Source: Klebsormidium nitens (lineage: Eukaryota; Plantae; Klebsormidiophyceae). From it: 64,000 nucleotides of DNA. Location: the NCBI GenBank assembly GCA_000708835.1, contig DF236993.1, positions 230,307-294,306 on the forward strand. Direction: 5' to 3'. The position numbers and the translations under genes were made by a program. How positions within the stretch are numbered: position 1 is the stretch's first letter; each line of letters opens with the position of its first letter. The notes under the pieces are model-generated. The model was not told the origin of the DNA, ran no database searches, and saw nothing but the letters and a program-made list of their open reading frames with translations. This document shows positions 1 through 64,000 of this stretch, in pieces.

Positions 1-2
1 GC

Positions 3-656
3 TCGTTCCAGAGTATCCCCTCTGAAGCCAGCATCCAGAAGCTGAATGAGCAAGCGAACGGAGTGAGAGGCTTCAAGTACGCGCTGAGGTTCAGTCAGTA
101 CGGCACACACACCAGGAAGCTGCTCGATCCGAAGGCCACAATTGGGAACTTTGCTTACAACTTGCGAGCCCTGGGAAAGCGGCTGGGTCCGGTCTTGGTG
201 CAGTTGACGCGCAACTGGAAGATGAACCCCTCTGATTCTCCCGCCCGGCTGGACGCTTTCTTGAGGGCGGCAAAGCCGAAGTGTGCCAAGTGGGCGATGG
301 AGCTGCGGCACGAGTCCTGGCTATGTGAGTCCATCTACAGCGTCTTGAGGCAACACAACGTCGCTCTGTGCATCCATGACAACGTCGACGTGGAGGAGCA
401 CCCGCAGATGCTGACAGCGGACTGGACGTACGTGCTGTTCCATGGCCCAAGATCTGAGAGCACAAACACGTGGAGCGAGGGGTATGAAAGGAAGGAGCTA
501 CAGGCGCGAGCTAACTGGATTCGCAAGGTGCTCAAGCAGTACAAGGACGTCTATGCCTACTTCCGGAACCACAACGAGGGCCACGCTTTCCATGATGCTC
601 TGAAGCTGCGGGCAAGAGTTCTCCCGCTGAAGGAGAGCAAGTCCAAGAAAAGATAG
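3..656 (+). CDS. DUF72 (YecE-like) domain protein, 3' part; frame is open to the window edge
   Basis: Frame open from base 3 (SFQSIPSE...). DUF72-like motifs GFKY...GTH, LGPVLVQL, AMELRHESW, LCIHD, TADWTYVLFHG, DVYAYFRN...GHA. Stop at 654-656. Confidence 0.85.
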   Translation, partial: SFQSIPSEASIQKLNEQANGVRGFKYALRFSQYGTHTRKLLDPKATIGNFAYNLRALGKRLGPVLVQLTRNWKMNPSDSPARLDAFLRAAKPKCAKWAMELRHESWLCESIYSVLRQHNVALCIHDNVDVEEHPQMLTADWTYVLFHGPRSESTNTWSEGYERKELQARANWIRKVLKQYKDVYAYFRNHNEGHAFHDALKLRARVLPLKESKSKKR

Positions 657-1782
657 TTTGTGCAAGATGTGAAGATGCGTTGTACTGTTCGTTGGATTCA
701 CTAAGAAAACGTTCAATAGCCAACTTGAGACTACACAAAATGGTCAGCTTTTGGAGTCTTGGAGGGATGAGTGTGGCAGTGGCAAAAATTGGTTGCCGGT
801 GAGCTTTCAATGATATGGAGAGCACGAGTGCTCATGTACCCCGTCAAAGGCTAGTAGACTGGTTGGTGTACAGTAGCTTTTTGTAGCCATTTTTTACTGC
901 CAGTTGTAGAGTAATACGGTACGCTGCTTTTGAGACCTCTGTATTTTAAGTACTGTCGGTCAAGTACACCTGATGAGAAACTTCGTCCATGGCCTTTATT
1001 ACCAGCTTTCCTGAGAGGCCAAAATACCGATCCGTGCAGTGGATGAAGCATGCATCATGGTCACCTCACTCTCATGGGTTGACGTTGTGGTTGGATGCAA
1101 GCCATCCGATCATGCCGAAAGTCTGTTGGCAGACCGGACCTTGATTGCAACTATGGCGGCTTGAATCGCCATGCAGACAGCAAGATAAATCTGTTCAATG
1201 CAGTACCACGTCGACATGTTTACACTCATACGCATGGTTGGAGATTGAATAAGCAATGCCATACACTTTTGATGTAAATTCATCCAGTATACAGTATAAA
1301 CGTGAGACCAGTGACTGCAGCCTGCACATGTCATGCAGCTGCGGCTCCGGCTGTCATTTCATGGATGTTGAGGCAGCTTCGCGAAGCGACATGGAGCAGC
1401 CGGGCACAAAATGACATGTGCATGCATACAATGGTCATTGGTTTCATACACGTGCGAGCCGTCTGGCCCTCCGAGCCCTTATGATGCTTCAATCATTTCA
1501 AAACTTTGCAACCATGCGGGTGACTACCATTCTATAAGTGCATATGATTACCATGCACCCACGCAATAGACTGTGCGCAGCTGACAATGAGTGGACTTTA
1601 GTTGAAAGTGAAGGCAAAGGTTACAGAATTGCCTACAATGGCCGGACAAGGAGCCTCGATCCTTCGAACATAAGAGATTGCATACAGGAAAGCTCAACAG
1701 ATGATTATCGTCAAAAGAACAGAGTAAGCTTCCGATCAGATCCGCAACTGCTGCAATTCAGGAACCAGTGAAAGTACAGCAA

Positions 1783-4700
1783 TCATGCGTTATGGACAGC
1801 CACATTCTGCCCTGACTCCACCACTTTGTTGATTGGCACCCTTTGCCTCTGTTCCACATAAGCTGTGGGGAACCATCCAGCCCTTCCTTTGCACTCTCCT
1901 TCCGACCAGCCCGAATCCGACACCTGCAACAATCATGGCTCCCCTAGTTCAAAGTCCAGCATTTCAACATTTTTTGACCAGACAGTCATCCAGCGCAAAC
2001 CAGGATTTACTGGAAACTCCAAGCAGACTCGTAGAAAGGCGGGTTGCCTTTTCAACGAAAACATGCTCACAAACTTTGAACCTGGATTGCCCCTGCAGAT
2101 TTGCGGTTCATCGGGCGAGCAGACAAATGCGTGTGAGACAATGGCGAGCGGGCCCGGAACTCTTACCTGCCTGACCACCACGAAATCTCCAATTTGCAAG
2201 CTCAACTCGCTGTCGGATTCGGCTTGGAAGGCATGCATCGCCTGCGCGGCAAAGAATACAATATTTTTGTTGTTCGCAAGACTCTCAAGTGACGAGGACC
2301 AAGAAGTAAAAACGACATTGAGAGACCCACGAAGCTAACGAGGACTCCACTCTAGATGCAGTCGTAAGACCGTCGGATGCTACCAACAAAAGCAAGCACG
2401 ACCCAACTGAGGGATTCCACCCAGACTCCTCATCCAACTTTTCAAGAAGGAACCGAAAAGGGGACCCGTTCGCACGTACCAGCTATGATTTGTCGGCTCA
2501 ATTTCGTTTGGGGAGAAGACTTTGTTCGCATCTGCTCAACGAAGACTAGCTACACGACTGACGTTCCTCTGCTCTTTGAAATCGCAGAGCTTCATCAAGA
2601 TGCATCTGTCCCAGACATTGTGTAAGTCCGTCTGAAGCGGAACATGGCAGCATGAATTGGTCGGTAACAACGAGATCTGCTTCACGAAGGGAATCGGCAA
2701 GCCTCACCTCTGCAAGGAAGTAGAGCGCCTTCTGCGAGCCTGACGGCTTGCCTGCACCCCCGGACGAATCACCGTGGAACGAAGCTTCAGCATCACCGCT
2801 AGGGGTGGGGGGCGCCGAGTCGCCCTTCTGCCTCTCTGCCATAATCTGCAGAGTGTACCGCCACGTCAATATGAGTGCCTGAGCACTTGAGCGGGCCTTT
2901 CACAGTGAGAGCGAGGTCGCAGGAAGATGTGTCGAATTTCTGGAGACGTCTTCCAATCCGATTCTGCGAATTAAGCTTGCGGAAGACTGTAGATCGAAAA
3001 CGATTCAGCTGACCTATGACAGGCTCTCAAGCGACCAGTTAGGTCAATTCTCTTACATAAGGAAAATCTGACGTCACTGATACGGAATCCACTCTTCCCT
3101 ACAGGCTTTTTGTTGAAGTCGCTTTCCTCGAGCATCGGTTTACATTCAAAAGCCTGGCCACACAGCACTTTCGACTGATTCCACACCTGGCTGTAAACCT
3201 GGTCCAGCAGGCTTGCACACGTGGCATGGTACTCCTTCTCCGAGCGCACGGCGTCGATGAGCCGTTGCAGCGTCACCCGCTGCTGCTGCGTCTCCACGGA
3301 AATGAGCGAAGACGCAGCCTCCTTGCCAAGAACGGCCATCGCCGCCGTGAGGTCCTGCATCTTCTGCTCTGCCTCACGGAGCTTCTTAGAGGCGTCGTCT
3401 GCGCTGCCCCCTGCGCTGGCGCGGTCGGAGCGCCGCTGGACTGACCCGGCCTGTTTGACCAAAAGGAGAGTTGGTTGGATCTACAAACTGCTGCTTTGAT
3501 CGGATTGGCTGAGCTTCGACAAGTGGTTTCACGGACTGCTGCTTTGATTGGGTAGTTGCTTGGACTGCTGAACTCACATACTGCTATCATGATTGAGTTG
3601 GCTACTGGGACTAGTGACGAGATAGTTGCGAAGGAGCACTTGCTGCACAGCTTCGGAGCAGGGCTGGAACTGAACGTCTAGAAGGAAAGTGCGCACTCTG
3701 CCAGGCTCATTGCGGTTGCTAAAGCTCAGCGTCGGTGAGTTCGGGTCACTCTGTGTTGCTAGAACCCGACTTGATTTGGAGGCCAGATTGTCCAAGTTGT
3801 GCGCCTTTGGTAGAAGAAAGACAATGACGGTGCTGACGATACAAGAAGATCCAGCAACAATATGCAGGGAGACAACCAACCTCTGGTAGCTGTGGTTGCG
3901 ACGAGAGGCAAAATCAGAAACTTGATACACGGCATTCTGATGAAAACGGCAGGTTGTCTCACCGTCTGTACGGCCTCGTCTCGCAGCTTTTCGTATCTCC
4001 TGTAGAGGTGCCTTGCATCTTCTAGAGGGGCTCCACTGATCATGGCTTTCAAAGGGTCCCCAACCTGCACATACCAGTCCAGTGGTCAGAATCAAGAATA
4101 ATCCACAACAAGGCATAAATTGCACAACAAAGTCCGCAGCCAAGTACAAGTTTGCTGATCCCATTACTTCTTTCGAAGCTCCTGGAAAGCTTCGCTAACA
4201 AAAAGATACTGGTATCAACTTGAGCGGGAAGGAAACAGTACCACTGTAAACTTCCAGCAAGAGCCTGCTTGAAGCAAATGACAGGGTCAAACTGAGGTGT
4301 TGAGGCGGTTGGCAAACTCACGGTTGTGGCCAAAGCACGGTGGAAGGATTCCCGCTCCTTCTCAACATTGACCCTCCCATTTGAGTAGTGCAGAGCAGCG
4401 CGAGCAAGGGTACTGTTTGGAGCGGGCCCCTCCACCGCATACTTGCGGCAGTCATCACCCAACCTGGCGCCTATCTCCGAGTACTTGGCACCGCTCGCCA
4501 CCAGGCCGTCTACGCCCTTGACAATATCCTTTTGGAAGTGCTGCAAAGTAAAGGCAACCGTCAGCGGACACCTTGGAGGATGTGTTCAGCCTATGTAGCT
4601 CTCAAGAGGGCAACTTCACTCAACTTGTGCAACCAATACATCTAGATCAGTCCTGCCTGGACAGAAGGGGCTTCCACACACAAGAAGAGTGCTGTGCTTC

Positions 4701-5172
4701 CAGCTGGTGGACTCTGTAAAGCAGCGACAGTGTGATGCTCGCCTTTGTGTTGGTTGTTGATGCGTTCAGCCTTTCCAGCTGCTGGTGCCTCTGGAGCTCT
4801 GCTTCATCTGTGACAACCGCATTGCTGCCTTCCTTGGGGGCAGCAAACTTGCCCATTACAGCCTACAGCAAGCAGGAGAGTGACTTCAGTCCTGACAGAC
4901 AACCACCAACATTGCAATCACAGTATGTCATCTGTAGAGGTTGATTCTTATCTTTCACTTCATCCAGCAGATGTCCTCGAACGGAGGCACCATGTACTCG
5001 CAAGTTTCTTGCAGATACATACCCGCAGAGTAAAAGCACATGACCAGTAGACTTCCAACCAGATGCAAAGACGACTCAAAAAGATACATGGTTGGTCTCA
5101 GCTTTTACTCACCGCCTGCTGCTTTGAAACTTCGCTCCCAAGCTTCTGGGCATGCTTACGCAGGAAATCCAT
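1783..5172 (-). CDS. SH3P2: SH3 domain-containing BAR protein (plant SH3P1/2/3 family), multi-exon
   Basis: Exons encode MDFLRKHAQKLGSEVSKQQA (ATG 5172), DEAELQRHQQLERL, HFQKDIVKGVDG, VGDPLKAMISGAPLEDARHL, AAMAVLGKEAASSLISVETQQQRVTLQRLI, YFLAE, AMHAFQAESDSELSLQIGDFVVVRQ and VSDSGWSEGECKGRAGWFPTAYVEQR (last exon 1783-1923, TGA at 1783). Confidence 0.93.
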
Positions 5173-5874
5173 GGTCCTGCAATCCAGCCAATGCCAGTGA
5201 CTCCTTAGTCCTCTGAAGATGGTTGAGGCAGGGCCCCTAAAACAAGCAGGCTTACAAAGAATCAGGAACTCGTGCAGACTACAAATTATCAATGCATGAC
5301 GACTTCACGCCCTCGGAAGTTGTTTCGAGGATGACGCTCACCTTAGCAGACTCGGGAGAATGCAGATCAATCGAGCCGGTTGCTGGAGGGGAGGCTGTGC
5401 AGATGGAGTGCTCAAGAGAGATTTCCACAATGTGCTTGGTACTGCTCCCAAATGCCTGGATCGTACTTGGTCGTCAGGCGCTTGTGACGGACCCTCCACC
5501 AAAGCCTCAGAATCAAAGCGCCCCAGCAGAGATGAGTGCCCAGCCTGTTTTGAATGTGAGAAAAACCCACGGTTCAGATTTCCGTTAGACAGACCAATCA
5601 GCCAGTTCTTCGACGTCGGGTGGTGGACATATGTTTCGACATGTGGTTCCCCGCTGTCAAAGTTTTTATCTTGTCGAAGTCTGTTGAGGTGGCCTGGCCA
5701 CCCACTTAACCTTAACCCAGACACGTGAAACCCTAATCTGCGCTCTTGCAGCTGTTGTTTGCACAGTCATGCAGACTCGTCACTCTCTCTGGAGGCAGAA
5801 CGCTTTTGGTGTTTTGTTCACCTGACGCCTCCCTTTTCAGAAAGTTCCTTGCAGCATTGTCTCCACATGGCATC

Positions 5875-6258
5875 ATGGACGCCCTCAAGACGACCTTCAG
5901 CAAGGGGGTGGACTTCTTGTTCCTGCTGTTCGACCTCCTCCGGGCGTGGTGGAGTTTGACATACTTGTCATATGTCTGGATCATCAATGAGCTATGGGCT
6001 GTCACAGCGGCATTGGGGATCCTCGTGACATCCACAGCCGCAGTTTGCATTGCAGTCTGCATAAACTGGACGTTGGAGATCATATCGGCACTTCTAGGGA
6101 TCACCTTCTCATTTGTCTACGTTGGAGCGGTTGCATTTTGCGCATGGTGCCTCGCAGTGGTTGCTGTGTGCTTGTACCCTTTAGTTAAAACGCTCCTGCT
6201 CATGAGGAAGCTCGCTCAGATACTGCTGCGGTGTACAAAGGCACTGGTGACGGAATGA
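5875..6258 (+). CDS. Hypothetical 127-aa hydrophobic/membrane protein (single exon)
   Basis: ATG at 5875 (MDALKTTFSKG...) follows acceptor-like sites. Long hydrophobic core and basic C-terminus. No family recognised. Confidence 0.45.
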   Translation: MDALKTTFSKGVDFLFLLFDLLRAWWSLTYLSYVWIINELWAVTAALGILVTSTAAVCIAVCINWTLEIISALLGITFSFVYVGAVAFCAWCLAVVAVCLYPLVKTLLLMRKLAQILLRCTKALVTE

Positions 6259-8597
6259 CGCCTGCCAAGCGACTCCACTACACGTAGGTGAGCATCTGCA
6301 CTAAGACTAGAAAATCAAGGGTGGACAGTCAGAGCCAGACTGGTGTAGCGTCTGCCTTGACTATCTATGCCAGTATCTCAGCCAGAGATATTACTGGCAA
6401 GACCATGAGTTCTTTCATAACTCATGGCCCAGACATCCTATTTTTGGGTCAGGTTTTTCAAGAACTTTTGTTGGTAGGCGTACTTCACGGTAGTAAATTC
6501 AGAGAAGAGCCCCCAAAGCCTCTCTCTTTTGCATACGTTTGTAGCACATGAGGTGGCAAATGTAGTTCGTTCGCCCCCAGTTTCAACAACAACCAATAAC
6601 AATAACAATATCAATATCAATCTGAACAATCTGAACCTAGTTTGGCAGTCAACCCAGCATTTGACATGCCCTTCTTTCAATTTTGTTGTGCTCCAAAGCT
6701 TGTTCTTTTCAGACCGGTCTTGTCGAGTTGGCTTGCAGAAGCATTTTCAAAAGAGTAGCATTAGACAACAGAACGTGCGAACTAAGTGGATTCAAAGAAA
6801 GGACGACAACGATCCAAGCACACCTTCTGCAGGGCTACACTTTGTATATATGTCAAGTGGAAACCTGCTGTGGTGCTCACGCTACTTTGAAGGACAGAAC
6901 ATCCGGACCGCAACCGGTGAGCGCACCATCTTCCAGTATCTACCTTGTGGTAGATTGCGCGGCTCAAGGCAGCAGTCCTATATGTTGAAGATGGAAGCCG
7001 TACGAGAGAACCAAAAACACAAGCTAGATTGATTGCTAGGTTGATCTTTTCAACCTAGAGTCTGATAGAGTCTGCTTGTATTTCCTTCTCAAATGGGTCC
7101 TCTTGTTTCCTGGAACTTTGTCCAAGAAAGGTGGAGAAGGAATTGAACGGTTGGTCTAATCAGGTATGTTTGTTCAGAACACCAACCTTTGTTTGCGACT
7201 TGAGTTTGTCCATCGAAGAGCTATGCAGCCCAATCCCTAGTCCGAATCAATGGTAAAGCCTCTTCTTACTTTTCACTGGCCACGAGGTTTAGACAGAGAC
7301 ATTGCTCCTCGTAATGGTGACCTCATGGCAAGTTCCATGTTTAATCATAAAGTCGTCAATCCCTCCTGATTGTGCTTGCAGGTGATCAGGTTCTGCCCGA
7401 CTTCCAAGGGTATACTCCTAAGATTTGTGTCGAGCTCTCTTTATTCATCATGACGCATTTGCTCAAGTTGCGGCGCTGAAGAAACATGGGCCAATGAATT
7501 GGTAAAGCCACTATCCAATGCATTGAGAGCTGTATGTGTCTGGACAGCAAGTCTGCCGTGCAAGTGACAATGTCAGGCAGCTAGTAGCCTGCAATTCTAT
7601 AATAGTATCCTAGATGAGGAAGATGATCAGACAACTAGCAACCATATAAGAATGACATGACGGCCCTTGACTGATGACACCGGTAAGATTAGTGGAAGAA
7701 TCAGGGCACTCACTCAGTCCGTTCTTATCTTCCATTGCGTCTTCCACAGGTGTCAGACCGCAGCGCGCCGAACATGTACATGATAGCTGTTCAGCTTTAG
7801 TATAATTGATAGCAGCGTCTACTTTGCAGTAAGCAAACTCAACATGCCATTGATGTACTCGAATAGTGTGGTTGTGTCATGTGCCATGGGTCATACGCTC
7901 TGGCCGGGCCCTGAAAGCATATGTTGATGGATTCTCGAGAATCATGCGCCAGCAGAATATTACAAGGATTCTCACTTCGAATATGCGTTTCGAGCGCGCA
8001 GAGCCTGCCAGCAATGGCCTGAGATGTAGCGTGTTATAAAACCACGCTAGCTGCACAGTGGTCGATCTTTCATGTATCCGACATATGCGGAATACGTATA
8101 AAGCTCAATCATGATATGACTTTGTTTCAACGCATGGCGGCAGGACAGTAACAACAATTTATACACTGATTGAACATGATCAAAATCAGTGATCGAGGAA
8201 CTTGCAGCTGTGTTCGACGACAACCAAACGCGCACAGATTGACAACATGCCGAGCTGTTGTAACACATTGTCAGAAGAATCCGTCGTGTACCGCTGCCAC
8301 TGTAAGAATACACAAGGAGGAAGGTAAAAGTACCTGGTTTTGCGAGCTCCTAGCTCAAAAGCCTAAGGCTAACTTGATTGTACACAAGCCGCATCTTGTC
8401 CACCTGTGTCGAACCTCCAAAAGAAAGCCCATCATAGCAGCATCAACTATAATCAGTTTGCTACCTAGGACCTTTTTGCTACCTAGCTTGGTCACGCCTC
8501 AATAAGACGCACACTCGCATGCATCTCATGGGCTTCGTCACTACCGCATGCGAGGAGAATGTTCATCAGATTAGTCTAGCCAGTAACTTTGGACGGG

Positions 8598-11500
8598 CTA
8601 GGCCGCAGGCCAAGGCCGGTTTGCCACGTTTGCCTTCACCATCCCCTCCGCTTTCAAACTCTCCCCCTCCTCAATCTCCATCGGCGTCCGGTTGACGACG
8701 TACTCAATAAAGAAAACAGCAAGCGGGACGGCAATGAGCAGGCCCCAGACCCCGAGCGTGTGCTCCGCAAACACGAGCACCGCGAGCACCAGAAGTGGAT
8801 GCAGCTTCAAGTGGGCTGCGAAGAGTCGGAAGAGCCGTGTCAAACTTTGCGATGCCAATTGGCTGTCGATAAGACAGGAAACAACATTGTAAAAGGGCCG
8901 TTTGTCAACACACTTAATCGGTAATTTCATGTGAACGAACCGGGCATCCACCATGATAGGGAGGAATGGAAGCGAGCGGGAACGGATGGGGAGAGGGAGG
9001 CGACAAACAGATGGTAACAAGAACAAGAGCGGGTTTTTGTTGCAGAGAGTTATGATCTTCAAAAGCTCGGCTCGGCCCGAGTTTGAGAGAGGCATCCCTC
9101 GAAAACAGGCAGATGAGCGAACCGACTCGCATCCTGCCTCAAAAACAGAGCGAAACCGCGAATGTTCGAACGGCCACCGCTGGGGTTGCAAAAGTCAACG
9201 CTAAACTTCCTTCAACCAGTGAGAAAATTCATCAATCACCCGTTGCTCAGGCCGCTCAAACTTCAGTGCGGCCCGACATGACTGGACTCATGTGTAAAGA
9301 GCGGTGAGTAGTGGCCGCTTGAGAGTTTGTTGACCTGATTTCTTTCTCGACGGCTTCCCCGACGACGTTTACGCAGGCAGCCAGAATCCAGGTCGACTCT
9401 TATTGTCGCATGCGTTCACCAGAAATCGCATCTTGCTAGCGGCCCTAAAAACAGTTTGTTGCAACTAAAGGCGCGAAGCATGGTCAAGTTGGGTCATTTA
9501 CCTGAATAGATGACGGGGTTCAACACGTACGCTTCTATGGCATGCGTGACGACCACCATCGCAATCACTAGAAGCAGCTGAAAGGCACCGTACCTGCACA
9601 GACAAGGGAGATTGTGTCAGCCTTGCACATTCCGTGCCGAGTCCAAGGAAACATTACGAAGTAAAGCGAGGCTAGTCGAAGAGGTGATGAAGGATCACCC
9701 TGGCGCTACGGGCTCGTCAGATCAGTCCCAAGGACCACGGACTAGACTCTATACTTCAGTGGTGTATCCGTGACGCACAAACAAACGGCAACTCAAGTGC
9801 TCGTTATACGTGCGTACACAAGCAGAGAGCAAGGCTTTCGTGCACGCCTTTTTCTGCCACGGAAAATTTAGCGCCACGGAAACTCGTGCGCCTGAATCAT
9901 GCGGTCGCTGCAGGACGGCTGACAAGACCCTCTTTTACGTTTTGGACGCGAGGAAGATCTGTCTCTCAGTAACCACCACTTGCCCCAAGACTCCGACGAA
10001 ACTGGATATGACGCTGTTTGAGGACAGCATGTCCTTGACTCGAGGCTAAAAAGGCAACGAATCTACTTTGGAGCCGTTGAGGAAAAGCAGTGTGCCAGCG
10101 GTTCGCATCAACGATTTAACACATGACTCCAGACCGCCCACTCCGCGAGCGCTCGCGACTCCTTCTGCCAGGGCGACGAGGCCGATGAGGATGGTGGATA
10201 GAAGAACGCAATCAACGCCACCCTTCGTTTCGAACAATCCATTTGAATGCTGTTGAAACAAACCCTTCTGTGCTGATTTTGCACGAGCGGTCGACACCAC
10301 TCCAAACCGCCACTTTGCAAACGTTTTGCGACTTACTCTGCTAGTGCGACGAGGCCGATGGGAATGGTGGACAGGAAGACGCCGGCTACGGGAACAAAGG
10401 AGCAGATGAAGACTACGATGGAAAGGCCCAGAACTCCGGGGAGGCGCAAAAAGAGACAGCCCAGCCCGGTGAGTAGCGTATTGACCACCGCGATGGCGGA
10501 CTGCGCCTGGAGGGCCTTGCCGAACAGCCGGCCGAAGGTGGCCACCTGCGAGGGAAGCAAAGGCATGGGGATTCGTTTTAGAAACCGAAAACAGTCTGCT
10601 TTCAAGAGGTAATTGACACGATAGCCGCTTCCCAGCACTGGCAGGCTGGGTTGGATTCTGCGAAGCTGCCGAAGAAGATGGCTACTTGAGAAGGAAGATG
10701 AGACATCAGAACTTTCCAACCGAAATGATAACGGCCCGCTTCTTCACGGTGCTCACCAGTTGGGCCCTTCGAACTATGTGAAGGGAAAATGAAGGTAAAG
10801 AGAAACTTGTCGGCCACAATCGGAAGGAGGCAAGGCGCCGAGATTCTTTCCAGAAACTCAAGACGGGGGCTTCCATCAGGTTACTGCAGCGGATAGCCTT
10901 TTCAAGAAGCGACAGCGACGTAAGGAGACGGGAACTCTTTACTAATGCGCTGAATGTGAATACACGAACAACCAGCAGTGGGCCAGCTTTCCAGACGAAT
11001 GCAGCGAAAGAATTTGCCTGGAACCGACAGAAGCGTTTGAAAGCTTCTGTTCTTCTTTGCTAAGCCGCCCATCAGATAGGTCCGCATCTGCAAGGCTGAC
11101 GACGAACCTCCAAAGATCGGGATTAAGGAACGGAGAAAGCAGCAAACTGCTCTAAGTGGAGGTTAGTGGAACTTACGGCCGGTGCGATCTCCTCATACAC
11201 GGCGGAGAGTCGGGATTCGCGGAGCGATTTGGCGCCCCTTTGGAGGGTGGGGAGGTCCCAGACGATCATGAAGGAGAAGAGCAGGCTCACAGCGCACTGC
11301 ACACGATGACGTCAGAAAATGCTCTGTCACAGTTTGCGACCGAGTTTTGTTCGCAGGAGAACAAGGTCGCCGAAGGCTGAGGCACAACACAGGCTCAAAG
11401 GTAGAACGTGGTTTTGTGGCGGCCGATAAGTACGAGAGCTTACCTGCGGACCTCATACCAGTGGCAAGGCTTCAAGTGGTCACATGGATCGGAAGAAAAG

Positions 11501-14500
11501 AATACGTCCGCATTCTGGGCCTTTCCAATCCCAAGTAAAGGTGGCACTTGCGAGTACTTGGAATGGAGATGGGAGGCTCGAGACTTGGAATTATTGATCG
11601 ATGAAAACTCCTACGAAGCTGCATCGCGATACAGAGGTCAACCGAGCATGCCCGCGCCTCCCGGCATCCTGCTCATTGCCTCTGAATCGAGCGCTGATCT
11701 CCTCGTTCCATCAACCACGGCAACGCAACTCTTACTGCCGAACCACAACTAGCGGTTTGCTCAACCTGCTACCTTTGGGAAGACAGAAGGTGATTCGTCT
11801 CACCGACAACACGAAGCGGCTGGTAGCCGTTAGGGCGACCGTGATGGACTGGATCAGCACACCCGAGTAGTCCTTTACCACACGCTCCAGGGCCTTGGAC
11901 CGCGCGGCCCGGTCGCCGGCAACAGAGATGTCCTGTGGGAACGCGCCTTGATTTTGCGACTGTTTTGCGACGGTCTTTACCCGCAACAAAACCAGTCTTA
12001 GCGAGTGGGAGGATTGCATGGATTGTAAGGGTCCGCAGATGCGGCGGACTGCTTATCTTCTCACTACGAAGAACATGTCCCCATCGCTGATACATTTAAC
12101 CCATGAAGGCTAAACCTTGAGAATGTAAATCGTACAATAACGGTATCCGCTAATTCGGTGATGTAAGCGTTTGGCAACGTTATGAAGGAAGCTTGTGTGC
12201 ATTACCGTCCGAGATGACGTACTGATCTCCTGGTAGTCGTTACTCAACGGCTACCGACTCGATTGTGAAAACGATTTTACCACTTTACATTACGCCATCT
12301 TTGACGAACACGAATTGCATAATATAGAGGAACATGTGGGTGTCTAGGACGGGTTGGAAAGCGATGACCGTGTTTGAGAACCCTTAAACGATTTTCCACT
12401 TTGTGAATCTCTCTTGGAAACAGGCTAAAGAACCACCGAAATAGCAGTCTGGTACATTCGAGACGGCAGATGGCAACGGATCTGCGTCAGCCGACTCACC
12501 AGAACTTTGTGCTGAGCGTCCGTCGGGTTGAAGACCATTAGCAGGAAGCGCTCCACCTGCAACGTAGGCAAGCGGTGAGCGAAAGCCAGGTACGATCCTT
12601 CTGATACTGCAACTTGGACATAAAATCAGACGTTCTCAACTCTGCCAGGCATTGAGTGAACCACTTCCAAACGATTTCCAGCTATATGTAGCTTCTCAAC
12701 TTTGAAACGAGATAAGAATCCTGGGAGTTCTCAAACGGAATTGGCTGAAAAAGATCACCTTCTCATTCTGCTCACCTGCTCAACCACGTCCTCCCCAACT
12801 ATGACGCTCACTTTGTCTGAGAATAGATTGTACGGGTTTTCGTTTTGCTGCACGCCACCAACAAGGACAGCACGTCATCAACGGTCGCAGGATCAGAATA
12901 CGTTCAAATCTTGCATCATTGCCGACAAAGGTTTACCCTTTTTGAAGCTACTCCACCCCAAGAGACCCTCCTGAGATCCACAATCGTTGAAGAAGGGTCT
13001 TTGTATTCAAAAGTCAAAGACCAAAGAAGGTGGTGGAATATCTCAGTTGAGAAAAAGAATCTGCCTTTTCTTTCTGGATCAAAGTATCGAACTTTGGTAG
13101 ATGCTTCTTTGGAGTCCTTACCTGGATCCTGTTTATGATGTCAGCGGCTTCGTGCATCACCCTCGGCACCGCAAAGACGCCGATCGTGACGAGGAGCGAC
13201 ACGATGACGGCGTACATGATGACCACGACTAGTTTCCGCCGGCCAGGCAGGACCTTCTCCACTTCAGCCACCAGAGCGTTGCCAATAAATGCAAGGATGA
13301 ATGTTCCCATGGAAACCTGCAGTGTACGGCAATCTTACTTTTTGGCCGGACTCCAGAAAGCAGATTAAACATGTGGACAAACCAAGTATGGAAGTGAGAT
13401 GGCTCCTTTGCTTGCTTCATGGTGCGGTGAGTTGATAGCCGCCTAGTTGTAGGTCAGGAGCTGGATTCCTTTTGGGCTTATGATACACAGTCCAAGTGCA
13501 AGCTTTCTTGTTCATGTGAGCAGTCTTGTTTGAATACAACGATACTTCACGAGGCTATGAACATGCTGATCCAGATTTCTTGCTGTTGCCTTCGCACTAG
13601 AAATGGAGCGCAGTGAGACAAATATCCCAGAAGATTGTTAAGCATCCAACATTGATTGCCTCTAAGTGAGCAAATGGCTATCCTGTACCTCACGGGCACG
13701 CTTGATGAAGGAAGATGTAGAATCCAGACTACCAGTGATTCAAAGATCCAAAAGTACAAGACCTCCAACGGCCCTGGAGACCAACCAAGGCACTCACCCC
13801 AAGGAACGCGCGCATCTGGTATGATGCCCCAATTACGATGGCCCAGATTGCAATCTTCTTCACCGGCAGCTCTTGCAAGACTGATGTGAAGTTGCTGAGA
13901 GTTCCGGAGGGGGCATCCAGTTTTGCTTGGAAGGTGACGGCGGTCGGGTTAGAGCTTGCGGGGCTGTTCGTGTCTGTGACCTACAGACAGCACGTCACAT
14001 GATGATCAAACAGTAGGAATTTTAAGTCAAAGACGTCTAGAGGTCAACGACTGCGCTGTCACCCCAGGTTATGTTCATCTGTTTGAGCCGAGGTTTTCAC
14101 AGGTTGCGTGGAGAAAGCTAAGATTCGTCTGCATTTGCTTGTGCAGACTTCCAAGCAATTTGTGGGGAGAAGAGGAAGCAACAAAGAAAGATAACCTCGA
14201 CCTTGCTGGAAAAACTCTGCTGGAAAAACTCTGGGTGTTACGGGTCCCCAATAAGCGCATTACCTGTGCTCGTATTGTACAATGCTTGTGCTTTTTGTTC
14301 TGCCTCAGCGGAGAGCTCCCAAGCCCGTGTATCCGTGCACTTCTGGCTCTTTTGAAAGATTGAAAAGAACGGCTAGCTTGCAAATCCTGTATGAAAGGCT
14401 GCCGGCCAAGAGCATTGGCTGAGATGCTTGTAGATGGTCGTCCTGATTCGCCCCCCGCATTTGAAATTCCAAAAGGGAGTGCTTGGCTTCCGCCAAGCAC

Positions 14501-14515
14501 CGTCTGTGCCGCCAT
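8598..14515 (-). CDS. AI-2E (UPF0118/PerM/TqsA) family transporter with N-terminal plastid transit-peptide-like extension, about 10 exons
   Basis: Spliced product contains MGTFILAFIGN...VPRVMHEA, CAVSLLFSFMIVWDLPTL (11175-11297), GKALQAQSAIAVVNTLLTGLG...SFVPVAGVFLSTIP, THAIEAYVLNPVIYS (about 9500-9594) and HLKLHPLLVLAVLVFAEHTLGVWGLLIAVPLAVF. First coding exon is Ser/Arg-rich. Confidence 0.88.
10150..10212 (-). repeat. Intronic copy of an AI-2E exon 3' end
   Basis: 31/35 identity in the core with 10338-10372, offset 173 bp. Confidence 0.85.
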
Positions 14516-15904
14516 CAGAAAGCCCCTCTTGTGCTAGGGAAGACCTGGGAGCAATCTGATGCTAGTGAAGGGTCAATCCTTGCTATAGTGCAATATCAAC
14601 TTCATGCTTGACGCTCAACCGATCAGTGGCACACAAGCGACAACGCTCAGAATCTGTCCCTTAGCTCTGCACTGACAGAAGGCTGGATAATACACCCTTT
14701 GGAGAAGCTCAGGCTTGCATGCATTCCGTGCTACCCAGCATTATGCTGCACATTCGTTGACATCTGGTCATTAAAGTGCTGATCAAACATTTGACTGGCT
14801 GGTTCCACGACCAAACCAACGCAGATGCAAACTCAGTCGCTACACTTGGTGGTGACGTCTATTGAGGCGAATGCTGTGGGTCCACCGCTCTGAACCGGAA
14901 GGGCAGAAGAGGGAGACACCCTTTGCTGCTTTGCCTGCGCCGCCAAATCGCCTCTGCTGCAGTTGGCCTGCACCAGCTCCCTTCCCACTAGCCTGTTCCT
15001 GGCACTGATCACAGATTCTTGTGGCTGACAAGGACGATTGCCAGGTGTCCTCCACCGGAATCCGTCAGTTTCTTAAAGGAATTCCGCCGGAATGGAGCTG
15101 AATCAGCCTTTACCGGACTGTGTCAGTGTCATCGCAACCGTCCGAAAAGGCCTGCGGCCGTGAACTGTTACCAGATTACTAGTCATATGGTCTTAATTTC
15201 CTTCAACCTAGATGCGACGCCATTGGAAGGGCCTTGACAATGTGGAGAGGACGCCACATGTTGGCTCATTGCGCACAGATTCATCATCTTTTCTTTGGCC
15301 AACCGCTTGTGCCCTGATTCTGCATGGAGGGGGTGGATAATGTGCAGTAGTTTATTGAAGTGACGGAAAGCCATGAACGGGACGCCTGGCACAGATTGCT
15401 TCACACACGATTGTTTAGCAAGTTAGACGCATATCCGAGCTTTGTTTCAGTGGGTGAAGAAGGTGAGCATCCGACACTAGCTTTGGGTGTGCTTGAAACG
15501 AGTCAGTGTTTCGTTGAGTATCACTACGGGCAAGAGAGGAAAGGAGTGTTGCCAAAGACGACTTTTTGTCAAATTTCAACAGATTTGAAAGTATCTCTCA
15601 CCTGGATTGTAGCTTCGCCCCACCATCATTCGTGCTGAAAGATTCATTCAGATTCCCTCCTTGAAGAAACTTCTGCAGCATGCCACCATCAAATCGAAGC
15701 ACACCACCATCTCATCAACAGTACCCGACAAACACCTGCATTCTGGCAGCCAGTTGGAATCCATGACGGTCAATTGTCCAAAGACTCTTTATATCTTGTT
15801 GAACTCAATCTGCATAGGTAAGAACATTTCATGTTGAAGCGCTGACTCGCTCCAAACTCACAGGATGAACGCCTGCCTTCGGACACCCAATCATACGTTG
15901 TCCG

Positions 15905-18900
15905 ATGTCCGTGGTCACCGTACAACTAGGCCAATGCGGGAACCAGGTTGGGGGTGCACTCTTTGACGTGCTAGCAGGGGAGGCCCTCTCTGCAAGCCGG
16001 AAAGAAGAGCCCGAGGCAGAAACGTTTTTTCGGCGGGGCAAAGGGGGGACGCAATGGGTTGCTCGAGCAGTCCTGGTAGATATGGAACCCAAGGTGAGGT
16101 CTGGGATTTGAAGCTGGTTCATCTACTGAGCGGGTGGACTGTGATGGACGCAGAAGTTGCTTCTTAATATTGAGGATGAGGGTGGCTCATTTGAGGATAT
16201 TCCTGGCGAAAGCGGTGCCTGCCTCTATTCTCTACTCCTTGGACTCGATTTTGCCACTCAAGACTTTGTCTAGACGTCCTTCTTTCTCTGCAATCACAGA
16301 GGCGTCAAAGCATCTGTAATCAACACAGCAAAGTGATTTAGCTCTCCGCGCCATTTCCGTACTGTATATCTGGTTCCCTGTCAAGAGTTCATATTCTTCA
16401 GATGGTTGATCTGCAGGGGCAGCTCACTTTGAGGTAATGCACAAAGGACATGTCAACTCAAGGTGGGGCAACTCAACAGTTCTCTGCGACCTTCTTGGCC
16501 ACAAAAGTCAGAGAGACATTGCAGCAGGGTTTCAAATCACCACGTATCGAACTTGGGAAGCGCCTTGCAGCGCCTGACTTCATCACAACCAAACCTCCCA
16601 GGCTTTGGCTTCCACGGTTCGTTCGGCCCGCGCATCCAGCGGAGGCGTTTGGGGCTTCGACGAGGGACGGCTCTTCTCACGGGAGAGTGGCTCAGGCAAC
16701 AACTGGGCCCGGGGTTTTCACACTCACGGTCCAGCCTGTCGAGACGATATACTGAACCTGGTTAGGAAGGAGGTAAGCATACGCTTGACCTACGAGTATA
16801 CGGAGACTGGCGGATGCGGCAATCAAGCACCTTGCGTCTGATTGTGAGTATTCCTACAATTCTTTTCGGCTGGCACTCATTGAAGGTGCGCAATCAGCAA
16901 AGTGGTCTGATTATCCTGGTATGGTCTTGCGGGGGGCCGAAGCTATAATGTCCTTTTGTTGTTCTGATCGTCGAAGTTGTTGCCTCGCCGTGCCTCAGGT
17001 GGAAGAGTGCGATCGCTTCGGGGGCTTCCTTACGCTCCAGAGCGTTGCGGGAGGCACGGGCTCTGGGTTAGGTATGCTGTCTGCCAAAGTTCGGTACACC
17101 ACTTGATCACACTAACTGTTGGGTAGCTGTCGCTAGTCAAAGTTCCTCACGCGCAATCTTGTCCATCTCAGTTCTTTCCATTTTCGCAACCGGGTTCCTG
17201 AATATACCTGCTTTTTCTAGATGCTTCCGTTTGTCGTGGGCTCTCTTTCTTAGTCAACCTCGTTGCTCTTTATCCCTTGTCTTCGTCCCCTGCTAGCTTT
17301 CGGCGTCGACATTATGTTCCGGCTTTGAATCAGCACGCCTCCAAAAGCCCTTCCACATTCGGCAACAGCAAAATCAGCACGTCTCGCTAAGAGTTTGTCT
17401 TTGACTTTTGTAGGGGCATACGCGGCGGGTTGTCTACGAGACGAGTATCCAGCGAGCCCCCTGTTGGGCCACTGCGTGTGGCCGCACGAAAGCGGGGAGG
17501 TGCGTCAGGCGGATGTCTCCCAATCACTTTCACAACTGAACATGTCAAGATTGCCAAAGGCTTCGAGTAGGAAGAATTGTCCGTTAATATTTTATGTGCT
17601 TGGTTCATATGGTAAATATTGGTTCAAAAGGATTAATCATATCGAACCCGTCATGATTGCCAGAAGGCTTCTAGTAGGAAGAATTCTCCGCCAATCTTTT
17701 GTGTGCTCGGTTCGAAAGGACTATCTCACCGTAGACTCCTTTTTCGAAAGAAAAACTCTCGTTTGTCGTACAGTGACATTCCTCAAAATGTCCACGCCGG
17801 CCCTGAAAACCCTCTTGTCTATCAGTGGCTTTACAAACAGTCGCTTTCTAGCTGTCTCCGTGCACAGAAGCGACTCCGGATGCTTTCTTTCTGTTTCCAC
17901 AGGTGATCGTGCAGAGCTACAACGCGATGCTGACGCTGCCCAAGCTAGCTCAGGTAAGGCGCTTTCCACCAATCTCTTTCTACCTTCCCGAACGCTGGCC
18001 TTCTTTTCACTGGTTTGAGTCGTTCGGTAGGTAAAAGCTCTCACGAACTTTCGCAAAAGTCGTCTCGAAACTTCAAGGTTGCGTCCTTCTCTCTGTCAGC
18101 AACCCAGCCCAATTTGTGCCTGCGCACCCTTCTATTGAGTCTCCAGGTTGAAGCAGTTTACCAACTAATTTCTAAAGGCAAGTCGAGGAGTCACCTTCTG
18201 ATCCCTAAAAGACTGACGTTCTCTCCATCTTTGAGCTTAATAATGAAGACTTCGGTTTGCTACTCAGGCGGCTGACGGCGTAATCCTGGTGGAGAACGAG
18301 GCCCTCACCGCCACGTGTCGGCGGCTGCTCAACATCTCCCGGCCGTCGTACACTGACCTCAACTTAGTTGCCGGGCGCGCTCTCGCATGCGTCCTCCTCC
18401 CTGCGCAGTGGCGGTCCGAGGTACGGAAACCACGTGGCAAACGCTTCTCGTCAGGTTGTCGAGCTTGTTCGGGCATCAAAGAAGATAGTTGGCAGTATTG
18501 TCCTCTGTTCTCGGGGAGAACCACGGCCGTGACTTTGGTCGTCCACAAGCTTCTAAGGTCGAGCTTTGCGTTTGGTTGGGGCCGCCGCTTCTTTGCATTG
18601 GTGCGTACACCGAGTGCGTTCGCAACAGTAGAGGAAGAGCTTCTGGGAGTTTTTGACAGCCTACCAGAACCATAGCTGAGTTGGATTCTCAGATCTTACT
18701 TGCAACTTTCAGGTACTAGGCCAGACGCGTCCTCATGTCCGCTCAATCCTCGCGCCTTTTTTTCAAGACAAGTATGAGGCGTCGGCGATTCCCGCTTCCG
18801 CCCCCTGTCAGAACTTCGTCAGTATCGTGCTGACACGAATAAGTAACGTCGAAGTGAAAGCAAGAGACTGAAGAGCTCTTCTGAGGGAAGTCTCTGCATC

Positions 18901-21900
18901 TTCTCATCCTATTGCCAAGAAGCGTTACGGCCAGCCTCAGCCTTTCGCCTTCATCACTCAGGTCATTTCGGTGGGCGTGGGCAATTTCCACTGCGCCCTC
19001 TATAGGGCCTCGTCGCTGGTGTGCGCACAACCAAGCGATATCGGAAAAGAGGGGCAAAGAAACGAGAAACTCGTAGAATCGTTTTGCGCCTACTCCTCCT
19101 TTCACTTACACCCATCATGCCCGCTCTGATCCTTTTTCCCTCTCCACCCAGGCCGACTCGGTGGGCGTCGGCGGTGCCCGCTTCCGCCCCCTTTCGGACC
19201 TGGTGAGCGCAGTGTGCGCGCACCCCCACTACCCCCTGCTCAGCCTGCGCGCGCTGCCCCAGATCCCGCCCGCCTCAGTGGACTTCACCACGTTCACGTG
19301 GCCCAGCCTGGTCAGGCAACTGCGTCAGGTGCGTTTAATCGGAAAGCATTCTCCGGCCCCTTAACTCGCACCCAAGATGTTGTTTTCGTCGGACTTTTTG
19401 ATACTACTGTAACCCCAAAGTATGTTGTCGATTTCCGCAAGTTTCGCACCTAATGAATCGCAGACTGGCCGTGCAACAGTTGGGTGCGACTTTTAAGGTG
19501 CCCGAGTCGAGTCTTCGTGTTGCGCGATGAGGACATCTCTCGCTTGATGAGAACACGTCACTGCCTTATCCAGGATGACGCGGCCTGGCTCGAACCTTTG
19601 GCATGACAGACGTTTCGGTTCGCGGCCCTCCCTGTTAAGTTATCCTGCTGAAGTATCGCGTCTGTCTGCAAACTTGGATGGATAAGGCGCTTCGCGATCA
19701 TTGTCTGTTCCAGCAGCTCCTATTTCGAAGGGCCGTTTGCATCAAGCCGCTGAGAGTTTAGCGCCAGATTTGACGAATGGTTGCGCCGGAGCTTAAAAGA
19801 TGGAGGATCTTGGTAATCAGTAATCTTGGTAAGCGCGAGGAGGAGACGCAACCTATCTCAGAACATCACAGCTTGCGTGGAAGACCTCCGCTCTTCTGAG
19901 AGGCACAGCGTCGTAGGCAAGGAATCACAATGACGTCAACGACCATTGAGCTGACGTCATTGCTGCTGGCGCGCCCTGTACCTTCGCAGATGGCCTCCTC
20001 CGGAGCACCTCTTGAGAGTGCGGTTGACTGGGCCGCTGCCAGCGGGGCGCCCAGCTCTCCACCTCCCGCAGGTAAAGTGCACTCCTCAGCACGCACGGCG
20101 CTTGTCAAACTCCTTGAGAAGGTTCTTGTACAGGAAGTCGTTTCTGTGGGGGCCGTTCGGTGTGTTTATCTCGAGGGTTGCGGAATACGCCTGAGAGGGA
20201 CTCTGATTCGAACTCTTGGGAGGCTTTTTTCTGTGTCCAGACGATCCAAGCGAGTTTCATCTGCGCCGACCTTTTGCTCCGGCCGAACGACATTGTTTAT
20301 TTCAATCCAAGAGCCAGAAATTATCGCAAGCGAGTGAAATCTGTTAGGAGGTCCCGAATTGCGTCCCCTGTACATTTCGTTGTCCGTCAGGTTGCATCAG
20401 GTTTACTTTTTTGAAAGCTTTTTATTGATGGTCTCCAATCTTGAGCACTCCGGTTGTCAAAAGCATCTGGTAACATTAGACGTTTCTAACTTATCTACTT
20501 CGCTTTCTCCGGCCGCAGCCAGACAACGCAAGCAGACGCACCTGAAAGTTACTCAAATGAATATTGAGGCATGAAACGGTCGCTAACCCATTATTCCGTC
20601 ATTGGCAGGAACCTTTCGCAGCGTCAACAAGTCCGTAAGCAGCCTGCTGGTGCTGCGGGGCAAGGTGAGGCCGCCACGGCGAGGAAACTTCACCCCGAAA
20701 GTCCGTTCGGGGCCTCAAAATTTCGGACAGATCCTTTCTCGGACGGTCCCTGACGCTTGCACGGGAAGTTGTCAAGCAAGCCAGCTGGTGCGAGCTTGAC
20801 AGCTTCAGAGCAGCACCAACCTTTCTGCTTGCGTTAGGTATTTCAAGGGAGCGAACCCTGGCAAATGTCAAAGCAAGTGCGTTGCGGGATGACATGCCAG
20901 GCACCTGCGGAAACTACGGTCCAGACTTCTGCAGCAGGGTCCGGTCGCTTTCTTGGTGCAAGCGTTGATTCTGTCCCGCACTGTTGACACTTACTTTCCT
21001 GTCGCTGCCACCGGGTAGCAGATGAGATTTCGGAAGTGACTGACAAACACAGTGTTGTCGCCTCTAGACCACGACTTCCAAACCAGGTAGTTTGCGTAGA
21101 CGCCCGCTTCGAAGATTGACTTCGGGCAAATGCTAACGTATGGGCTTACCCTTCGCCGCTGCCATCCAAAAGGCGTGCCGTTGAAACAATGTAGACAGCC
21201 CAATCCGCCAGCCCGCGGGATACATCCACTCTCCTCCAGATTGTGATCCATTCGTAACCCACAGGCGTGATAGAACTGCATGCTGTTTTGCTGACCTGAG
21301 CAGCATGGTCGCCAGATCCTTACACATACTCTGGCACTATCTAGCAAACTTTAAGATGCCGTTTTGCTCTTTGGCAGGGTGCATCTGGGGTGGATGTCTC
21401 TTCCTTTGCGTCTCCGACTTTGTACCCATCATGGGCGGTGGACCCCCTTACCGTAATAAGTTCCCCGACTCAGTTTGGCAAGGTAAGCGGACATTTGCGA
21501 TTGTGTCTCGATGTATAGTTGCGGGCTTCACAGGAGTCGTGTCTTGAATCCTTATTTGCGGGCTTTACCGGATGTCTCAGGTCTGAATTTCTCTTGCACG
21601 TTTTACTGTGACCTGGTCTCAGAAACCGCACCATGTGCTTTTCTTGCGAGGTCTGCTTCCTGTTCATGCAGACTGCGTGAAAACAGCAGCTGATTGAAGG
21701 GAATTCTGCCGCCTATCGTTCCTGAGGAAGATGTTCACACCCCCTTTTGTGAGAACCTAAGGGGTCTTCGAAAAAGCCTGGTTACTTTAACAAGAGGTCC
21801 GAGTCTCGGGAGCTTGATTGTATAATAGTTACGCACCGATGAGTAGTGGATCCTGCGATGGAAATCTAACTGGTCAACACAGAAGAAAGGCTTCCTCACC

Positions 21901-23094
21901 GTTCTTCTTCTCTTGTGTGCGTTCAGTACGAGATGGCGACCGGCCTGCTCAGCAACTGCCAGGTGAGGTCGCCCTCAATTATCGTTGCAAGCAACTCTGG
22001 TGACAAGGTGTTTGCTTGGACTTGTCACTGGCCAGTATGTCAAATGAATAGGCAGCTTATGACGGCGCCCTTTTGCGGATCGCCTACGTCTAAGGACAAG
22101 TTGACCCACGGCTCTAAGGATTGCGTCGGCAGGTTGTCTGTTCCTCAGAACTCGCTTATATGTGATTGGTCAATCGGCCAACCTTCAAACACGAAACGCT
22201 TCGGCTGCGGATCAATTTTATGCCCCGCTATTTCGCTGCTTTGACCCTTCGAAAATCGACGGTTGCGGCAAAGGCTCCATTCTTCTGCTCGAATAATGGC
22301 TCTCAAACGGGAATGACGTTCGCCTTCCAACCAAAGTGTGCCTTTTGAGATGCTTCTACAGGATGTTGACCCGCTCGTCATGAAAATCTCTGCAGACTTT
22401 GGTGTCGCCTATCGAGCGCATGCTGGGCCGCGCGTACGAGATGTCCCACGCGGGGGCGTATTTACACCAGGTGCGTCTAGGCGGTCTTGTCCAGTGTGAA
22501 CGGTGACAAAGATAACGGACGCAGCTGCTGTACGGAGATTATCCAGAGCTGCCTTTTGACATCCTTGAAGAGAAAATGAAAGAAGCCGTCAGCTGATTTG
22601 TGACGGTCTTGAACGGGATGGCGACCTCCGAAGGCGCGATTGACCAATAATCAAAGAGTATGGTGCGAAAGTGGTAGCAAGGAGACTTTTGCGAAGAGGT
22701 ATTACCGTACAACAGGATGACAACTAAGCCGACTGAGAGAAAAATGGTGGCCGTTACGGGACCCACTCTGTCCTCCTTGGCGGACACGTCAGCGTCGGTC
22801 TGCCCAATCTCGACTCAAAGACTTGCACCTCGCTCAACAATCATCGACTCCCCTAGTATTTCCGTCTTGCTAAAGCAGTCATTTGGGCCTTCCTTCTTCC
22901 ACTTGAAACTTCTATAAGACTCGAGGAAGAGTTACAGCTGTCCTCTGTGGTCCTGGAGTCAATCGAACTTGCGCACCAATCTGAAAACTTAGTTATGTGC
23001 TTCGCAGTACTATCAGCACGGGATGAGCGAGGCGTCTTTCGAAGCAGCGTTCGCGAGCGTGGAGGAAACGCTTTGCCACTACCGGTCCCTTTGA
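15905..23094 (+). CDS. TUBD1: Delta-tubulin, multi-exon
   Basis: [108 protein letters not shown]...[14 protein letters not shown], with GT-AG junctions. Confidence 0.92.
18781..19032 (+). repeat. Two degenerate copies of a delta-tubulin exon 5' end
   Basis: 18781-18830 and 18961-19032 match the exon starting at 19152. Confidence 0.8.
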
Positions 23095-24884
23095 CCAGTC
23101 TCTCCGGACGCTTCTCGTCACTCTGATCGCGGCCGGTTAGCTGTTTAGACCAGTTACTGATCTTGGCAGTAGCGAGTGCAAGGATCGAGCCGGCCGCCCA
23201 TGCGAAGTCAACCACAGTAGACGGTTGTGGAGCTTTGTACAAAGCCCATGCATATCATGCAGTCATACAAGGGGTTGAATGTACGGTTCCGCATCGATAT
23301 GGACAAGTGACCGACCATTATCGACAGGGTAGCCCCTTCGCAATTTGGCGATAAATCAAACCTGTCTTTTCCTGCTTTTATACGTGCTGGTCGGGGCTTG
23401 AGGGAGGTGATGAGCTCCAACTGTAGTAGTGCAGCATGAGTAACAAGTTGATGCCGCAGTGACCATGTACATGATGCCAAAATCGATTTTGTACTAGGAC
23501 CTCAGTTCCTAGTCGCCCGGCGGCCGTCAAGGAAAGATATTACAGCAGACGGTTGAGCAGATTACTGCGTCACCTAGTAATGATTGATCATGATCTGGTT
23601 GCCGCCCGGCAGCGCGCCAGCATGCTGTCACTCAGTGCCATACAGTGCCGCCGCATTTCGAAGGCCAAATACCATTTGATGGTACTGCAGCTCGGCACAT
23701 GACAACGCCATCATGCAGTTTTATATCACGGCGCCTGGACTCGTAACATATAAATAATGATCCTGCAGGCTGTATACTACATATAAACGACTCTTGAGTG
23801 CATAGCATCACCATAATCTGCAAAAGAGCGCCGCGCTGTGTTAGTATATGGTGAGCCATGTAATGATGCATGGCCGCAAGCTCAAGACAATCGGCCCAGC
23901 TCGTCTCAAATGACGGCCTAGGTCAGCTAAGCATCGGCGCACAAAGACGGTCAGAACGATGGGCGCGCTCAACTTGGAAAACGATACCCCGGCCAAAAGC
24001 ATGGGGGTTACATGTACATCTGCATGTAGGGAAGGTCGTCTACGAGAGGTCGTTTCTTAGATGATAAATCGCCTGCACTTCCGGCCGAATAGCATCTGCT
24101 GGTCTCTAGATCCATGTCGGGTGTGAGGGTACCATGCTTGTGCACAAATCATGGAGGCTTCATATAAATCCACACCAAGCACCTTGCGCGCCATTTACCT
24201 ATATGTTAAAGTGAAAGCAGTCCTTTCTACCGCAGAGTGAAGTGTACACAATCAGGCGTATAAGTCCAATCGAAGCTGTCAAGCTCAAGTTAGAAAACTC
24301 AGTTCTTAAAGCGAAAACTAGCATACGTACTCTACAAAAGTTGATCTGCCGGACAAGATTTCCGTCGAAATAAAGTTACAAAGCCCGTCCAAACGCACAG
24401 AGAGTCGACGTACAAGGGATACCTGACTGGACTACTTGAAAAGCTTCTCGACCTGCATGTGAGAATACGCAGTTGTTTGAAAGACTTGCCATTACGCTTT
24501 CCATATAGAATCCGAGGACCTGAAAGAAATCTGCTATATCTCAGAATCGCGCAGCCGTCTTAAGGTCTATCCTTTGGTTGTGCAAAGAGGCTGATCATTG
24601 CTACTCGGGAGTTGAGGCACGTGCACAACCGAATGGCCTGCTGAAAACTTCAACATTACTCTTACAGTTCTGACCGTCGTATGCAAGATGCTAGTCGAGC
24701 TTACTTTTAGCATAGCTCAGTAATAAAGGGCCAAATCTTGTATGAACTTTGCTTCAAGTATTGTTATGAAAGTTCTTGTGGAATAGACGACACTTCTGAA
24801 CAAAGCCAATCCGCGTATGAGGGATATGAATTATCAGGAGTCTACGACCTTTGACTGGCACTCTAGCTTGACTATCCAAGGAGT

Positions 24885-25706
24885 TTAGTGAACGAGTTGG
24901 TAACAAACACAGCCAGATGAGGTCCTCACCACACGCTTTGTCAGCGGCTTCTTTTTGCCCCCTTCCACTTCCCAAGGTGCTCGCTTGAGCGCATTTTTGG
25001 CACACTCCGTTCTTGCCTCCGTGTTGAAGGCGGTAATCTCTTCCATCAATTGTTCAGCCACCTTCATCATCTTCTTAGCATTCTTGGTCGGCTGCTCATC
25101 AACGCTCGTGTAGCACAGATTGCAAATCTGCTGGTTGTGCCGAGCCAGATGCCCAAGAAGGTGCACAGTCCTATCACGCAGAGACACATTCGCTGGGAAT
25201 GCCCAGTCCGTTGAGCGGACCATCTGGTTCCGCTCAATCTCCGCCAGTACGGAAGGCCACAGCTCCTCATGAGAGTCCCTGGCGATGTGCATAGCGGTGT
25301 CCTTTCCTGCAAAGAGAGGCGCCAGAAAGCAGGCGATGCGCGCGCTCTTCTCCTTCCATGCCTCGTCAAAACTGCTCAGCAACGCCTGGAGCTCCTTCGC
25401 AAAGGCCTTTGGGAACCAGTCCCCGTACTCCTGCCAGCACTCCAGCAGCCGCGCTGCATGCAGCTTTAGCTCAACGTCCCGCTCAATCCTGACGCTGCTT
25501 GGGGTGTTGACGTGAAATACTACCTTGGAATCCGCGACTTCCTGCAAAACCCAGGGAATCACTACAGAGGGAGCAGCGGTCTGACCTTGACCCTGTTCTG
25601 ACTGCTCATCTAGAACCACGGACTTTTGCGATGGGGAAACACCCCCAATTGCAACCTTGTCTCCTTTTCGAGCCCCTCCAAGGCTCCGCTTGATGGACGA
25701 CAACAT
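24885..25706 (-). CDS. Hypothetical protein, paralogue A of a tandem orphan pair (3' end may be spliced)
   Basis: Long ORF with ATG at 25706 (MLSSIKRSLGG). Colinear similarity to 27113-28000, including HAARLLxCWxEYG, ACFL, ELW, DW and CxLC. Confidence 0.75.
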   Translation of the reverse strand: MLSSIKRSLGGARKGDKVAIGGVSPSQKSVVLDEQSEQGQGQTAAPSVVIPWVLQEVADSKVVFHVNTPSSVRIERDVELKLHAARLLECWQEYGDWFPKAFAKELQALLSSFDEAWKEKSARIACFLAPLFAGKDTAMHIARDSHEELWPSVLAEIERNQMVRSTDWAFPANVSLRDRTVHLLGHLARHNQQICNLCYTSVDEQPTKNAKKMMKVAEQLMEEITAFNTEARTECAKNALKRAPWEVEGGKKKPLTKRVVRTSSGCVCYQLVH

Positions 25707-27112
25707 GGTTCCTGGCGGAAAGCGCCTGTACTTAGTCTTTGATGCCCTTTGCACTTCTCTCAACTTTGAGATGAAAACGCTAGCGTCTCATGGATCATCG
25801 ACGGCTATCTGACGCGGCCGCCGACCGAGGCGGCTCAGGGTTTTGAGGTTCTCCCGCGAAGTGTGCGCGACCGCCCCGCGCGTGCGCGCGACTGATCAGC
25901 GCGCCTTGGCGCGCCTTGCAACGAGTCAGCCCCAGAATGATCGCCCAGAACTCTGGGCTAGATTCGACATCAGAGTCGTTCACAATGGTGACTTTTCGTC
26001 ATCTTGGCAGGAAATTTTAACTTCGTTGACCGAGGGTACGCGCTAGCTTGTAGGGCTTTTGAGGGCCGGGCTCATCCACTCTCTCTCAGCGTACTACCGC
26101 GTTCGGGGAAAAATCATCTCTTGGGAATATCAATGAACCAGATTGGAATGATGATGAGCAGAGAACTGATGATCACTCGTGGATCGTACTAAGAGTTGAA
26201 GAAGTGTAAAGCGCTGCCTGTCATTTGAACTTTCAGAAAAAGCCGAATAGTATTCCTCGCTTACAGCGAAGGTGCTTGCAGGTTGCCTTAAAGTATAAGA
26301 AGATGATTGCAGATGATTATGCAGTCCGGCTGCCTTGATACTCAACGCCCAGGATATACAAAAGCTTTGTGTTTCTGAGTAGTGTTAAACGGTCGGTCCG
26401 TTTCTATATATAACTGACTGGGTCTACACAAAAAGACGGATCCGGATCTTCTGAAAAAAATTGGCATTCTATGATTGAGCGCCGCTTCATGATTGCGTCA
26501 AAGCCACCATGTCATCTTTTTTGTTATATTTCGTAGACACTGACGGTCATATTGGACACGCAGCGACGAAGTTTCTGCATGGCAACTGAATCCGACGCAC
26601 TCAGCGTGTCGCTTCCAGGTGCGTTATCGGCTCTTGGCCGAATGTTGCTTGTGGGTAGACTCTACTAAACCTTCCAATTCATGCCCTGCAAATCTTACAG
26701 ATCTAATTTGTGCGTACGTACCATTTCAATGACTAAGCTGCAGCTATACGTTCAATCCCACTCGAGGCTTGGGCACTTCCCAGACAGAAGTCTCGAAAGC
26801 GACTCAAGACTTCGATTTAACGTTCTGCGGACGTCAATCCATTAAGGACAGCATACCGCGCGGCCTTTCTACGATCCAATGCTTTCAGGCAATATTCATT
26901 CTTGCTTTGCAAATGGCGTGCGATCATCCATGCTCGCCCCTTTAATAGAGGGAGCAATAAAGCAGATAATTATGCTGCCGAGAAGAAGGAGAAGAAGGAG
27001 GGTTTGTAATCTGGCTCAGAGAGAGATAAGAAGCAGATCATGATTTTCAATGATTCGCACAATTTTTAGCATGAGTTTTCTGCCAAGCAACATGCCACGA
27101 ATACGGCAATCA

Positions 27113-28000
27113 TCATAATCTGATGTTAAGAATATTTTCGCACAAATCTGATGGGAAAAGAAACGGACAAACATGAAGCCACGCTACGTGACGAAGGAAG
27201 CACGCGTCAATCTTACCGCAGAATTTGTAGGCCACAGGATATCTTCCACCTTCGAAACTTTGTTTACTCGACACTACTCGACAAGAAAAGCGAAAGAACA
27301 GGGAAGCTGCTGCTGATGATCTCAAGTTTCGGTTCTTCTCAAAGCTCTCTTCTTTCCCCAGAACGGTCCTCGACAGACTCTTCATCTCGATTTTCATGTC
27401 GCTCTGTTTGTTCACAATGTCGCCGCACAGACTGCACATCCGCCCCTTGCTTGCATGAGCAACCATTTTGTTTAGCAGATCTGCAGTCTCCTCTCTCGCG
27501 TGTGATGCTGCCTCCGACGACCAGTCCTTCTCACGAGTCAGCTGAAGCTGGCCAAGCTCTTCCAGGACAGGACGCCAAAGCTCTTGCGAACCGTTCTTGA
27601 TGTGAAAGGGACTGCCATTCTCTCCGTCAAGAAGATTCACCAAGAAGCAGGCCAAGCGCTGTCCTTTCTCCGAGCGCATGCCTTCCGTTCCCAAATCCTG
27701 CACAGCCTGGACCAGACGCTGTGCAAAGGATATCGCAAAGTGAGCTCCGTATTCACGCCAGCAGCCAAGCAGGCGTGCTGCGTGCACCTTCATCTGGACG
27801 TTGCGGTCGAACCTGTCGCTCAAATCGCACTCAGACACCTCTTTCAGGACCCATGAGACGACCACAGAAGGAGGCGGAGCACTTTTCTCATCTCGCAGCT
27901 TCTCCAGAATTGGCGCCATGTCTTTTTGGAGCTGCTCGGAGGTGCTGGTCTCCTTGGCCGGTCTGCTCAGGCTCCGTTTAAGTGCACCAAAGGCGCCCAT
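27113..28000 (-). CDS. Hypothetical protein, paralogue B of a tandem orphan pair (3' end may be spliced)
   Basis: 295-codon ORF with good start context (gcagccATGG, MGAFGALKRSL). Conserved blocks shared with paralogue A. Confidence 0.75.
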   Translation of the reverse strand: MGAFGALKRSLSRPAKETSTSEQLQKDMAPILEKLRDEKSAPPPSVVVSWVLKEVSECDLSDRFDRNVQMKVHAARLLGCWREYGAHFAISFAQRLVQAVQDLGTEGMRSEKGQRLACFLVNLLDGENGSPFHIKNGSQELWRPVLEELGQLQLTREKDWSSEAASHAREETADLLNKMVAHASKGRMCSLCGDIVNKQSDMKIEMKSLSRTVLGKEESFEKNRNLRSSAAASLFFRFSCRVVSSKQSFEGGRYPVAYKFCGKIDACFLRHVAWLHVCPFLFPSDLCENILNIRL

Positions 28001-30171
28001 GGCTGCGGCGGGAGAGTCTCCTGCGACGACGTGCGTTTGTTGTTGAGAGGCTTCAATATGAAGAAGCGCTCCTGCTCTTCTATTTTGTACTTCTTTGAAG
28101 GGAGGAATGCTCCAAGTTTGTTCAACCGGCGTTCAAGGTCAAGGCTATTCAGAATACTATAAAGGCTGCAACTTCATTCGGTTCTTTGGCCCAGCGCAGC
28201 CATGCCCGTTTGCGTGGAACCCGAAATTTTTGTAAAGCTTCTTAGAAGAGAGACCGTACACTTTGTTGAGTAGTATTTTAAGAGCCTGGTCAAGGATGGC
28301 TAAACCTTCGTAAATTTGGATCTCATATCCATCCCCAGAGCGCCCGGGGAAAACTGAGAATGCCGGAGCCGTTCGATCAAGTGGAAACGCTATCGGATGG
28401 TGCTGGATCATGGTGCGAGAAAGGTCACGTGGTTCGTGCATCTGCCGTGTTTGCGACCTTGGGCTTATTTCGTGCCCGCCACGGCTTGAGCACGGGTTCC
28501 AAGTCCGGTCACTTGGGGCCAGGTTTCCAAGGAGCTTCCAAGCCCTGATGTTCCTGCACCAAGGACGCGCGGCGTGGGTGATCTTCGTCACGGTCGGCCT
28601 CATTTTCGAAGTCGATTAGCTCTAGTGTCAAAGTGCAGGCTTCAAAGTCATGAAAAGCTGGGGCTCTGCGTTCCCCCAAGATGAACAAATCATTGGATGC
28701 CACGACGAGTTGCAATAAGAGGGTCCGGGCCGGCGACAAGTAGAGGGTCGCTGGCCGGTCAATACTTCCTTTCACATCAGATTGATCAAGCGGGTCAAGA
28801 AGAGTCCGACACCTGCATCGAATGAAGGCGAGCCGGCGGCTACTAGTTTTGGTGCTACGGTACGGTGTGGAACAAAGAATATATACGAATCAGTTCGTCA
28901 TAATGCCGCCATGACACGTCCTTCAGTTTCCCAAATTAAGTGCGCATGACGACCTGACATACAGCTACCTCTTCATGATCATGTACATACAGGGTGCATG
29001 ATGCAATCGTCCTCAAGCGGTATATACGGTGCTATAGGGTTTCAATGTGACGCAATTGCAATATTCCAACTATAATTAATCTGGTTCTGGACTCACAAAT
29101 GAAATCTAAAAACATGTTAAAGCCGAATATACCATCGGACATGTTTGCATAACATGATAGAAGCATTGAGGCCGAAGAATCTGCTTCGTCCATGAGCTTA
29201 CAGCAACCTCTTCATGTCTCAGTCAGATCGTTTCAATAAAGTAGCTATGCAGCTTGCGCGCGCAAAACGAATTATGCATACCTGGAATTGATATATCAAA
29301 CAGAAGCGAAGCTTGCCGGCTATATGAACGCTTGACGACTTCCTCGAAGAGAGGTATCTTATCAAAGGTAACCGAGGTAGCCCTTGATTTGAAATCATCA
29401 GACTAGACGGCCTTTAACCAATGGTACCCGGCTGTCAAACTATGGAAGTATCCTGTGATCTCGCGAATACGGCAATCAAAGCCAGCGATCAGAATGCAGA
29501 AGCAGTGGGAGCTACGATGTCACGGAAGGTGCCATGAAGCCTGGTCAATATGCTATGGTCTACGACGGCCGTTCAGATGTAACAATTTCGAATGTGGGTC
29601 AGGTCACCTGCCCAAGTGGGCACACTGCTTCCTATGAATAGGAGATGCGCATTGCGGGTCTCTAAGCAATAGCAAAGTCAAGGCCAAATGTCGACGGTCT
29701 GTCCCCAACTGGGTTGATGTCGAGAAGCACTCAGTCGAGACGCCGAAATAGGCCCGTAAAGAACACAACCCATTGCAGATCTGCCTTCTCGGACTTCGCT
29801 TGAACTCTTCTTGGAAGCGGCGGTTAAGATAGCACTGCAAGTCGATACGAGAAGTGATGTCAGAGTCATCGCCTTTAAAACATTCGGCCCCTTATATTTT
29901 CAAAGTCCGAATCGAAGACACTCGACGACAAGACGACTCAAATCTGACGATACTTGCTCTGAAGATTGCCTGGTTAGGCACTGCAAGGTCGTCAGATGAG
30001 CGGCACCAGAGCCAATGGGATAATGATGGAAGCAGGAAAGCACCTAACGATGAGAGAAGAGGTTCGCAAACCCAGAAGTACATTACGACTGGATGCAACC
30101 AGGATTAAGCGATCGATTCCAGAGGCTTTGCTGAAGAAGCAGCAGCAAGCTCAGCGCACACCGCAACATCG

Positions 30172-32401
30172 TCATTCAGTTGCAAGTCCCTCATAACGTC
30201 CTCTTTTCACATGGGGATTTATAGGGGGTAGCACTGATAACTTACTTCGCCTCTCGGCCAGGATCGCGTCCCTCTGGCCCGCGCCCTTCTTCGCTGCCGC
30301 CAGCACCCGTTTCTCCACCCCGGGCACAGAGAACGGCCTGCTCTTGTAGCACCGCTTGTGAGCCGGCTGCCCTCCGCACGTTGAATCCTCTTCGGCAAGC
30401 AGGCTCCCTTCCAACGTCACACTCAAGGGCATAAGCGATCCGTCCGCGACTCCGTTCTCCGGCTGTTTCTTGAGGTCTTCCTTCTCAGGGCAGGGCTTGA
30501 CTGGTTTCTCCGGTCTACTTTCCGGGGTCTCGTTTACTCTAGCTGGGGCTTCGTTCTCTTTCTCGGCTTCCAATTCGTCATGTGCCACCAACTCGCTTCC
30601 AGCCCCCGCCCTCGGCGCCTCCTCCCCGATCCCTACTTTCTCACCACTCTCTTCGAGCCCCTCCTCTTGCACAGACTCTTCTCCTTCCACCACCTTCGCA
30701 GCCGGCAACCTTTCAGGAACCATCGTCTCCCCAATCTGCTCCGCATTCTCCTCCAGAGTAATCGCAACGTCACCTTGGGCCAATTGCTTGTCTAGATGTG
30801 CGCCAGCATGTGACTCGGCCAACTCCGCTGGGGCTTCTGACGTTGCTCCAGCACTTGTTGGCTGAGGCAGACTCTGCACCCAAGAGCAGGAGAACCATTG
30901 GTCAAGAAGTCTGCTTTAACCAGCGATTCTTGTGCTTCAGAAGTAGTGCAAGAGGCTGGATGGTCATCAGCTCTGCCGGCATGGAGCAGTGGGGCTCAGA
31001 AAGGAAGGGCAAGAAGCAGACGGATAATTGCGGTTGATGGAGATTCTTCGAACTGGTTTGAAATTGAGCGACAGAGAGTCACAGGGCATATACTTAAATT
31101 GATGCTGCTTCGTCCACCTGCTCTGATTGTGTTCAATCTGCGGAGTGCAATCTGCCTCTGAGAGCTAGAACAAGTAGCCAGACTGGGCACCTTTCAAGAC
31201 ACCTCATCTGCGACCACCTTATTAATAATCAATCTGCTTGGATCATTAAGCCTTGGCGCACCTGAATGAAGCCACCACCTCGTCTCTCCGCAAGCAACAT
31301 GCTGCGCTCCACCGTCCCTTTATCCGCTGCCCGCTTCAAACGCTCTTCTCTGCCCTTCTGCCCAATGTGCATCTTCTTGACGAGCCCCCGGTGAGACCCC
31401 ACGGCAGCCATAGCTCCGTTCCCTTCAGCCAGAAGAAGCTCCTGGGCTAGCCCCCCCAGACTGTCCTTCCCAGCAGCTCCAGAGGAGTCTTCAGCTGGAG
31501 CAAGCTCTTCGGCCGTTTCACTATCCTCTGACGCTGTTGGATCCACAGCGAGCATCGAGTCCTTCCCATCCTCGCCCTGAAGACCCTCGCCTACATCACT
31601 GCAGCTGACTTGCTCAGCCTCCGGTCTGACTTCTGCCAGAAATGGCTCTAGAGTATTACGCTGAACGGACCCAGGCTTTGGTTCCATTTCCTGGCTGCTA
31701 TCTACCGACTTGGTTATCACCTCATGCCCCTTCTGCACCAAGTCTCCATCTGCTACAGCATCCTTCCTGCCAATTGCAACCTCTGACTCTGAGCTGTTTG
31801 CAGTGTTTCCCTCCAGCCTGATGTCCGTGCGGGGTTTGGTTTCAGCAGGTGTCAAATTGCTTGGCCCATCTTTTTCAGCCACTGACTTTGCCTGCAATCG
31901 ATACGCAAAAAGTTCAAGCACCAAAGCGGTTTGAACATCATCAGAATGGATCCTTGAAATGCAGACGGCATGAGCTATCCAGCTCTTTCAAAACAACCAG
32001 GGGCGCTTGGAAAGATGGAACCAGAGCATTCAAAGTAAAGTGCTTTGATGCGGTTCAGCACCCAAAACCACTTACAGCCACAAGTAGGCCAGGATTTTTG
32101 CGCAGGTGAGATGAGGATTTCAGAGGTCTGTGATCATCTGCTGGGCCTGCGTTATTTTGCATATTCAATATTGCAACAGAAGCAGCGGAAAGGTTACGTC
32201 TGCCGGGCTCGTCCTTATCTCAACGGAATTTGCAGCTCAAGCTTCAGAAAGCCAGGTAGTCCCTCATCATTCATACCTTTGCAAGTTTGCTAAGGGCCTC
32301 TGCCATCTCCTTGTTGGTTGCATTTGCTCGTAGGCCAGCCTGCTTGCACAACAGCTGCAGCTTCCGTCGGGAAGGTCAGAGTACATCTGCTCGGAGTCCA
32401 T
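30172..32401 (-). CDS. Protein with SAP/HeH-like N-terminal motif, acidic linkers and two copies of a basic helical motif; apparent 1-nt frameshift in exon 1
   Basis: Exon 1 about 32401-32277 (MDSEQMYSDL / RRKLQLLCKQAGLRANATNKEMAEALSKLAK, donor AAG|GTATGA), exon 2 31891-31262 and exon 3 30873-30172 all join in phase 0. Confidence 0.6.
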
Positions 32402-33693
32402 GCTGGCACAGTCCTAAGGCTTGGCCGCAAGAAAGCCGCTGCTTGATTCGCTTCTAAGTGGGTCTGTGGGCCACCGGTGGCTATCAGGGTTTGAGATCTA
32501 CCTGCAACGCGGAAAGTTTTAGGCGCCTCCAGACAATCACCTTCCTTCAATTGGTACTGTCCAAAAAGATGATCTCATTCTATCTTTAACTGGCATCTAG
32601 CGAAATAGGTAAAAGAATGGAAAGAATCCAAAAGAGTTGTTTGACGTCAAGGATTGTATGGCAAGCGCCCTCAACCTTGACGAAGCTTGAGTCCACAACG
32701 CGAGCTGGCCACAACGAAAGCAAGAAGCTGTACCTACTACCGAGGTATGGAAATTTTAAATTTCCCGGAGTTTGAATAGACTCGCAATCGGACGGTTTCA
32801 AAGCCAGACAATCCCAAGATCGACGGCTGTCAATAGCCCTTGGCCAGAGGCCCTGTTTCTGCAGGGTTTCGCGAGCCCCACACCTAGACCTGACTCCGAG
32901 TCCTAGCACGCGGTCATCGTTGCACTGGTACGGATATGAATTTTCATGCCATATGCATGGATGCATTCGAGTTTGACCATACGGTACCTATATGTTAACG
33001 GCCGGCTGCATGCTGGCTATATCTCAGCATGTCTATTGTGTCGGCATAGCATACGCCTTTTATTCACCAGCACCTAGCTAGTTGTAGGTGCCGACCGTAG
33101 ATACAGACGATACCCTTCACATGTCAAGCATGCACCGTTCATTGAAAACGTGAACGTCACTCACATGGCCGCCATGCTCAGCTAGCATGATTCAGACATT
33201 GCATTCGGTCGATCTCGTATTCCAGGTTCCTTCATGTGAGATTTGGTGCTGATCCATCTCTGACGATAATTTTGCTTCAAGTTGTTTGCAATCTGATTTT
33301 GTATGCACGCAAAATACGGCTCTCAAGAATTCACATTGGGGGCGATGCGCACACAAAAATGACGCCAACCCTGATCTCAAAGTAGTAATGCATTGCAAAG
33401 TAAGACCCGGACGTCTAAAAGGTGCATGCGGCAAGCTAAACGGATTGAAAGACACTAAACGTAATACCTTAGCTCTAAAGGAAGCGGGCACTAAAACTGG
33501 GCATGCGGAACAACATCAAGAAGACTTTCGTCATGTCAGTATCCGGTTCAACCGTTGACCGTCCCTGACCAACACAATCTGTCTCGTTTTCAATGCGCAA
33601 GGAGCTTGTCATTGACGCGCAACAGCTCTTTACAAGCTCCGGGACCACCGTTCTCAACGGAGGGTGTAGGCAACAGTCGTCGAAGAGAACGTC

Positions 33694-36600
33694 TCATCTC
33701 AGGCGCCTATAGTGCGGTTTGTACATGATCTCGTGTGCGAAAGCCATCAGGTCGTCGGGCTTTGGTAGTCGGGTTCCAAACCCTGCAGCAATTGGCAGCT
33801 GTAAGCACGTGGTTTCTTAGAAGCGTCCATCCGTCTTGCAAATCCGTATTGCAAGCAAAAGGAGCTCTGGGAGCACATCCATTGTGACTGCTTCTCTTGA
33901 CACTCTCGGTACATTGCTGCGCTCAGCAGTCAGGTTAACGATGTAATGAGAACCAATCCAAAAGAGGCCTCCAGAGCAAAATCTTTATATGAGCGTCTGC
34001 CGCCAGGCAAATTGAATCAAAATGGAGCGGTCTTTGTCATCCAGGCACTTCCTCAACGCAGCCACTCCAACTTCAAACCTTTCAGAAGAACCAGGGCATA
34101 CATGCAGAAAGGTTTACCTGCTTCGTACGACTTTTGAGCGACCGCCCTGGCGATGTGCGCCGAGATTGTCCGGATCTTCCAGAAGGGGGGGTAGATCTGG
34201 CCGCGCGCTCGGTCCTCGTCTTCCACCAGGCTCGCCAACGTGTCGGCTGCACATCATGACGTCAGCTAAAACACAGGCCTTTTTCACATCTTCCCCCAAA
34301 GGGAAACAGGAAAGACGTATGCAGAGGAGAGAAGTCCGGCAATGGAGGAACGTCAAAGACGAGCACTCAAAGACACAATAGGCATCGAGATCAGGAGAAC
34401 AAGTGAGAGCAGACAAGACCGTGTTGCCCAAGAATGCGAAAAGAGAAGGTTGACCCAAAATTGCAAACGAAGCGTCAGTGACGTCACCTGCTGCGAGAAA
34501 CATTTCGTCTCGTATCCGCGTTGTACCCGCGACCAACAACCCGAGGCCAATACCGGGGAATATGTACGCGTTGTTTGCCTGGAAGGAAAGAGAAAATGAG
34601 CTTGAGAAGATACGTCGCGAGAAATGACCCGACGGGAACATTGCTTGCGTCTTTTTCGTTCGCAGGTTAAGCAGAGTGCGAAAGGCACCAAGGAATTGTC
34701 AATGATAAGCAGGTTATTAGGGTCCGACCCCAAGAACGATCGCAAACAGCAACTCGCAACGGAACGCTCTGCGGAACAGATTGGCGGAGCGACGGAAAGG
34801 CTGAGGAGTACCTGGCTCGGCTGGAAGGTCTGCCCGAAGATCTCGACGGGCTTTGACGGGCTCGCGCTTGCAAAAATGCCGCGACCCTATAACGCAAAAC
34901 CCAGGTTGAGTCAGCCTAGACATACGCAGGTGAGCTGCGGCGATCGTGCATGCTGAAGGCCGAAACGGACTTGTAAGGCGGTGTGAGAAAGTACAGATAT
35001 TGAGTGCGCTATGCATCTGCGTCCTTTCGGCAATTAATTGGAACAACGGCCAGCTCCCTTCAATTAATTGGAACAACGGCCAGCTCCCTTCGACCTGGAT
35101 GCTGTACGTCGGCACTTCAACCAATCGAACCTTTGTCAACCCGAGAATGATACGAAGTGGATTGATTGGAAACTTCAGAAAACTTCGTCCGTTACTTCAA
35201 GTTGGTGACCTAATGCAGCGCATGTTCCCGCAGAACGACACGACCTTCAGAAGAGTATTACTGTGATGACGACCGCACTTTTCTGGATCACTGCGGCCGT
35301 TGAAAGCGGCCATAGCACTCCCTCCTTTGCTTTAATAGCTTCGCAATGCCAAAATAAGAATCTTCCAGAGCAAAACGAATCGCCCCGTCGTGAAACTCCT
35401 CGAAGCGTTCGTCTTTACCTGCGTGTGCTGGTACGCGTCCTCCGCAGAGCACTCGCCTTCTTCCGAAGACGCCGGGTTGGAGAGGGGGAAGAGTAGCGGC
35501 CGCTGGAAGAATGGCCGCTTATCTCTCATATCTCAAGATGAAAAAACGCCAGATATATCTGCTTGCTTACTTGTGTCTGTTCGCAATGTAAACAGGAAGG
35601 TTCGAGAACTCAGTAAAAGTGTTCGAGTCAACCTACAGACGCGCACCAAAAGAACGAGTTGCCACGTCGATGCTTACGAGAAGAGTGAATTTAGCGGCCC
35701 AGACTCGCGAATCCTTCCGTCACCACTTGACGTGAAAATAGCCCACCGACTGCAACCTTCCAAGTTACTCACTACGGAGAGGCGATTCGGAGGTTGCCCA
35801 TTTTCTAATAGGTTCAGGGCGGCCGTCATCACGAACTTTTCTAAATATCAATCTTAGATCCGACTATTGCGTATGAAAAGAGGACCTCAAAACCACAACC
35901 TGCCCAATTGCGACCTGGCAAAAAGGAGAGAAGGTCGAAGGAAAGGGTGGAATGACGTCCAGAAAAAAGTGCAGAGTTTCAGGTACATCCTTCCCATCGC
36001 TCTTCCCGCTCGTCTGGACGACAATATCGGCAGCCATACCGGCAAACCCTCGCCTCACGAATCCGGAGATCCAAGGACTTAAACGGTTGAACCCCGGGAT
36101 GCAAGCTACAGGAGCCTTGTTCCAGATCTCCAAGACTGATGGACCATGTGCAGATTTCCGTGCTTCTTTCTGTTGTCAATGTGCGTCGTTTTCTAAGTAC
36201 ACGTACCTTCACATTGAGCGCCATCTCCTCCAGGACTTGTTGTGTGAATGCGCCCCGGGGCGCAGACAGCCCGACCAATACGGTGGGCTTCACAACCTGG
36301 ATAAGCGAGTCGGGGAGCCTGCTGAGAGTTTTGCGGACCGTTTAGCATCCATTGAAGCGCCTCTTCAGAGAGATGTGCAGACTTCCTACTACTGATCAAG
36401 GGCCCTCGGATTGATCGTCTCGAGTCCGAGCGATGGAGATGCGAATGACTTTCTGGAAAAGATGTTACCCTGCAGCTGCTTCTCAGGAAGAAAAATCCCA
36501 AGGGCAAGCTCTGAGGGGCCGTCGGCGGGTGGGTCTCGTTTTAGACCGCAATTAATCTATCAAGAAACAGATTCTTTACATTCTGACTCACCAAGCTAGA

Positions 36601-39600
36601 GGCAATGCAGGCATTCAATATAGACCGCTCGGTACCATGTAAGCCATAATGCCTCCGACATACATAATTCGCCACAGAAAAAAACTGCCAGCCGTGCAGG
36701 ACGAAGGCGCACTTGTCCAGATTGTCCGGTTTTCCGAGCTCAATATAGGTGCACAATACTTACCAGTGCTCAGTGATCAGCAACCATCTCATTAAAAAAA
36801 GATCAACCGCCCTGCGAGCGGATGGGATAAGGAGAGCGGCGGACTCACCTTGACCGCCGCCAGGAGGTCGGGTGCCTCGGCGTTATTGTGGGCAAAGGGC
36901 AACTTATGGGGCCTCAGGTTTTCTGCACGTGCGCGCGTCACCAAACCCTGCAAAGAAGGAAAGTGTAAGCAATTGAAGGCTGTGGCAAATTGCCCATTCC
37001 CCCAAGCTGTTGTGGTCGATGGGATTGGCGGCCGTCGCTTCTCTCGTGCTACCTATGAGTCAATGATAATCGCAGCAACCAAAGAGAGTGTGTAACTATC
37101 TTTTCCATATCCAGACAACAAAAACCGGTGGGTGACCAAGGACGTAAGAATCGAAAGGCTGGTTCTACAAGGTCTCAGCACCTTGAAAAGGCAGCAAGGT
37201 TGGCGTCCTTTTCTGAAGTGAAGTGCTGAACTGGACTGACAAATCGGCTTGCTTTGAACTACGGTGAACTGAGGTGAGAAGTCAATTTCTTGAATAAGCA
37301 ACTTTTGGAAATGAAACGCACCTTTGAGTCTACGAAGCAGATCTTTTGCCGAGCTTCTTGGATGGTGATCTTGGCCTGTAAGAAGAGAGCCAGGTAAACA
37401 TTTGAGTCAAAGGAAGGGCTTCTAGTAAAGTCCGACTGGCTCGTTTTGAGTGCCAAACGCTTTCTTCAGACTAATCAAAGTGAACCAACGCCGATTCGTT
37501 CGCATGAGAAACTTGTCAGCAAACAAAGGTTTGAGAGCTTCCGGCTTTGATGAAGGTCCGGAGTAAAGATTCGAAGAAAGAGATGAGACCTATCCTTCAA
37601 GGCTGGTCAGCATGCGACAGATTGAGAAGATTTGGAGGATCTTCAAGGCGGTTGCACCACTGCCTTTTGATAAAGTACAGAAAATCCGCAGGTGCCAAAG
37701 CCTCTTCGTTGGTTTTCCTTTTTGTGTGCACGGATGGAGGGAGGATATGGACCTCGGCCGGTCCTTGAGAACCTCTTCAGACCCTCTCCGCTCCAGAGAA
37801 CCGACGGTTGACGTTGATTTTCTGGACCATCTAGTTGGGGAGTTGCAGCCGAGGACACGTTGCAGCCGCGTGTCCCGTTGACAAAGCGCGGGAAGTCCGC
37901 AATCTTCTTCCATCCGCTCTGTCCGAATCTCCCTTGACAAACGCGAATCACTCGGCAACGTTTTTGTTTCCGCTGGAGCGAAGGACAATGAAAAGGAGCC
38001 TCACCTCTCGGCTTATGCCGAGCGCCACCAGCTCCGCTATGCTGCACTCCAACTGCAGCAAATGGAAAGCATGACGTCAGCAGGGTAGGGTTGCAGCCAA
38101 CTCGCATAGACACTGACAATGAAGCTCAATGCTTAGGGTCGAGTGGCAGTCCTGCTGACAATCCAAACCACACACCCTGCTGGTTGGCAGAAAAGCTTCT
38201 CAAGTAGTCACTGAGACGTCAAACACTGGTCGGAGAGCGTTAGAGTCAGAGAGTATGCGCCAAGTATGGCCGATGAAGAACACGCAGCGCGCTTGGGACT
38301 CGATCGCGATTGCAAGACTACAGGCTTCGCTTATTGAATTGAAGTTCGGATCGATCTCAGAAACACCAGAATGAAACGTTTAGTTGACCCCAGAATAACT
38401 CCAGTCCTAAGAACCAGAAAGCTGATCAAAGACTTCAAAATTCAACCAACAAAAGTATCGCGTCAAACCAGGAGTCGACAATCTAGGCGAACCATACGGA
38501 CCACTTCGCAATTTGTGAACAGCCACGGTCTCTCACTTCTCCGGCGCCGGTGAAGAGATACGTGTGTTGCGAGACGGGACAGTTGGTGAGGGGCTGCGCT
38601 GCCTTGATGCCAGCCAGCAGAACCGCAGCAGTGCCCTGAATGTTGTCGTTGAATACTAGGTGACTGCCGCGATACTGGAAGTGCAACCGGTGCGCGTTAT
38701 GGTTTGCCAGGTCTTGGAACTGCAAAGGAAGAAGAGACTCGAGTAAGACCGCTATCAGAGATACTGCGTCGCTGTCCTGGATGTTGTCATCAAATACTAG
38801 GTGACTGCCGCGGTACTGAAAGTGCAACCGATGCGCGCTGTGATTGGCCAGGTGTTGGAACTGCGGAGGAAGGGAGAAACTCAATCAGGACCGCTTTGCC
38901 GATTTGCGCCAGTACTCTGAAGATTGCCGTTGAAGACTACATGGCTGCCGCCAACTTCTGACCGCTTGTCGACTATTGCGCCTGACCTTTGTCCGGAGTG
39001 GCTCCCAGATGCGTTTGCAGGTCCACGGGATAGATTTTTGATCAGTGGACGGCACAAAGAGAGTGCAGCCTGTAAGCTTCTGATCGCCTCAGGGGTTTAG
39101 ATCACCGGGCGCCGAGAACCTCAGCGGGCAAGCATGTGGTGAGAAAGATGTCACTACAAGAAGCAAGACAACTAGACGGGATGGTCCTGGAAGGGCACGG
39201 GATAATCAGAGCTTTGCAAACCTGAGTATCCAATATACTAGCGTGCATCAAGTGCGGCCCACCTGGATGAGGCACTTGTCGCCAAAACGCGCCTTGGCTG
39301 CCTCCATAAATTCGTCCAGCAACTCGTCGTACTCCTGAAGAGCAATCAACAACAGTTTTGATACGAACGCCGGAGCGCCGTCAACGAGACCCTCCTAAAG
39401 GACCTCCCTCGTTGACTGCCTGCCTTTGCCGGAAACTCCTTGAGTTTGACCGCCTTCAGATTGACCGCCTTTGTTACATAGGAGTATTCAGGCCTCGAGC
39501 TCTGAAGCAGCGACTGCGAAGAATAACCGGCTGTCGGGAAGAGAGGGTGGCACACGACGCACTGTCGACTCCTTCACACAAGCGGAACAACTCACTGGAA

Positions 39601-42600
39601 CGCAGCCCAGGGGCCGGCAAAATAGGCACGATATTGAGATCTGTTATATGCTAGTCCGCATGTATGAATCAATTGTAAGTACGTTAAGAACCGTAAACAA
39701 GCTCTCGGGCCCCTGGATTGAAGTGCGTGAGAAGAGCAAGCTACATCAGAGACCGGTCAAAGCTAACCTCTCCCTTAACCCGGCTATGCCGGACGCCTAT
39801 GTAGAAGGGGTCCTGCAGAAGCGCCTGGTTGTTCGTTCCCACGTCGATCATGACTGGGAGACACTGTACCGAGAAAGAAAGATCATCAGATCACCCATGG
39901 GTAAAATGTGCGCATCTCGTTGTTCGGAAGTCTTCACCACTTGTCGAAGCAAACCGCTTTTCGGTCTTCCGTTTGCCGTACGTGTTTTCCTCTGCCCATC
40001 ATGATAGTGCTTGTGTTTCTAGCACACCGTCATAGCTTCGACGGCGAAACGGAAGAAGCACGGAGAGACAGTCTGCCTCGTCGAAACGGTTCTGGCTGCC
40101 CAGAGCCTCCTTGCCGCTAAAGCGTCATGATTTCGTTTCCAAATGTGCTGCGGCGCTCTAGCAGCTTGAGGGTAACTCCTCCTGGTCGATCCTCTATAAC
40201 CCGCTTCCGAGCTACTGAATGCTCTCGAAACGCCACGTCAACGCTGCTCGAAGCATCCTAGCAGCCCAAAACCTCGCTACTTCGCTTCGTGAACGGCACC
40301 ACTTCAACTCGGACTTTGAGAGATCACAGCTCTCGGACGGCAGAAGGGGCGCTTCCCTTGGTTGGATAACGAAAATGCTTCGAGCGAACGTCTAGGCGGG
40401 GTGCCAAACGCCTCACCTCGGAAGGATTGATGCCCCCACACGCAGTGTACAGAGAAAGCTTGCCCACGGGGATCCCCATGCCCTGCACAAGCCACGTGGC
40501 AAAATGAGACGCGTCGACGCAGGCGGTTCAAGAAAAAGCGATAACTTGCGTCCACAATTACGATATGCGCATCTGGCAGTTGGCCCAGAGCAAACGAAGG
40601 CAAGGGGGGAAGAGTAGAGGAAGAGATGAGACTGCTTTCTTGTACTCGCAACTCGAATCTTAACGGCAATTAAAGTCGACACGTCCACAAGCTTGGACGA
40701 CAAGGCTAGTGGCTGTAGAGAAGGTTGTTAGAGTGCTCACGTTTGCACCCAGGTCCCCAAGTCCCATGATCTGCTCCCCGTCAGTGACCACGATGAAACG
40801 CACCCGCTTCTCCGGCCAGTTCTTCAGGAGGGTCAACACGCGGCCCCTGCATGTACAAAGAACGGGATTACGACAAAGATGATTGTTTGAGATCGATCGT
40901 GTGTCAACGGTTTAAGTTACTGCTCAAACCCGTTCGATAGAATTATGTGCAGTTCATAACACTTCTTTGAGTGAGAACGCACATCGACGGATCTCGGATG
41001 GTTCTGACGACTTGAGGAGGAACAATGTCGATTCTCTGACGTCGAGCGAATGGTTGAAGTCCTTGTCGAGGGACTCTGAAAAGCTTCTGAGCACCTGTCA
41101 CAGTAACCAGATAGTGCACGACTTTGCGCATGCTGATTGTGGCCTCCCAGGCAGGGACAACGGTGTTTTGCGAAACGGCAGCATTTCACTCAAACAGTTT
41201 GTGCGCAAAGCCCTCCTCAATGTTCTTCAATATTTGATCCGCATAGGAGACCAAGCAACCACACAGAAAGCTATACGGGCAAGGCGTGAACACCACCAGC
41301 AATAGGCTTCAAATCCATATTCTCCCCGCTGTTGATCCTTACGTCAAAAGATCTCGTCGACCTGCAAATGGAACACGGACTGACTCGCATAGTCCGTAGC
41401 ATGCCAACGGACACTTTCGGACCCAAGGGTTGGCATTCGTGTTGGAACATTTACTTGTCGTTGTTGGTGATGAAGATGCCACGTGGTCGTCGGAAGAGCA
41501 GCCCGTAGCGCCGGCAGGCGAGGCCCACGGTGGGGCCGCTGATGATTGGCATCAGATCCTCAATGTAGTCGAGCAACACCCGGTAGAACAGCCGCTCATT
41601 GCGCTCCTGCGTAAAATGATGCAACATGTCTTCTGAAACGTCGATCTGAATTCGGAAATTTCTCCTGTTGCTAGTCATTCTGCTGAGTTCGTGTTGTTTG
41701 AGTTACAACAGCCGCTGACAGAGCCCCCGCAGAGAGTGACGCAACAACAATCTGGGACTCCGTTTACAGACTTAGAAGGAACGATAAGGGGCGACCTTGT
41801 TCTTCAATTTGTCTTGAAGTTGTTCTCTCTCAACAATGAGGACTGGCACGAGTTGGGCTTGTTCCCTAGTGAGCCTCTTTCCAGCGGAAGCATCTGCTGA
41901 ATGTTGAAGTCCTGCATTTATAGATCTGACATGTATCTTAAGTTCCGTGGACTTTAATACAAAGAGTAAACTTCTGTGACTTGATTGACACCTCCCAGCC
42001 ACAACAGTGAATCAGCTAAGGTATGTGCAAGCAGGTCTGCCCCCAGCAGAAATACAGGCCTTTGAGTAGACATGGGATGAACAAATTCTGGCCGCAAGCA
42101 CATAAGCAGTGGCTCCTTCAAATTCTTGTCTCAGCACTAGAGAACAAGTGATCTTTTGGAACTTACTTGGAGGGACATCAAGTGGCTGTACTTGTGTAGG
42201 TTCGAGGTGTACTCCTTCAAGTTCTCGAGGACTCTTTCAACCTGCAAGACCGGGCCGTCTGTCATATCCAAGTTACCGGGCACTTTCATCGACACCATGA
42301 TGTTCTCTATGATACATGACGACCTTTACGCTGGTGAACACAATTCAGTGAGGGCTCAACGATAGGGCGCATACTTTTCCTCGTTGAAAAGGGCCCTAGC
42401 CATATCACATGAGGAACCCTTTGGAGACATAGGGCAAAGTGCCTCGCATTCGGTACAGTTCACCTAGTAATGTTTCAGACCTGGTCAGATGCACTTTCTT
42501 CACGGGTGGCACCAGAATCCGGACATTGACCAAACCAGAAGTAACTGATTAGAACCAGACGATACAAAGGAAAGTACCTGCAAGTCTTGTGTCATGTATG

Positions 42601-43321
42601 CAGGTGGCAGTAGTCCCAGAAGGTAGCTGGCTTCCCTCTCAGCCGGAGTGAATGCCATGCCCTTGTTGTACTTGGGATTGCGCAGAAGGTCAACCCCACT
42701 GCAAATGAAGAAGTCAGCATCAAGAGACATTTTATGTGGCGCAGAAGTTGAGAGTAATCAGAAGGAAAGCGGCCAGAGACCCGCCGCAACCTGACTTTGT
42801 TCCCTTGAGAACCTGCCTGCATTTTGTGTTACGCATCATTCGTTGAGGGGAATGCTGGCAGGTGTCATGTCGCATCGAAAGTTGGCTTGCAATAGCAGGA
42901 GTTTCATGAAGTTGATGCAGTCAAGCCTGGAAACATTGGGCCAGAGAGGTGTTGATGACGCCCACATTATACACACTGATCTCAATTGAACTTATCTCGT
43001 TCAAGTCAACCTGGTCGGCTTTGCTGGAAAATGTGCTTCAAGCCGAAGCAGCTACGGCTTGCCTCAATTTGCCTTCAGACCTTCAATGTATATTGAAGTT
43101 CTTTGTTGCCTGACTAACCTTGACACGGTTCGTACCCAAGGTGTGGCTGGTCGCTCAACATCTTCCTCTTTCACTTGGCCCCAAGTGTCCGAGTTGAAGC
43201 TCCGGACGGCCAGGCCCTCAAACGAGCCGGACGCTTCAGGTTTTGCTGCGCAAGGAATGTGGTGATTCGCAATCACACTCCGCCTCAAAATGCTGCTCAA
43301 GTGTCTAGTAAACCCGGCCAT
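33694..43321 (-). CDS. Malic enzyme homologue (plant NADP-ME-like), about 18-19 exons, catalytic residues substituted
   Basis: [131 protein letters not shown]. The splice phases I traced are consistent. Confidence 0.93.
35031..35090. repeat. Perfect 30-bp tandem duplication in a malic enzyme intron
   Basis: CAATTAATTGGAACAACGGCCAGCTCCCTT occurs twice in direct succession. Confidence 0.95.
38765..38875 (-). repeat. In-frame intronic copy of the acceptor and first ~30 codons of a malic enzyme exon
   Basis: CAG|TTCCAACACCTGGCC at 38860 versus the real CAG|TTCCAAGACCTGGCA at 38719. Confidence 0.92.
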
Positions 43322-43782
43322 TGGAAGGATGTTTGCCTCAATCAGCTGTATACAAAAGCAGAGGACCTTCTTCTTACATTCCCTGTACTCTTTACGCCCA
43401 CCACCATTGATCACGCATGAGTTGCAGCTCTACACAAAGTGCAGGATGCAGAATGTGAACGTACTATGCACACACTGTGCAGCTTCATACCAATAGAATG
43501 CCAATGCCAACTTGTGCTGTGCAAGTAATTCTTCCAAGTGTTGAAGCAGGCAGCGGAATGGAGCAGAACGCAACTGAGCGGAATGGAACACAAATTGCCT
43601 CTGCAAATGGACGTCCAAAACGGCAGAGTACCTACAACGTCCGCAAGGATTATCTGCAATGCTGTCCGCAAGGGAACAAAGAGAGGCGGCACGTAACGTC
43701 CGTATCAAAGCTGGGGAAGCGCTAGCTGCGTCTTGCATTCCGCATTCTCTGACTTTTCTCTCCGCCAAGTCACACGGACATA

Positions 43783-46700
43783 ATGGCGGCCTCTTCCCTC
43801 CAGGCTCGCTTTGCTTGCAGCAGGGCTGCATTTGCGGCTCCGGGGTCTGCCAGACAAAGCAGCAGCCGCACATTCTGCGCACCTATCGCCGCTTATTCTG
43901 CGCCAGCATTGCAATGCAGGTTGCAGAAGACAGTTGCGGCAGGTTCCTATGCAGGACTTAGAAAGGCGGGGGTCCTCGACGCACAGGAGAAGCATGCCAG
44001 CCTCGCTCAGCAGGTGTGCCAAGATTCCTTCTAGTTTAATTCACTTGAAATACCACATTGGTGATTGCATTCTGGCAATGTGGCATTGGAGATCCGCATC
44101 TGAAAAGAAGGCATTAGAGAAAGACCTTTGCGGCACTCCCTGTTTTGAGGGGAATTAGCAACTGGCGCTTACCGCGTTGAATGGTCTAAGTCAAGAAAAG
44201 CCGATGTGGGATGCACATCAAGGTCTTCATGAACCTCTTATCACCGTACTTCAACTCTGTTTGCTCACCACTGCACACAAGGGCCGAGCTCTTATGTTGC
44301 CTTCGAAAGTTTATTCTGGTCCAAAAGGTCTCATCAGTAAACTTTGTGAGAGAGAAGCTGAAAGACAAAGCCAGAGCCGGGCAATTTCTTGGTAGAGATG
44401 AGAGACTCAATTTGCATTTTGAATTCAAAACTGCATACCTAGAAGGCGCCAATACTAGTGCCACCGCTTTGCACAGCATTCGCTGCATTGCATCAATGCC
44501 AAGGCCTACGTAGTGAGACCTGTATTGATACAGTCTGAATGGGTAGCTCAGAAAAGCAAAGCTGTACTTCTTTCCTCCTGCGGCACTCTATCATCGTCAG
44601 AAGCCACACTTGTCTAGATATGACAAAATGGGCCACCAAAACAACTACAAAACGTCTGCATTCAGCGACTTCATTTTGTTTTCGGCTTCTACTTGAATCC
44701 TACCGAACACGACTAGCTCCACCTCATCCAGGTCAGCAATGCGGCGCCGAGGGCGTCCTCCCGGCGCAGTGCCGGCGTGACCATGAGCGCCAGCGGCGAG
44801 CCAAAGAAGATTCTCATGATGGGAGGCACGCGCTTCATCGGCCTGTACCTCGCCAGGCTGCTCGTCAAAGCTGGCCACGAGGTAAGGTCACGCAGTTTCG
44901 CGGCTCCTGAATCTGAAAGGGATTGCTCTACAAAACTCACTGATGAAGTCCGTCCTGGAAACCCTTTAAGTGGAAGTGTTAAGCAGCATACTCTTTTGAA
45001 GAGTACCACCTTAAAGAATGTCTGGCTCTGGGGCTAGATTGCTGAATCAAACTGCTAGGTGACCGAATCCTCCTAAGCTGTGGGTAAAGTACGTTATAAA
45101 TCAATGCGGCACGAGACCAACAGATGATAAGTCATGGCACACTGTGACAGGCAGAACTTTCTGGTGGCTGCTCATGAACAAATACCTTTGCGACGCAGTT
45201 CATGCATGTCAAATGGGCATGTTTTCTTTACGCTCTGCTTACACGCACTGCCCTTGAAGGGAAAATATGCCACAAACCTGGGGTGCACCAGCGTCTTCAC
45301 TGCAGTGTAGCATCAGACACGAGGGTTCCACCGGTGATAAACGGAGCTGCTTTCTCATCTTTTTCATTGCCGTCGATGCAGGTGACGCTCTTCACCAGGG
45401 GGAAGACGGCTGTCACGTCACAGCTGCCCGGCGAATCTGACGCTGACTACAAAGAGTACGAGTCAAAGGTCGGCGCAGCCTGTGAACTACTTGTTTCTTA
45501 AGCAGAGCATGTCTTGAAATCCTTTCCGCTGAAATCACAGTTGGTTAATTTGGTCGTCAGGCTTCTGCATACAGGCCGGGATGTTTCGCATCTTACCAAC
45601 TCTTTGAGAGGTTCTAGAGGTCGCCATCTCGTCTCAAATCAAAACGCATTGGAAGGCCTTTCATTCGGGCTTTACAGGGGTTGTGTTAAACCTATATTGT
45701 GCACGGTTTGTCTAACCTTCAAACGTTCGCCATTGCCATTTCTGCTGCGTCTGTCATTCAGAGACAGACGAGAAATTTTGGATGTTTCATTTTGGAACTG
45801 ATCAGTGGAGAGCAAAAGGCTGAGCTCAGTCGATAACCTCCTTCGTCGCTGCACAAACCATCAAACTTTTGGTTGAGCTAGATGTTGAGATCAGACAGAC
45901 ACTCACGATCTGACAGTCGTGGGTCCTTGTTGACGTGAATCGACGGTTGTGATTTTCTTTTGTTGTGATCTGACGGTCATAAGCTGTCGACGTGCAGGTG
46001 AAGCACATCAAGGGCGACCGCTCCGACCCCGAACTCGTGAAGAGCCTGCTGGAAGGCAAGGGCTTCGAAGTCGTCTATGACATCAACGGTGAGTCCGCGC
46101 TCTGGCGTCTGCATCTTCGGACGCGAAACGCACCTAAATCTGGTAGAAATACATCTAAGTGACCGCCTGCACAGAATTCCTGAATACTGCTCAAAACCTG
46201 CTCGGACTTCCCACTCTGCTTCCTAATTTGCTTCGCAATCGCTTAACCCACAAACTGTGAGGCTCCAGACGCAGAGACGTCATTCCCGAGCTGGACCGGC
46301 TAAATCTTTCTGCTCGTCCACTGGGTCATACTAACTTCTCGCTTGACCCCCTCAGACCTTCTCAGCCTCAGCCACCAGGTTCCCGGTCTGCTTCTTAATT
46401 TGCTTCTTGATCTGCTTTTGTTTCTTGACCCGCGGGCCGTGAGATATCGGACGCCGAGCCGATTTTGGCGCCAATCTCCGACCTCGACCAGTACATCTTC
46501 TCCTCGTCCGCTTGCGTCTACTTTATACCTCTTAGTTGTCCCTTTCACACCCTCTTAATCACTCTTAACCCACTTCCTAATCTCTCTCTCGTTTGTTCTT
46601 CACAAGCCGCGAAGCTTCGGACGCGGAGCCCATTTTGGACGCCATCCCGGACCTCGACCAGTACATCTTTTGCTCTTCTGCGGACGTCTACCAGGTTCTC

Positions 46701-48529
46701 ATTCCAGGCGTGGTTCCCAGTCCGCTCCTCAAGGATTTACCAACAAGCTTTCTAACCTGCTTCTCAACTTCCAAACTCGCAGGCCGCGAGGCTTCCGACG
46801 CCGAGCCCATTTTGGACGCCATCCCCGAGCTGGACCAGTACATCTTCTGCTCGTCCGCGGGCGTGTACCTCAAGTCCGACCTGATGCCGCACTTCGAGTC
46901 CGACGCCGGCGACCCGAAGTCGCGCCACAAGGGCAAGCTCGACACGGAGTCGCTCCTCGAGAAGCGCGGCGTCAAGTGGACCAGCGTTCGTCCGGTTTAC
47001 ATCTACGGACCGCTGAACTACAACCCGGTGGAGGAGTGGTTCTTCCAGCGGCTCAAGGCGGGGCGGCCGATCCCAGTCCCCGGGTCGGGGATGCAAATCA
47101 CGCAGCTGGGGCACGTCAAGGTGAGGGCGAAGCTTTGGGGGTTCGAAACAGAAACCACAGAAACCAAATTTCTAGATGCTTTGCGAAATATCTATTCCAG
47201 CCTCCAAGAAAGCTCTGAGAAAGCTCGATTGATAGGGAGAAAGAGGTTTTAGATGTGACTTGTTCGGAATCTTGGAACCCCCTCGCTTTGCTGTAGAAGG
47301 CAGAGGAAAGTTTGAGTTGGGCTTTTGCTGAGGCTTCTGGATGGGCGCCGCTGCGCTGGAAAAAAAAGGACTTTTAATAGTTCCGCGAGCCTGGACGACC
47401 CTTAACAACGGCACAAGAGGGAGCCCAAGTGTCGTTAACTTTCCACTTGATAAGACAATAGTTTCTCTTGTAATACAAGTCTTTGCGCGCTGCACAGGAT
47501 TTGGCGGAGGCGTTCGTGGCGGTGCTGGGCAACCCGAAGGCGATCGGCCAGGTGTACAACATCTCGGGCGCCAAGTACGTCACCTTTGACGGCATCGCGC
47601 GCGCATGTGCCAAGGCGGGCGGCTTCCCGGAGCCCGAGATCGTGCACTTCAACGCCAAGGACTTCGACTTCGGGAAGAAGAAGCCGTTCCCCCTGCGCGA
47701 CCAGGTGAGTGGGCGTTGGTTTTATTGACCTTATCTTGCTTTTGGTTTGAATGGATCGCGGCCGGACATTTTTTGCCGTTCAAAGGAAGGTAATCTTTCT
47801 TGCTTCTTGACACGCACAAAAGATGAGAAGAGCTTTTTTGATAAAAGGTCGTCCACTTCAACGCCAAGGACTTTGACTTCGGAAAGAAGAAACCGTTCCC
47901 CCTGCGCGACCAGGTGAATGGGCCGTGGGGCTTTGTTACAAGGAAGCATTTGGTATGAACCGATTCTGAACCAAGGAAATCAGCGATCGAAGTGAAGGGG
48001 GTCAATTTTATGTGGCTCGTGCAGAGACGACAAGAACTCTTCAAAAGAAGCATCGTGCACTCGACGCCGAGGATATTCACTTGAAAAGAGGCCGTTCCCG
48101 CTTTGCAACCAGGCGCCCACACGATGAAAGAGTATACGACACAGGAACGAGGCTCGAAAGCTTAAGCTTATACTGCGAAACGACGACCCCCTAGACGAGA
48201 ACGCAACCTCCTGTACCAAAGTCACTTTCGTCACCCCTCGATAGGTTGGCGAATCTTTTTGCGTCACTCTCCCCAATACAGCGACTTCCCAAACGCAGTT
48301 TCGTTTCCTGCAAGAAGCTGCGCTGATATGTTTTGCCATATACTCGCAGCACTTTTTCACATCCATTGAGAAGGCTGAGGCTGACCTGGGGTGGACGCCC
48401 AAGTTCGACCTGGTCGGTGGGCTCAAGGACTCGTACGACCTTGATTTCGGCCGAGGTACTCAGCGGAAAGAAGCGGACTTCAGCACCGACGACATGATCC
48501 TGGAGAAGGTCGGCAAGAAGAAGCACTAA
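43783..48529 (+). CDS. CSP41B: Chloroplast stem-loop binding protein 41b (NAD-dependent epimerase/SDR fold)
   Basis: Transit-peptide exon from 43783 (MAASSLQARF...), then KKILMMGGTRFIGLYLARLLVKAGHEVTLFTRGK, QYIFCSSAGVYLKSD, SRHKGKLDTE, RPVYIYGPLNYNPVEEWFF, TQLGHVK, KPFPLRDQHFF, ADFSTDDMILEK. Confidence 0.95.
46254..46695 (+). repeat. Three degenerate tandem copies of the acceptor region and exon 5' end, in a CSP41b intron
   Basis: Copies begin at about 46254, 46436 and 46606; the real exon begins at 46783. Confidence 0.9.
47850..48115 (+). repeat. Two degenerate copies of an exon 3' end and donor, in a CSP41b intron
   Basis: Copies at 47850-47921 and about 48054-48113 match 47641-47712. Confidence 0.9.
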
Positions 48530-49287
48530 TCAGGAAAGGACCAAATTGCACGCCATGTTTTTGCGCGAGTTGACACTGGCAGGAGTTGTAACTTTCTGTC
48601 CGACCAGGTATGTATTGGCAGTACCTTCTTGATAAGAATATTTTTGAGCTCTTCGCACATCATTAATTTGCTGTACGCATGACCTGTTAAGTTTCGGTTA
48701 GGTTTGAGGGGGACTGCACGTTGTCATTTCTCGCAGCTACATCACAAAATCGAGCCACTATCAGACATGTAGCATTCGATGCAAATGCACTCCATCTCCG
48801 GTATGTTTGAAGTCTAGCTTCTCTGCATCACCTTCAGTTCAGCCGCCTAGCCGCACTGGATCATGAGTGCAATGATTGCATACGGTCAGTCCTTCAATTG
48901 CGCCCATCATGTTGGATGTTATACAGAAGATCAAACATGGTAAGCTAGGCGTTAGTAGCTGTTAATAGAAGTTATGAACAGTTGTGCATGCATATACACT
49001 CTGCCCGATGGCTCTACGTGTGGCTCAGGGCGTTGATAAACCGTAAGTTACCATATACTATGGTACATATGCATGATATCGAAGCCCTAGCTCGCATGTC
49101 AGGCCTGGCCGGCGCATACATGGCATGCCTGCACTCGAGGTGCCGCCAAAGCTCTTAGTAGCTGAGGATCATGTAGCCGGTCGATCATATGCCATGACCA
49201 TATATCATTTATGGGGTGCGGGCAACTCAAAATTAATGATGTAGATAGGTAGCTGACTTGGCATGTACTGTAATATTAATGTGCATA

Positions 49288-49578
49288 CCGTATAGTCCAA
49301 CGTGATGATTCCGAACGAATTTATTTCGAATTATTTTTTACAATCCGACCAGGAAAGTGGAATTATTTATGCTGATTCCGACCAAAATCCGAATGCCCTA
49401 TGCTCTCACTCAAAAGGGGAGTTTTTGGCTGCTTTTGGCAGTTTTACGGCTTCCGAGGACCATTTCAGGGTTCTTTTACCTTTCCGAATTTTTACTTTCC
49501 GAGTGGGAGATCCAAATTTCTGACTTTCCGAACGCAGATAATTATTTATTTATTCGGAATCGTCACGTTGGACTACGG
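49288..49578. mobile_element. About 290-bp MITE with TA target-site duplication (Tc1/mariner-pogo type ends)
   Basis: Left end TA|CCGTATAGTCCAACGTGATGATTCCGAA; right end reverse complement TA|CCGTAGTCCAACGTGACGATTCCGAA. AT-rich interior with repeated TCCGA motifs and no ORF. Confidence 0.8.
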
Positions 49579-50010
49579 TAATGGCGACCACGGCACTGCA
49601 CACGTGAATGATTAAGCTTGCATGTGTGTACTGACCGTACCTTCGTTCGACTCGATCTTGCTTGAGTCTTATTCTCCACTTAGCAATGAAGGCGGTGATC
49701 ATTGGATGCGGCCGCCAGTCTGGAGCTAAGAGTACTGAGATGATTCTTGGAATCACTTGGATTTCATGTGGCTTGTGACACAGCCCGCACAAGCATCGAA
49801 CCAACGTTCATGCGATTGAAGGCGCCTAAATTGTCAGAAGCTAGAGGGTATGCGGGCTCGTACACAGCTTATGGTTCGATAACTTGACGCCGTGTCGAAC
49901 TGAAAGATACTCCCTTTACTTGTTGCTCAAGCAACTAGGCATCATGTCGGTGAGCACAACAAGCTTAGGCGTCTAAATCAAGTGACTAAATAAGAACGGG
50001 AGCACTGAAC

Positions 50011-53000
50011 TCATACACCAGGTGGAGCCTTCCCGAGTTCCTCGTCTGTCACCTGAACGTCCTCAAGACCCTCCCTGCCAACGTGTCAGAGCACATGATC
50101 ACAGGTCCAACTACAAGAATTGAGCCTGTTGAAAAAGAGCTCAAGCTGCCAACAAGAAGTTTCAGACTCTGCTTGGATCTTATCAAGCAGACAGGACACC
50201 GCAATCGGCATCCGCATCAAACCCCAGATCCCAGGTTTGCGAACAAGATCTATCCATTTCAGAGGCCCGAGTACCTTCCCCGATCAAGCACCAAAGTTCC
50301 TCGGCGTGGCTTTCCTCTTTCTCTCAAAACAGACACAAGCATGCTCCTGCGGTCAGCACGGCTCACCGGCTCTTTGCTTGCTTGACTGCCTCGTAGGCTG
50401 CTTCCCGCATCGCCTCGACCGTGTCGACCGTCTCCTCGTAGTCCACCGTATCCTCCAAGTGCTCCTCGTCAATCATCTCGAGGTCGTGCCTGGAAAGGCA
50501 TTTCGCGGTTTTAGGGTTTTCGAATTTTAGGGGTTTAGCTCGGGAACTGACATCAGGTTAAGCAGGGTTAAGGTTGAGAACACTCAGAGTGGGCGTCGGG
50601 GTTTGCCTGACGTCAGCCATCATCTCCGACTGCGTTACAACGTCAGCATGACGGCGTCACAACATCAAGGAATACGGATTCGATGGCAATCTTGTGTGGA
50701 ATATGGCACCGAGGAACCCGATTCGGCAATGCATGGGTTACGCCCTTTCCGACGGGAAGGGGGATGAGCTGCGGAGTATAGCACGATCGGATGCTGAAAG
50801 AAGCAGCTTCAAAGGTACGGAAAGCAAGATCAACGAAAACGAGCGTAGAAGAGCGGGGACGAACATTAAGCCCAGGCTGACGTGGCAAAGAGCAGAGCAG
50901 CTCGAACAATGGAGACTCGACTTGAGCGAACGAACCAACATGAGCAGAGAAAAGCGTCAAGCCCAAATGTGAAGACGCTAGAAGGCAGGCTTGATGACGA
51001 ACCCAGAATGTTGATTAATAAACTTGTAACGAAATTGGGAGTATGAAAAAAAAGATTAAGGTTCGTGAACTGTCTAGCCGTCAAGCATCATCGTGAAGGC
51101 TGAGATGGAAAAGCACAGGACGATAACAATTTGTTTTTTGAAATGGTCAAAGAAAAGCGAGCGGAGGTGGGGCTCAGAAGAGAAGCGGAACAAAATCACT
51201 GAAGCTCGGATGAAGGTTGTCTATATTCTTCAACAACCAAGCTTACAAATATGGTACGCCCTCATTTCAATCTGCTTATCTGCTTATAACCATATCGAGC
51301 AGGAGAGAATCAAACCGACCTTCTTTGATTAGCCGGATGGTATGCCGGAAGCTGTAGTCATGATACCACATTAATAGTCACAAGCAATATTGAATGGGAC
51401 GAAGAGCAGAGCTTTGGAAGCACTTACTCTGCAAACTTCTTATCCAGCTCTGAGTCGTAGACACTGAGGCCCTGCTCGTCGCTTGTCTTGAGCGTCCGGC
51501 CCAGCTGCTTTTCGACCTGGTCCAGCGTGCCTAGCAAGATGGCGTCGATGTCCTCGTCCTGATCGATGCCGACTCTGCACACACACAGAGGGATGAATGA
51601 AGTCAGCTTCATGGCTGACACCTGATGAACCTCACAAATACCTTTTCGTGTTCTTCGTTTGCAAACTCCACAAACTAAAGTAGAGAATCTCCTGACTCGT
51701 TAAGGCCAGTAGGTGTACATGGATCTACCATTGCTTTACTCAGCGAAGGACATTATCCATGACATTCAAACCGTTGGGCCGCCCGTGTAACTACTCTGGC
51801 CACAAACCCCTCATGTACAGAATCTGACTCGAACCTTCAGGACTCGGTCATCTTTCAATGCTCACCAATCCAAACCTGCTCAAATCCTGAAAACACTACA
51901 CTCAAGACAACTGCAGAGAGGATGACAAGGCCAGCAATTTAGAGTAGCAAGCTTGGCCCACCCGTGGAGAGCAAGAACTTACATTGTTCTGATTTTCTTG
52001 GTCTCGAGCAAGTACTCTCGTAAAGTGTCGGCGTCTTCAAAGGCTGATGATAGCAGGTCGTCAACCTTCTCGATGAAAGTGGGAATCCCCGCTCTGCAAG
52101 GGCAGATGTCTCACCAGTCAGTACCATCGAACTGGATCAAGCAGCAGCCTAACAAAGGATTGAACCTGTATAGCACAACCTTGATGTCTAGGTACATTGA
52201 AACTCGACACTGCTCGGGACTTGCAGAAAGCATCCTTTGGGCCAGATTACCTCTATTTACTCTGTGTCGCATGGTGAAAGCTTGAGAGGCCGCAAGCTGA
52301 AAGCTTGAGAGACCTGCAAGTCGCAATGCAGTGGCGCATAAAGGTCCAAACTTGCAAGAAGTCCTGGCCACTTACTTGTGCTTGATCTCTCTGAGTTGCA
52401 GTGTGAACGCCTCCATGGCTGGCCTGTCGTCAGGGTTGAGGGGGATTTTCACCTTCTTGAGCTCCTCCAATACTGTTTTGACTTTCTTTGTCTCGTCGAG
52501 GAAGATTTGCTTGACCGGATCATCTGCACGCCAATTCCAGACAGCTCAACTCCAATGATCATCCCTTTTTCTGATTGGATTCTGACTAAGATTCGTGAAC
52601 AAACAAATCAACATTAAGCAGGATCCACCCCCAACATGACGAAGATGCCTCGCTCATTGTAGATGGTGTAAGCGACTCGGTGCTTTTTCCTTTCAAAAAC
52701 ACTTCAGCCCCAGAGGGTGGCCTGCTGCAAAGTGGTCCTACTCAATGAAAGCTTGGCTTAACTGATGGTGACACTCCATGTGCAATGAAAAAGCAAAGCA
52801 AAGTAAACCGTTTGAGAGTGCTGACCTCCTTCTTGTGCGGGGGCTGCCTGTGCATAACCTCTGCTCGGCGTGCTTGTGACAGCGCTCACCAGTGGCCGCG
52901 CCTGAGGAGAGTGCAAACAAATGAGCCACCAAACAAAGACAAACTTTGCACGCAGAAACCCCTGGAGAATAGGCCCGGCAAACGAGATTCAGCAGAATTG

Positions 53001-53211
53001 ATCGAAACAACGCTGCTTCTTCCCACTTCGTGCTGTTGAAATAGCTTCAAAGTGTACTTCCTCTGACCACGCTATGCCCTTAACAGGTGCAAGGCTGGCC
53101 GATAGTTTAGGAAAATCTCGTCAACGTTGCTGATTGGTGTGATTAGACCCATCTTCTGCCACCTTACATCGGGTTTTTAAGAAGCGAGCCGCTCAATTGA
53201 CGAGCAAACAT
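50011..53211 (-). CDS. Mitochondrial ATP synthase 24 kDa subunit (plant FAd/MGP1-like), multi-exon
   Basis: Exons encode RGYAQAAP, DPVKQIFLDETKKVK...KVKIPLNPDDRPAM, ADTLREYLLETKKIR, GIDQDEDIDAILLGTLDQVEKQLGRTLKTSDEQG and EAMREAAYEAVKQAKSR, colinear with the plant FAd subunit as I recall it. The N-terminal exons (53211, about 53080) are less certain. Confidence 0.82.
50509..50538. repeat. Interstitial telomere-type TTTTAGGG motifs (telo-box-like) next to an acceptor
   Basis: TTTTAGGG at 50509-50516 and 50525-50532. Confidence 0.6.
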
Positions 53212-54375
53212 TGATCAGCTTGTGTCACCCAGTACGCTGATCGCAAGAGCTTTGATCCAGGGGTTATGCTGTCAATAAGTCTGATACTCACAGTTTGCCC
53301 AGATTCAACACGCCGGCACCAAATAGAACCGGCAGCACGAACTTTTGTACTATCAGATGCTACTGCAAGCTTCTATGATGTTCAAAATGTAGATGACCTG
53401 CTCAACAGATTGTGTCCCATAGCGTGCATTCAGATGGACAGAACAGTACATGCACAATTTGGCAGCGGATTTCTTCCAATAAGCAACAACATCAACCCTT
53501 GACGAGGCACTGCATGTCAGGTATCCAGCCGTCAAGTAGTAACCGCAGAGCTGAGCATCTCCGAACTAATCCTCTGAACATATTCAAAACTGCATAAGTG
53601 CATTGGTGTGTGCACCGATCCCAACAAAATGCAATCAAAAAAGGCAGCAAAAGGCGGAAGCCAATTGATAGGGGGAGGCGGAACACAGCTATGCACCATT
53701 ACCAAGATTAGGGTAGAAAACTTTCAACCTGAATGCATACCTGTCGGAAGGCCGACCGCGCTGTCCTGAACATCATAGCCATCTTGCTTGATCGGACAAT
53801 GCTACAATTGGTCTAGAAGAAGCAATGCACCGACGAGATCCAAGCAGCCCAAAGCTGGTTGATGTGTACGTCAATGTAATGTCATATAAACGATGGTCAG
53901 CAAGTTCGAGGAAAGATCAGATGGTCCTGCGCCCAGATGCACGTTGCTTTTGCGCCTGCCGATCAACTTTTCACTACCCCAATAACTGGACACAGACCTC
54001 TCCTCAATTGACTAAACCTTTGATCAAAACCTGGCTTTTTGGAAGGTCCACCAAGATCCTTTTGTTGGCCCAGTTCCTTGCTTTGAACGTGGAGCGGCGC
54101 AGCTAGGGAGCATCAGCCAAACTCAGAAGGAATGTAGATAGCTCTGCAAAGGCGGTCTCGAGTGTGCTTCTTCCGTTGTCGTGGTGATCAATAGATGGAT
54201 GATTTCTCAAACGAAGCAGGATCCAAAGCAAGGCAGTCAGTACGCACGCTCTGGGACCAGCCAGAAAAAGTTCAGATCGATGGGGGCAGCCCCCAACTTT
54301 GACCCTCTGGATCGTCCGATGGGGTTAGCATTAAATGCTCTCTGGCAACCGCAAATGTAGACCCTAAAGTTTGCT

Positions 54376-54412
54376 GGCGACGCCCTCCGGTAATTAAAGT
54401 GAGGGCGTCGCC
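54376..54412. other. Perfect 12-bp inverted repeat with a 13-nt loop in a divergent intergenic region
   Basis: GGCGACGCCCTC ... GAGGGCGTCGCC. Confidence 0.8.
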
Positions 54413-54975
54413 GCGTTCCCGAACTTTCGTCTTGACACAGCCTGCCAACTGGGCACAGAAAAGGACGGTGGTGTCAAAGCCCCAGACTGACTGAAGGCAT
54501 ATTCTGTGAGAATGCAGCCGGCCTACGAGAACCATCTCAGCCTACTTTTCTAGTATTATTTTCAGTGGACGTCTGATTTTATAAGCACATTACCTAAAAG
54601 TCGGACGGAACACATGCAGGCACCGGAGATTTCCATACCGTACAAATAAAGTTTTACAGAATCTTCATACGTGAAAAAAAATCTGCTTGAGCATTTCATA
54701 GAAACTTCGCACAGGATTGGAGTCGGAGGAAGACGACGAATCAACAAGAGCGCGCCAAATCCTGGCACTGCCAGGGCGGCGCAGCGGCACTGCAGCCTCA
54801 GGGCCCCTCTGTCGATCCTGGGGAAAAGGTGGAGGCTACTGAGCCACGGTGCAATCCGCTGAGGTTCAGAGATAGAGCCAAAGAGAGGCAGGGCTTGCAA
54901 GTTTACGGCAGCATATAAGGCCGGTCGACCGCCAACCATCTTTAGGGTTCTACAGTGCATTCCCCTGCTGCAGAG

Positions 54976-57504
54976 ATGCCTTTCGAGATCCTGGTCGCGG
55001 GGGCGGAGCTTGCTGAAGTGGGATGGAACGCGTACCAGCACAGGCAAGAGCACGTTCACACCATGGAGCATGAGGACGCCACCACAGAGCGGGAGTTGAC
55101 GTACATCAAGCACGAGAATGCACGGTTGCAAGCCACGGTTGAGGAGTATAAGAAGGCGTTAGAAGAGCTGCAAGGACGCACGGAAAGCACTGAGAGGTTG
55201 AAGCACGCTCTCAGCACACGGGAGGGCACATTAGGGGTAAGTGTCCGAGATAAAAGTGGTGAAGCCCGCGTCTTATTTGGTGCTGGCTCTTGCTGCTTGT
55301 GGTGCCAAAAGTTGAGAGTTGCATTCTTCCAAGCAGGACCTTCTGGTATGAATATGGCCTTGGCGCTGGTTGTGTCTGTTTGTGAACAAAATACTGTTCT
55401 GATTTTTTGAGGAACAATGTCCACAGATGCGTCGAACGTCTGAACTTTCACCCCCGGAATTACAATGAAGAGATCAGGTCAAGGCACACAAAGAAGTTCT
55501 TTCAAAGTGCAGATGTGGTATTTACGTTCTGATGTACTCCTTTAGCAGGTTATCTTTGCGAGCATAGCAGACGAGGGTAAATGACGGCAATGAAGCCCGT
55601 TGAGGTGGACTGAACCACCTTTTTCCCTGAGTACTTTATTACCGGTATCTCCCACACATGAACTCATGTTCGTTCATCAAATGCTGCTGCAGGTGTTTGA
55701 GCAGATCCAGAAGCGTGTGGACTCCCCCGAGTTTCTTGAGAAACTTGTTCGCACGGCCGATGCGGGGGCAGAGTCAACGAAAAGCACGGTCGTCCATACA
55801 AAAGGTATAGCCACTTGTCCTATCAGACTTTCTCAGAAGCCATGGTATTCGTTGAAGTGCAACAGTGAGCAAAGTTGCCTCTTTCCTCCTGTATGTTCTA
55901 TGTGTCTACACCCTTTTCCAAGAAGCGAGCGGTGCGGGAGCTGAGGAGACCCTCAGTTGTGATATGGTCCTGCTTAGTACTCATCAAGCCAGCCGCATCT
56001 GATCTTCGTAATGGGGACATGTTATTCAAGTTTCATGCCTCCAGTAATCTCTCAATCTTTCTCCTTTAGTCCTGTGCTACAAGAACATTCCAAGATTGAA
56101 GGCTCTTCATCAACAAGGCAAAGCTTGTTTTTCTTTCGATGTGACTACCAAGTTTATGTTTGGATCATTACAGGCCGCTTACTTGACGCCCAAGACAGCC
56201 CTGAAATTTCACAATTGCGTTATGTGCCAGAAGTTGCCCTGTTGTCTCTAAAAGATTGCAAATGGTCTCTCGCTGAAGGTTTTTGTGCCATAGTCAGTAT
56301 CTGAAACCCCAAGGAGGCTGAAAGATCAAAGAGATGACTTGATTTGTTTTTTTAACATTTAACACAGATCTTTTCACCCTGTGCAGACGGGGTCTCAGTA
56401 CAAGTCGATGTGAACGACCCCTCCTGGTGGGAGTTGGTGACGGAGCAAGACACGTACGGGGGCCCCCCAAAGGAGGACCTCGAGCATAGCCTGGACGGGG
56501 AGGCTTACGTCATCGTCGACCAGGATGACGTCATCAACGGCATCGCCGATTTCGTGGCGCACTACCTCATCACGCTGCCGCAGACGGAGGGCATGCCGCC
56601 CAAGGAGCTCCAACAACGTGAGTGTTTCATGTCGGCACTCGCAATCCTTTTTGTACAAAGCATTCTGCTCAACTGCTTGCAGTGTTCTTCAGCATCCCGT
56701 CGACCTGGGCAGGTTCGTGCAGGAGTTTACGGAAGGTATCAATGTGACGAGTTGGCGGCAAGTTCTGTGGTTCGTGTCGAAACCTGCAGCAGTTGTGGGA
56801 AGAGTTGGCCCAAAAGCTAACTTTTGCCTGAATATCGCCACTGCAAGTCCATTGTCTCTTTGAAGAAGCGCACGCCTTGCTCCCACTCCGTTCAATTGGT
56901 GTGTCCGGGGGCCTGCCTCCTTGTCTCGTCCATTGAGAAAGGTATGGGGAGTGAGAGTCCATAAGAGAGGATTCCGTGGACTTGCGAAAACTGACTTTGG
57001 CTGGCTCGCCCCGTGCCTGCAGTGCTATCCCAGGCGTTCACGGAGTTGCGCAAGAAGAACAGCTACCGGAGACTGTGGGACTGGGGCCGCTTCCTGTACA
57101 ACACGGCGTGCTGGGCTACCACTGCGTTCGGGTGAGCTCATCGATGAGCGATGAAAAGGCGCAAACCTGCGAAGGTGGCGGAATCATATAGAGTCTGTAG
57201 CCATCTGCCTTCGTGTCTGGCTGCCAATCACTGTGGGTGCTTTGCTTCGAGCTTACCCAATTGTTTTACATTCAGCTGCACACTTGTTGAGTTATTCGCC
57301 AATCGCAGAGACTCGTCATCTTCGTTTCAATTGTCTGTCGAACTTCGAGGAGAATGGGCGTGAGACAGGCGTTCATCGAATCGGTTTTGAGCGACCGCAT
57401 GACTTCGTCGCATGCGCAGAATCTACCGCAACCCAATTGTTGTGCGCGCTGCCGTTGTTGGAATGTGGACGGCGTCGAGGATAATCCTGGGCTTCTTCCG
57501 GTAA
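54976..57504 (+). CDS. Uncharacterised plant-type protein with N-terminal coiled coil and C-terminal hydrophobic helix
   Basis: MPFEILVAGAE..., DPSWWELV, AYVIVDQDDVINGIADFVAHYL, PKELQQ, RRLWDWGRFLYNTACWATTAFG, IYRNPIVVRAA...FFR* (TAA 57502-57504), joined by GT-AG introns. Confidence 0.78.
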
Positions 57505-58949
57505 CCAAGGCAAAAGAGGAAGCTTGCGGACTTGGATGACTACCAAAAGCTGTGTGGGTTGACACGTTATTCACGTCCTTAATCTTGGACAGCTTGTTTG
57601 TACACGAGAGAACATTCGTCATTGGGTCGTGCTCTGGCCCGATTGTGGAAGTCAGCTTGTCTAGAAGCGAGAAAGTATATAGAACAGGTATCAGGAATGC
57701 TAGGGCAGCGGGTTAATACTGCAGAGAATGCAGAACGCAGATCCTGCCCGAGGTTAATGCTCAGCAGACACCGCGAGCAGTGTACATAAACAGGTCGCCT
57801 GTATTTTTAACTAATCAGTCTGGTTTTTGTACGGAGCTTGTGCAGTTCAACCGAGGGGTTTGGACTCAATGATGGCCTGTCCAGCTACTCATGATCAGTT
57901 TGGCAAGCCGAGCTACTTGACATGCATGGGGCTACCGCATGCCACGCATACAAATGCACAACGTGTAATTGCAGCTTTGCAAACGCTCTTGATCGAGGAA
58001 AAGAGTTCGACGCGCGAAAAAGTGCACGGTTGCCCGCACGTATATACCGATCTGCAAATGAAGAGCAATTTGCATGTTATCAAACATGATGGATTGAACC
58101 GGTGCAGTATACTGAGCACAATCGAGTCCGAGAACTCTTTGTGCGCGGCGCAACTCGCAAGCTGACGTACGTATGTCACATTGATGCACGATAAACATGC
58201 CGGACGCGATCAGTGATTGTGACATATGTGACGCGGCCGTCGAAAGGCTGAAATTAAATGCGCGTACAAAGACTCGCGCGCTTTGCAAAGAAAGCTCTAT
58301 TATGAAATAAATTGTAAATCAGGCCGTTGAAGGAACTCAGTGTGCATGCGTACTGCATCAATGGAATGCATATGATCGATCGAACCTTCGAAAAAGCTAA
58401 TGCAATGATCACTGGATTCGCGTACGTGCACGACATTGAACAAATGTGAACATATTCATTCCAACATTTGTCACTGCTACCATGATGATCATGATAACGA
58501 GTGATATATCGCGTTCAAGTAACAATCCGCAACTGCATGCAGGTGAGCCGCGCACCGCACAGCTAAATTCTCTGAGCAATTGACTTTCATCAGCAACAGG
58601 CTTAGCGAACTTAGCCCATAACAAATGGACGAGTGCGATCCCACGCCATAGTCGTTGATGACGGTTGCCGTCATCCTTCGTGTGGGCCGCCACGTGGTAC
58701 ACCAATTCATTACCTAACGGAATTCGGCAGCTGAAAGGAGTTCCTCATCCTTAGCCCTCGTTATTGGTGGTTGCGCCTGAGTCACATCCCGTGGCGGCCT
58801 AAACAGAACATACTGTCCGGTCAAAGGCGCCCCTTTGCTCCACCAAAGTCCTTGAGCACTTTGCAGCAAGCCACTCCCTGCATGCACACCCAACCTCGAC
58901 AATTGACACCAGATCCTTTCTATCCAGGCTATCTGAAATCTCACAGCCG

Positions 58950-61900
58950 TCACTTTTCTTCACTCTTTCCACCTCCGACCGCGGCCTCCCCCGTCGAGCG
59001 CAGCTCTGCCCCCGCGTCCGTCAGCTTCTCTTCCAAGAACTTCTTCACCGACTCGAGCGCGCTGTACGTCGTCCGTTCATGCTCGTCCACCCCCGCGGAG
59101 AGCTCCAAGCAGCGGCAGTACTCTTTGTTCTTTCCCAAATTCGCCCAGCTGAATCCCGTCTTCTGCGCCTTTCGCACTGGCCGGCCCCCGCGCTCGTCCC
59201 GCTTACCCGCGCGGCCGCCGCCGCCGCCCCGGGCCATCATGCCGGCGATGCCACGTCCCCCGCTGACGTCAGCACGCGCCCCGCGAATCCCGTCGACGTC
59301 GCCGCGCGCCGTGCTGGCGTCAGCGCCGGAGCCGGACGGGCCCGCTGTGACGTCATCGTCGGCGGCTCGCCCAGCGAACTTCAAGAGCGTCTCCTTCATC
59401 GCAGGGTCCGTCTCCCGCTCGGCTGCCGCCATCAGACCGCCCTTGTCCGAAATCTCGAATACCTGTCCGGTCTCGTCCGAAGTAACGTCCGGCCCGCTTC
59501 CGCCGGCCGCCTCTTCCATGCTGACGTCATCGTGTCCCGAAATGACGTCCTCCTTTTCGCCGCCAACAATGTCCTTTTCCAGGCTGACGTCGTCCTTTTC
59601 CCTGCTGACGTCAATCGCCTCCTCCTCGAAGAACCCTAGCCCTGCGGCAGTGGCGCCGACGTCAGCAGCAGAGACCTCTCTCTCCTCCGAATCCTTCGGA
59701 CCGACGATCACAGCCTCGCTCAAACCTTCTGTCCTCTCTCCATCTGATCCCGTCCCCTCCATTCCACCACTTTGCTTCGCTTTTCCCGTCTTCTTTCCTG
59801 ACACTTCCTCCAAGACTTGGTCATATACGTTCATCGGCTCCGACTCCGCCTCTGGCTCCCGCTCCGTTTCCGTTTTCGTTTCCGTTTCCATTTCCGTGCC
59901 CGTCTCCGTGTGTATTTTCTGCCCCGTTCTGACACCGGTTCCCATTGCAGCCTTCGCTCCAGGTGTCCAAGCGGGTTGCATTTCCCCTTCCGTTTCCGAT
60001 TCCGGATCCTTGTCTTCCGCCGGAAGATACGCCTTCTCCATCAGCGTGTTAAGCGGTGCCTCGCTCTGTGCCCAGTTGACGCAGTGCCGGACGAAGAAGC
60101 GCTTCGAGGCGGACGAGAGAATGTCCGGGCCCCACGTGCCATGCACCGAATCGGTAAAGGCGATGCAGCGCAGGCGGGGCAATACCTCCTCCTCTGCGGA
60201 AGCGACGATAAGATCGTAAATCTCGTGAGAATATTGTCCGGATATTGGTTCAGGGACTCCGAATGAAGTTCAGAGGCAGCCTGGCCTTGAGGAGATGGAT
60301 GCCAGCAAAGGCGGGCCACCACTCTTTACACACTTAAACGTGCCAGAAGGGAAGTCTGGTCGACGTCCGAAAGGTGCGGTTTTGTCCTCTCCATAGGCGC
60401 CATCTTGACTCGCAAAAGAATCGTGGGAAAGACACATCAAAACCAGCTGTTGCAGCCAGACGATCGGCTCCAAGATTGGGAGCATCTCTTGCGCCCCCTG
60501 CGGCTCAAGGTAGCAATGTTCACTCCTGGCTCCCCTACGACTATAACTATGTGAGTTTCCGAGCACTCTTCTGAACTCTGATAAATGGACAACAAAGAAG
60601 CGCGCCAAACCCTCATCAAGAGAAACCAAAGCTCATATTAGTTGTCGAAGACCCACATACGAAGTAGTCATAGGCGCCCACTCCTCACCGCGTTCGCTGA
60701 GCAGCCGGCACGCGCACACCCCCCCGTACGAGTGCGCGACCATCGCCACGTGTTTCACCGGGAGTCCCGCAATCACTTGATCCCACGCTTGAACCACGTG
60801 CAGTTCCGCGTTCATTCTCGCGCCCCCAGAGAGCCGGAAATTGGGATTCAGAACGACGGTTGCGACTTCGCGCTGCGCCGCCCAAACTAGGAGTGGGATG
60901 ACGGAGCCCTGATGAAGGGAGTCGTTCATGCACAGCTTGCGGGCCCACTGGCCGGCCATCACAGCACCGCTGGAAAAGCACAGGACGTCGGAGTCTGATT
61001 TGAATGTCCGATTCTCCACTGAAATAGTCGTCAACTTCTGAACGAGAGTTTGATTTGGGCAGGTTTTGAATGTTGCACAGAAGAGTGTACCAAAACAAGC
61101 GGACTCAAGATTGAAAGAAAAGCAGACCTAATAAGGCGTTGAGAAAGCGCTGCACATGGGATTGGCGGGTCAGGAGACGTTTTCAAACTCGTAAGTGACC
61201 AGCTTGAGGCCCCCCGGATCGCCAATCACAGACCACTGGAAACGCACAGGAAGTCAGATTTGGATTGAGTATCTGAATTTGGCAAGCCCTCAATAAGGCA
61301 GAAGTGAGCATCACATAAGCAGATTGAAATTTGGGAAGCAAAGTGGAAGTGATAGACACTGCACACTTCAGGGCCCCACAATCCAACCGTCACGGCTCCA
61401 TTGAAGAAGCACAGGATGTCGAAGTCAGGGAGTACTGGAATTGGGCGGCTTTCAGTGTTACACGGAAGACTCTCCAGACAAGTTGGGCTCAGGTTTCAGA
61501 AGACAGCAAGACTAAATGATACGACAGGGCCTCAGTGAAGCACTCCAGTTGAGGGGTTTGGAGGCTGCCTCGAAGAGATTAGAGCTGGTTCTAAGTCTTG
61601 AAGAGGCTGTAATGGCAGGATGCTGAGACTCTACGAAACTTTCAAGGTTCGAGGCACTTGGAGTCAAAAGCATGATAAGAAGCTCCGAAGTGCTCAACAG
61701 TTTACATAAGAATGTGGGCAGCATGAAAGCAATGCAAGAGCAAGAAGATGCTTATACGAACAATCATATTGGGTCATCTCCAAAGCCAGAGACAGCTTTA
61801 TATCAGCGGCTTTAGGAGTGGCAGCTGCTGGGTTTTCTGGCTTAGGTGTTTCGGCAAGAATTGGGCATCAGACCCTGGACGGTAGGAACCCAATCGGAGG

Positions 61901-62566
61901 CAGCCAAGAAAAAGTAGGTGAGCAAGAGCAGCAGCCAGAAGCATATCAACATGAATTGCGGAAGACATGCAACAGTGAAAATACCATACGTCTCCAAGAC
62001 AGGCTTGTCGATCCTGGTTGTGGATGCCTTTACTCCATTCCTGCTTTTGTGAGGGCGGCTTTCAAACAGCAACCCCGCTAAACCTGGACATGAAGCAATC
62101 CTTCCACACAAGTTTTGTTCAGGTCTTGTCACAGTATAGAACAGTTTGAATGCGCTTCTCACCTGCCACACACAAGCACCAGCACCGCCTGCGCTTCCTT
62201 TGCATTCTCCGACACAAAGATTGGCACCCCCTCCCCCTCGTCCTCCTCATCAGCTTCCAAAACTCTCACTCGTTTCGGGCCCCGCCCCACCGGCAGGATC
62301 CACCGTTGCATCCCGTACTTTACCAACATTAGTTCCTGGATGTAATCTGCTACAGAGTCGCCCAACTCCTCATAGTGCGCCTGCGTGCGGAATTCAAACG
62401 GCTCATCGTTTGCCACCTGGCGCATCTGCAGCGCGTCGTTGAAGTGGTACCCGAGCTCTGCTAGCTTCATCTCGGCTGCTTCGAGGCGCGTCTTGGGTGG
62501 TTGGGGGATCGCCTCCTCAGCGGCGGGGGATTGGGCATCCCCTTCTGAGACGTGGGCACTTGACAT
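58950..62566 (-). CDS. ARB2/FAM172A-like alpha/beta-hydrolase-fold protein, 3 coding exons, with a large acidic/Gly-rich insertion
   Basis: LAELGYHFN, HYEELG, IFVSEN, LVCGSGAVMAGQWARKLCMNDSLHQGSVIP, LNPN, HVVQAWD, VAHSYGG, IAFTDSVH, VNW, LSAGVDEHERT. Confidence 0.88.
61200..61425 (-). repeat. Two intronic copies of the acceptor and exon 5' end in ARB2-like intron 1
   Basis: 61200-61255 and 61363-61425 match 60933-60995 (shared GCACAGGA anchor at 60978, 61244, 61409). Confidence 0.8.
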
Positions 62567-63193
62567 TTTCTTCTGTGACAAGGTCTTCTGGGCAAAGTTG
62601 GGAGATGACGCGCTTGATGGCTGAGAGTGGGCACTTAAGTTGGGTGAACAAGCGGGATTCGTCCAACGTTGTCGAAAGCCAACGCATATTGTGCACCAGT
62701 TGATTGAAAGCAGGGACCTAATACGGTTCTTAAAGCGGAAGCACGGCTATCAAGTTTGACGCAAGAAAGGACAGGACATGTACTTATTGAGCAATGAAAG
62801 AGCAGGCGGCAGCGCCCAGCATGGGGATGGCAAGGGTGGTGGTGGCTGTATTGCTGTAGAAGGCACTGAGGGAGCCAGCTCTGCGGCTGGGCAACAGAAA
62901 AGATGAGCCCACATATCAATGACAAGGGGCGCGTGCTCTCCAGAACGACAGCATTGGACTGAATCACGTTGCATCCTACTATTAGCAGGCTTAGGCTCCG
63001 CCCGCTCAGGCCCAGGGCCAGGGGCCAGCTCGGAGGCCCACACCGGGCGAGGCAGAGGAGAGGGGAAGAGGGGAAGAGAGCGGGCGGGGCGGCAGCCCCC
63101 CCGGGGCTCGGGCACAGTAGGCCGGGCATTGTCCATGATAGTCAAAACTACACTTTATAATATTTTGGAGGGAAGCCGAATACAACAACACCG

Positions 63194-63266
63194 GCTCGTG
63201 TAACTCAGTGGATAGAGTGTCTCTTTCCTAAGGAGAAAGTCGAAGGTTCGACCCCTTCCTCGAGCA
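63194..63266 (+). tRNA. tRNA-Arg (anticodon CCT)
   Basis: Cloverleaf: acceptor GCTCGTG/CTCGAGC, D-stem ACTC/GAGT, anticodon stem TCTCT/GGAGA with loop TTCCTAA, T-stem GAAGG/CCTTC with TTCGA. Upstream CAACAAC motif and downstream TTTT terminator. Confidence 0.95.
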
Positions 63267-63432
63267 GGCTTTTGTCTGGATCGTCAATCTTTTTGCCTGC
63301 GTCGTCCGTTGGCGCAGATTCGCTCCATCGGACGACGCGCGTTGAGCCTCCGCGAGAGTGACCGGCGATGAGTACCACGGTGCATACTTCTTGGGGCGGA
63401 ATCCTGCGCCGGTGCGTACTAAGAGTAGTCGA

Positions 63433-63689
63433 TGTAATTTCGGACAACTCGAATTTCGGACAGACACAATATTTATCGAATTTCGGATGGCCTTATCGAA
63501 TTTCGGTCTCAGTAGGGTTCCAGTTTCGCAGTCTGCGGAGTTCGGTTCCCGAGTGACGGGTTTGTCGACGGACTTTCGTCGGCATGCCGGGATGCCGGAT
63601 TCCGGCGCTCACCAAATCGATCGGAGCTGCGACGGCTAAGTCCCAACCCGCAGTCTGCGAAACTGGGTCGTTTGCTGAGTCCGAAATTC
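63433..63689. repeat. GAATTTCGG tandem motifs plus a 41-bp imperfect inverted repeat (MITE-like relic)
   Basis: (GA)ATTTCGG occurs four times in 63436-63506. Arm 63498-63538 pairs with arm 63648-63689. Confidence 0.65.
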
Positions 63690-64000
63690 AAAATCTCTTG
63701 CCTGCCTGCCTGCCTGCGCGCCGCCTATCCATGGGGTCTTAGGAGGGGTGTAGTTGGGTAGTGTAAAGGCTTGCTCTGCCTGGGTTAGAGAGCAGTGGCA
63801 ATGGGGATTCTCCTCTTTTGAGGACCTACCCACCGCACGCCACTTATCTTTTCCCCATGATCAAACGGTGTGATGGTTGGCCAGCTATGTGCAGGGAGCT
63901 GGCAGGATAACTACACACGATCAGCTAACATGTGCGGAAACCATGAAAGCAGGCGTTCTCAAGCGATGGCGCAGCTCAGAAAAATTGTTGTCTTTCTGCT

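Follow-up and report, generated by a model that had tools for sequence, protein, structure and literature searches.

How do introns come to hold degenerate copies of the very exon ends that they adjoin? This question is raised by a 64-kb window (the whole stretch of DNA that was analysed), for which an earlier note had claimed that introns of the AI-2E, delta-tubulin, malic enzyme, CSP41b and ARB2-like genes contain serial copies of the neighbouring splice junction. We examined the window together with about 45 kb from relatives and found that many introns in this alga and in three relatives carry decaying tandem copies ("echoes") of the neighbouring exon end and its splice site. Within this sequence, the recurrence claimed for the five genes holds, and it extends to the three relatives; the genome-wide process proposed in the earlier note would be an extrapolation from it.

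Tandem echoes of exon ends in the window

A self-comparison of the window revealed seven junction-spanning repeat families in five genes, and every offset listed in the earlier note was recovered. At E ≤ 10, there were 18 local direct matches versus two local inverted and seven distant ones; at E ≤ 1e-3, there were eight local direct matches and none of any other kind, the best E-values reaching down to 1e-32. The earlier note had also proposed comparing exon ends with adjacent and non-adjacent introns, and within the window the matches occurred in adjacent introns only (scores of 58–65, compared to ≤15 in 364 non-adjacent controls). The copies are direct and adjoin their source head to tail, upstream of acceptors or downstream of donors, and dispersed copies are absent within the window. 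Each unit consists of the exon end, the splice site and the flanking intron, with alignments running across the junction, which bears out the description of the echoes as tandem duplicates of all three. The intron parts are 65–73% identical (z ~5–6) on the CSP41b donor side, in the malic enzyme gene and in AI-2E, and the echoes cover 22–100 nt of exons that are 152–338 nt long. TRF detected none of the arrays in the window because the copies are too diverged. Pfam backs the AI-2E, Arb2, epimerase (CSP41b-type) and malic enzyme identities, and two genes, CSP41b and malic enzyme, have RNA-verified exon models; an exon map based on GC3 discriminated too poorly to be used.

On the forward strand, the CSP41b acceptor-side array (46204..46869) has its echoes inside the intron 46089–46782 (RNA joint 46088/46783), upstream of the live exon 46783–47120. 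These are c0 (46276–46324, with a stop and indels), c1 (46436–46521, acceptor now CGG) and c2 (46606–46692, acceptor now CAA), in units of about 172, 170 and 177 bp (previously given as 177/170/182). The donor-side array of the same gene (47637..48113, forward strand) lies inside the intron 47705–48349 (RNA joint 47704/48350) and follows the live exon end 47639–47704 in units of 209 and 204 bp. Its echo e1 (47848–47913) is 66 nt long, in frame and flanked by AG and GT, and e2 (48052–48112) has indels and a donor that is now GC. Among the echoes, CSP41b e1 alone carries the AG and GT pair, and none is a whole-exon copy with both splice sites. For CSP41b, the idea that the edge of an echo marks an old intron position, left by decayed mutually exclusive exons, was ruled out, as land plants have their intron about 10 residues beyond it. 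In-frame replacement splicing, in which an echo donor would be joined to an internal acceptor, is possible for c2 only; as the acceptor of c2 itself is shifted by 1 nt, this was treated as a coincidence.

The malic enzyme gene, on the reverse strand, has an acceptor-side array (38537..38951, offsets 141 and 281) with all echoes inside the intron 38720–39262, next to the live exon 38719–38537 (RNA joint 38719/39263 in four runs). Echo e1 (38860–38773) retains an intact CAG acceptor, and its 141-nt unit is open and in phase; e2 (38951–38910) is a third copy at offset 281. A second acceptor-side echo region of this gene (41454..41746, reverse strand), inside the intron 41606–42165, adjoins the live exon 41605–41454, as placed by RNA contigs. 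It holds an old echo (41746–41704) of 21 nt of intron and 22 nt of exon at offset 120, and this 41584/41704 family, which had not been listed before, is weak (E = 1.3). A homeolog or second haplotype as the source of the malic enzyme echoes was rejected, there being no contigs at 90–99% identity.

In the other genes, the live exons are predicted from open frames and splice consensus. The AI-2E transporter donor-side array (10121..10382, reverse strand; unit 173; Pfam AI-2E_transport) comprises a predicted live exon end at 10382–10337 (exon 10545–10337), with the donor GTAAGT at 10336, and an echo at 10209–10164 whose donor is lost (AGGAGT); homologous intron sequence trails both. Upstream of the predicted exon 19152–19328 of a putative delta-tubulin gene (acceptor-side array, 18778..19328, forward strand), echoes of the exon's 5′ part occur at offsets 190 (18965–19032, with indels and a stop further on) and 386 (18778–18815); this exon had no Pfam match. 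The acceptor-side array of the Arb2-domain gene (60922..61426, reverse strand), with a predicted live exon start at 61018, has old echoes at 61276–61189 and 61426–61360 that carry frameshifts and differences across all codon positions, at offsets of 267/164 bp (266/165 in the earlier note).

An apparent tandem duplication made of intron only was found at 17538..17713 (forward strand; 106-nt unit, 84% identity). This 17538/17644 family (offset 106), likewise absent from the earlier list, begins about 40 nt downstream of a donor predicted at 17499/17500 from open frame and splice consensus, and a further intron-only tandem duplication occurs in a relative (L002, 13213–13522). This suggests that local duplication is not limited to junctions. 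A specific targeting of splice junctions is not supported, as intron-only duplications occur as well; junction-spanning copies are detectable for longer because one partner is constrained.

Splicing of the echoes and turnover among relatives

We then looked at the transcripts. RNA contigs from four runs span 46089–46782, 47705–48349, 38720–39262 and 41606–42165 as single introns, each enclosing echoes. In these four echo-bearing introns of two genes (4–5 runs), the extra copies are removed as intron and the mature mRNA is unchanged, so that the survival of the original message, claimed in the earlier note, is confirmed for CSP41b and malic enzyme. The depth of echo sequence is about 1–3% of exon depth, similar to that of echo-free introns, and the RNA contigs of five runs, which drop rare isoforms, contain no junctions into any echo.

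Local direct repeats of the same kind are present in the relatives (L001, 11/11; L002/L007, 11/11; L003, 8/8). Their arrays lie at partly different junctions and in different copy numbers, and such differences among three related taxa point to fast turnover. The intron sequence preceding c1 in the window is orthologous to that preceding the L001 live exon (score 41, background ~10), and the L001 live exon has two derived states in common with c1 and c2 of the window. In one array only, that upstream of exon 46783, two taxa differ in which unit is attached to the exon body, and it is this array that indicates that relatives have gained or lost units and changed the terminal one. Here, a copy lying within the intron of one taxon serves as the live exon end of another, which suggests that exon ends are replaceable through arrays.

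Origin and fate of the echoes

Serial tandem duplication across splice junctions, with later exchange with the live exon and neutral decay, is probably the best explanation of the echoes. Short tandem duplications, in units of about 100–400 bp, would arise repeatedly within genes. Where the unit spans a junction, the copy joined to the exon body stays in use and the other copy is intronic and is spliced out; the protein is unchanged, the intron is one unit longer, and the echoes are silent because the original splice site stays in use. Recurrent duplication would then build arrays of up to four to five units, whose exon parts may swap sequence with the constrained live exon, either by gene conversion or by unequal exchange. 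Such ongoing exchange would leave exon parts far more alike than their own intron parts, with mosaic identity. Between CSP41b e1 and the live exon, the exon part is identical at 61/66 positions and the intron flank at 74/136 (54%), the intron part of e1 being equidistant from the introns of the window and of L001, and mosaic identity is seen in malic enzyme e1 as well as the upstream echoes of L001. It is from these identity patterns that we infer conversion. A deletion between two exon parts would attach another unit to the exon body, and copies that are not refreshed would lose their splice sites and decay neutrally. Against this explanation, c2 carries none of the derived states of the live exon of its own genome, although it is well preserved.

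We next considered the distribution of changes over codon positions. In old echoes, the frame is broken by stops and frameshifts, and differences are spread evenly over the codon positions. A synonymous-looking bias arises mainly from GC-rich third codon positions together with a rate of change that is 2–4 times higher at G/C sites once the copy is intronic; with all CSP41b echoes pooled, the odds ratio of third versus other positions among G/C sites is 1.25 (P = 0.42). A modest third-position excess persists in the best-preserved copies (P about 0.015). Among the G/C sites of better-preserved echoes, branch-specific changes reach 21% at third positions versus 10% (P = 0.015), and 12 of the 15 changes on the branches of c2, e1 and L001 e1 are third-position changes. 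This excess is driven by C-G transversions and by scarce change at first- and second-position CpG (1/50). CpG decay was rejected as its source, since the first- and second-position CpG sites change least. The excess also runs against the duplication and exchange explanation, as gene conversion does not predict it.

Protein-level purifying selection on the well-preserved echoes, serving as rare or conditional isoforms or as spare exon ends, would fit this excess, and it would also fit the acceptor and open 141-nt frame of malic enzyme e1, the 66 in-frame nucleotides of CSP41b e1 between AG and GT, and the use of one echo-type unit as the live exon end of a relative. We nevertheless regard it as unlikely, since the contigs of five runs contain no echo junctions and the depth of echo sequence is that of ordinary intron retention. 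In addition, the copies are partial, with c1, c2 and the AI-2E echo lacking splice sites; their inclusion would duplicate 22–59 residues within folded domains; the bias is gone in the pooled echoes once composition is controlled; and old echoes contain stops and frameshifts. Selection acting indirectly, via conversion or contraction into the live exon, was ruled out by reasoning because such events erase third-position differences unless population diversity is near 1, and for selection to act by way of rare recombination, populations would have to be more diverse than is realistic. It is similarly doubtful that the echoes keep their coding capacity by direct selection and repeatedly replace the live exon end via unit deletion. 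If this were true, introns would hold a continually renewed stock of alternative exon ends, and swapping between tandem copies would be how exon ends evolve in this lineage.

The earlier note had further proposed that the duplication unit is set by chromatin or replication, at nucleosome or Okazaki-fragment length, and several families do group at 164–209 bp. However, the spacings of independent families are broad (106–492 bp, median ~165) and have no sharp peak, and with only about 14 of them the sample is too small; they include families at 106, 120, 127, 138 and 141 bp and others up to 267, 389 and 492 bp. The lower size limit reflects detectability and the need to include the splice signal, and spacing within an array is inherited, so that equal spacing is no independent evidence for such units. 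The proposal is not supported, and we consider a unit of this origin improbable.

A further reading is that the echoes were diverged from birth, being fragments of another lineage's functional ortholog that were acquired by hybridisation or DNA uptake and inserted beside the resident junction, where the conserved exon would have provided the homology to anchor them. Echo units do resemble the live unit of the other taxon including its intron part (c1 compared to L001), L001-type states occur in window echoes and window-type states in L001 echoes, and the C-G changes of synonymous type are typical of live GC3-rich exons. Yet an ancestral array followed by unit loss accounts more simply for the reciprocal pattern, the echo-specific states of c2 and e1 are found in 0/4 live exons, malic enzyme transcript contigs at 90–99% identity are missing, and graded, equally spaced arrays are not predicted, making a foreign origin very unlikely. 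Finally, it is scarcely credible that the arrays are an assembly artefact, chance matches or an introner-like mobile element, for which no supporting points were found: low-depth intron RNA contigs from different studies cross the CSP41b acceptor-side array without differences, four DNA runs (Logan assemblies, which may be of the source sample) contain 98–100% of its words, relatives have comparable arrays, the E-values are as stated above, and the hallmark of introners or transposons is missing, with no distant or dispersed copies in the window and a content that is the neighbouring exon.

Relation to known systems and significance

Serial duplication with exchange and decay has points in common with several known systems. 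Tandem arrays evolve in concert through unequal exchange or gene conversion, and here too units appear to exchange sequence, and copy number and terminal unit vary between relatives. Unlike in concerted evolution, only one unit, that joined to the exon body, is selected, and homogenisation would be limited to the exon part. Tandem exon duplication reportedly gives rise to mutually exclusive exons, and unannotated decayed exon copies are known in animals. The echoes are likewise tandem copies of exon sequence in the flanking intron; in contrast, the exon is copied only in part, many copies are without one or both splice sites, and alternative use is absent from the RNA contigs, from which rare isoforms drop out. 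In the classical tandem-duplication model, an exonic AGGT segment is said to be duplicated, creating a new intron. The arrays described here instead duplicate a junction that was already present and lengthen its intron. Unlike in the classical model, the events follow one another in series and at high density (seven families in 64 kb), with turnover among close relatives.

Internal gene duplication, by which introns are gained or extended through tandem duplication, appears in PMC4974935 with reference to earlier work (Rogers 1989; Gao & Lynch 2009). As in that route, the short within-gene tandem copy is silent through splicing and its source is neighbouring sequence. A known single-gene tandem duplication shares the anatomy of the acceptor-side echoes, with branch site, pyrimidine tract and 3′ splice site inherited. 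It was one event, in which the upstream exon copy remains exonic and a new intron is born, whereas here the upstream copy is fully intronic and a change in intron number was not seen. No literature description of the present phenomenon was found. In summary, the mechanism is already known, and what appears undescribed is how densely it acts here, how copies accumulate in series and how they switch.

Only a few tandem duplications that shape introns are well dated, and most of these concern one gene each. In the sequence covered here, such events look common and serial and seem to be still changing the arrays of close relatives. With many independent events, it would be possible to measure how fast they arise, how long the units are, which splice site is chosen and how the copies decay. 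Echoes with intact-looking splice sites and open frames will also mislead gene prediction in this group.

Echo arrays within introns

RNA contigs from runs of several studies were aligned to two window stretches, those of CSP41b and malic enzyme. In CSP41b, the contigs join 46088 to 46783 and 47704 to 48350, and therefore the degenerate copies of exon end, splice site and flanking intron ("echoes") before exon 46783 (c0, c1 and c2) and those on the donor side (e1, 47848-47913; e2, 48052-48112) each lie inside a single intron. The malic-enzyme joints (minus strand, 38719/39263 and 41605/42166) show that its echoes at 38773-38951 and 41704-41746 are also intronic. Echo sequence occurred only in low-depth contigs continuous with the intron (about 1-3% of exon depth), a level equal to that of echo-free introns of the same gene. 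The tandem units consist of exon end, splice site and intron, and the extra copy leaves with the intron. The low-depth contigs cross the arrays with no differences, and 98-100% of the words of the array at 46150-46790 are present in Logan assemblies of four DNA runs (possibly the source sample), which rules out an assembly artefact as the origin of the arrays. In AI-2E, Arb2 and the tubulin gene, open frames and splice consensus set the exon limits. RNA contigs of two runs stop at 49293 and 49326 in loose, non-matching sequence, and a 28-nt inverted repeat (89%) pairs 49293-49320 with 49575-49548; a chimeric contig, trans-splicing or rearranged DNA may lie behind this feature.

We then compared the ends (up to 100 nt) of 16 RNA-verified exons with the adjacent intron and with all other introns of both genes. 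Three of the 28 adjacent pairs scored 58-65, against a mean of 8.9 and a maximum of 15 for 364 non-adjacent controls, a clearly positive outcome for a small-scale version of the adjacent-versus-non-adjacent comparison proposed in the earlier note. At E<=1e-3, comparing the window with itself gave eight matches, all direct and with pairs at most 530 bp apart, and no inverted or distant ones; a more permissive comparison gave 18 local direct, 2 local inverted and 7 distant matches. Every offset previously listed was recovered, and the observation of echo arrays is confirmed. The families lie at 10121-10382 (offset 173), 18778-19204 (190 and 386) and 60922-61426 (267 and 164), in malic enzyme at 38629-38951 (141 and 281), and upstream and downstream in CSP41b at 46204-46869 (about 172, 170, 177) and 47637-48113 (209 and 204). 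Two extra families are a weak echo at the second malic-enzyme junction (41584/41704, offset 120) and a 106-nt duplication within an intron (17538/17644), placed by ORF and splice consensus. TRF reported none of these arrays or duplications in the window, because the copies fall under its identity range. As for the gene names, Pfam backed AI-2E, Arb2, epimerase (CSP41b-type) and malic enzyme, whereas the supposed delta-tubulin exon had no Pfam match.

Equal spacing inside one array is inherited, and the independent families are spaced at 106, 120, 127, 138, 141, about 165, 167, 172, 173, 190, 209, 267, 389 and 492 bp. This broad range, in a small sample, does not support the nucleosome or Okazaki-fragment unit size that had been proposed. 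The youngest local duplication of the whole window is at 35031-35090, inside the malic-enzyme gene span, where two 30-nt units with 100% identity stand in tandem. Upstream of the Arb2-like gene, each strand of 58735-60269 carries a long open frame (494 and 439 codons), and the region has 6/12/21/63-nt repeats (TCCGTT-type), especially at 59510-59612 and 59845-60014, and may be a low-complexity coding region.

Arrays and live units in related taxa

Genomic contigs of three related taxa were reached through exon-sized ORFs. Across the CSP41b exons, L001 and the window agree at about 92% of all nucleotides (single BLAST hits reach 94%) and differ at 17.6% of third codon positions; the exons of L002 and L007, from one metagenome, are about 85% identical to the window overall, with about 35% divergence at third positions, and L003-5 is about 85% identical. 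Significant self-matches in these relatives were all local and direct (11/11, 11/11 and 8/8), many of them at exon junctions. In the window, the intron before exon 46783 contains three echoes and measures 694 nt; its L001 counterpart contains four and measures about 1220 nt, and L002/L003 have one old echo there. The next exon's 5' junction has two echoes in L001 and none in the window, and the malic echoes are absent in L007. Repeats confined to introns also occur, at L002 13213-13522 and as a minisatellite-like array at L007 3003-3544, so the underlying process is local tandem duplication in general, its junction-spanning products being conspicuous partly because selection holds one partner constant. 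The L007 array is a degenerate tandem array of about 540 nt in a malic-enzyme intron; it repeats about every 43/86 nt at an identity of 62-67% and includes no exon part. L002 3130-3263 and 5561-5634, directly upstream of the CSP41b locus in this metagenome relative, match window 30239-30372 and 32275-32348, and the CSP41b locus of the window lies around 44.7 kb; gene order therefore differs, with the malic-enzyme region elsewhere (L007).

The 90 nt before c1 are clearly orthologous to the 90 nt before the L001 live exon, the copy in use (score 41, background about 10), and the window live exon's own upstream sequence has no counterpart there in L001. Two derived third-position states (window 46832 and 46865) are common to the L001 live exon, c1 and c2, while the window live exon keeps the L002/L003 states. 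Hence, the window and L001 differ in which unit adjoins the exon body. Simple gain of units after the split of the two is unlikely, since the intron parts of the later window units do not resemble that of c1 (scores 8-13). On the simplest reading of these sequences, the L001 lineage would have lost units through deletion between exon parts.

CSP41b e1 is identical to the live exon end at 61 of 66 positions, but the intron part beside it shares only 54% with the flank of the live unit and is equally distant from the orthologous L001 intron (54/55/51%). The malic-enzyme echo at 38860-38773 (minus strand) and the upstream echoes of L001 are mosaics, well preserved near the junction and strongly diverged distally. 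This uneven conservation suggests sequence exchange between units. In the upstream units of CSP41b, the intron parts (46208-46418, 46737-46763) are made of a 12-nt pyrimidine-rich CTTCTTAATTTG-like motif repeated with slippage, a structure that may let them diverge faster and exaggerate how diverged the introns look.

Codon-position bias of the echoes

Differences in the seven best-preserved pairs fall at third (45), first (11) and second (8) codon positions. When polarised by the live exons of four taxa, these changes lie mostly on the echo branch, which strict neutrality under uniform mutation would not produce. A G/C site in an echo changes 2-4 times as often as an A/T site, and G/C makes up nearly all third positions in these exons. 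When the twelve CSP41b echoes were pooled, the rate of change at G/C sites did not differ between third positions and the rest (19.6% vs 16.4%, P=0.42); an excess was seen only in the better-preserved echoes (21% vs 10%, P=0.015). C-G transversions make up most of this remainder, several of them common to more than one echo and so not independent; a striking scarcity of change at first- and second-position CpG sites (1/50) also contributes. Old echoes have no codon-position bias and contain stops and frameshifts. We conclude that the third-position pattern is mostly compositional, leaving in this small sample a modest unexplained residue that might reflect selection.

An origin of the echoes from a diverged functional donor (a hybrid or foreign DNA) could account for the codon pattern. 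It is not supported, as no transcript contigs were found at 90-99% identity for malic enzyme and the echo-specific states occur in no live exon. Indirect selection on echoes, by way of conversion of the live exon or contraction into it, fails on population-genetic grounds because the same events would erase third-position differences. Within the live exons, third positions in the first 29 codons of exon 46783 are almost invariant over four taxa (window, L001, L002 and L003), in contrast to the gene-wide CSP41b divergence of 18-35%, which suggests a strong codon or splicing constraint near this acceptor.

Known systems and a proposed mechanism

Silent internal tandem duplication and its part in intron gain are established, according to work cited in PMC4974935 (Rogers 1989; Gao & Lynch 2009). 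Potato RdRp is a known case, with a unit anatomy equal to that of the acceptor-side echoes here (PMC4974935). In the literature, we found no description of a comparable density of junction-spanning duplicates, of their serial stacking or change of live unit, or of their rapid turnover among close relatives.

Candidate routes to the duplication itself are replication slippage, unequal sister exchange and the repair of nicks close by. Exon definition may favour the unit attached to the exon body, an echo being without a downstream donor or upstream acceptor at exon distance. Conversion could act between exon parts, and unit deletion would lead to switching. The pyrimidine tract and AG are intact in many upstream echoes (the malic-enzyme echo, L001 e1-e4) and the splice site is lost in others (c1 CGG, c2 CAA, the AI-2E donor), a mix that fits gradual inactivation. 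In summary, the earlier interpretation is supported in part: its size inference is not supported, and its recurrent process is, with arrays that differ among relatives.

Follow-up and report, generated by a model that had tools for sequence, protein, structure and literature searches.

Malic enzymes (MEs) are textbook enzymes of central metabolism, said to vary hardly at all in their catalytic machinery. The roles of Tyr112, Arg165, Lys183, Glu255, Asp256, Asp279, Asn421, Asn466 and Asn467 in MEs have been described (PMC7847962, PMC13461788). Human ME2 (1EFK/1PJ2 series) served as the reference for these roles, and residues of MEs are numbered accordingly. The closest precedent for the locus reported here is the NAD-ME β1 subunit of the C4 Cleomaceae Gynandropsis gynandra and Cleome angustifolia, in which Hudig et al. 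found the replacements Tyr → Ser and Asp278 → Val (bioRxiv 10.1101/2021.06.16.448762). Recombinant β1 was inactive, and it stabilises and regulates its active α partner (bioRxiv 10.1101/2021.06.16.448762). Beyond the Cleome work, nothing relevant on other ME pseudoenzymes or on a Klebsormidium ME was found in the literature.

Like Cleome β1, the protein P0162 of Klebsormidium nitens is an ME paralogue that is expressed, has kept its fold and carries the change Tyr112 → Ser. The Cleome subunit belongs to the mitochondrial NAD-ME β lineage and its change is recent and C4-associated, whereas P0162 belongs to an NADP-ME-like streptophyte clade. In β1 only two key residues are substituted, the sites for metal and nucleotide are intact and the α partner is known; P0162 keeps Asp278, but Arg165 is gone, as are two metal ligands and the nucleotide motif.

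The gene lies on the minus strand of the window, a stretch of 64,000 nucleotides from K. nitens (Table 1). The original prediction had claimed an intact ME gene, and this was confirmed: the model comprised 18 exons and 610 codons, all 17 introns were of the GT-AG type, the frame was open over 1833 nt with all 34 splice dinucleotides intact, and the translation was 100% identical to P0162, which is annotated as "malate dehydrogenase". Neither a second ME copy nor echoes of exons other than exon 9 occurred in the window. An Rfam scan of the window returned a tRNA only.

Table 1. Positions of the ME gene, its exons, the altered residues and the exon 9 echoes in the window
Feature	Position	Strand	Basis or remark
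Whole gene, ATG to stop	33694..43321	-	18 exons, 1833-nt CDS, 610 aa; P0162, scaffold DF236993.1
Exon 1: start codon, basic presequence-like N-terminus, onset of conserved core (TPWV)	43119..43321	-	model; loose end of RNA contig matches exon 1 3' end
Exon 2	42578..42698	-	model and RNA joint
Exon 3	42167..42241	-	model and RNA joints
Exon 4, with Ser156-Gly157 at Tyr112-Thr113 positions	41455..41606	-	model and RNA contigs
Ser156-Gly157: general acid Tyr112 → Ser, Thr113 → Gly	41535..41540	-	alignment to ME2 and solved MEs
Exon 5, with D-G-E-Q-I-M-G	40741..40846	-	model and RNA contigs
Gln209-Ile210-Met211: substrate-binding Arg165 → Gln (40773-40771), Leu167 → Met	40765..40773	-	alignment
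Exon 6, GMGIPVGK; catalytic Lys183 kept as Lys227 (40461-40459)	40417..40482	-	model and RNA contigs
Exon 7	39768..39863	-	model and RNA contigs
Exon 8	39263..39334	-	model and RNA contigs
Echo 3: oldest partial copy of 5' part of exon 9, in intron 8	38890..38951	-	AAT (Asn) at Asp279 position
Echo 2: 141-nt tandem unit, acceptor and first ~100 nt of exon 9, in intron 8	38720..38872	-	in frame with exon 9; CAA (Gln299), AAC (Asn323)
Exon 9: F-Q-D-L, N-D-N-I-Q-G-T, G-A-G-E	38537..38719	-	model and RNA contigs
F-Q-D-L replacing F-E-D-F	38719-38708	-	alignment
Gln299-Asp300-Leu301: metal ligand Glu255 → Gln, Asp256 kept, Phe257 → Leu	38708..38716	-	alignment
N-D-N replacing N-D-D	38650-38642	-	alignment
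Asp322-Asn323: Asp278 kept, metal ligand Asp279 → Asn	38642..38647	-	alignment
GAGE/LECS replacing GAGEAGTG, across exon 9/10 junction	38548-38537 and 38052-38041	-	junction confirmed by RNA contigs
Exon 10: begins L-E-C-S, A-G-T-G in other MEs; Glu360 at 38049-38047	38005..38052	-	model and RNA contigs
Exon 11	37322..37375	-	model and RNA contigs
Exon 12	36849..36947	-	model; loose end of RNA contig matches exon 12 start
Exon 13	36207..36296	-	model; equals annotated protein
Exon 14: L-S-N-P-A, Asn421 kept (Asn464), Thr423 → Ala, 2-residue insertion	35419..35502	-	model; insertion low-confidence in AlphaFold model
Exon 15	34812..34886	-	model; equals annotated protein
Exon 16: A-N-N-A-Y, Asn466 and Asn467 kept	34488..34578	-	model
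Exon 17	34118..34246	-	model; equals annotated protein
Exon 18 and stop codon	33694..33782	-	model; equals annotated protein

Four studies yielded spliced contigs, 1.3-1.5 kb long, that matched nine modelled introns exactly, including that at the GAGE/LECS junction; in exons 2-11 they did not differ from the genome by a single letter. Across seven studies, 20 runs contained an exon-sized share of the gene stretch. The RNA label of these runs is a guess, but their contigs lack the introns and the gene is therefore transcribed; P0162 is expressed as mRNA. The spliced cDNA, proposed earlier as a check, thus follows the model and carries the substituted residues. No transcript with canonical residues was seen among the spliced contigs of the four studies, because these match the nine introns and carry the substitutions.

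P0162 covered profile positions 1-182 of 182 of the malic domain (PF00390, E 7e-71) and positions 1-257 of 258 of Malic_M (PF03949, E 3e-79). The AlphaFold model had a pTM of 0.85, and Foldseek gave a TM of 0.94 to the NADP-MEs of sorghum (6C7N) and maize (5OU5). In this model the full ME fold is kept, and so is the helical domain through which solved MEs make their dimer contact. Domain A was conserved about as well as between canonical members of the clade (0.73 versus 0.75), while the nucleotide-binding domain C was the most eroded (0.55 versus 0.65). The canonical K. nitens paralogue GAQ79420.1 (P0484) is 54% identical to P0162, keeps all catalytic residues and has no presequence. P0162 shares with this paralogue and the maize and sorghum enzymes both Pfam domains, the predicted fold, 53-55% identity and the C-terminal signature. 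In these enzymes no catalytic, metal or nucleotide residue has been lost, whereas P0162 falls in a separate sister clade with a basic N-terminal extension. The first 20 residues of P0162 have a charge of +3, the first acidic residue is at position 29, and residues 1-56 are disordered in the AlphaFold model. The look of an organellar presequence noted in the original prediction was thus borne out as a basic, disordered, presequence-like N-terminus, as it is across the clade, and P0162 and its clade are probably targeted to an organelle, judging from these sequence features.

The altered motifs SGPTVG, DGEQIMG, FQDL, NDNIQGT and GAGELECS, as well as the retained lysine of GIPVGK (Lys227, 40461-40459), had been predicted, and all of them were present on the minus strand where expected. 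The substitutions were also seen when P0162 was aligned to human ME2 and other solved MEs. When exons 4 and 9 were aligned to ME2 with HMMER, no gaps appeared and the numbering differed by 44 residues throughout. Lys183, Asp256, Asp278, Asn421, Asn466 and Asn467 are conserved between the two proteins; P0162 differs from ME2 at Tyr112, Thr113, Arg165, Leu167, Glu255, Phe257, Asp279, Ala315, position 316 and Gly318. The acid/base pair retains Lys183 but has Ser in place of Tyr112. A single metal carboxylate of the original three survives, with Gln, Asp and Asn at Glu255, Asp256 and Asp279. The dinucleotide turn reads G-A-G-E-L-E, with Ala315 → Leu and Gly318 → Ser; its third motif position (316), where the motif has its last glycine, is Glu360, because exon 10 begins with L-E-C-S, and the turn departs from the dinucleotide-binding pattern GxGxx(G/A). 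Published structures show that the changed positions touch metal, cofactor or bound substrate analogue (PMC7847962, PMC13461788).

Among about 350-376 other MEs the canonical residue was found at Tyr112 in 98%, at Arg165 in 98%, at Glu255 in 99.7% and at Asp279 in 99.5%. The substituted catalytic and ligand positions as a whole were 97-100% conserved in about 350 other MEs from animals, plants and bacteria, and Glu occupied the third position of this turn in none of 355 other ME sequences. P0162 differed from the consensus at nine of the 84 columns conserved to at least 97%, keeping 75, while the median ME differed at none. The claim that the changes are aimed at the active site held, as six of the nine departures sit in the 13 active-site columns taken from the literature residue list (hypergeometric P = 2.8e-4). 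Each active-site substitution is a one-nucleotide step. Gln and Asn may still bind metal weakly, and with Lys183, Asp256, Asp278, Asn421, Asn466 and Asn467 in place an altered chemistry is conceivable.

In the phylogenetic tree P0162 fell in a streptophyte ME clade, termed clade X here, that is sister to canonical plant NADP-ME (support 100/99); NAD-ME sequences were outside the tree, and the assignment to the NADP type rests on 54-66% identity to NADP-type enzymes. Clade X was seen in Klebsormidium, Chara, zygnematophytes (Closterium), liverworts and ferns, and no members were seen in mosses or seed plants. Chara braunii, also outside the tree, was assigned to the clade by the 61-65% identity of a partial protein to its members; this protein (P0002) was considered as a closer relative, but it carries canonical residues and is not specifically closer to P0162. 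The terminal branch of P0162 is the longest in the clade, with 0.82 substitutions per site compared to 0.47-0.75. A sequence search found no second clade X member in K. nitens. Orthologues with the same substitutions in other streptophyte algae, which the original prediction had suggested looking for, did not turn up: no sequence with the Ser/Gln/Gln/Asn/Glu set was found with exon 9 among 1.84 billion representatives, with the full protein or with residues 134-375, and from the rest of the Klebsormidium class these searches brought up no orthologue. Identity to P0162 above 66% over more than about 50 residues was reached only by a short Closterium fragment (79% over 52 residues). Nothing relevant describing clade X was found in the literature, and plant ME phylogenies appear to have overlooked it.

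The fern members of clade X (Adiantum, Ceratopteris, Pteridium and further transcripts) are like P0162 in that their fold is intact and near-invariant active-site residues are altered. Their changes are different ones (Asp278 → Gly, Gly282 → Ala, Thr283 → Val, Asn421 → His, Asn467 → Ser), and unlike P0162 they retain Tyr112, Arg165, the three metal ligands and the glycine motif. Asp278 → Gly, Asn421 → His and Asn467 → Ser are shared among the ferns, which are under purifying selection (dN/dS 0.08-0.09), and the N-terminus was basic in the three fern sequences checked. One further clade X transcript, probably from a zygnematophyte, also has a remodelled active site, so that the site has changed in three separate lineages: K. 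nitens, the ferns and the source of this transcript. It is possible, though doubtful, that clade X as a whole is an ancient organelle-targeted lineage which gave up the canonical site independently at least three times and which serves, under strong constraint, a function other than malate decarboxylation, such as sensing of malate, fumarate or NAD(P), or scaffolding in the organelle.

The partial copies of exon 9 in intron 8 were used as an internal clock, as with nearest relatives only 64-66% identical, saturation would be expected at synonymous sites. As had been predicted, the copies show the same Gln and Asn, encoded by CAA (Gln299) and AAC or AAT (Asn323); both residues are therefore older than the duplication, which is now 15% diverged. 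Echo 2 is absent from the RNA contigs, being spliced out; use of its upstream acceptor would lengthen the protein in frame by 47 residues. When the non-synonymous differences between exon and echo were polarised against the family consensus, all six fell on the echo and none on the exon (P = 0.016), in tests that rest on one 100-nt echo with 15 differences and six polarised changes. A neutral coding sequence at 15% divergence should have received about 3-9 nonsense and 3-9 splice-site hits, while the gene had none. The claim that the gene is selected is in line with this echo test, in which the amino acids of exon 9 stayed constrained once Gln299 and Asn323 had arisen, and this small data set points to purifying selection on the gene after the loss of catalytic residues. 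Echo 2 was also considered as a coding sequence in its own right, but the synonymous excess between it and exon 9 (9-10 synonymous and 3-6 replacement codons) was not significant given the transition bias, and the polarised comparison is the one relied on.

P0162 is probably an expressed and selected pseudoenzyme with the ME fold, from an organelle-targeted branch, in which the active site has been dismantled. A clear enzyme homologue without essential catalytic residues is what the term pseudoenzyme denotes, and P0162 is such a protein. Mis-joined exons, sequencing errors in key codons or an alternative exon with the canonical residues could have produced the same picture, and the in-frame echoes of exon 9, with their intact acceptors, might serve as alternative exons; but these echoes carry Gln and Asn instead of the canonical residues, and independent contigs from four studies use the modelled junctions and are identical in exons 2-11. 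Such an artefact has practically no probability and is refuted for the main transcript. A transcribed, decaying unprocessed pseudogene that has yet to acquire a frame lesion would account for the longest terminal branch in clade X, for the joint loss of many catalytic residues and for the failure to find the same substitutions in any orthologue. This explanation is improbable, because the exon kept the six polarisable residues lost by the echo and the 1833-nt frame is open. It would also leave the 34 intact splice dinucleotides, the 75 of 84 near-invariant columns kept, the clustering of losses at the active site (P = 3e-4) and the retained presequence-like N-terminus without a cause. Furthermore, Gln299 and Asn323 predate the 15%-diverged duplication, since which none of six replacements has fallen on the exon and 6-18 expected disabling hits are absent, and spliced contigs occur in four studies and the exon-sized share in runs of seven.

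An ordinary but sluggish ME, with the substitutions tolerated or compensated elsewhere, would agree with the 54-66% identity to active enzymes and with the retention of Lys183 and Asp256. It is very improbable: five independently essential positions are altered, each 97-100% conserved in animals, plants and bacteria and each in contact with metal, substrate analogue or cofactor in published structures, and the canonical K. nitens paralogue keeps all five. A neofunctionalised enzyme deserves more weight but is still unlikely. Its pocket, uncharged by Glu → Gln, Asp → Asn and Arg → Gln and enlarged by Tyr → Ser and Thr → Gly, would bind and transform another substrate, which may be uncharged, and metal and nucleotide might or might not take part. 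The Lys183-Asp278 pair, Asp256, Asn421, Asn466 and Asn467 are indeed kept, the substitutions are isosteric and not destructive, purifying selection continued after them, and the strong constraint on the differently remodelled fern relatives fits a modified clade chemistry as well. The isosteric look may, however, be due to the genetic code, since each change is a single-nucleotide step. The nucleotide turn is broken too (Ala315 → Leu, third position → Glu, Gly318 → Ser), Tyr → Ser goes along with complete inactivity in Cleome β1, and no enzyme of the ME family working without the Tyr/Lys pair and the three carboxylates was found in the literature.

P0162 is the only protein found in K. nitens from an old and probably organelle-targeted branch of the eukaryotic NADP-type ME family. 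As a pseudoenzyme, it would be unable to catalyse the metal- and NAD(P)-dependent oxidative decarboxylation of malate; the residue roles and the one precedent, Cleome NAD-ME β1, indicate that it is very probably non-catalytic. By analogy with Cleome β1, it may work by contacts within an oligomer or by binding a ligand, and so stabilise or regulate a partner or serve as a metabolite-binding module in the organelle. Action via a partner or ligand seems most likely, although this is the weakest part of the account. No likely partner was evident among the K. nitens MEs found.

The only non-catalytic member of the ME family found in the literature is the recently evolved C4 subunit of Cleome, and P0162 would be a second, independent and much more thorough case. 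In K. nitens, a model alga near the origin of land plants, the substrate arginine and the proton donor are gone together with two metal ligands and the turn that binds the nucleotide, yet the gene is expressed and maintained under selection. The gene also points to a whole ME branch with a repeatedly remodelled active site. If P0162 binds metabolites or partners without catalysis, it would offer a tractable system for the conversion of a core metabolic enzyme into a regulator. In that case metabolic reconstructions of algae, liverworts and ferns should not score such genes as "malic enzyme".

The gene comprised 18 exons on the minus strand, running from 43321 to 33694 with GT-AG borders at every intron, and its 1833-nt coding sequence specified 610 residues. 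The predicted limits of 33694-43321 coincided exactly with the span from ATG to stop. The product was 100% identical over its full length to P0162, a protein of the streptophyte alga K. nitens located on scaffold DF236993.1 of assembly GCA_000708835.1, and both Pfam malic-enzyme domains were matched end to end. In the public record it is named "malate dehydrogenase [Klebsormidium nitens]". Read in the direction of the gene, locus L001 contained a gene with a Mt_ATP_synt hit (mitochondrial ATP synthase family) and an epimerase/NmrA-type gene upstream, and two genes, both without a Pfam hit, downstream. The sole Rfam match in the window was a tRNA gene at 63194-63266 on the plus strand (RF00005, 62 bits).

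Residues were placed by HMMER alignment of single exons to solved malic enzyme (ME) structures; the placement was ungapped, the numbering running 44 residues ahead of human ME2 throughout. Glu255, Asp256 and residue 279 (human ME2 numbering) are metal ligands, and substrate analogues are contacted by Arg165, Tyr112, Lys183 and Asn421/466/467 (PMC7847962). Tyr112 and Arg165 have been termed catalytic (PMC13461788). The predicted substitutions at Tyr112, Arg165, two metal ligands and the dinucleotide turn were all borne out, as was the retention of Lys183; Asp256, Asp278, Asn421, Asn466 and Asn467 were also kept.

Active-site positions of ME and their counterparts in P0162
Human ME2 residue (role)	P0162	Window position	Strand	Source
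Tyr112-Thr113 (general acid and neighbour)	Ser156-Gly157	41540-41535	minus	HMMER alignment
Arg165 (substrate binding)	Gln209	40773-40771	minus	
Lys183 (general base)	Lys227 (kept)	40461-40459	minus	
Phe-Glu255-Asp256-Phe (metal ligands)	Phe-Gln-Asp-Leu	38719-38708	minus	
Asp278-Asp279 (Lys183 partner, metal ligand)	Asp322-Asn323	38647-38642	minus	
GAGEAGTG (dinucleotide turn)	GAGE/LECS, over the exon 9/10 junction	38548-38537 and 38052-38041	minus	

Across about 350-376 aligned MEs of plant, animal and bacterial origin, P0162 aside, the canonical residue was present in 98% at Tyr112, 98% at Arg165, 99.7% at Glu255 and 99.5% at Asp279. The third position of the dinucleotide motif was Gly, Ala, Ser or Asn (Ile in one sequence), and none of these MEs had Glu there. 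P0162 differed at 9 of the 84 near-invariant columns (at least 97% agreement among other MEs), namely Tyr112, Thr113, Arg165, Leu167, Glu255, Phe257, Leu266, Asp279 and Gly318, while the other 75 were intact. The median sequence differed at none, and the only sequences departing more than P0162 had mismatches in unbroken runs, as is typical of wrongly predicted models. Six of the nine departures fell in the 13 active-site columns named in the literature (hypergeometric P = 2.8e-4, which is indicative only as the list was compiled during the analysis).

Identity between P0162 and the canonical members of its clade was 0.73 in the helical domain A, 0.72 in domain B and 0.55 in domain C, which binds the nucleotide; the corresponding values for liverworts versus zygnematophytes were 0.75, 0.81 and 0.65. 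Domain A makes the dimer contact in solved MEs. The AlphaFold model of P0162 (pTM 0.85) was confident except for the first 56 residues and a two-residue insertion, and superposed on maize and sorghum NADP-ME with a TM score of 0.94. Compatibility of the sequence with the ME fold is thereby shown; actual folding lies beyond a model based on the family alignment. The insertion (codons 467-468, window 35464-35469) directly follows the S-N-P motif, the pattern in the others being SNPTSxSEC; within the alignment it was found only in P0162, and residues 465-469 formed the sole low-confidence loop of the model core.

Of the words sampled from window positions 37200-43100, a fraction of 0.11-0.19 was present in 20 public runs, which came from seven studies; the exon share of this region is 0.165. 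The RNA label of these runs is a guess, and the evidence for transcription comes from intron-less contigs. Four studies each yielded one contig of 1.3-1.5 kb from which introns 2 to 10 were absent; the nine joints agreed with the gene model to the base, no exon letter differed, and the loose ends continued into exons 1 and 12. It follows that the gene is transcribed with the annotated splicing, that the GAGE/LECS junction is real and that the repeated exon pieces of intron 8 are spliced out. Canonical active-site residues were absent from every contig of the four studies, although rare isoforms may escape contigs. Run X1 also contained low-depth contigs within introns 8 and 10 (window 38861-39114 and 37729-37988), presumably from unspliced precursor RNA, one of them with a G to A difference at 39008.

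Because no orthologue was available, the copies of exon 9 in intron 8 were used as an internal clock. Intron 8 contained a tandem triplication (window 38720-38951, minus strand) with a period of 141 nt (47 codons), each unit consisting of the acceptor region together with ~100 nt from the start of exon 9. The copy termed echo 2 (38872-38720) was 85% identical to exon 9 and had CAA at codon 299 and AAC at codon 323, while the older echo 3 had AAT at codon 323, in agreement with the original prediction that the intronic copy carries the same Gln and Asn. By parsimony, Gln299 and Asn323 would predate the last common sequence of the copies, whether that dates from duplication or gene conversion. 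Replacement differences between exon 9 and the echo affected six codons (300, 305, 321, 326, 327 and 328), and in all six the family-conserved residue was kept by the exon and lost by the echo (one-sided P = 0.016). From the divergence, each lineage is estimated to have taken about 0.05-0.135 substitutions per site. As stops make up 3.5% of the possible single changes in the coding sequence, a neutral gene would be expected to have acquired some 3-9 nonsense hits and a further 3-9 in its 34 splice dinucleotides, with indels extra. None of these 6-18 expected nonsense or splice-dinucleotide hits was present in the gene (probability under neutrality between 3e-3 and 2e-8), and the frame and splice sites were intact as claimed. 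These results, although from a small sample, point to purifying selection on the protein after the loss of two metal ligands, a reading with which the active-site enrichment, the retained presequence and expression agree.

Echo 2 also had an intact polypyrimidine-AG acceptor leading in frame directly into exon 9, whose use would add 47 residues; it was never used in the contigs of the four studies. The same exon piece occurred twice in the Closterium-like gene models P0001 and P0003, the closest canonical relatives, which may reflect independent duplication in another alga or model or assembly artefacts.

In a maximum-likelihood tree of 40 sequences (LG+C20), with animal MEs as the root, the streptophyte NADP-type MEs fell into two clades. 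The first (support 97/89) was canonical plant NADP-ME with P0276 basal; the 90%-identity cluster of P0276 included a second K. nitens protein, P0484 (GAQ79420.1), which had every canonical motif and no presequence. In the second (support 100/99) P0162 was basal, followed by zygnematophytes (three Closterium strains and further transcripts), liverworts (Calypogeia and Riccia) and ferns (Adiantum, Ceratopteris and a cluster with Pteridium). This order mirrors the species tree, and P0162 is therefore the orthologue, in K. nitens, of a paralogue of ancient origin. Chara braunii, represented by a partial protein outside the tree, was assigned to the clade by 61-65% identity to its members. The terminal branch of P0162 was 0.82 substitutions per site, compared with 0.47-0.75 for the sister lineages from the same node; its evolution is faster, yet not runaway. 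The first 20 residues carried a charge of +3 to +5 in eight of the nine clade members examined and +1 in Riccia, whereas canonical cytosolic MEs have acidic N-termini. This suggests an organellar location for the clade, and at sequence level P0162, whose N-terminus is basic, shows the predicted likeness to an organellar presequence. Searches seeded from the clade gave no moss, lycophyte or seed-plant members above the canonical enzymes.

The active sites of Closterium and the liverworts were canonical, as was that of Chara, for which the partial protein was inspected rather than the residue table. The five fern sequences long enough to include all sites (one from Adiantum, one Pteridium protein and three further transcripts) all shared Asp278 to Gly, Gly282 to Ala, Thr283 to Val, Asn421 to His and Asn467 to Ser; Ceratopteris, with a partial protein that stops short of the last two sites, had the first three (fern proteins P0158, P0159, P0160, P0355, P0478 and P0479; loci L002, L004 and L005). 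With dN/dS of 0.08-0.09 in three fern transcripts, the ferns have functional proteins with a second, different non-canonical site under strong constraint. The Trinity transcript P0157 (690 aa), which grouped with the zygnematophytes, had Phe257 to Leu, Asn259 to Ala, Gly313 to Ser, Pro422 to His and Asn466 to His, with GGSETG for GAGEAG and S-N-H-E for S-N-P-T. The clade thus contains three independent departures, that of K. nitens being the most extreme. No description of it was found in the accessible literature on ME phylogeny, and it is apparently an undescribed clade with repeated active-site remodelling. Closterium P0005, P0272 and P0273 were predicted to have a thioredoxin-like domain (PF00085) fused at the N-terminus, and had GMAIAVGK versus GMGIPVGK; since the NIES-68 model P0151 is without the fusion, it may be an artefact of gene modelling.

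From the roles of the residues and one experimental precedent, we infer that P0162 does not catalyse oxidative decarboxylation of malate. The precedent is NAD-ME beta1 of C4 Cleome, in which Tyr is changed to Ser and Asp278 to Val; the recombinant protein was inactive, and it stabilises and regulates the alpha subunit (bioRxiv 10.1101/2021.06.16.448762). P0162 shares the Tyr to Ser change and has four further hits, including the nucleotide turn, but keeps Asp278. The retained Lys183-Asp278 pair may instead support an altered chemistry, in a pocket that would now be uncharged and enlarged. For the original prediction of a selected non-catalytic ME, selection since the loss of the metal ligands gained evidence from the echo test and the open frame, and inactivity is argued from residue roles and the Cleome protein. 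Within the limits of sequence data, the reading as a probable pseudoenzyme is supported. A Cleome-style heteromer with a partner ME would be possible, if speculative; no second K. nitens member of the clade was found, and the sole canonical paralogue found, P0484, appears to be cytosolic. At least as likely, and equally speculative, would be a role in ligand binding or scaffolding as a homo-oligomer. Non-catalytic ME paralogues are already known and the kind is not new; P0162, with no obvious partner, represents an independent origin in another subfamily, its pattern of loss being both distinct and more complete.
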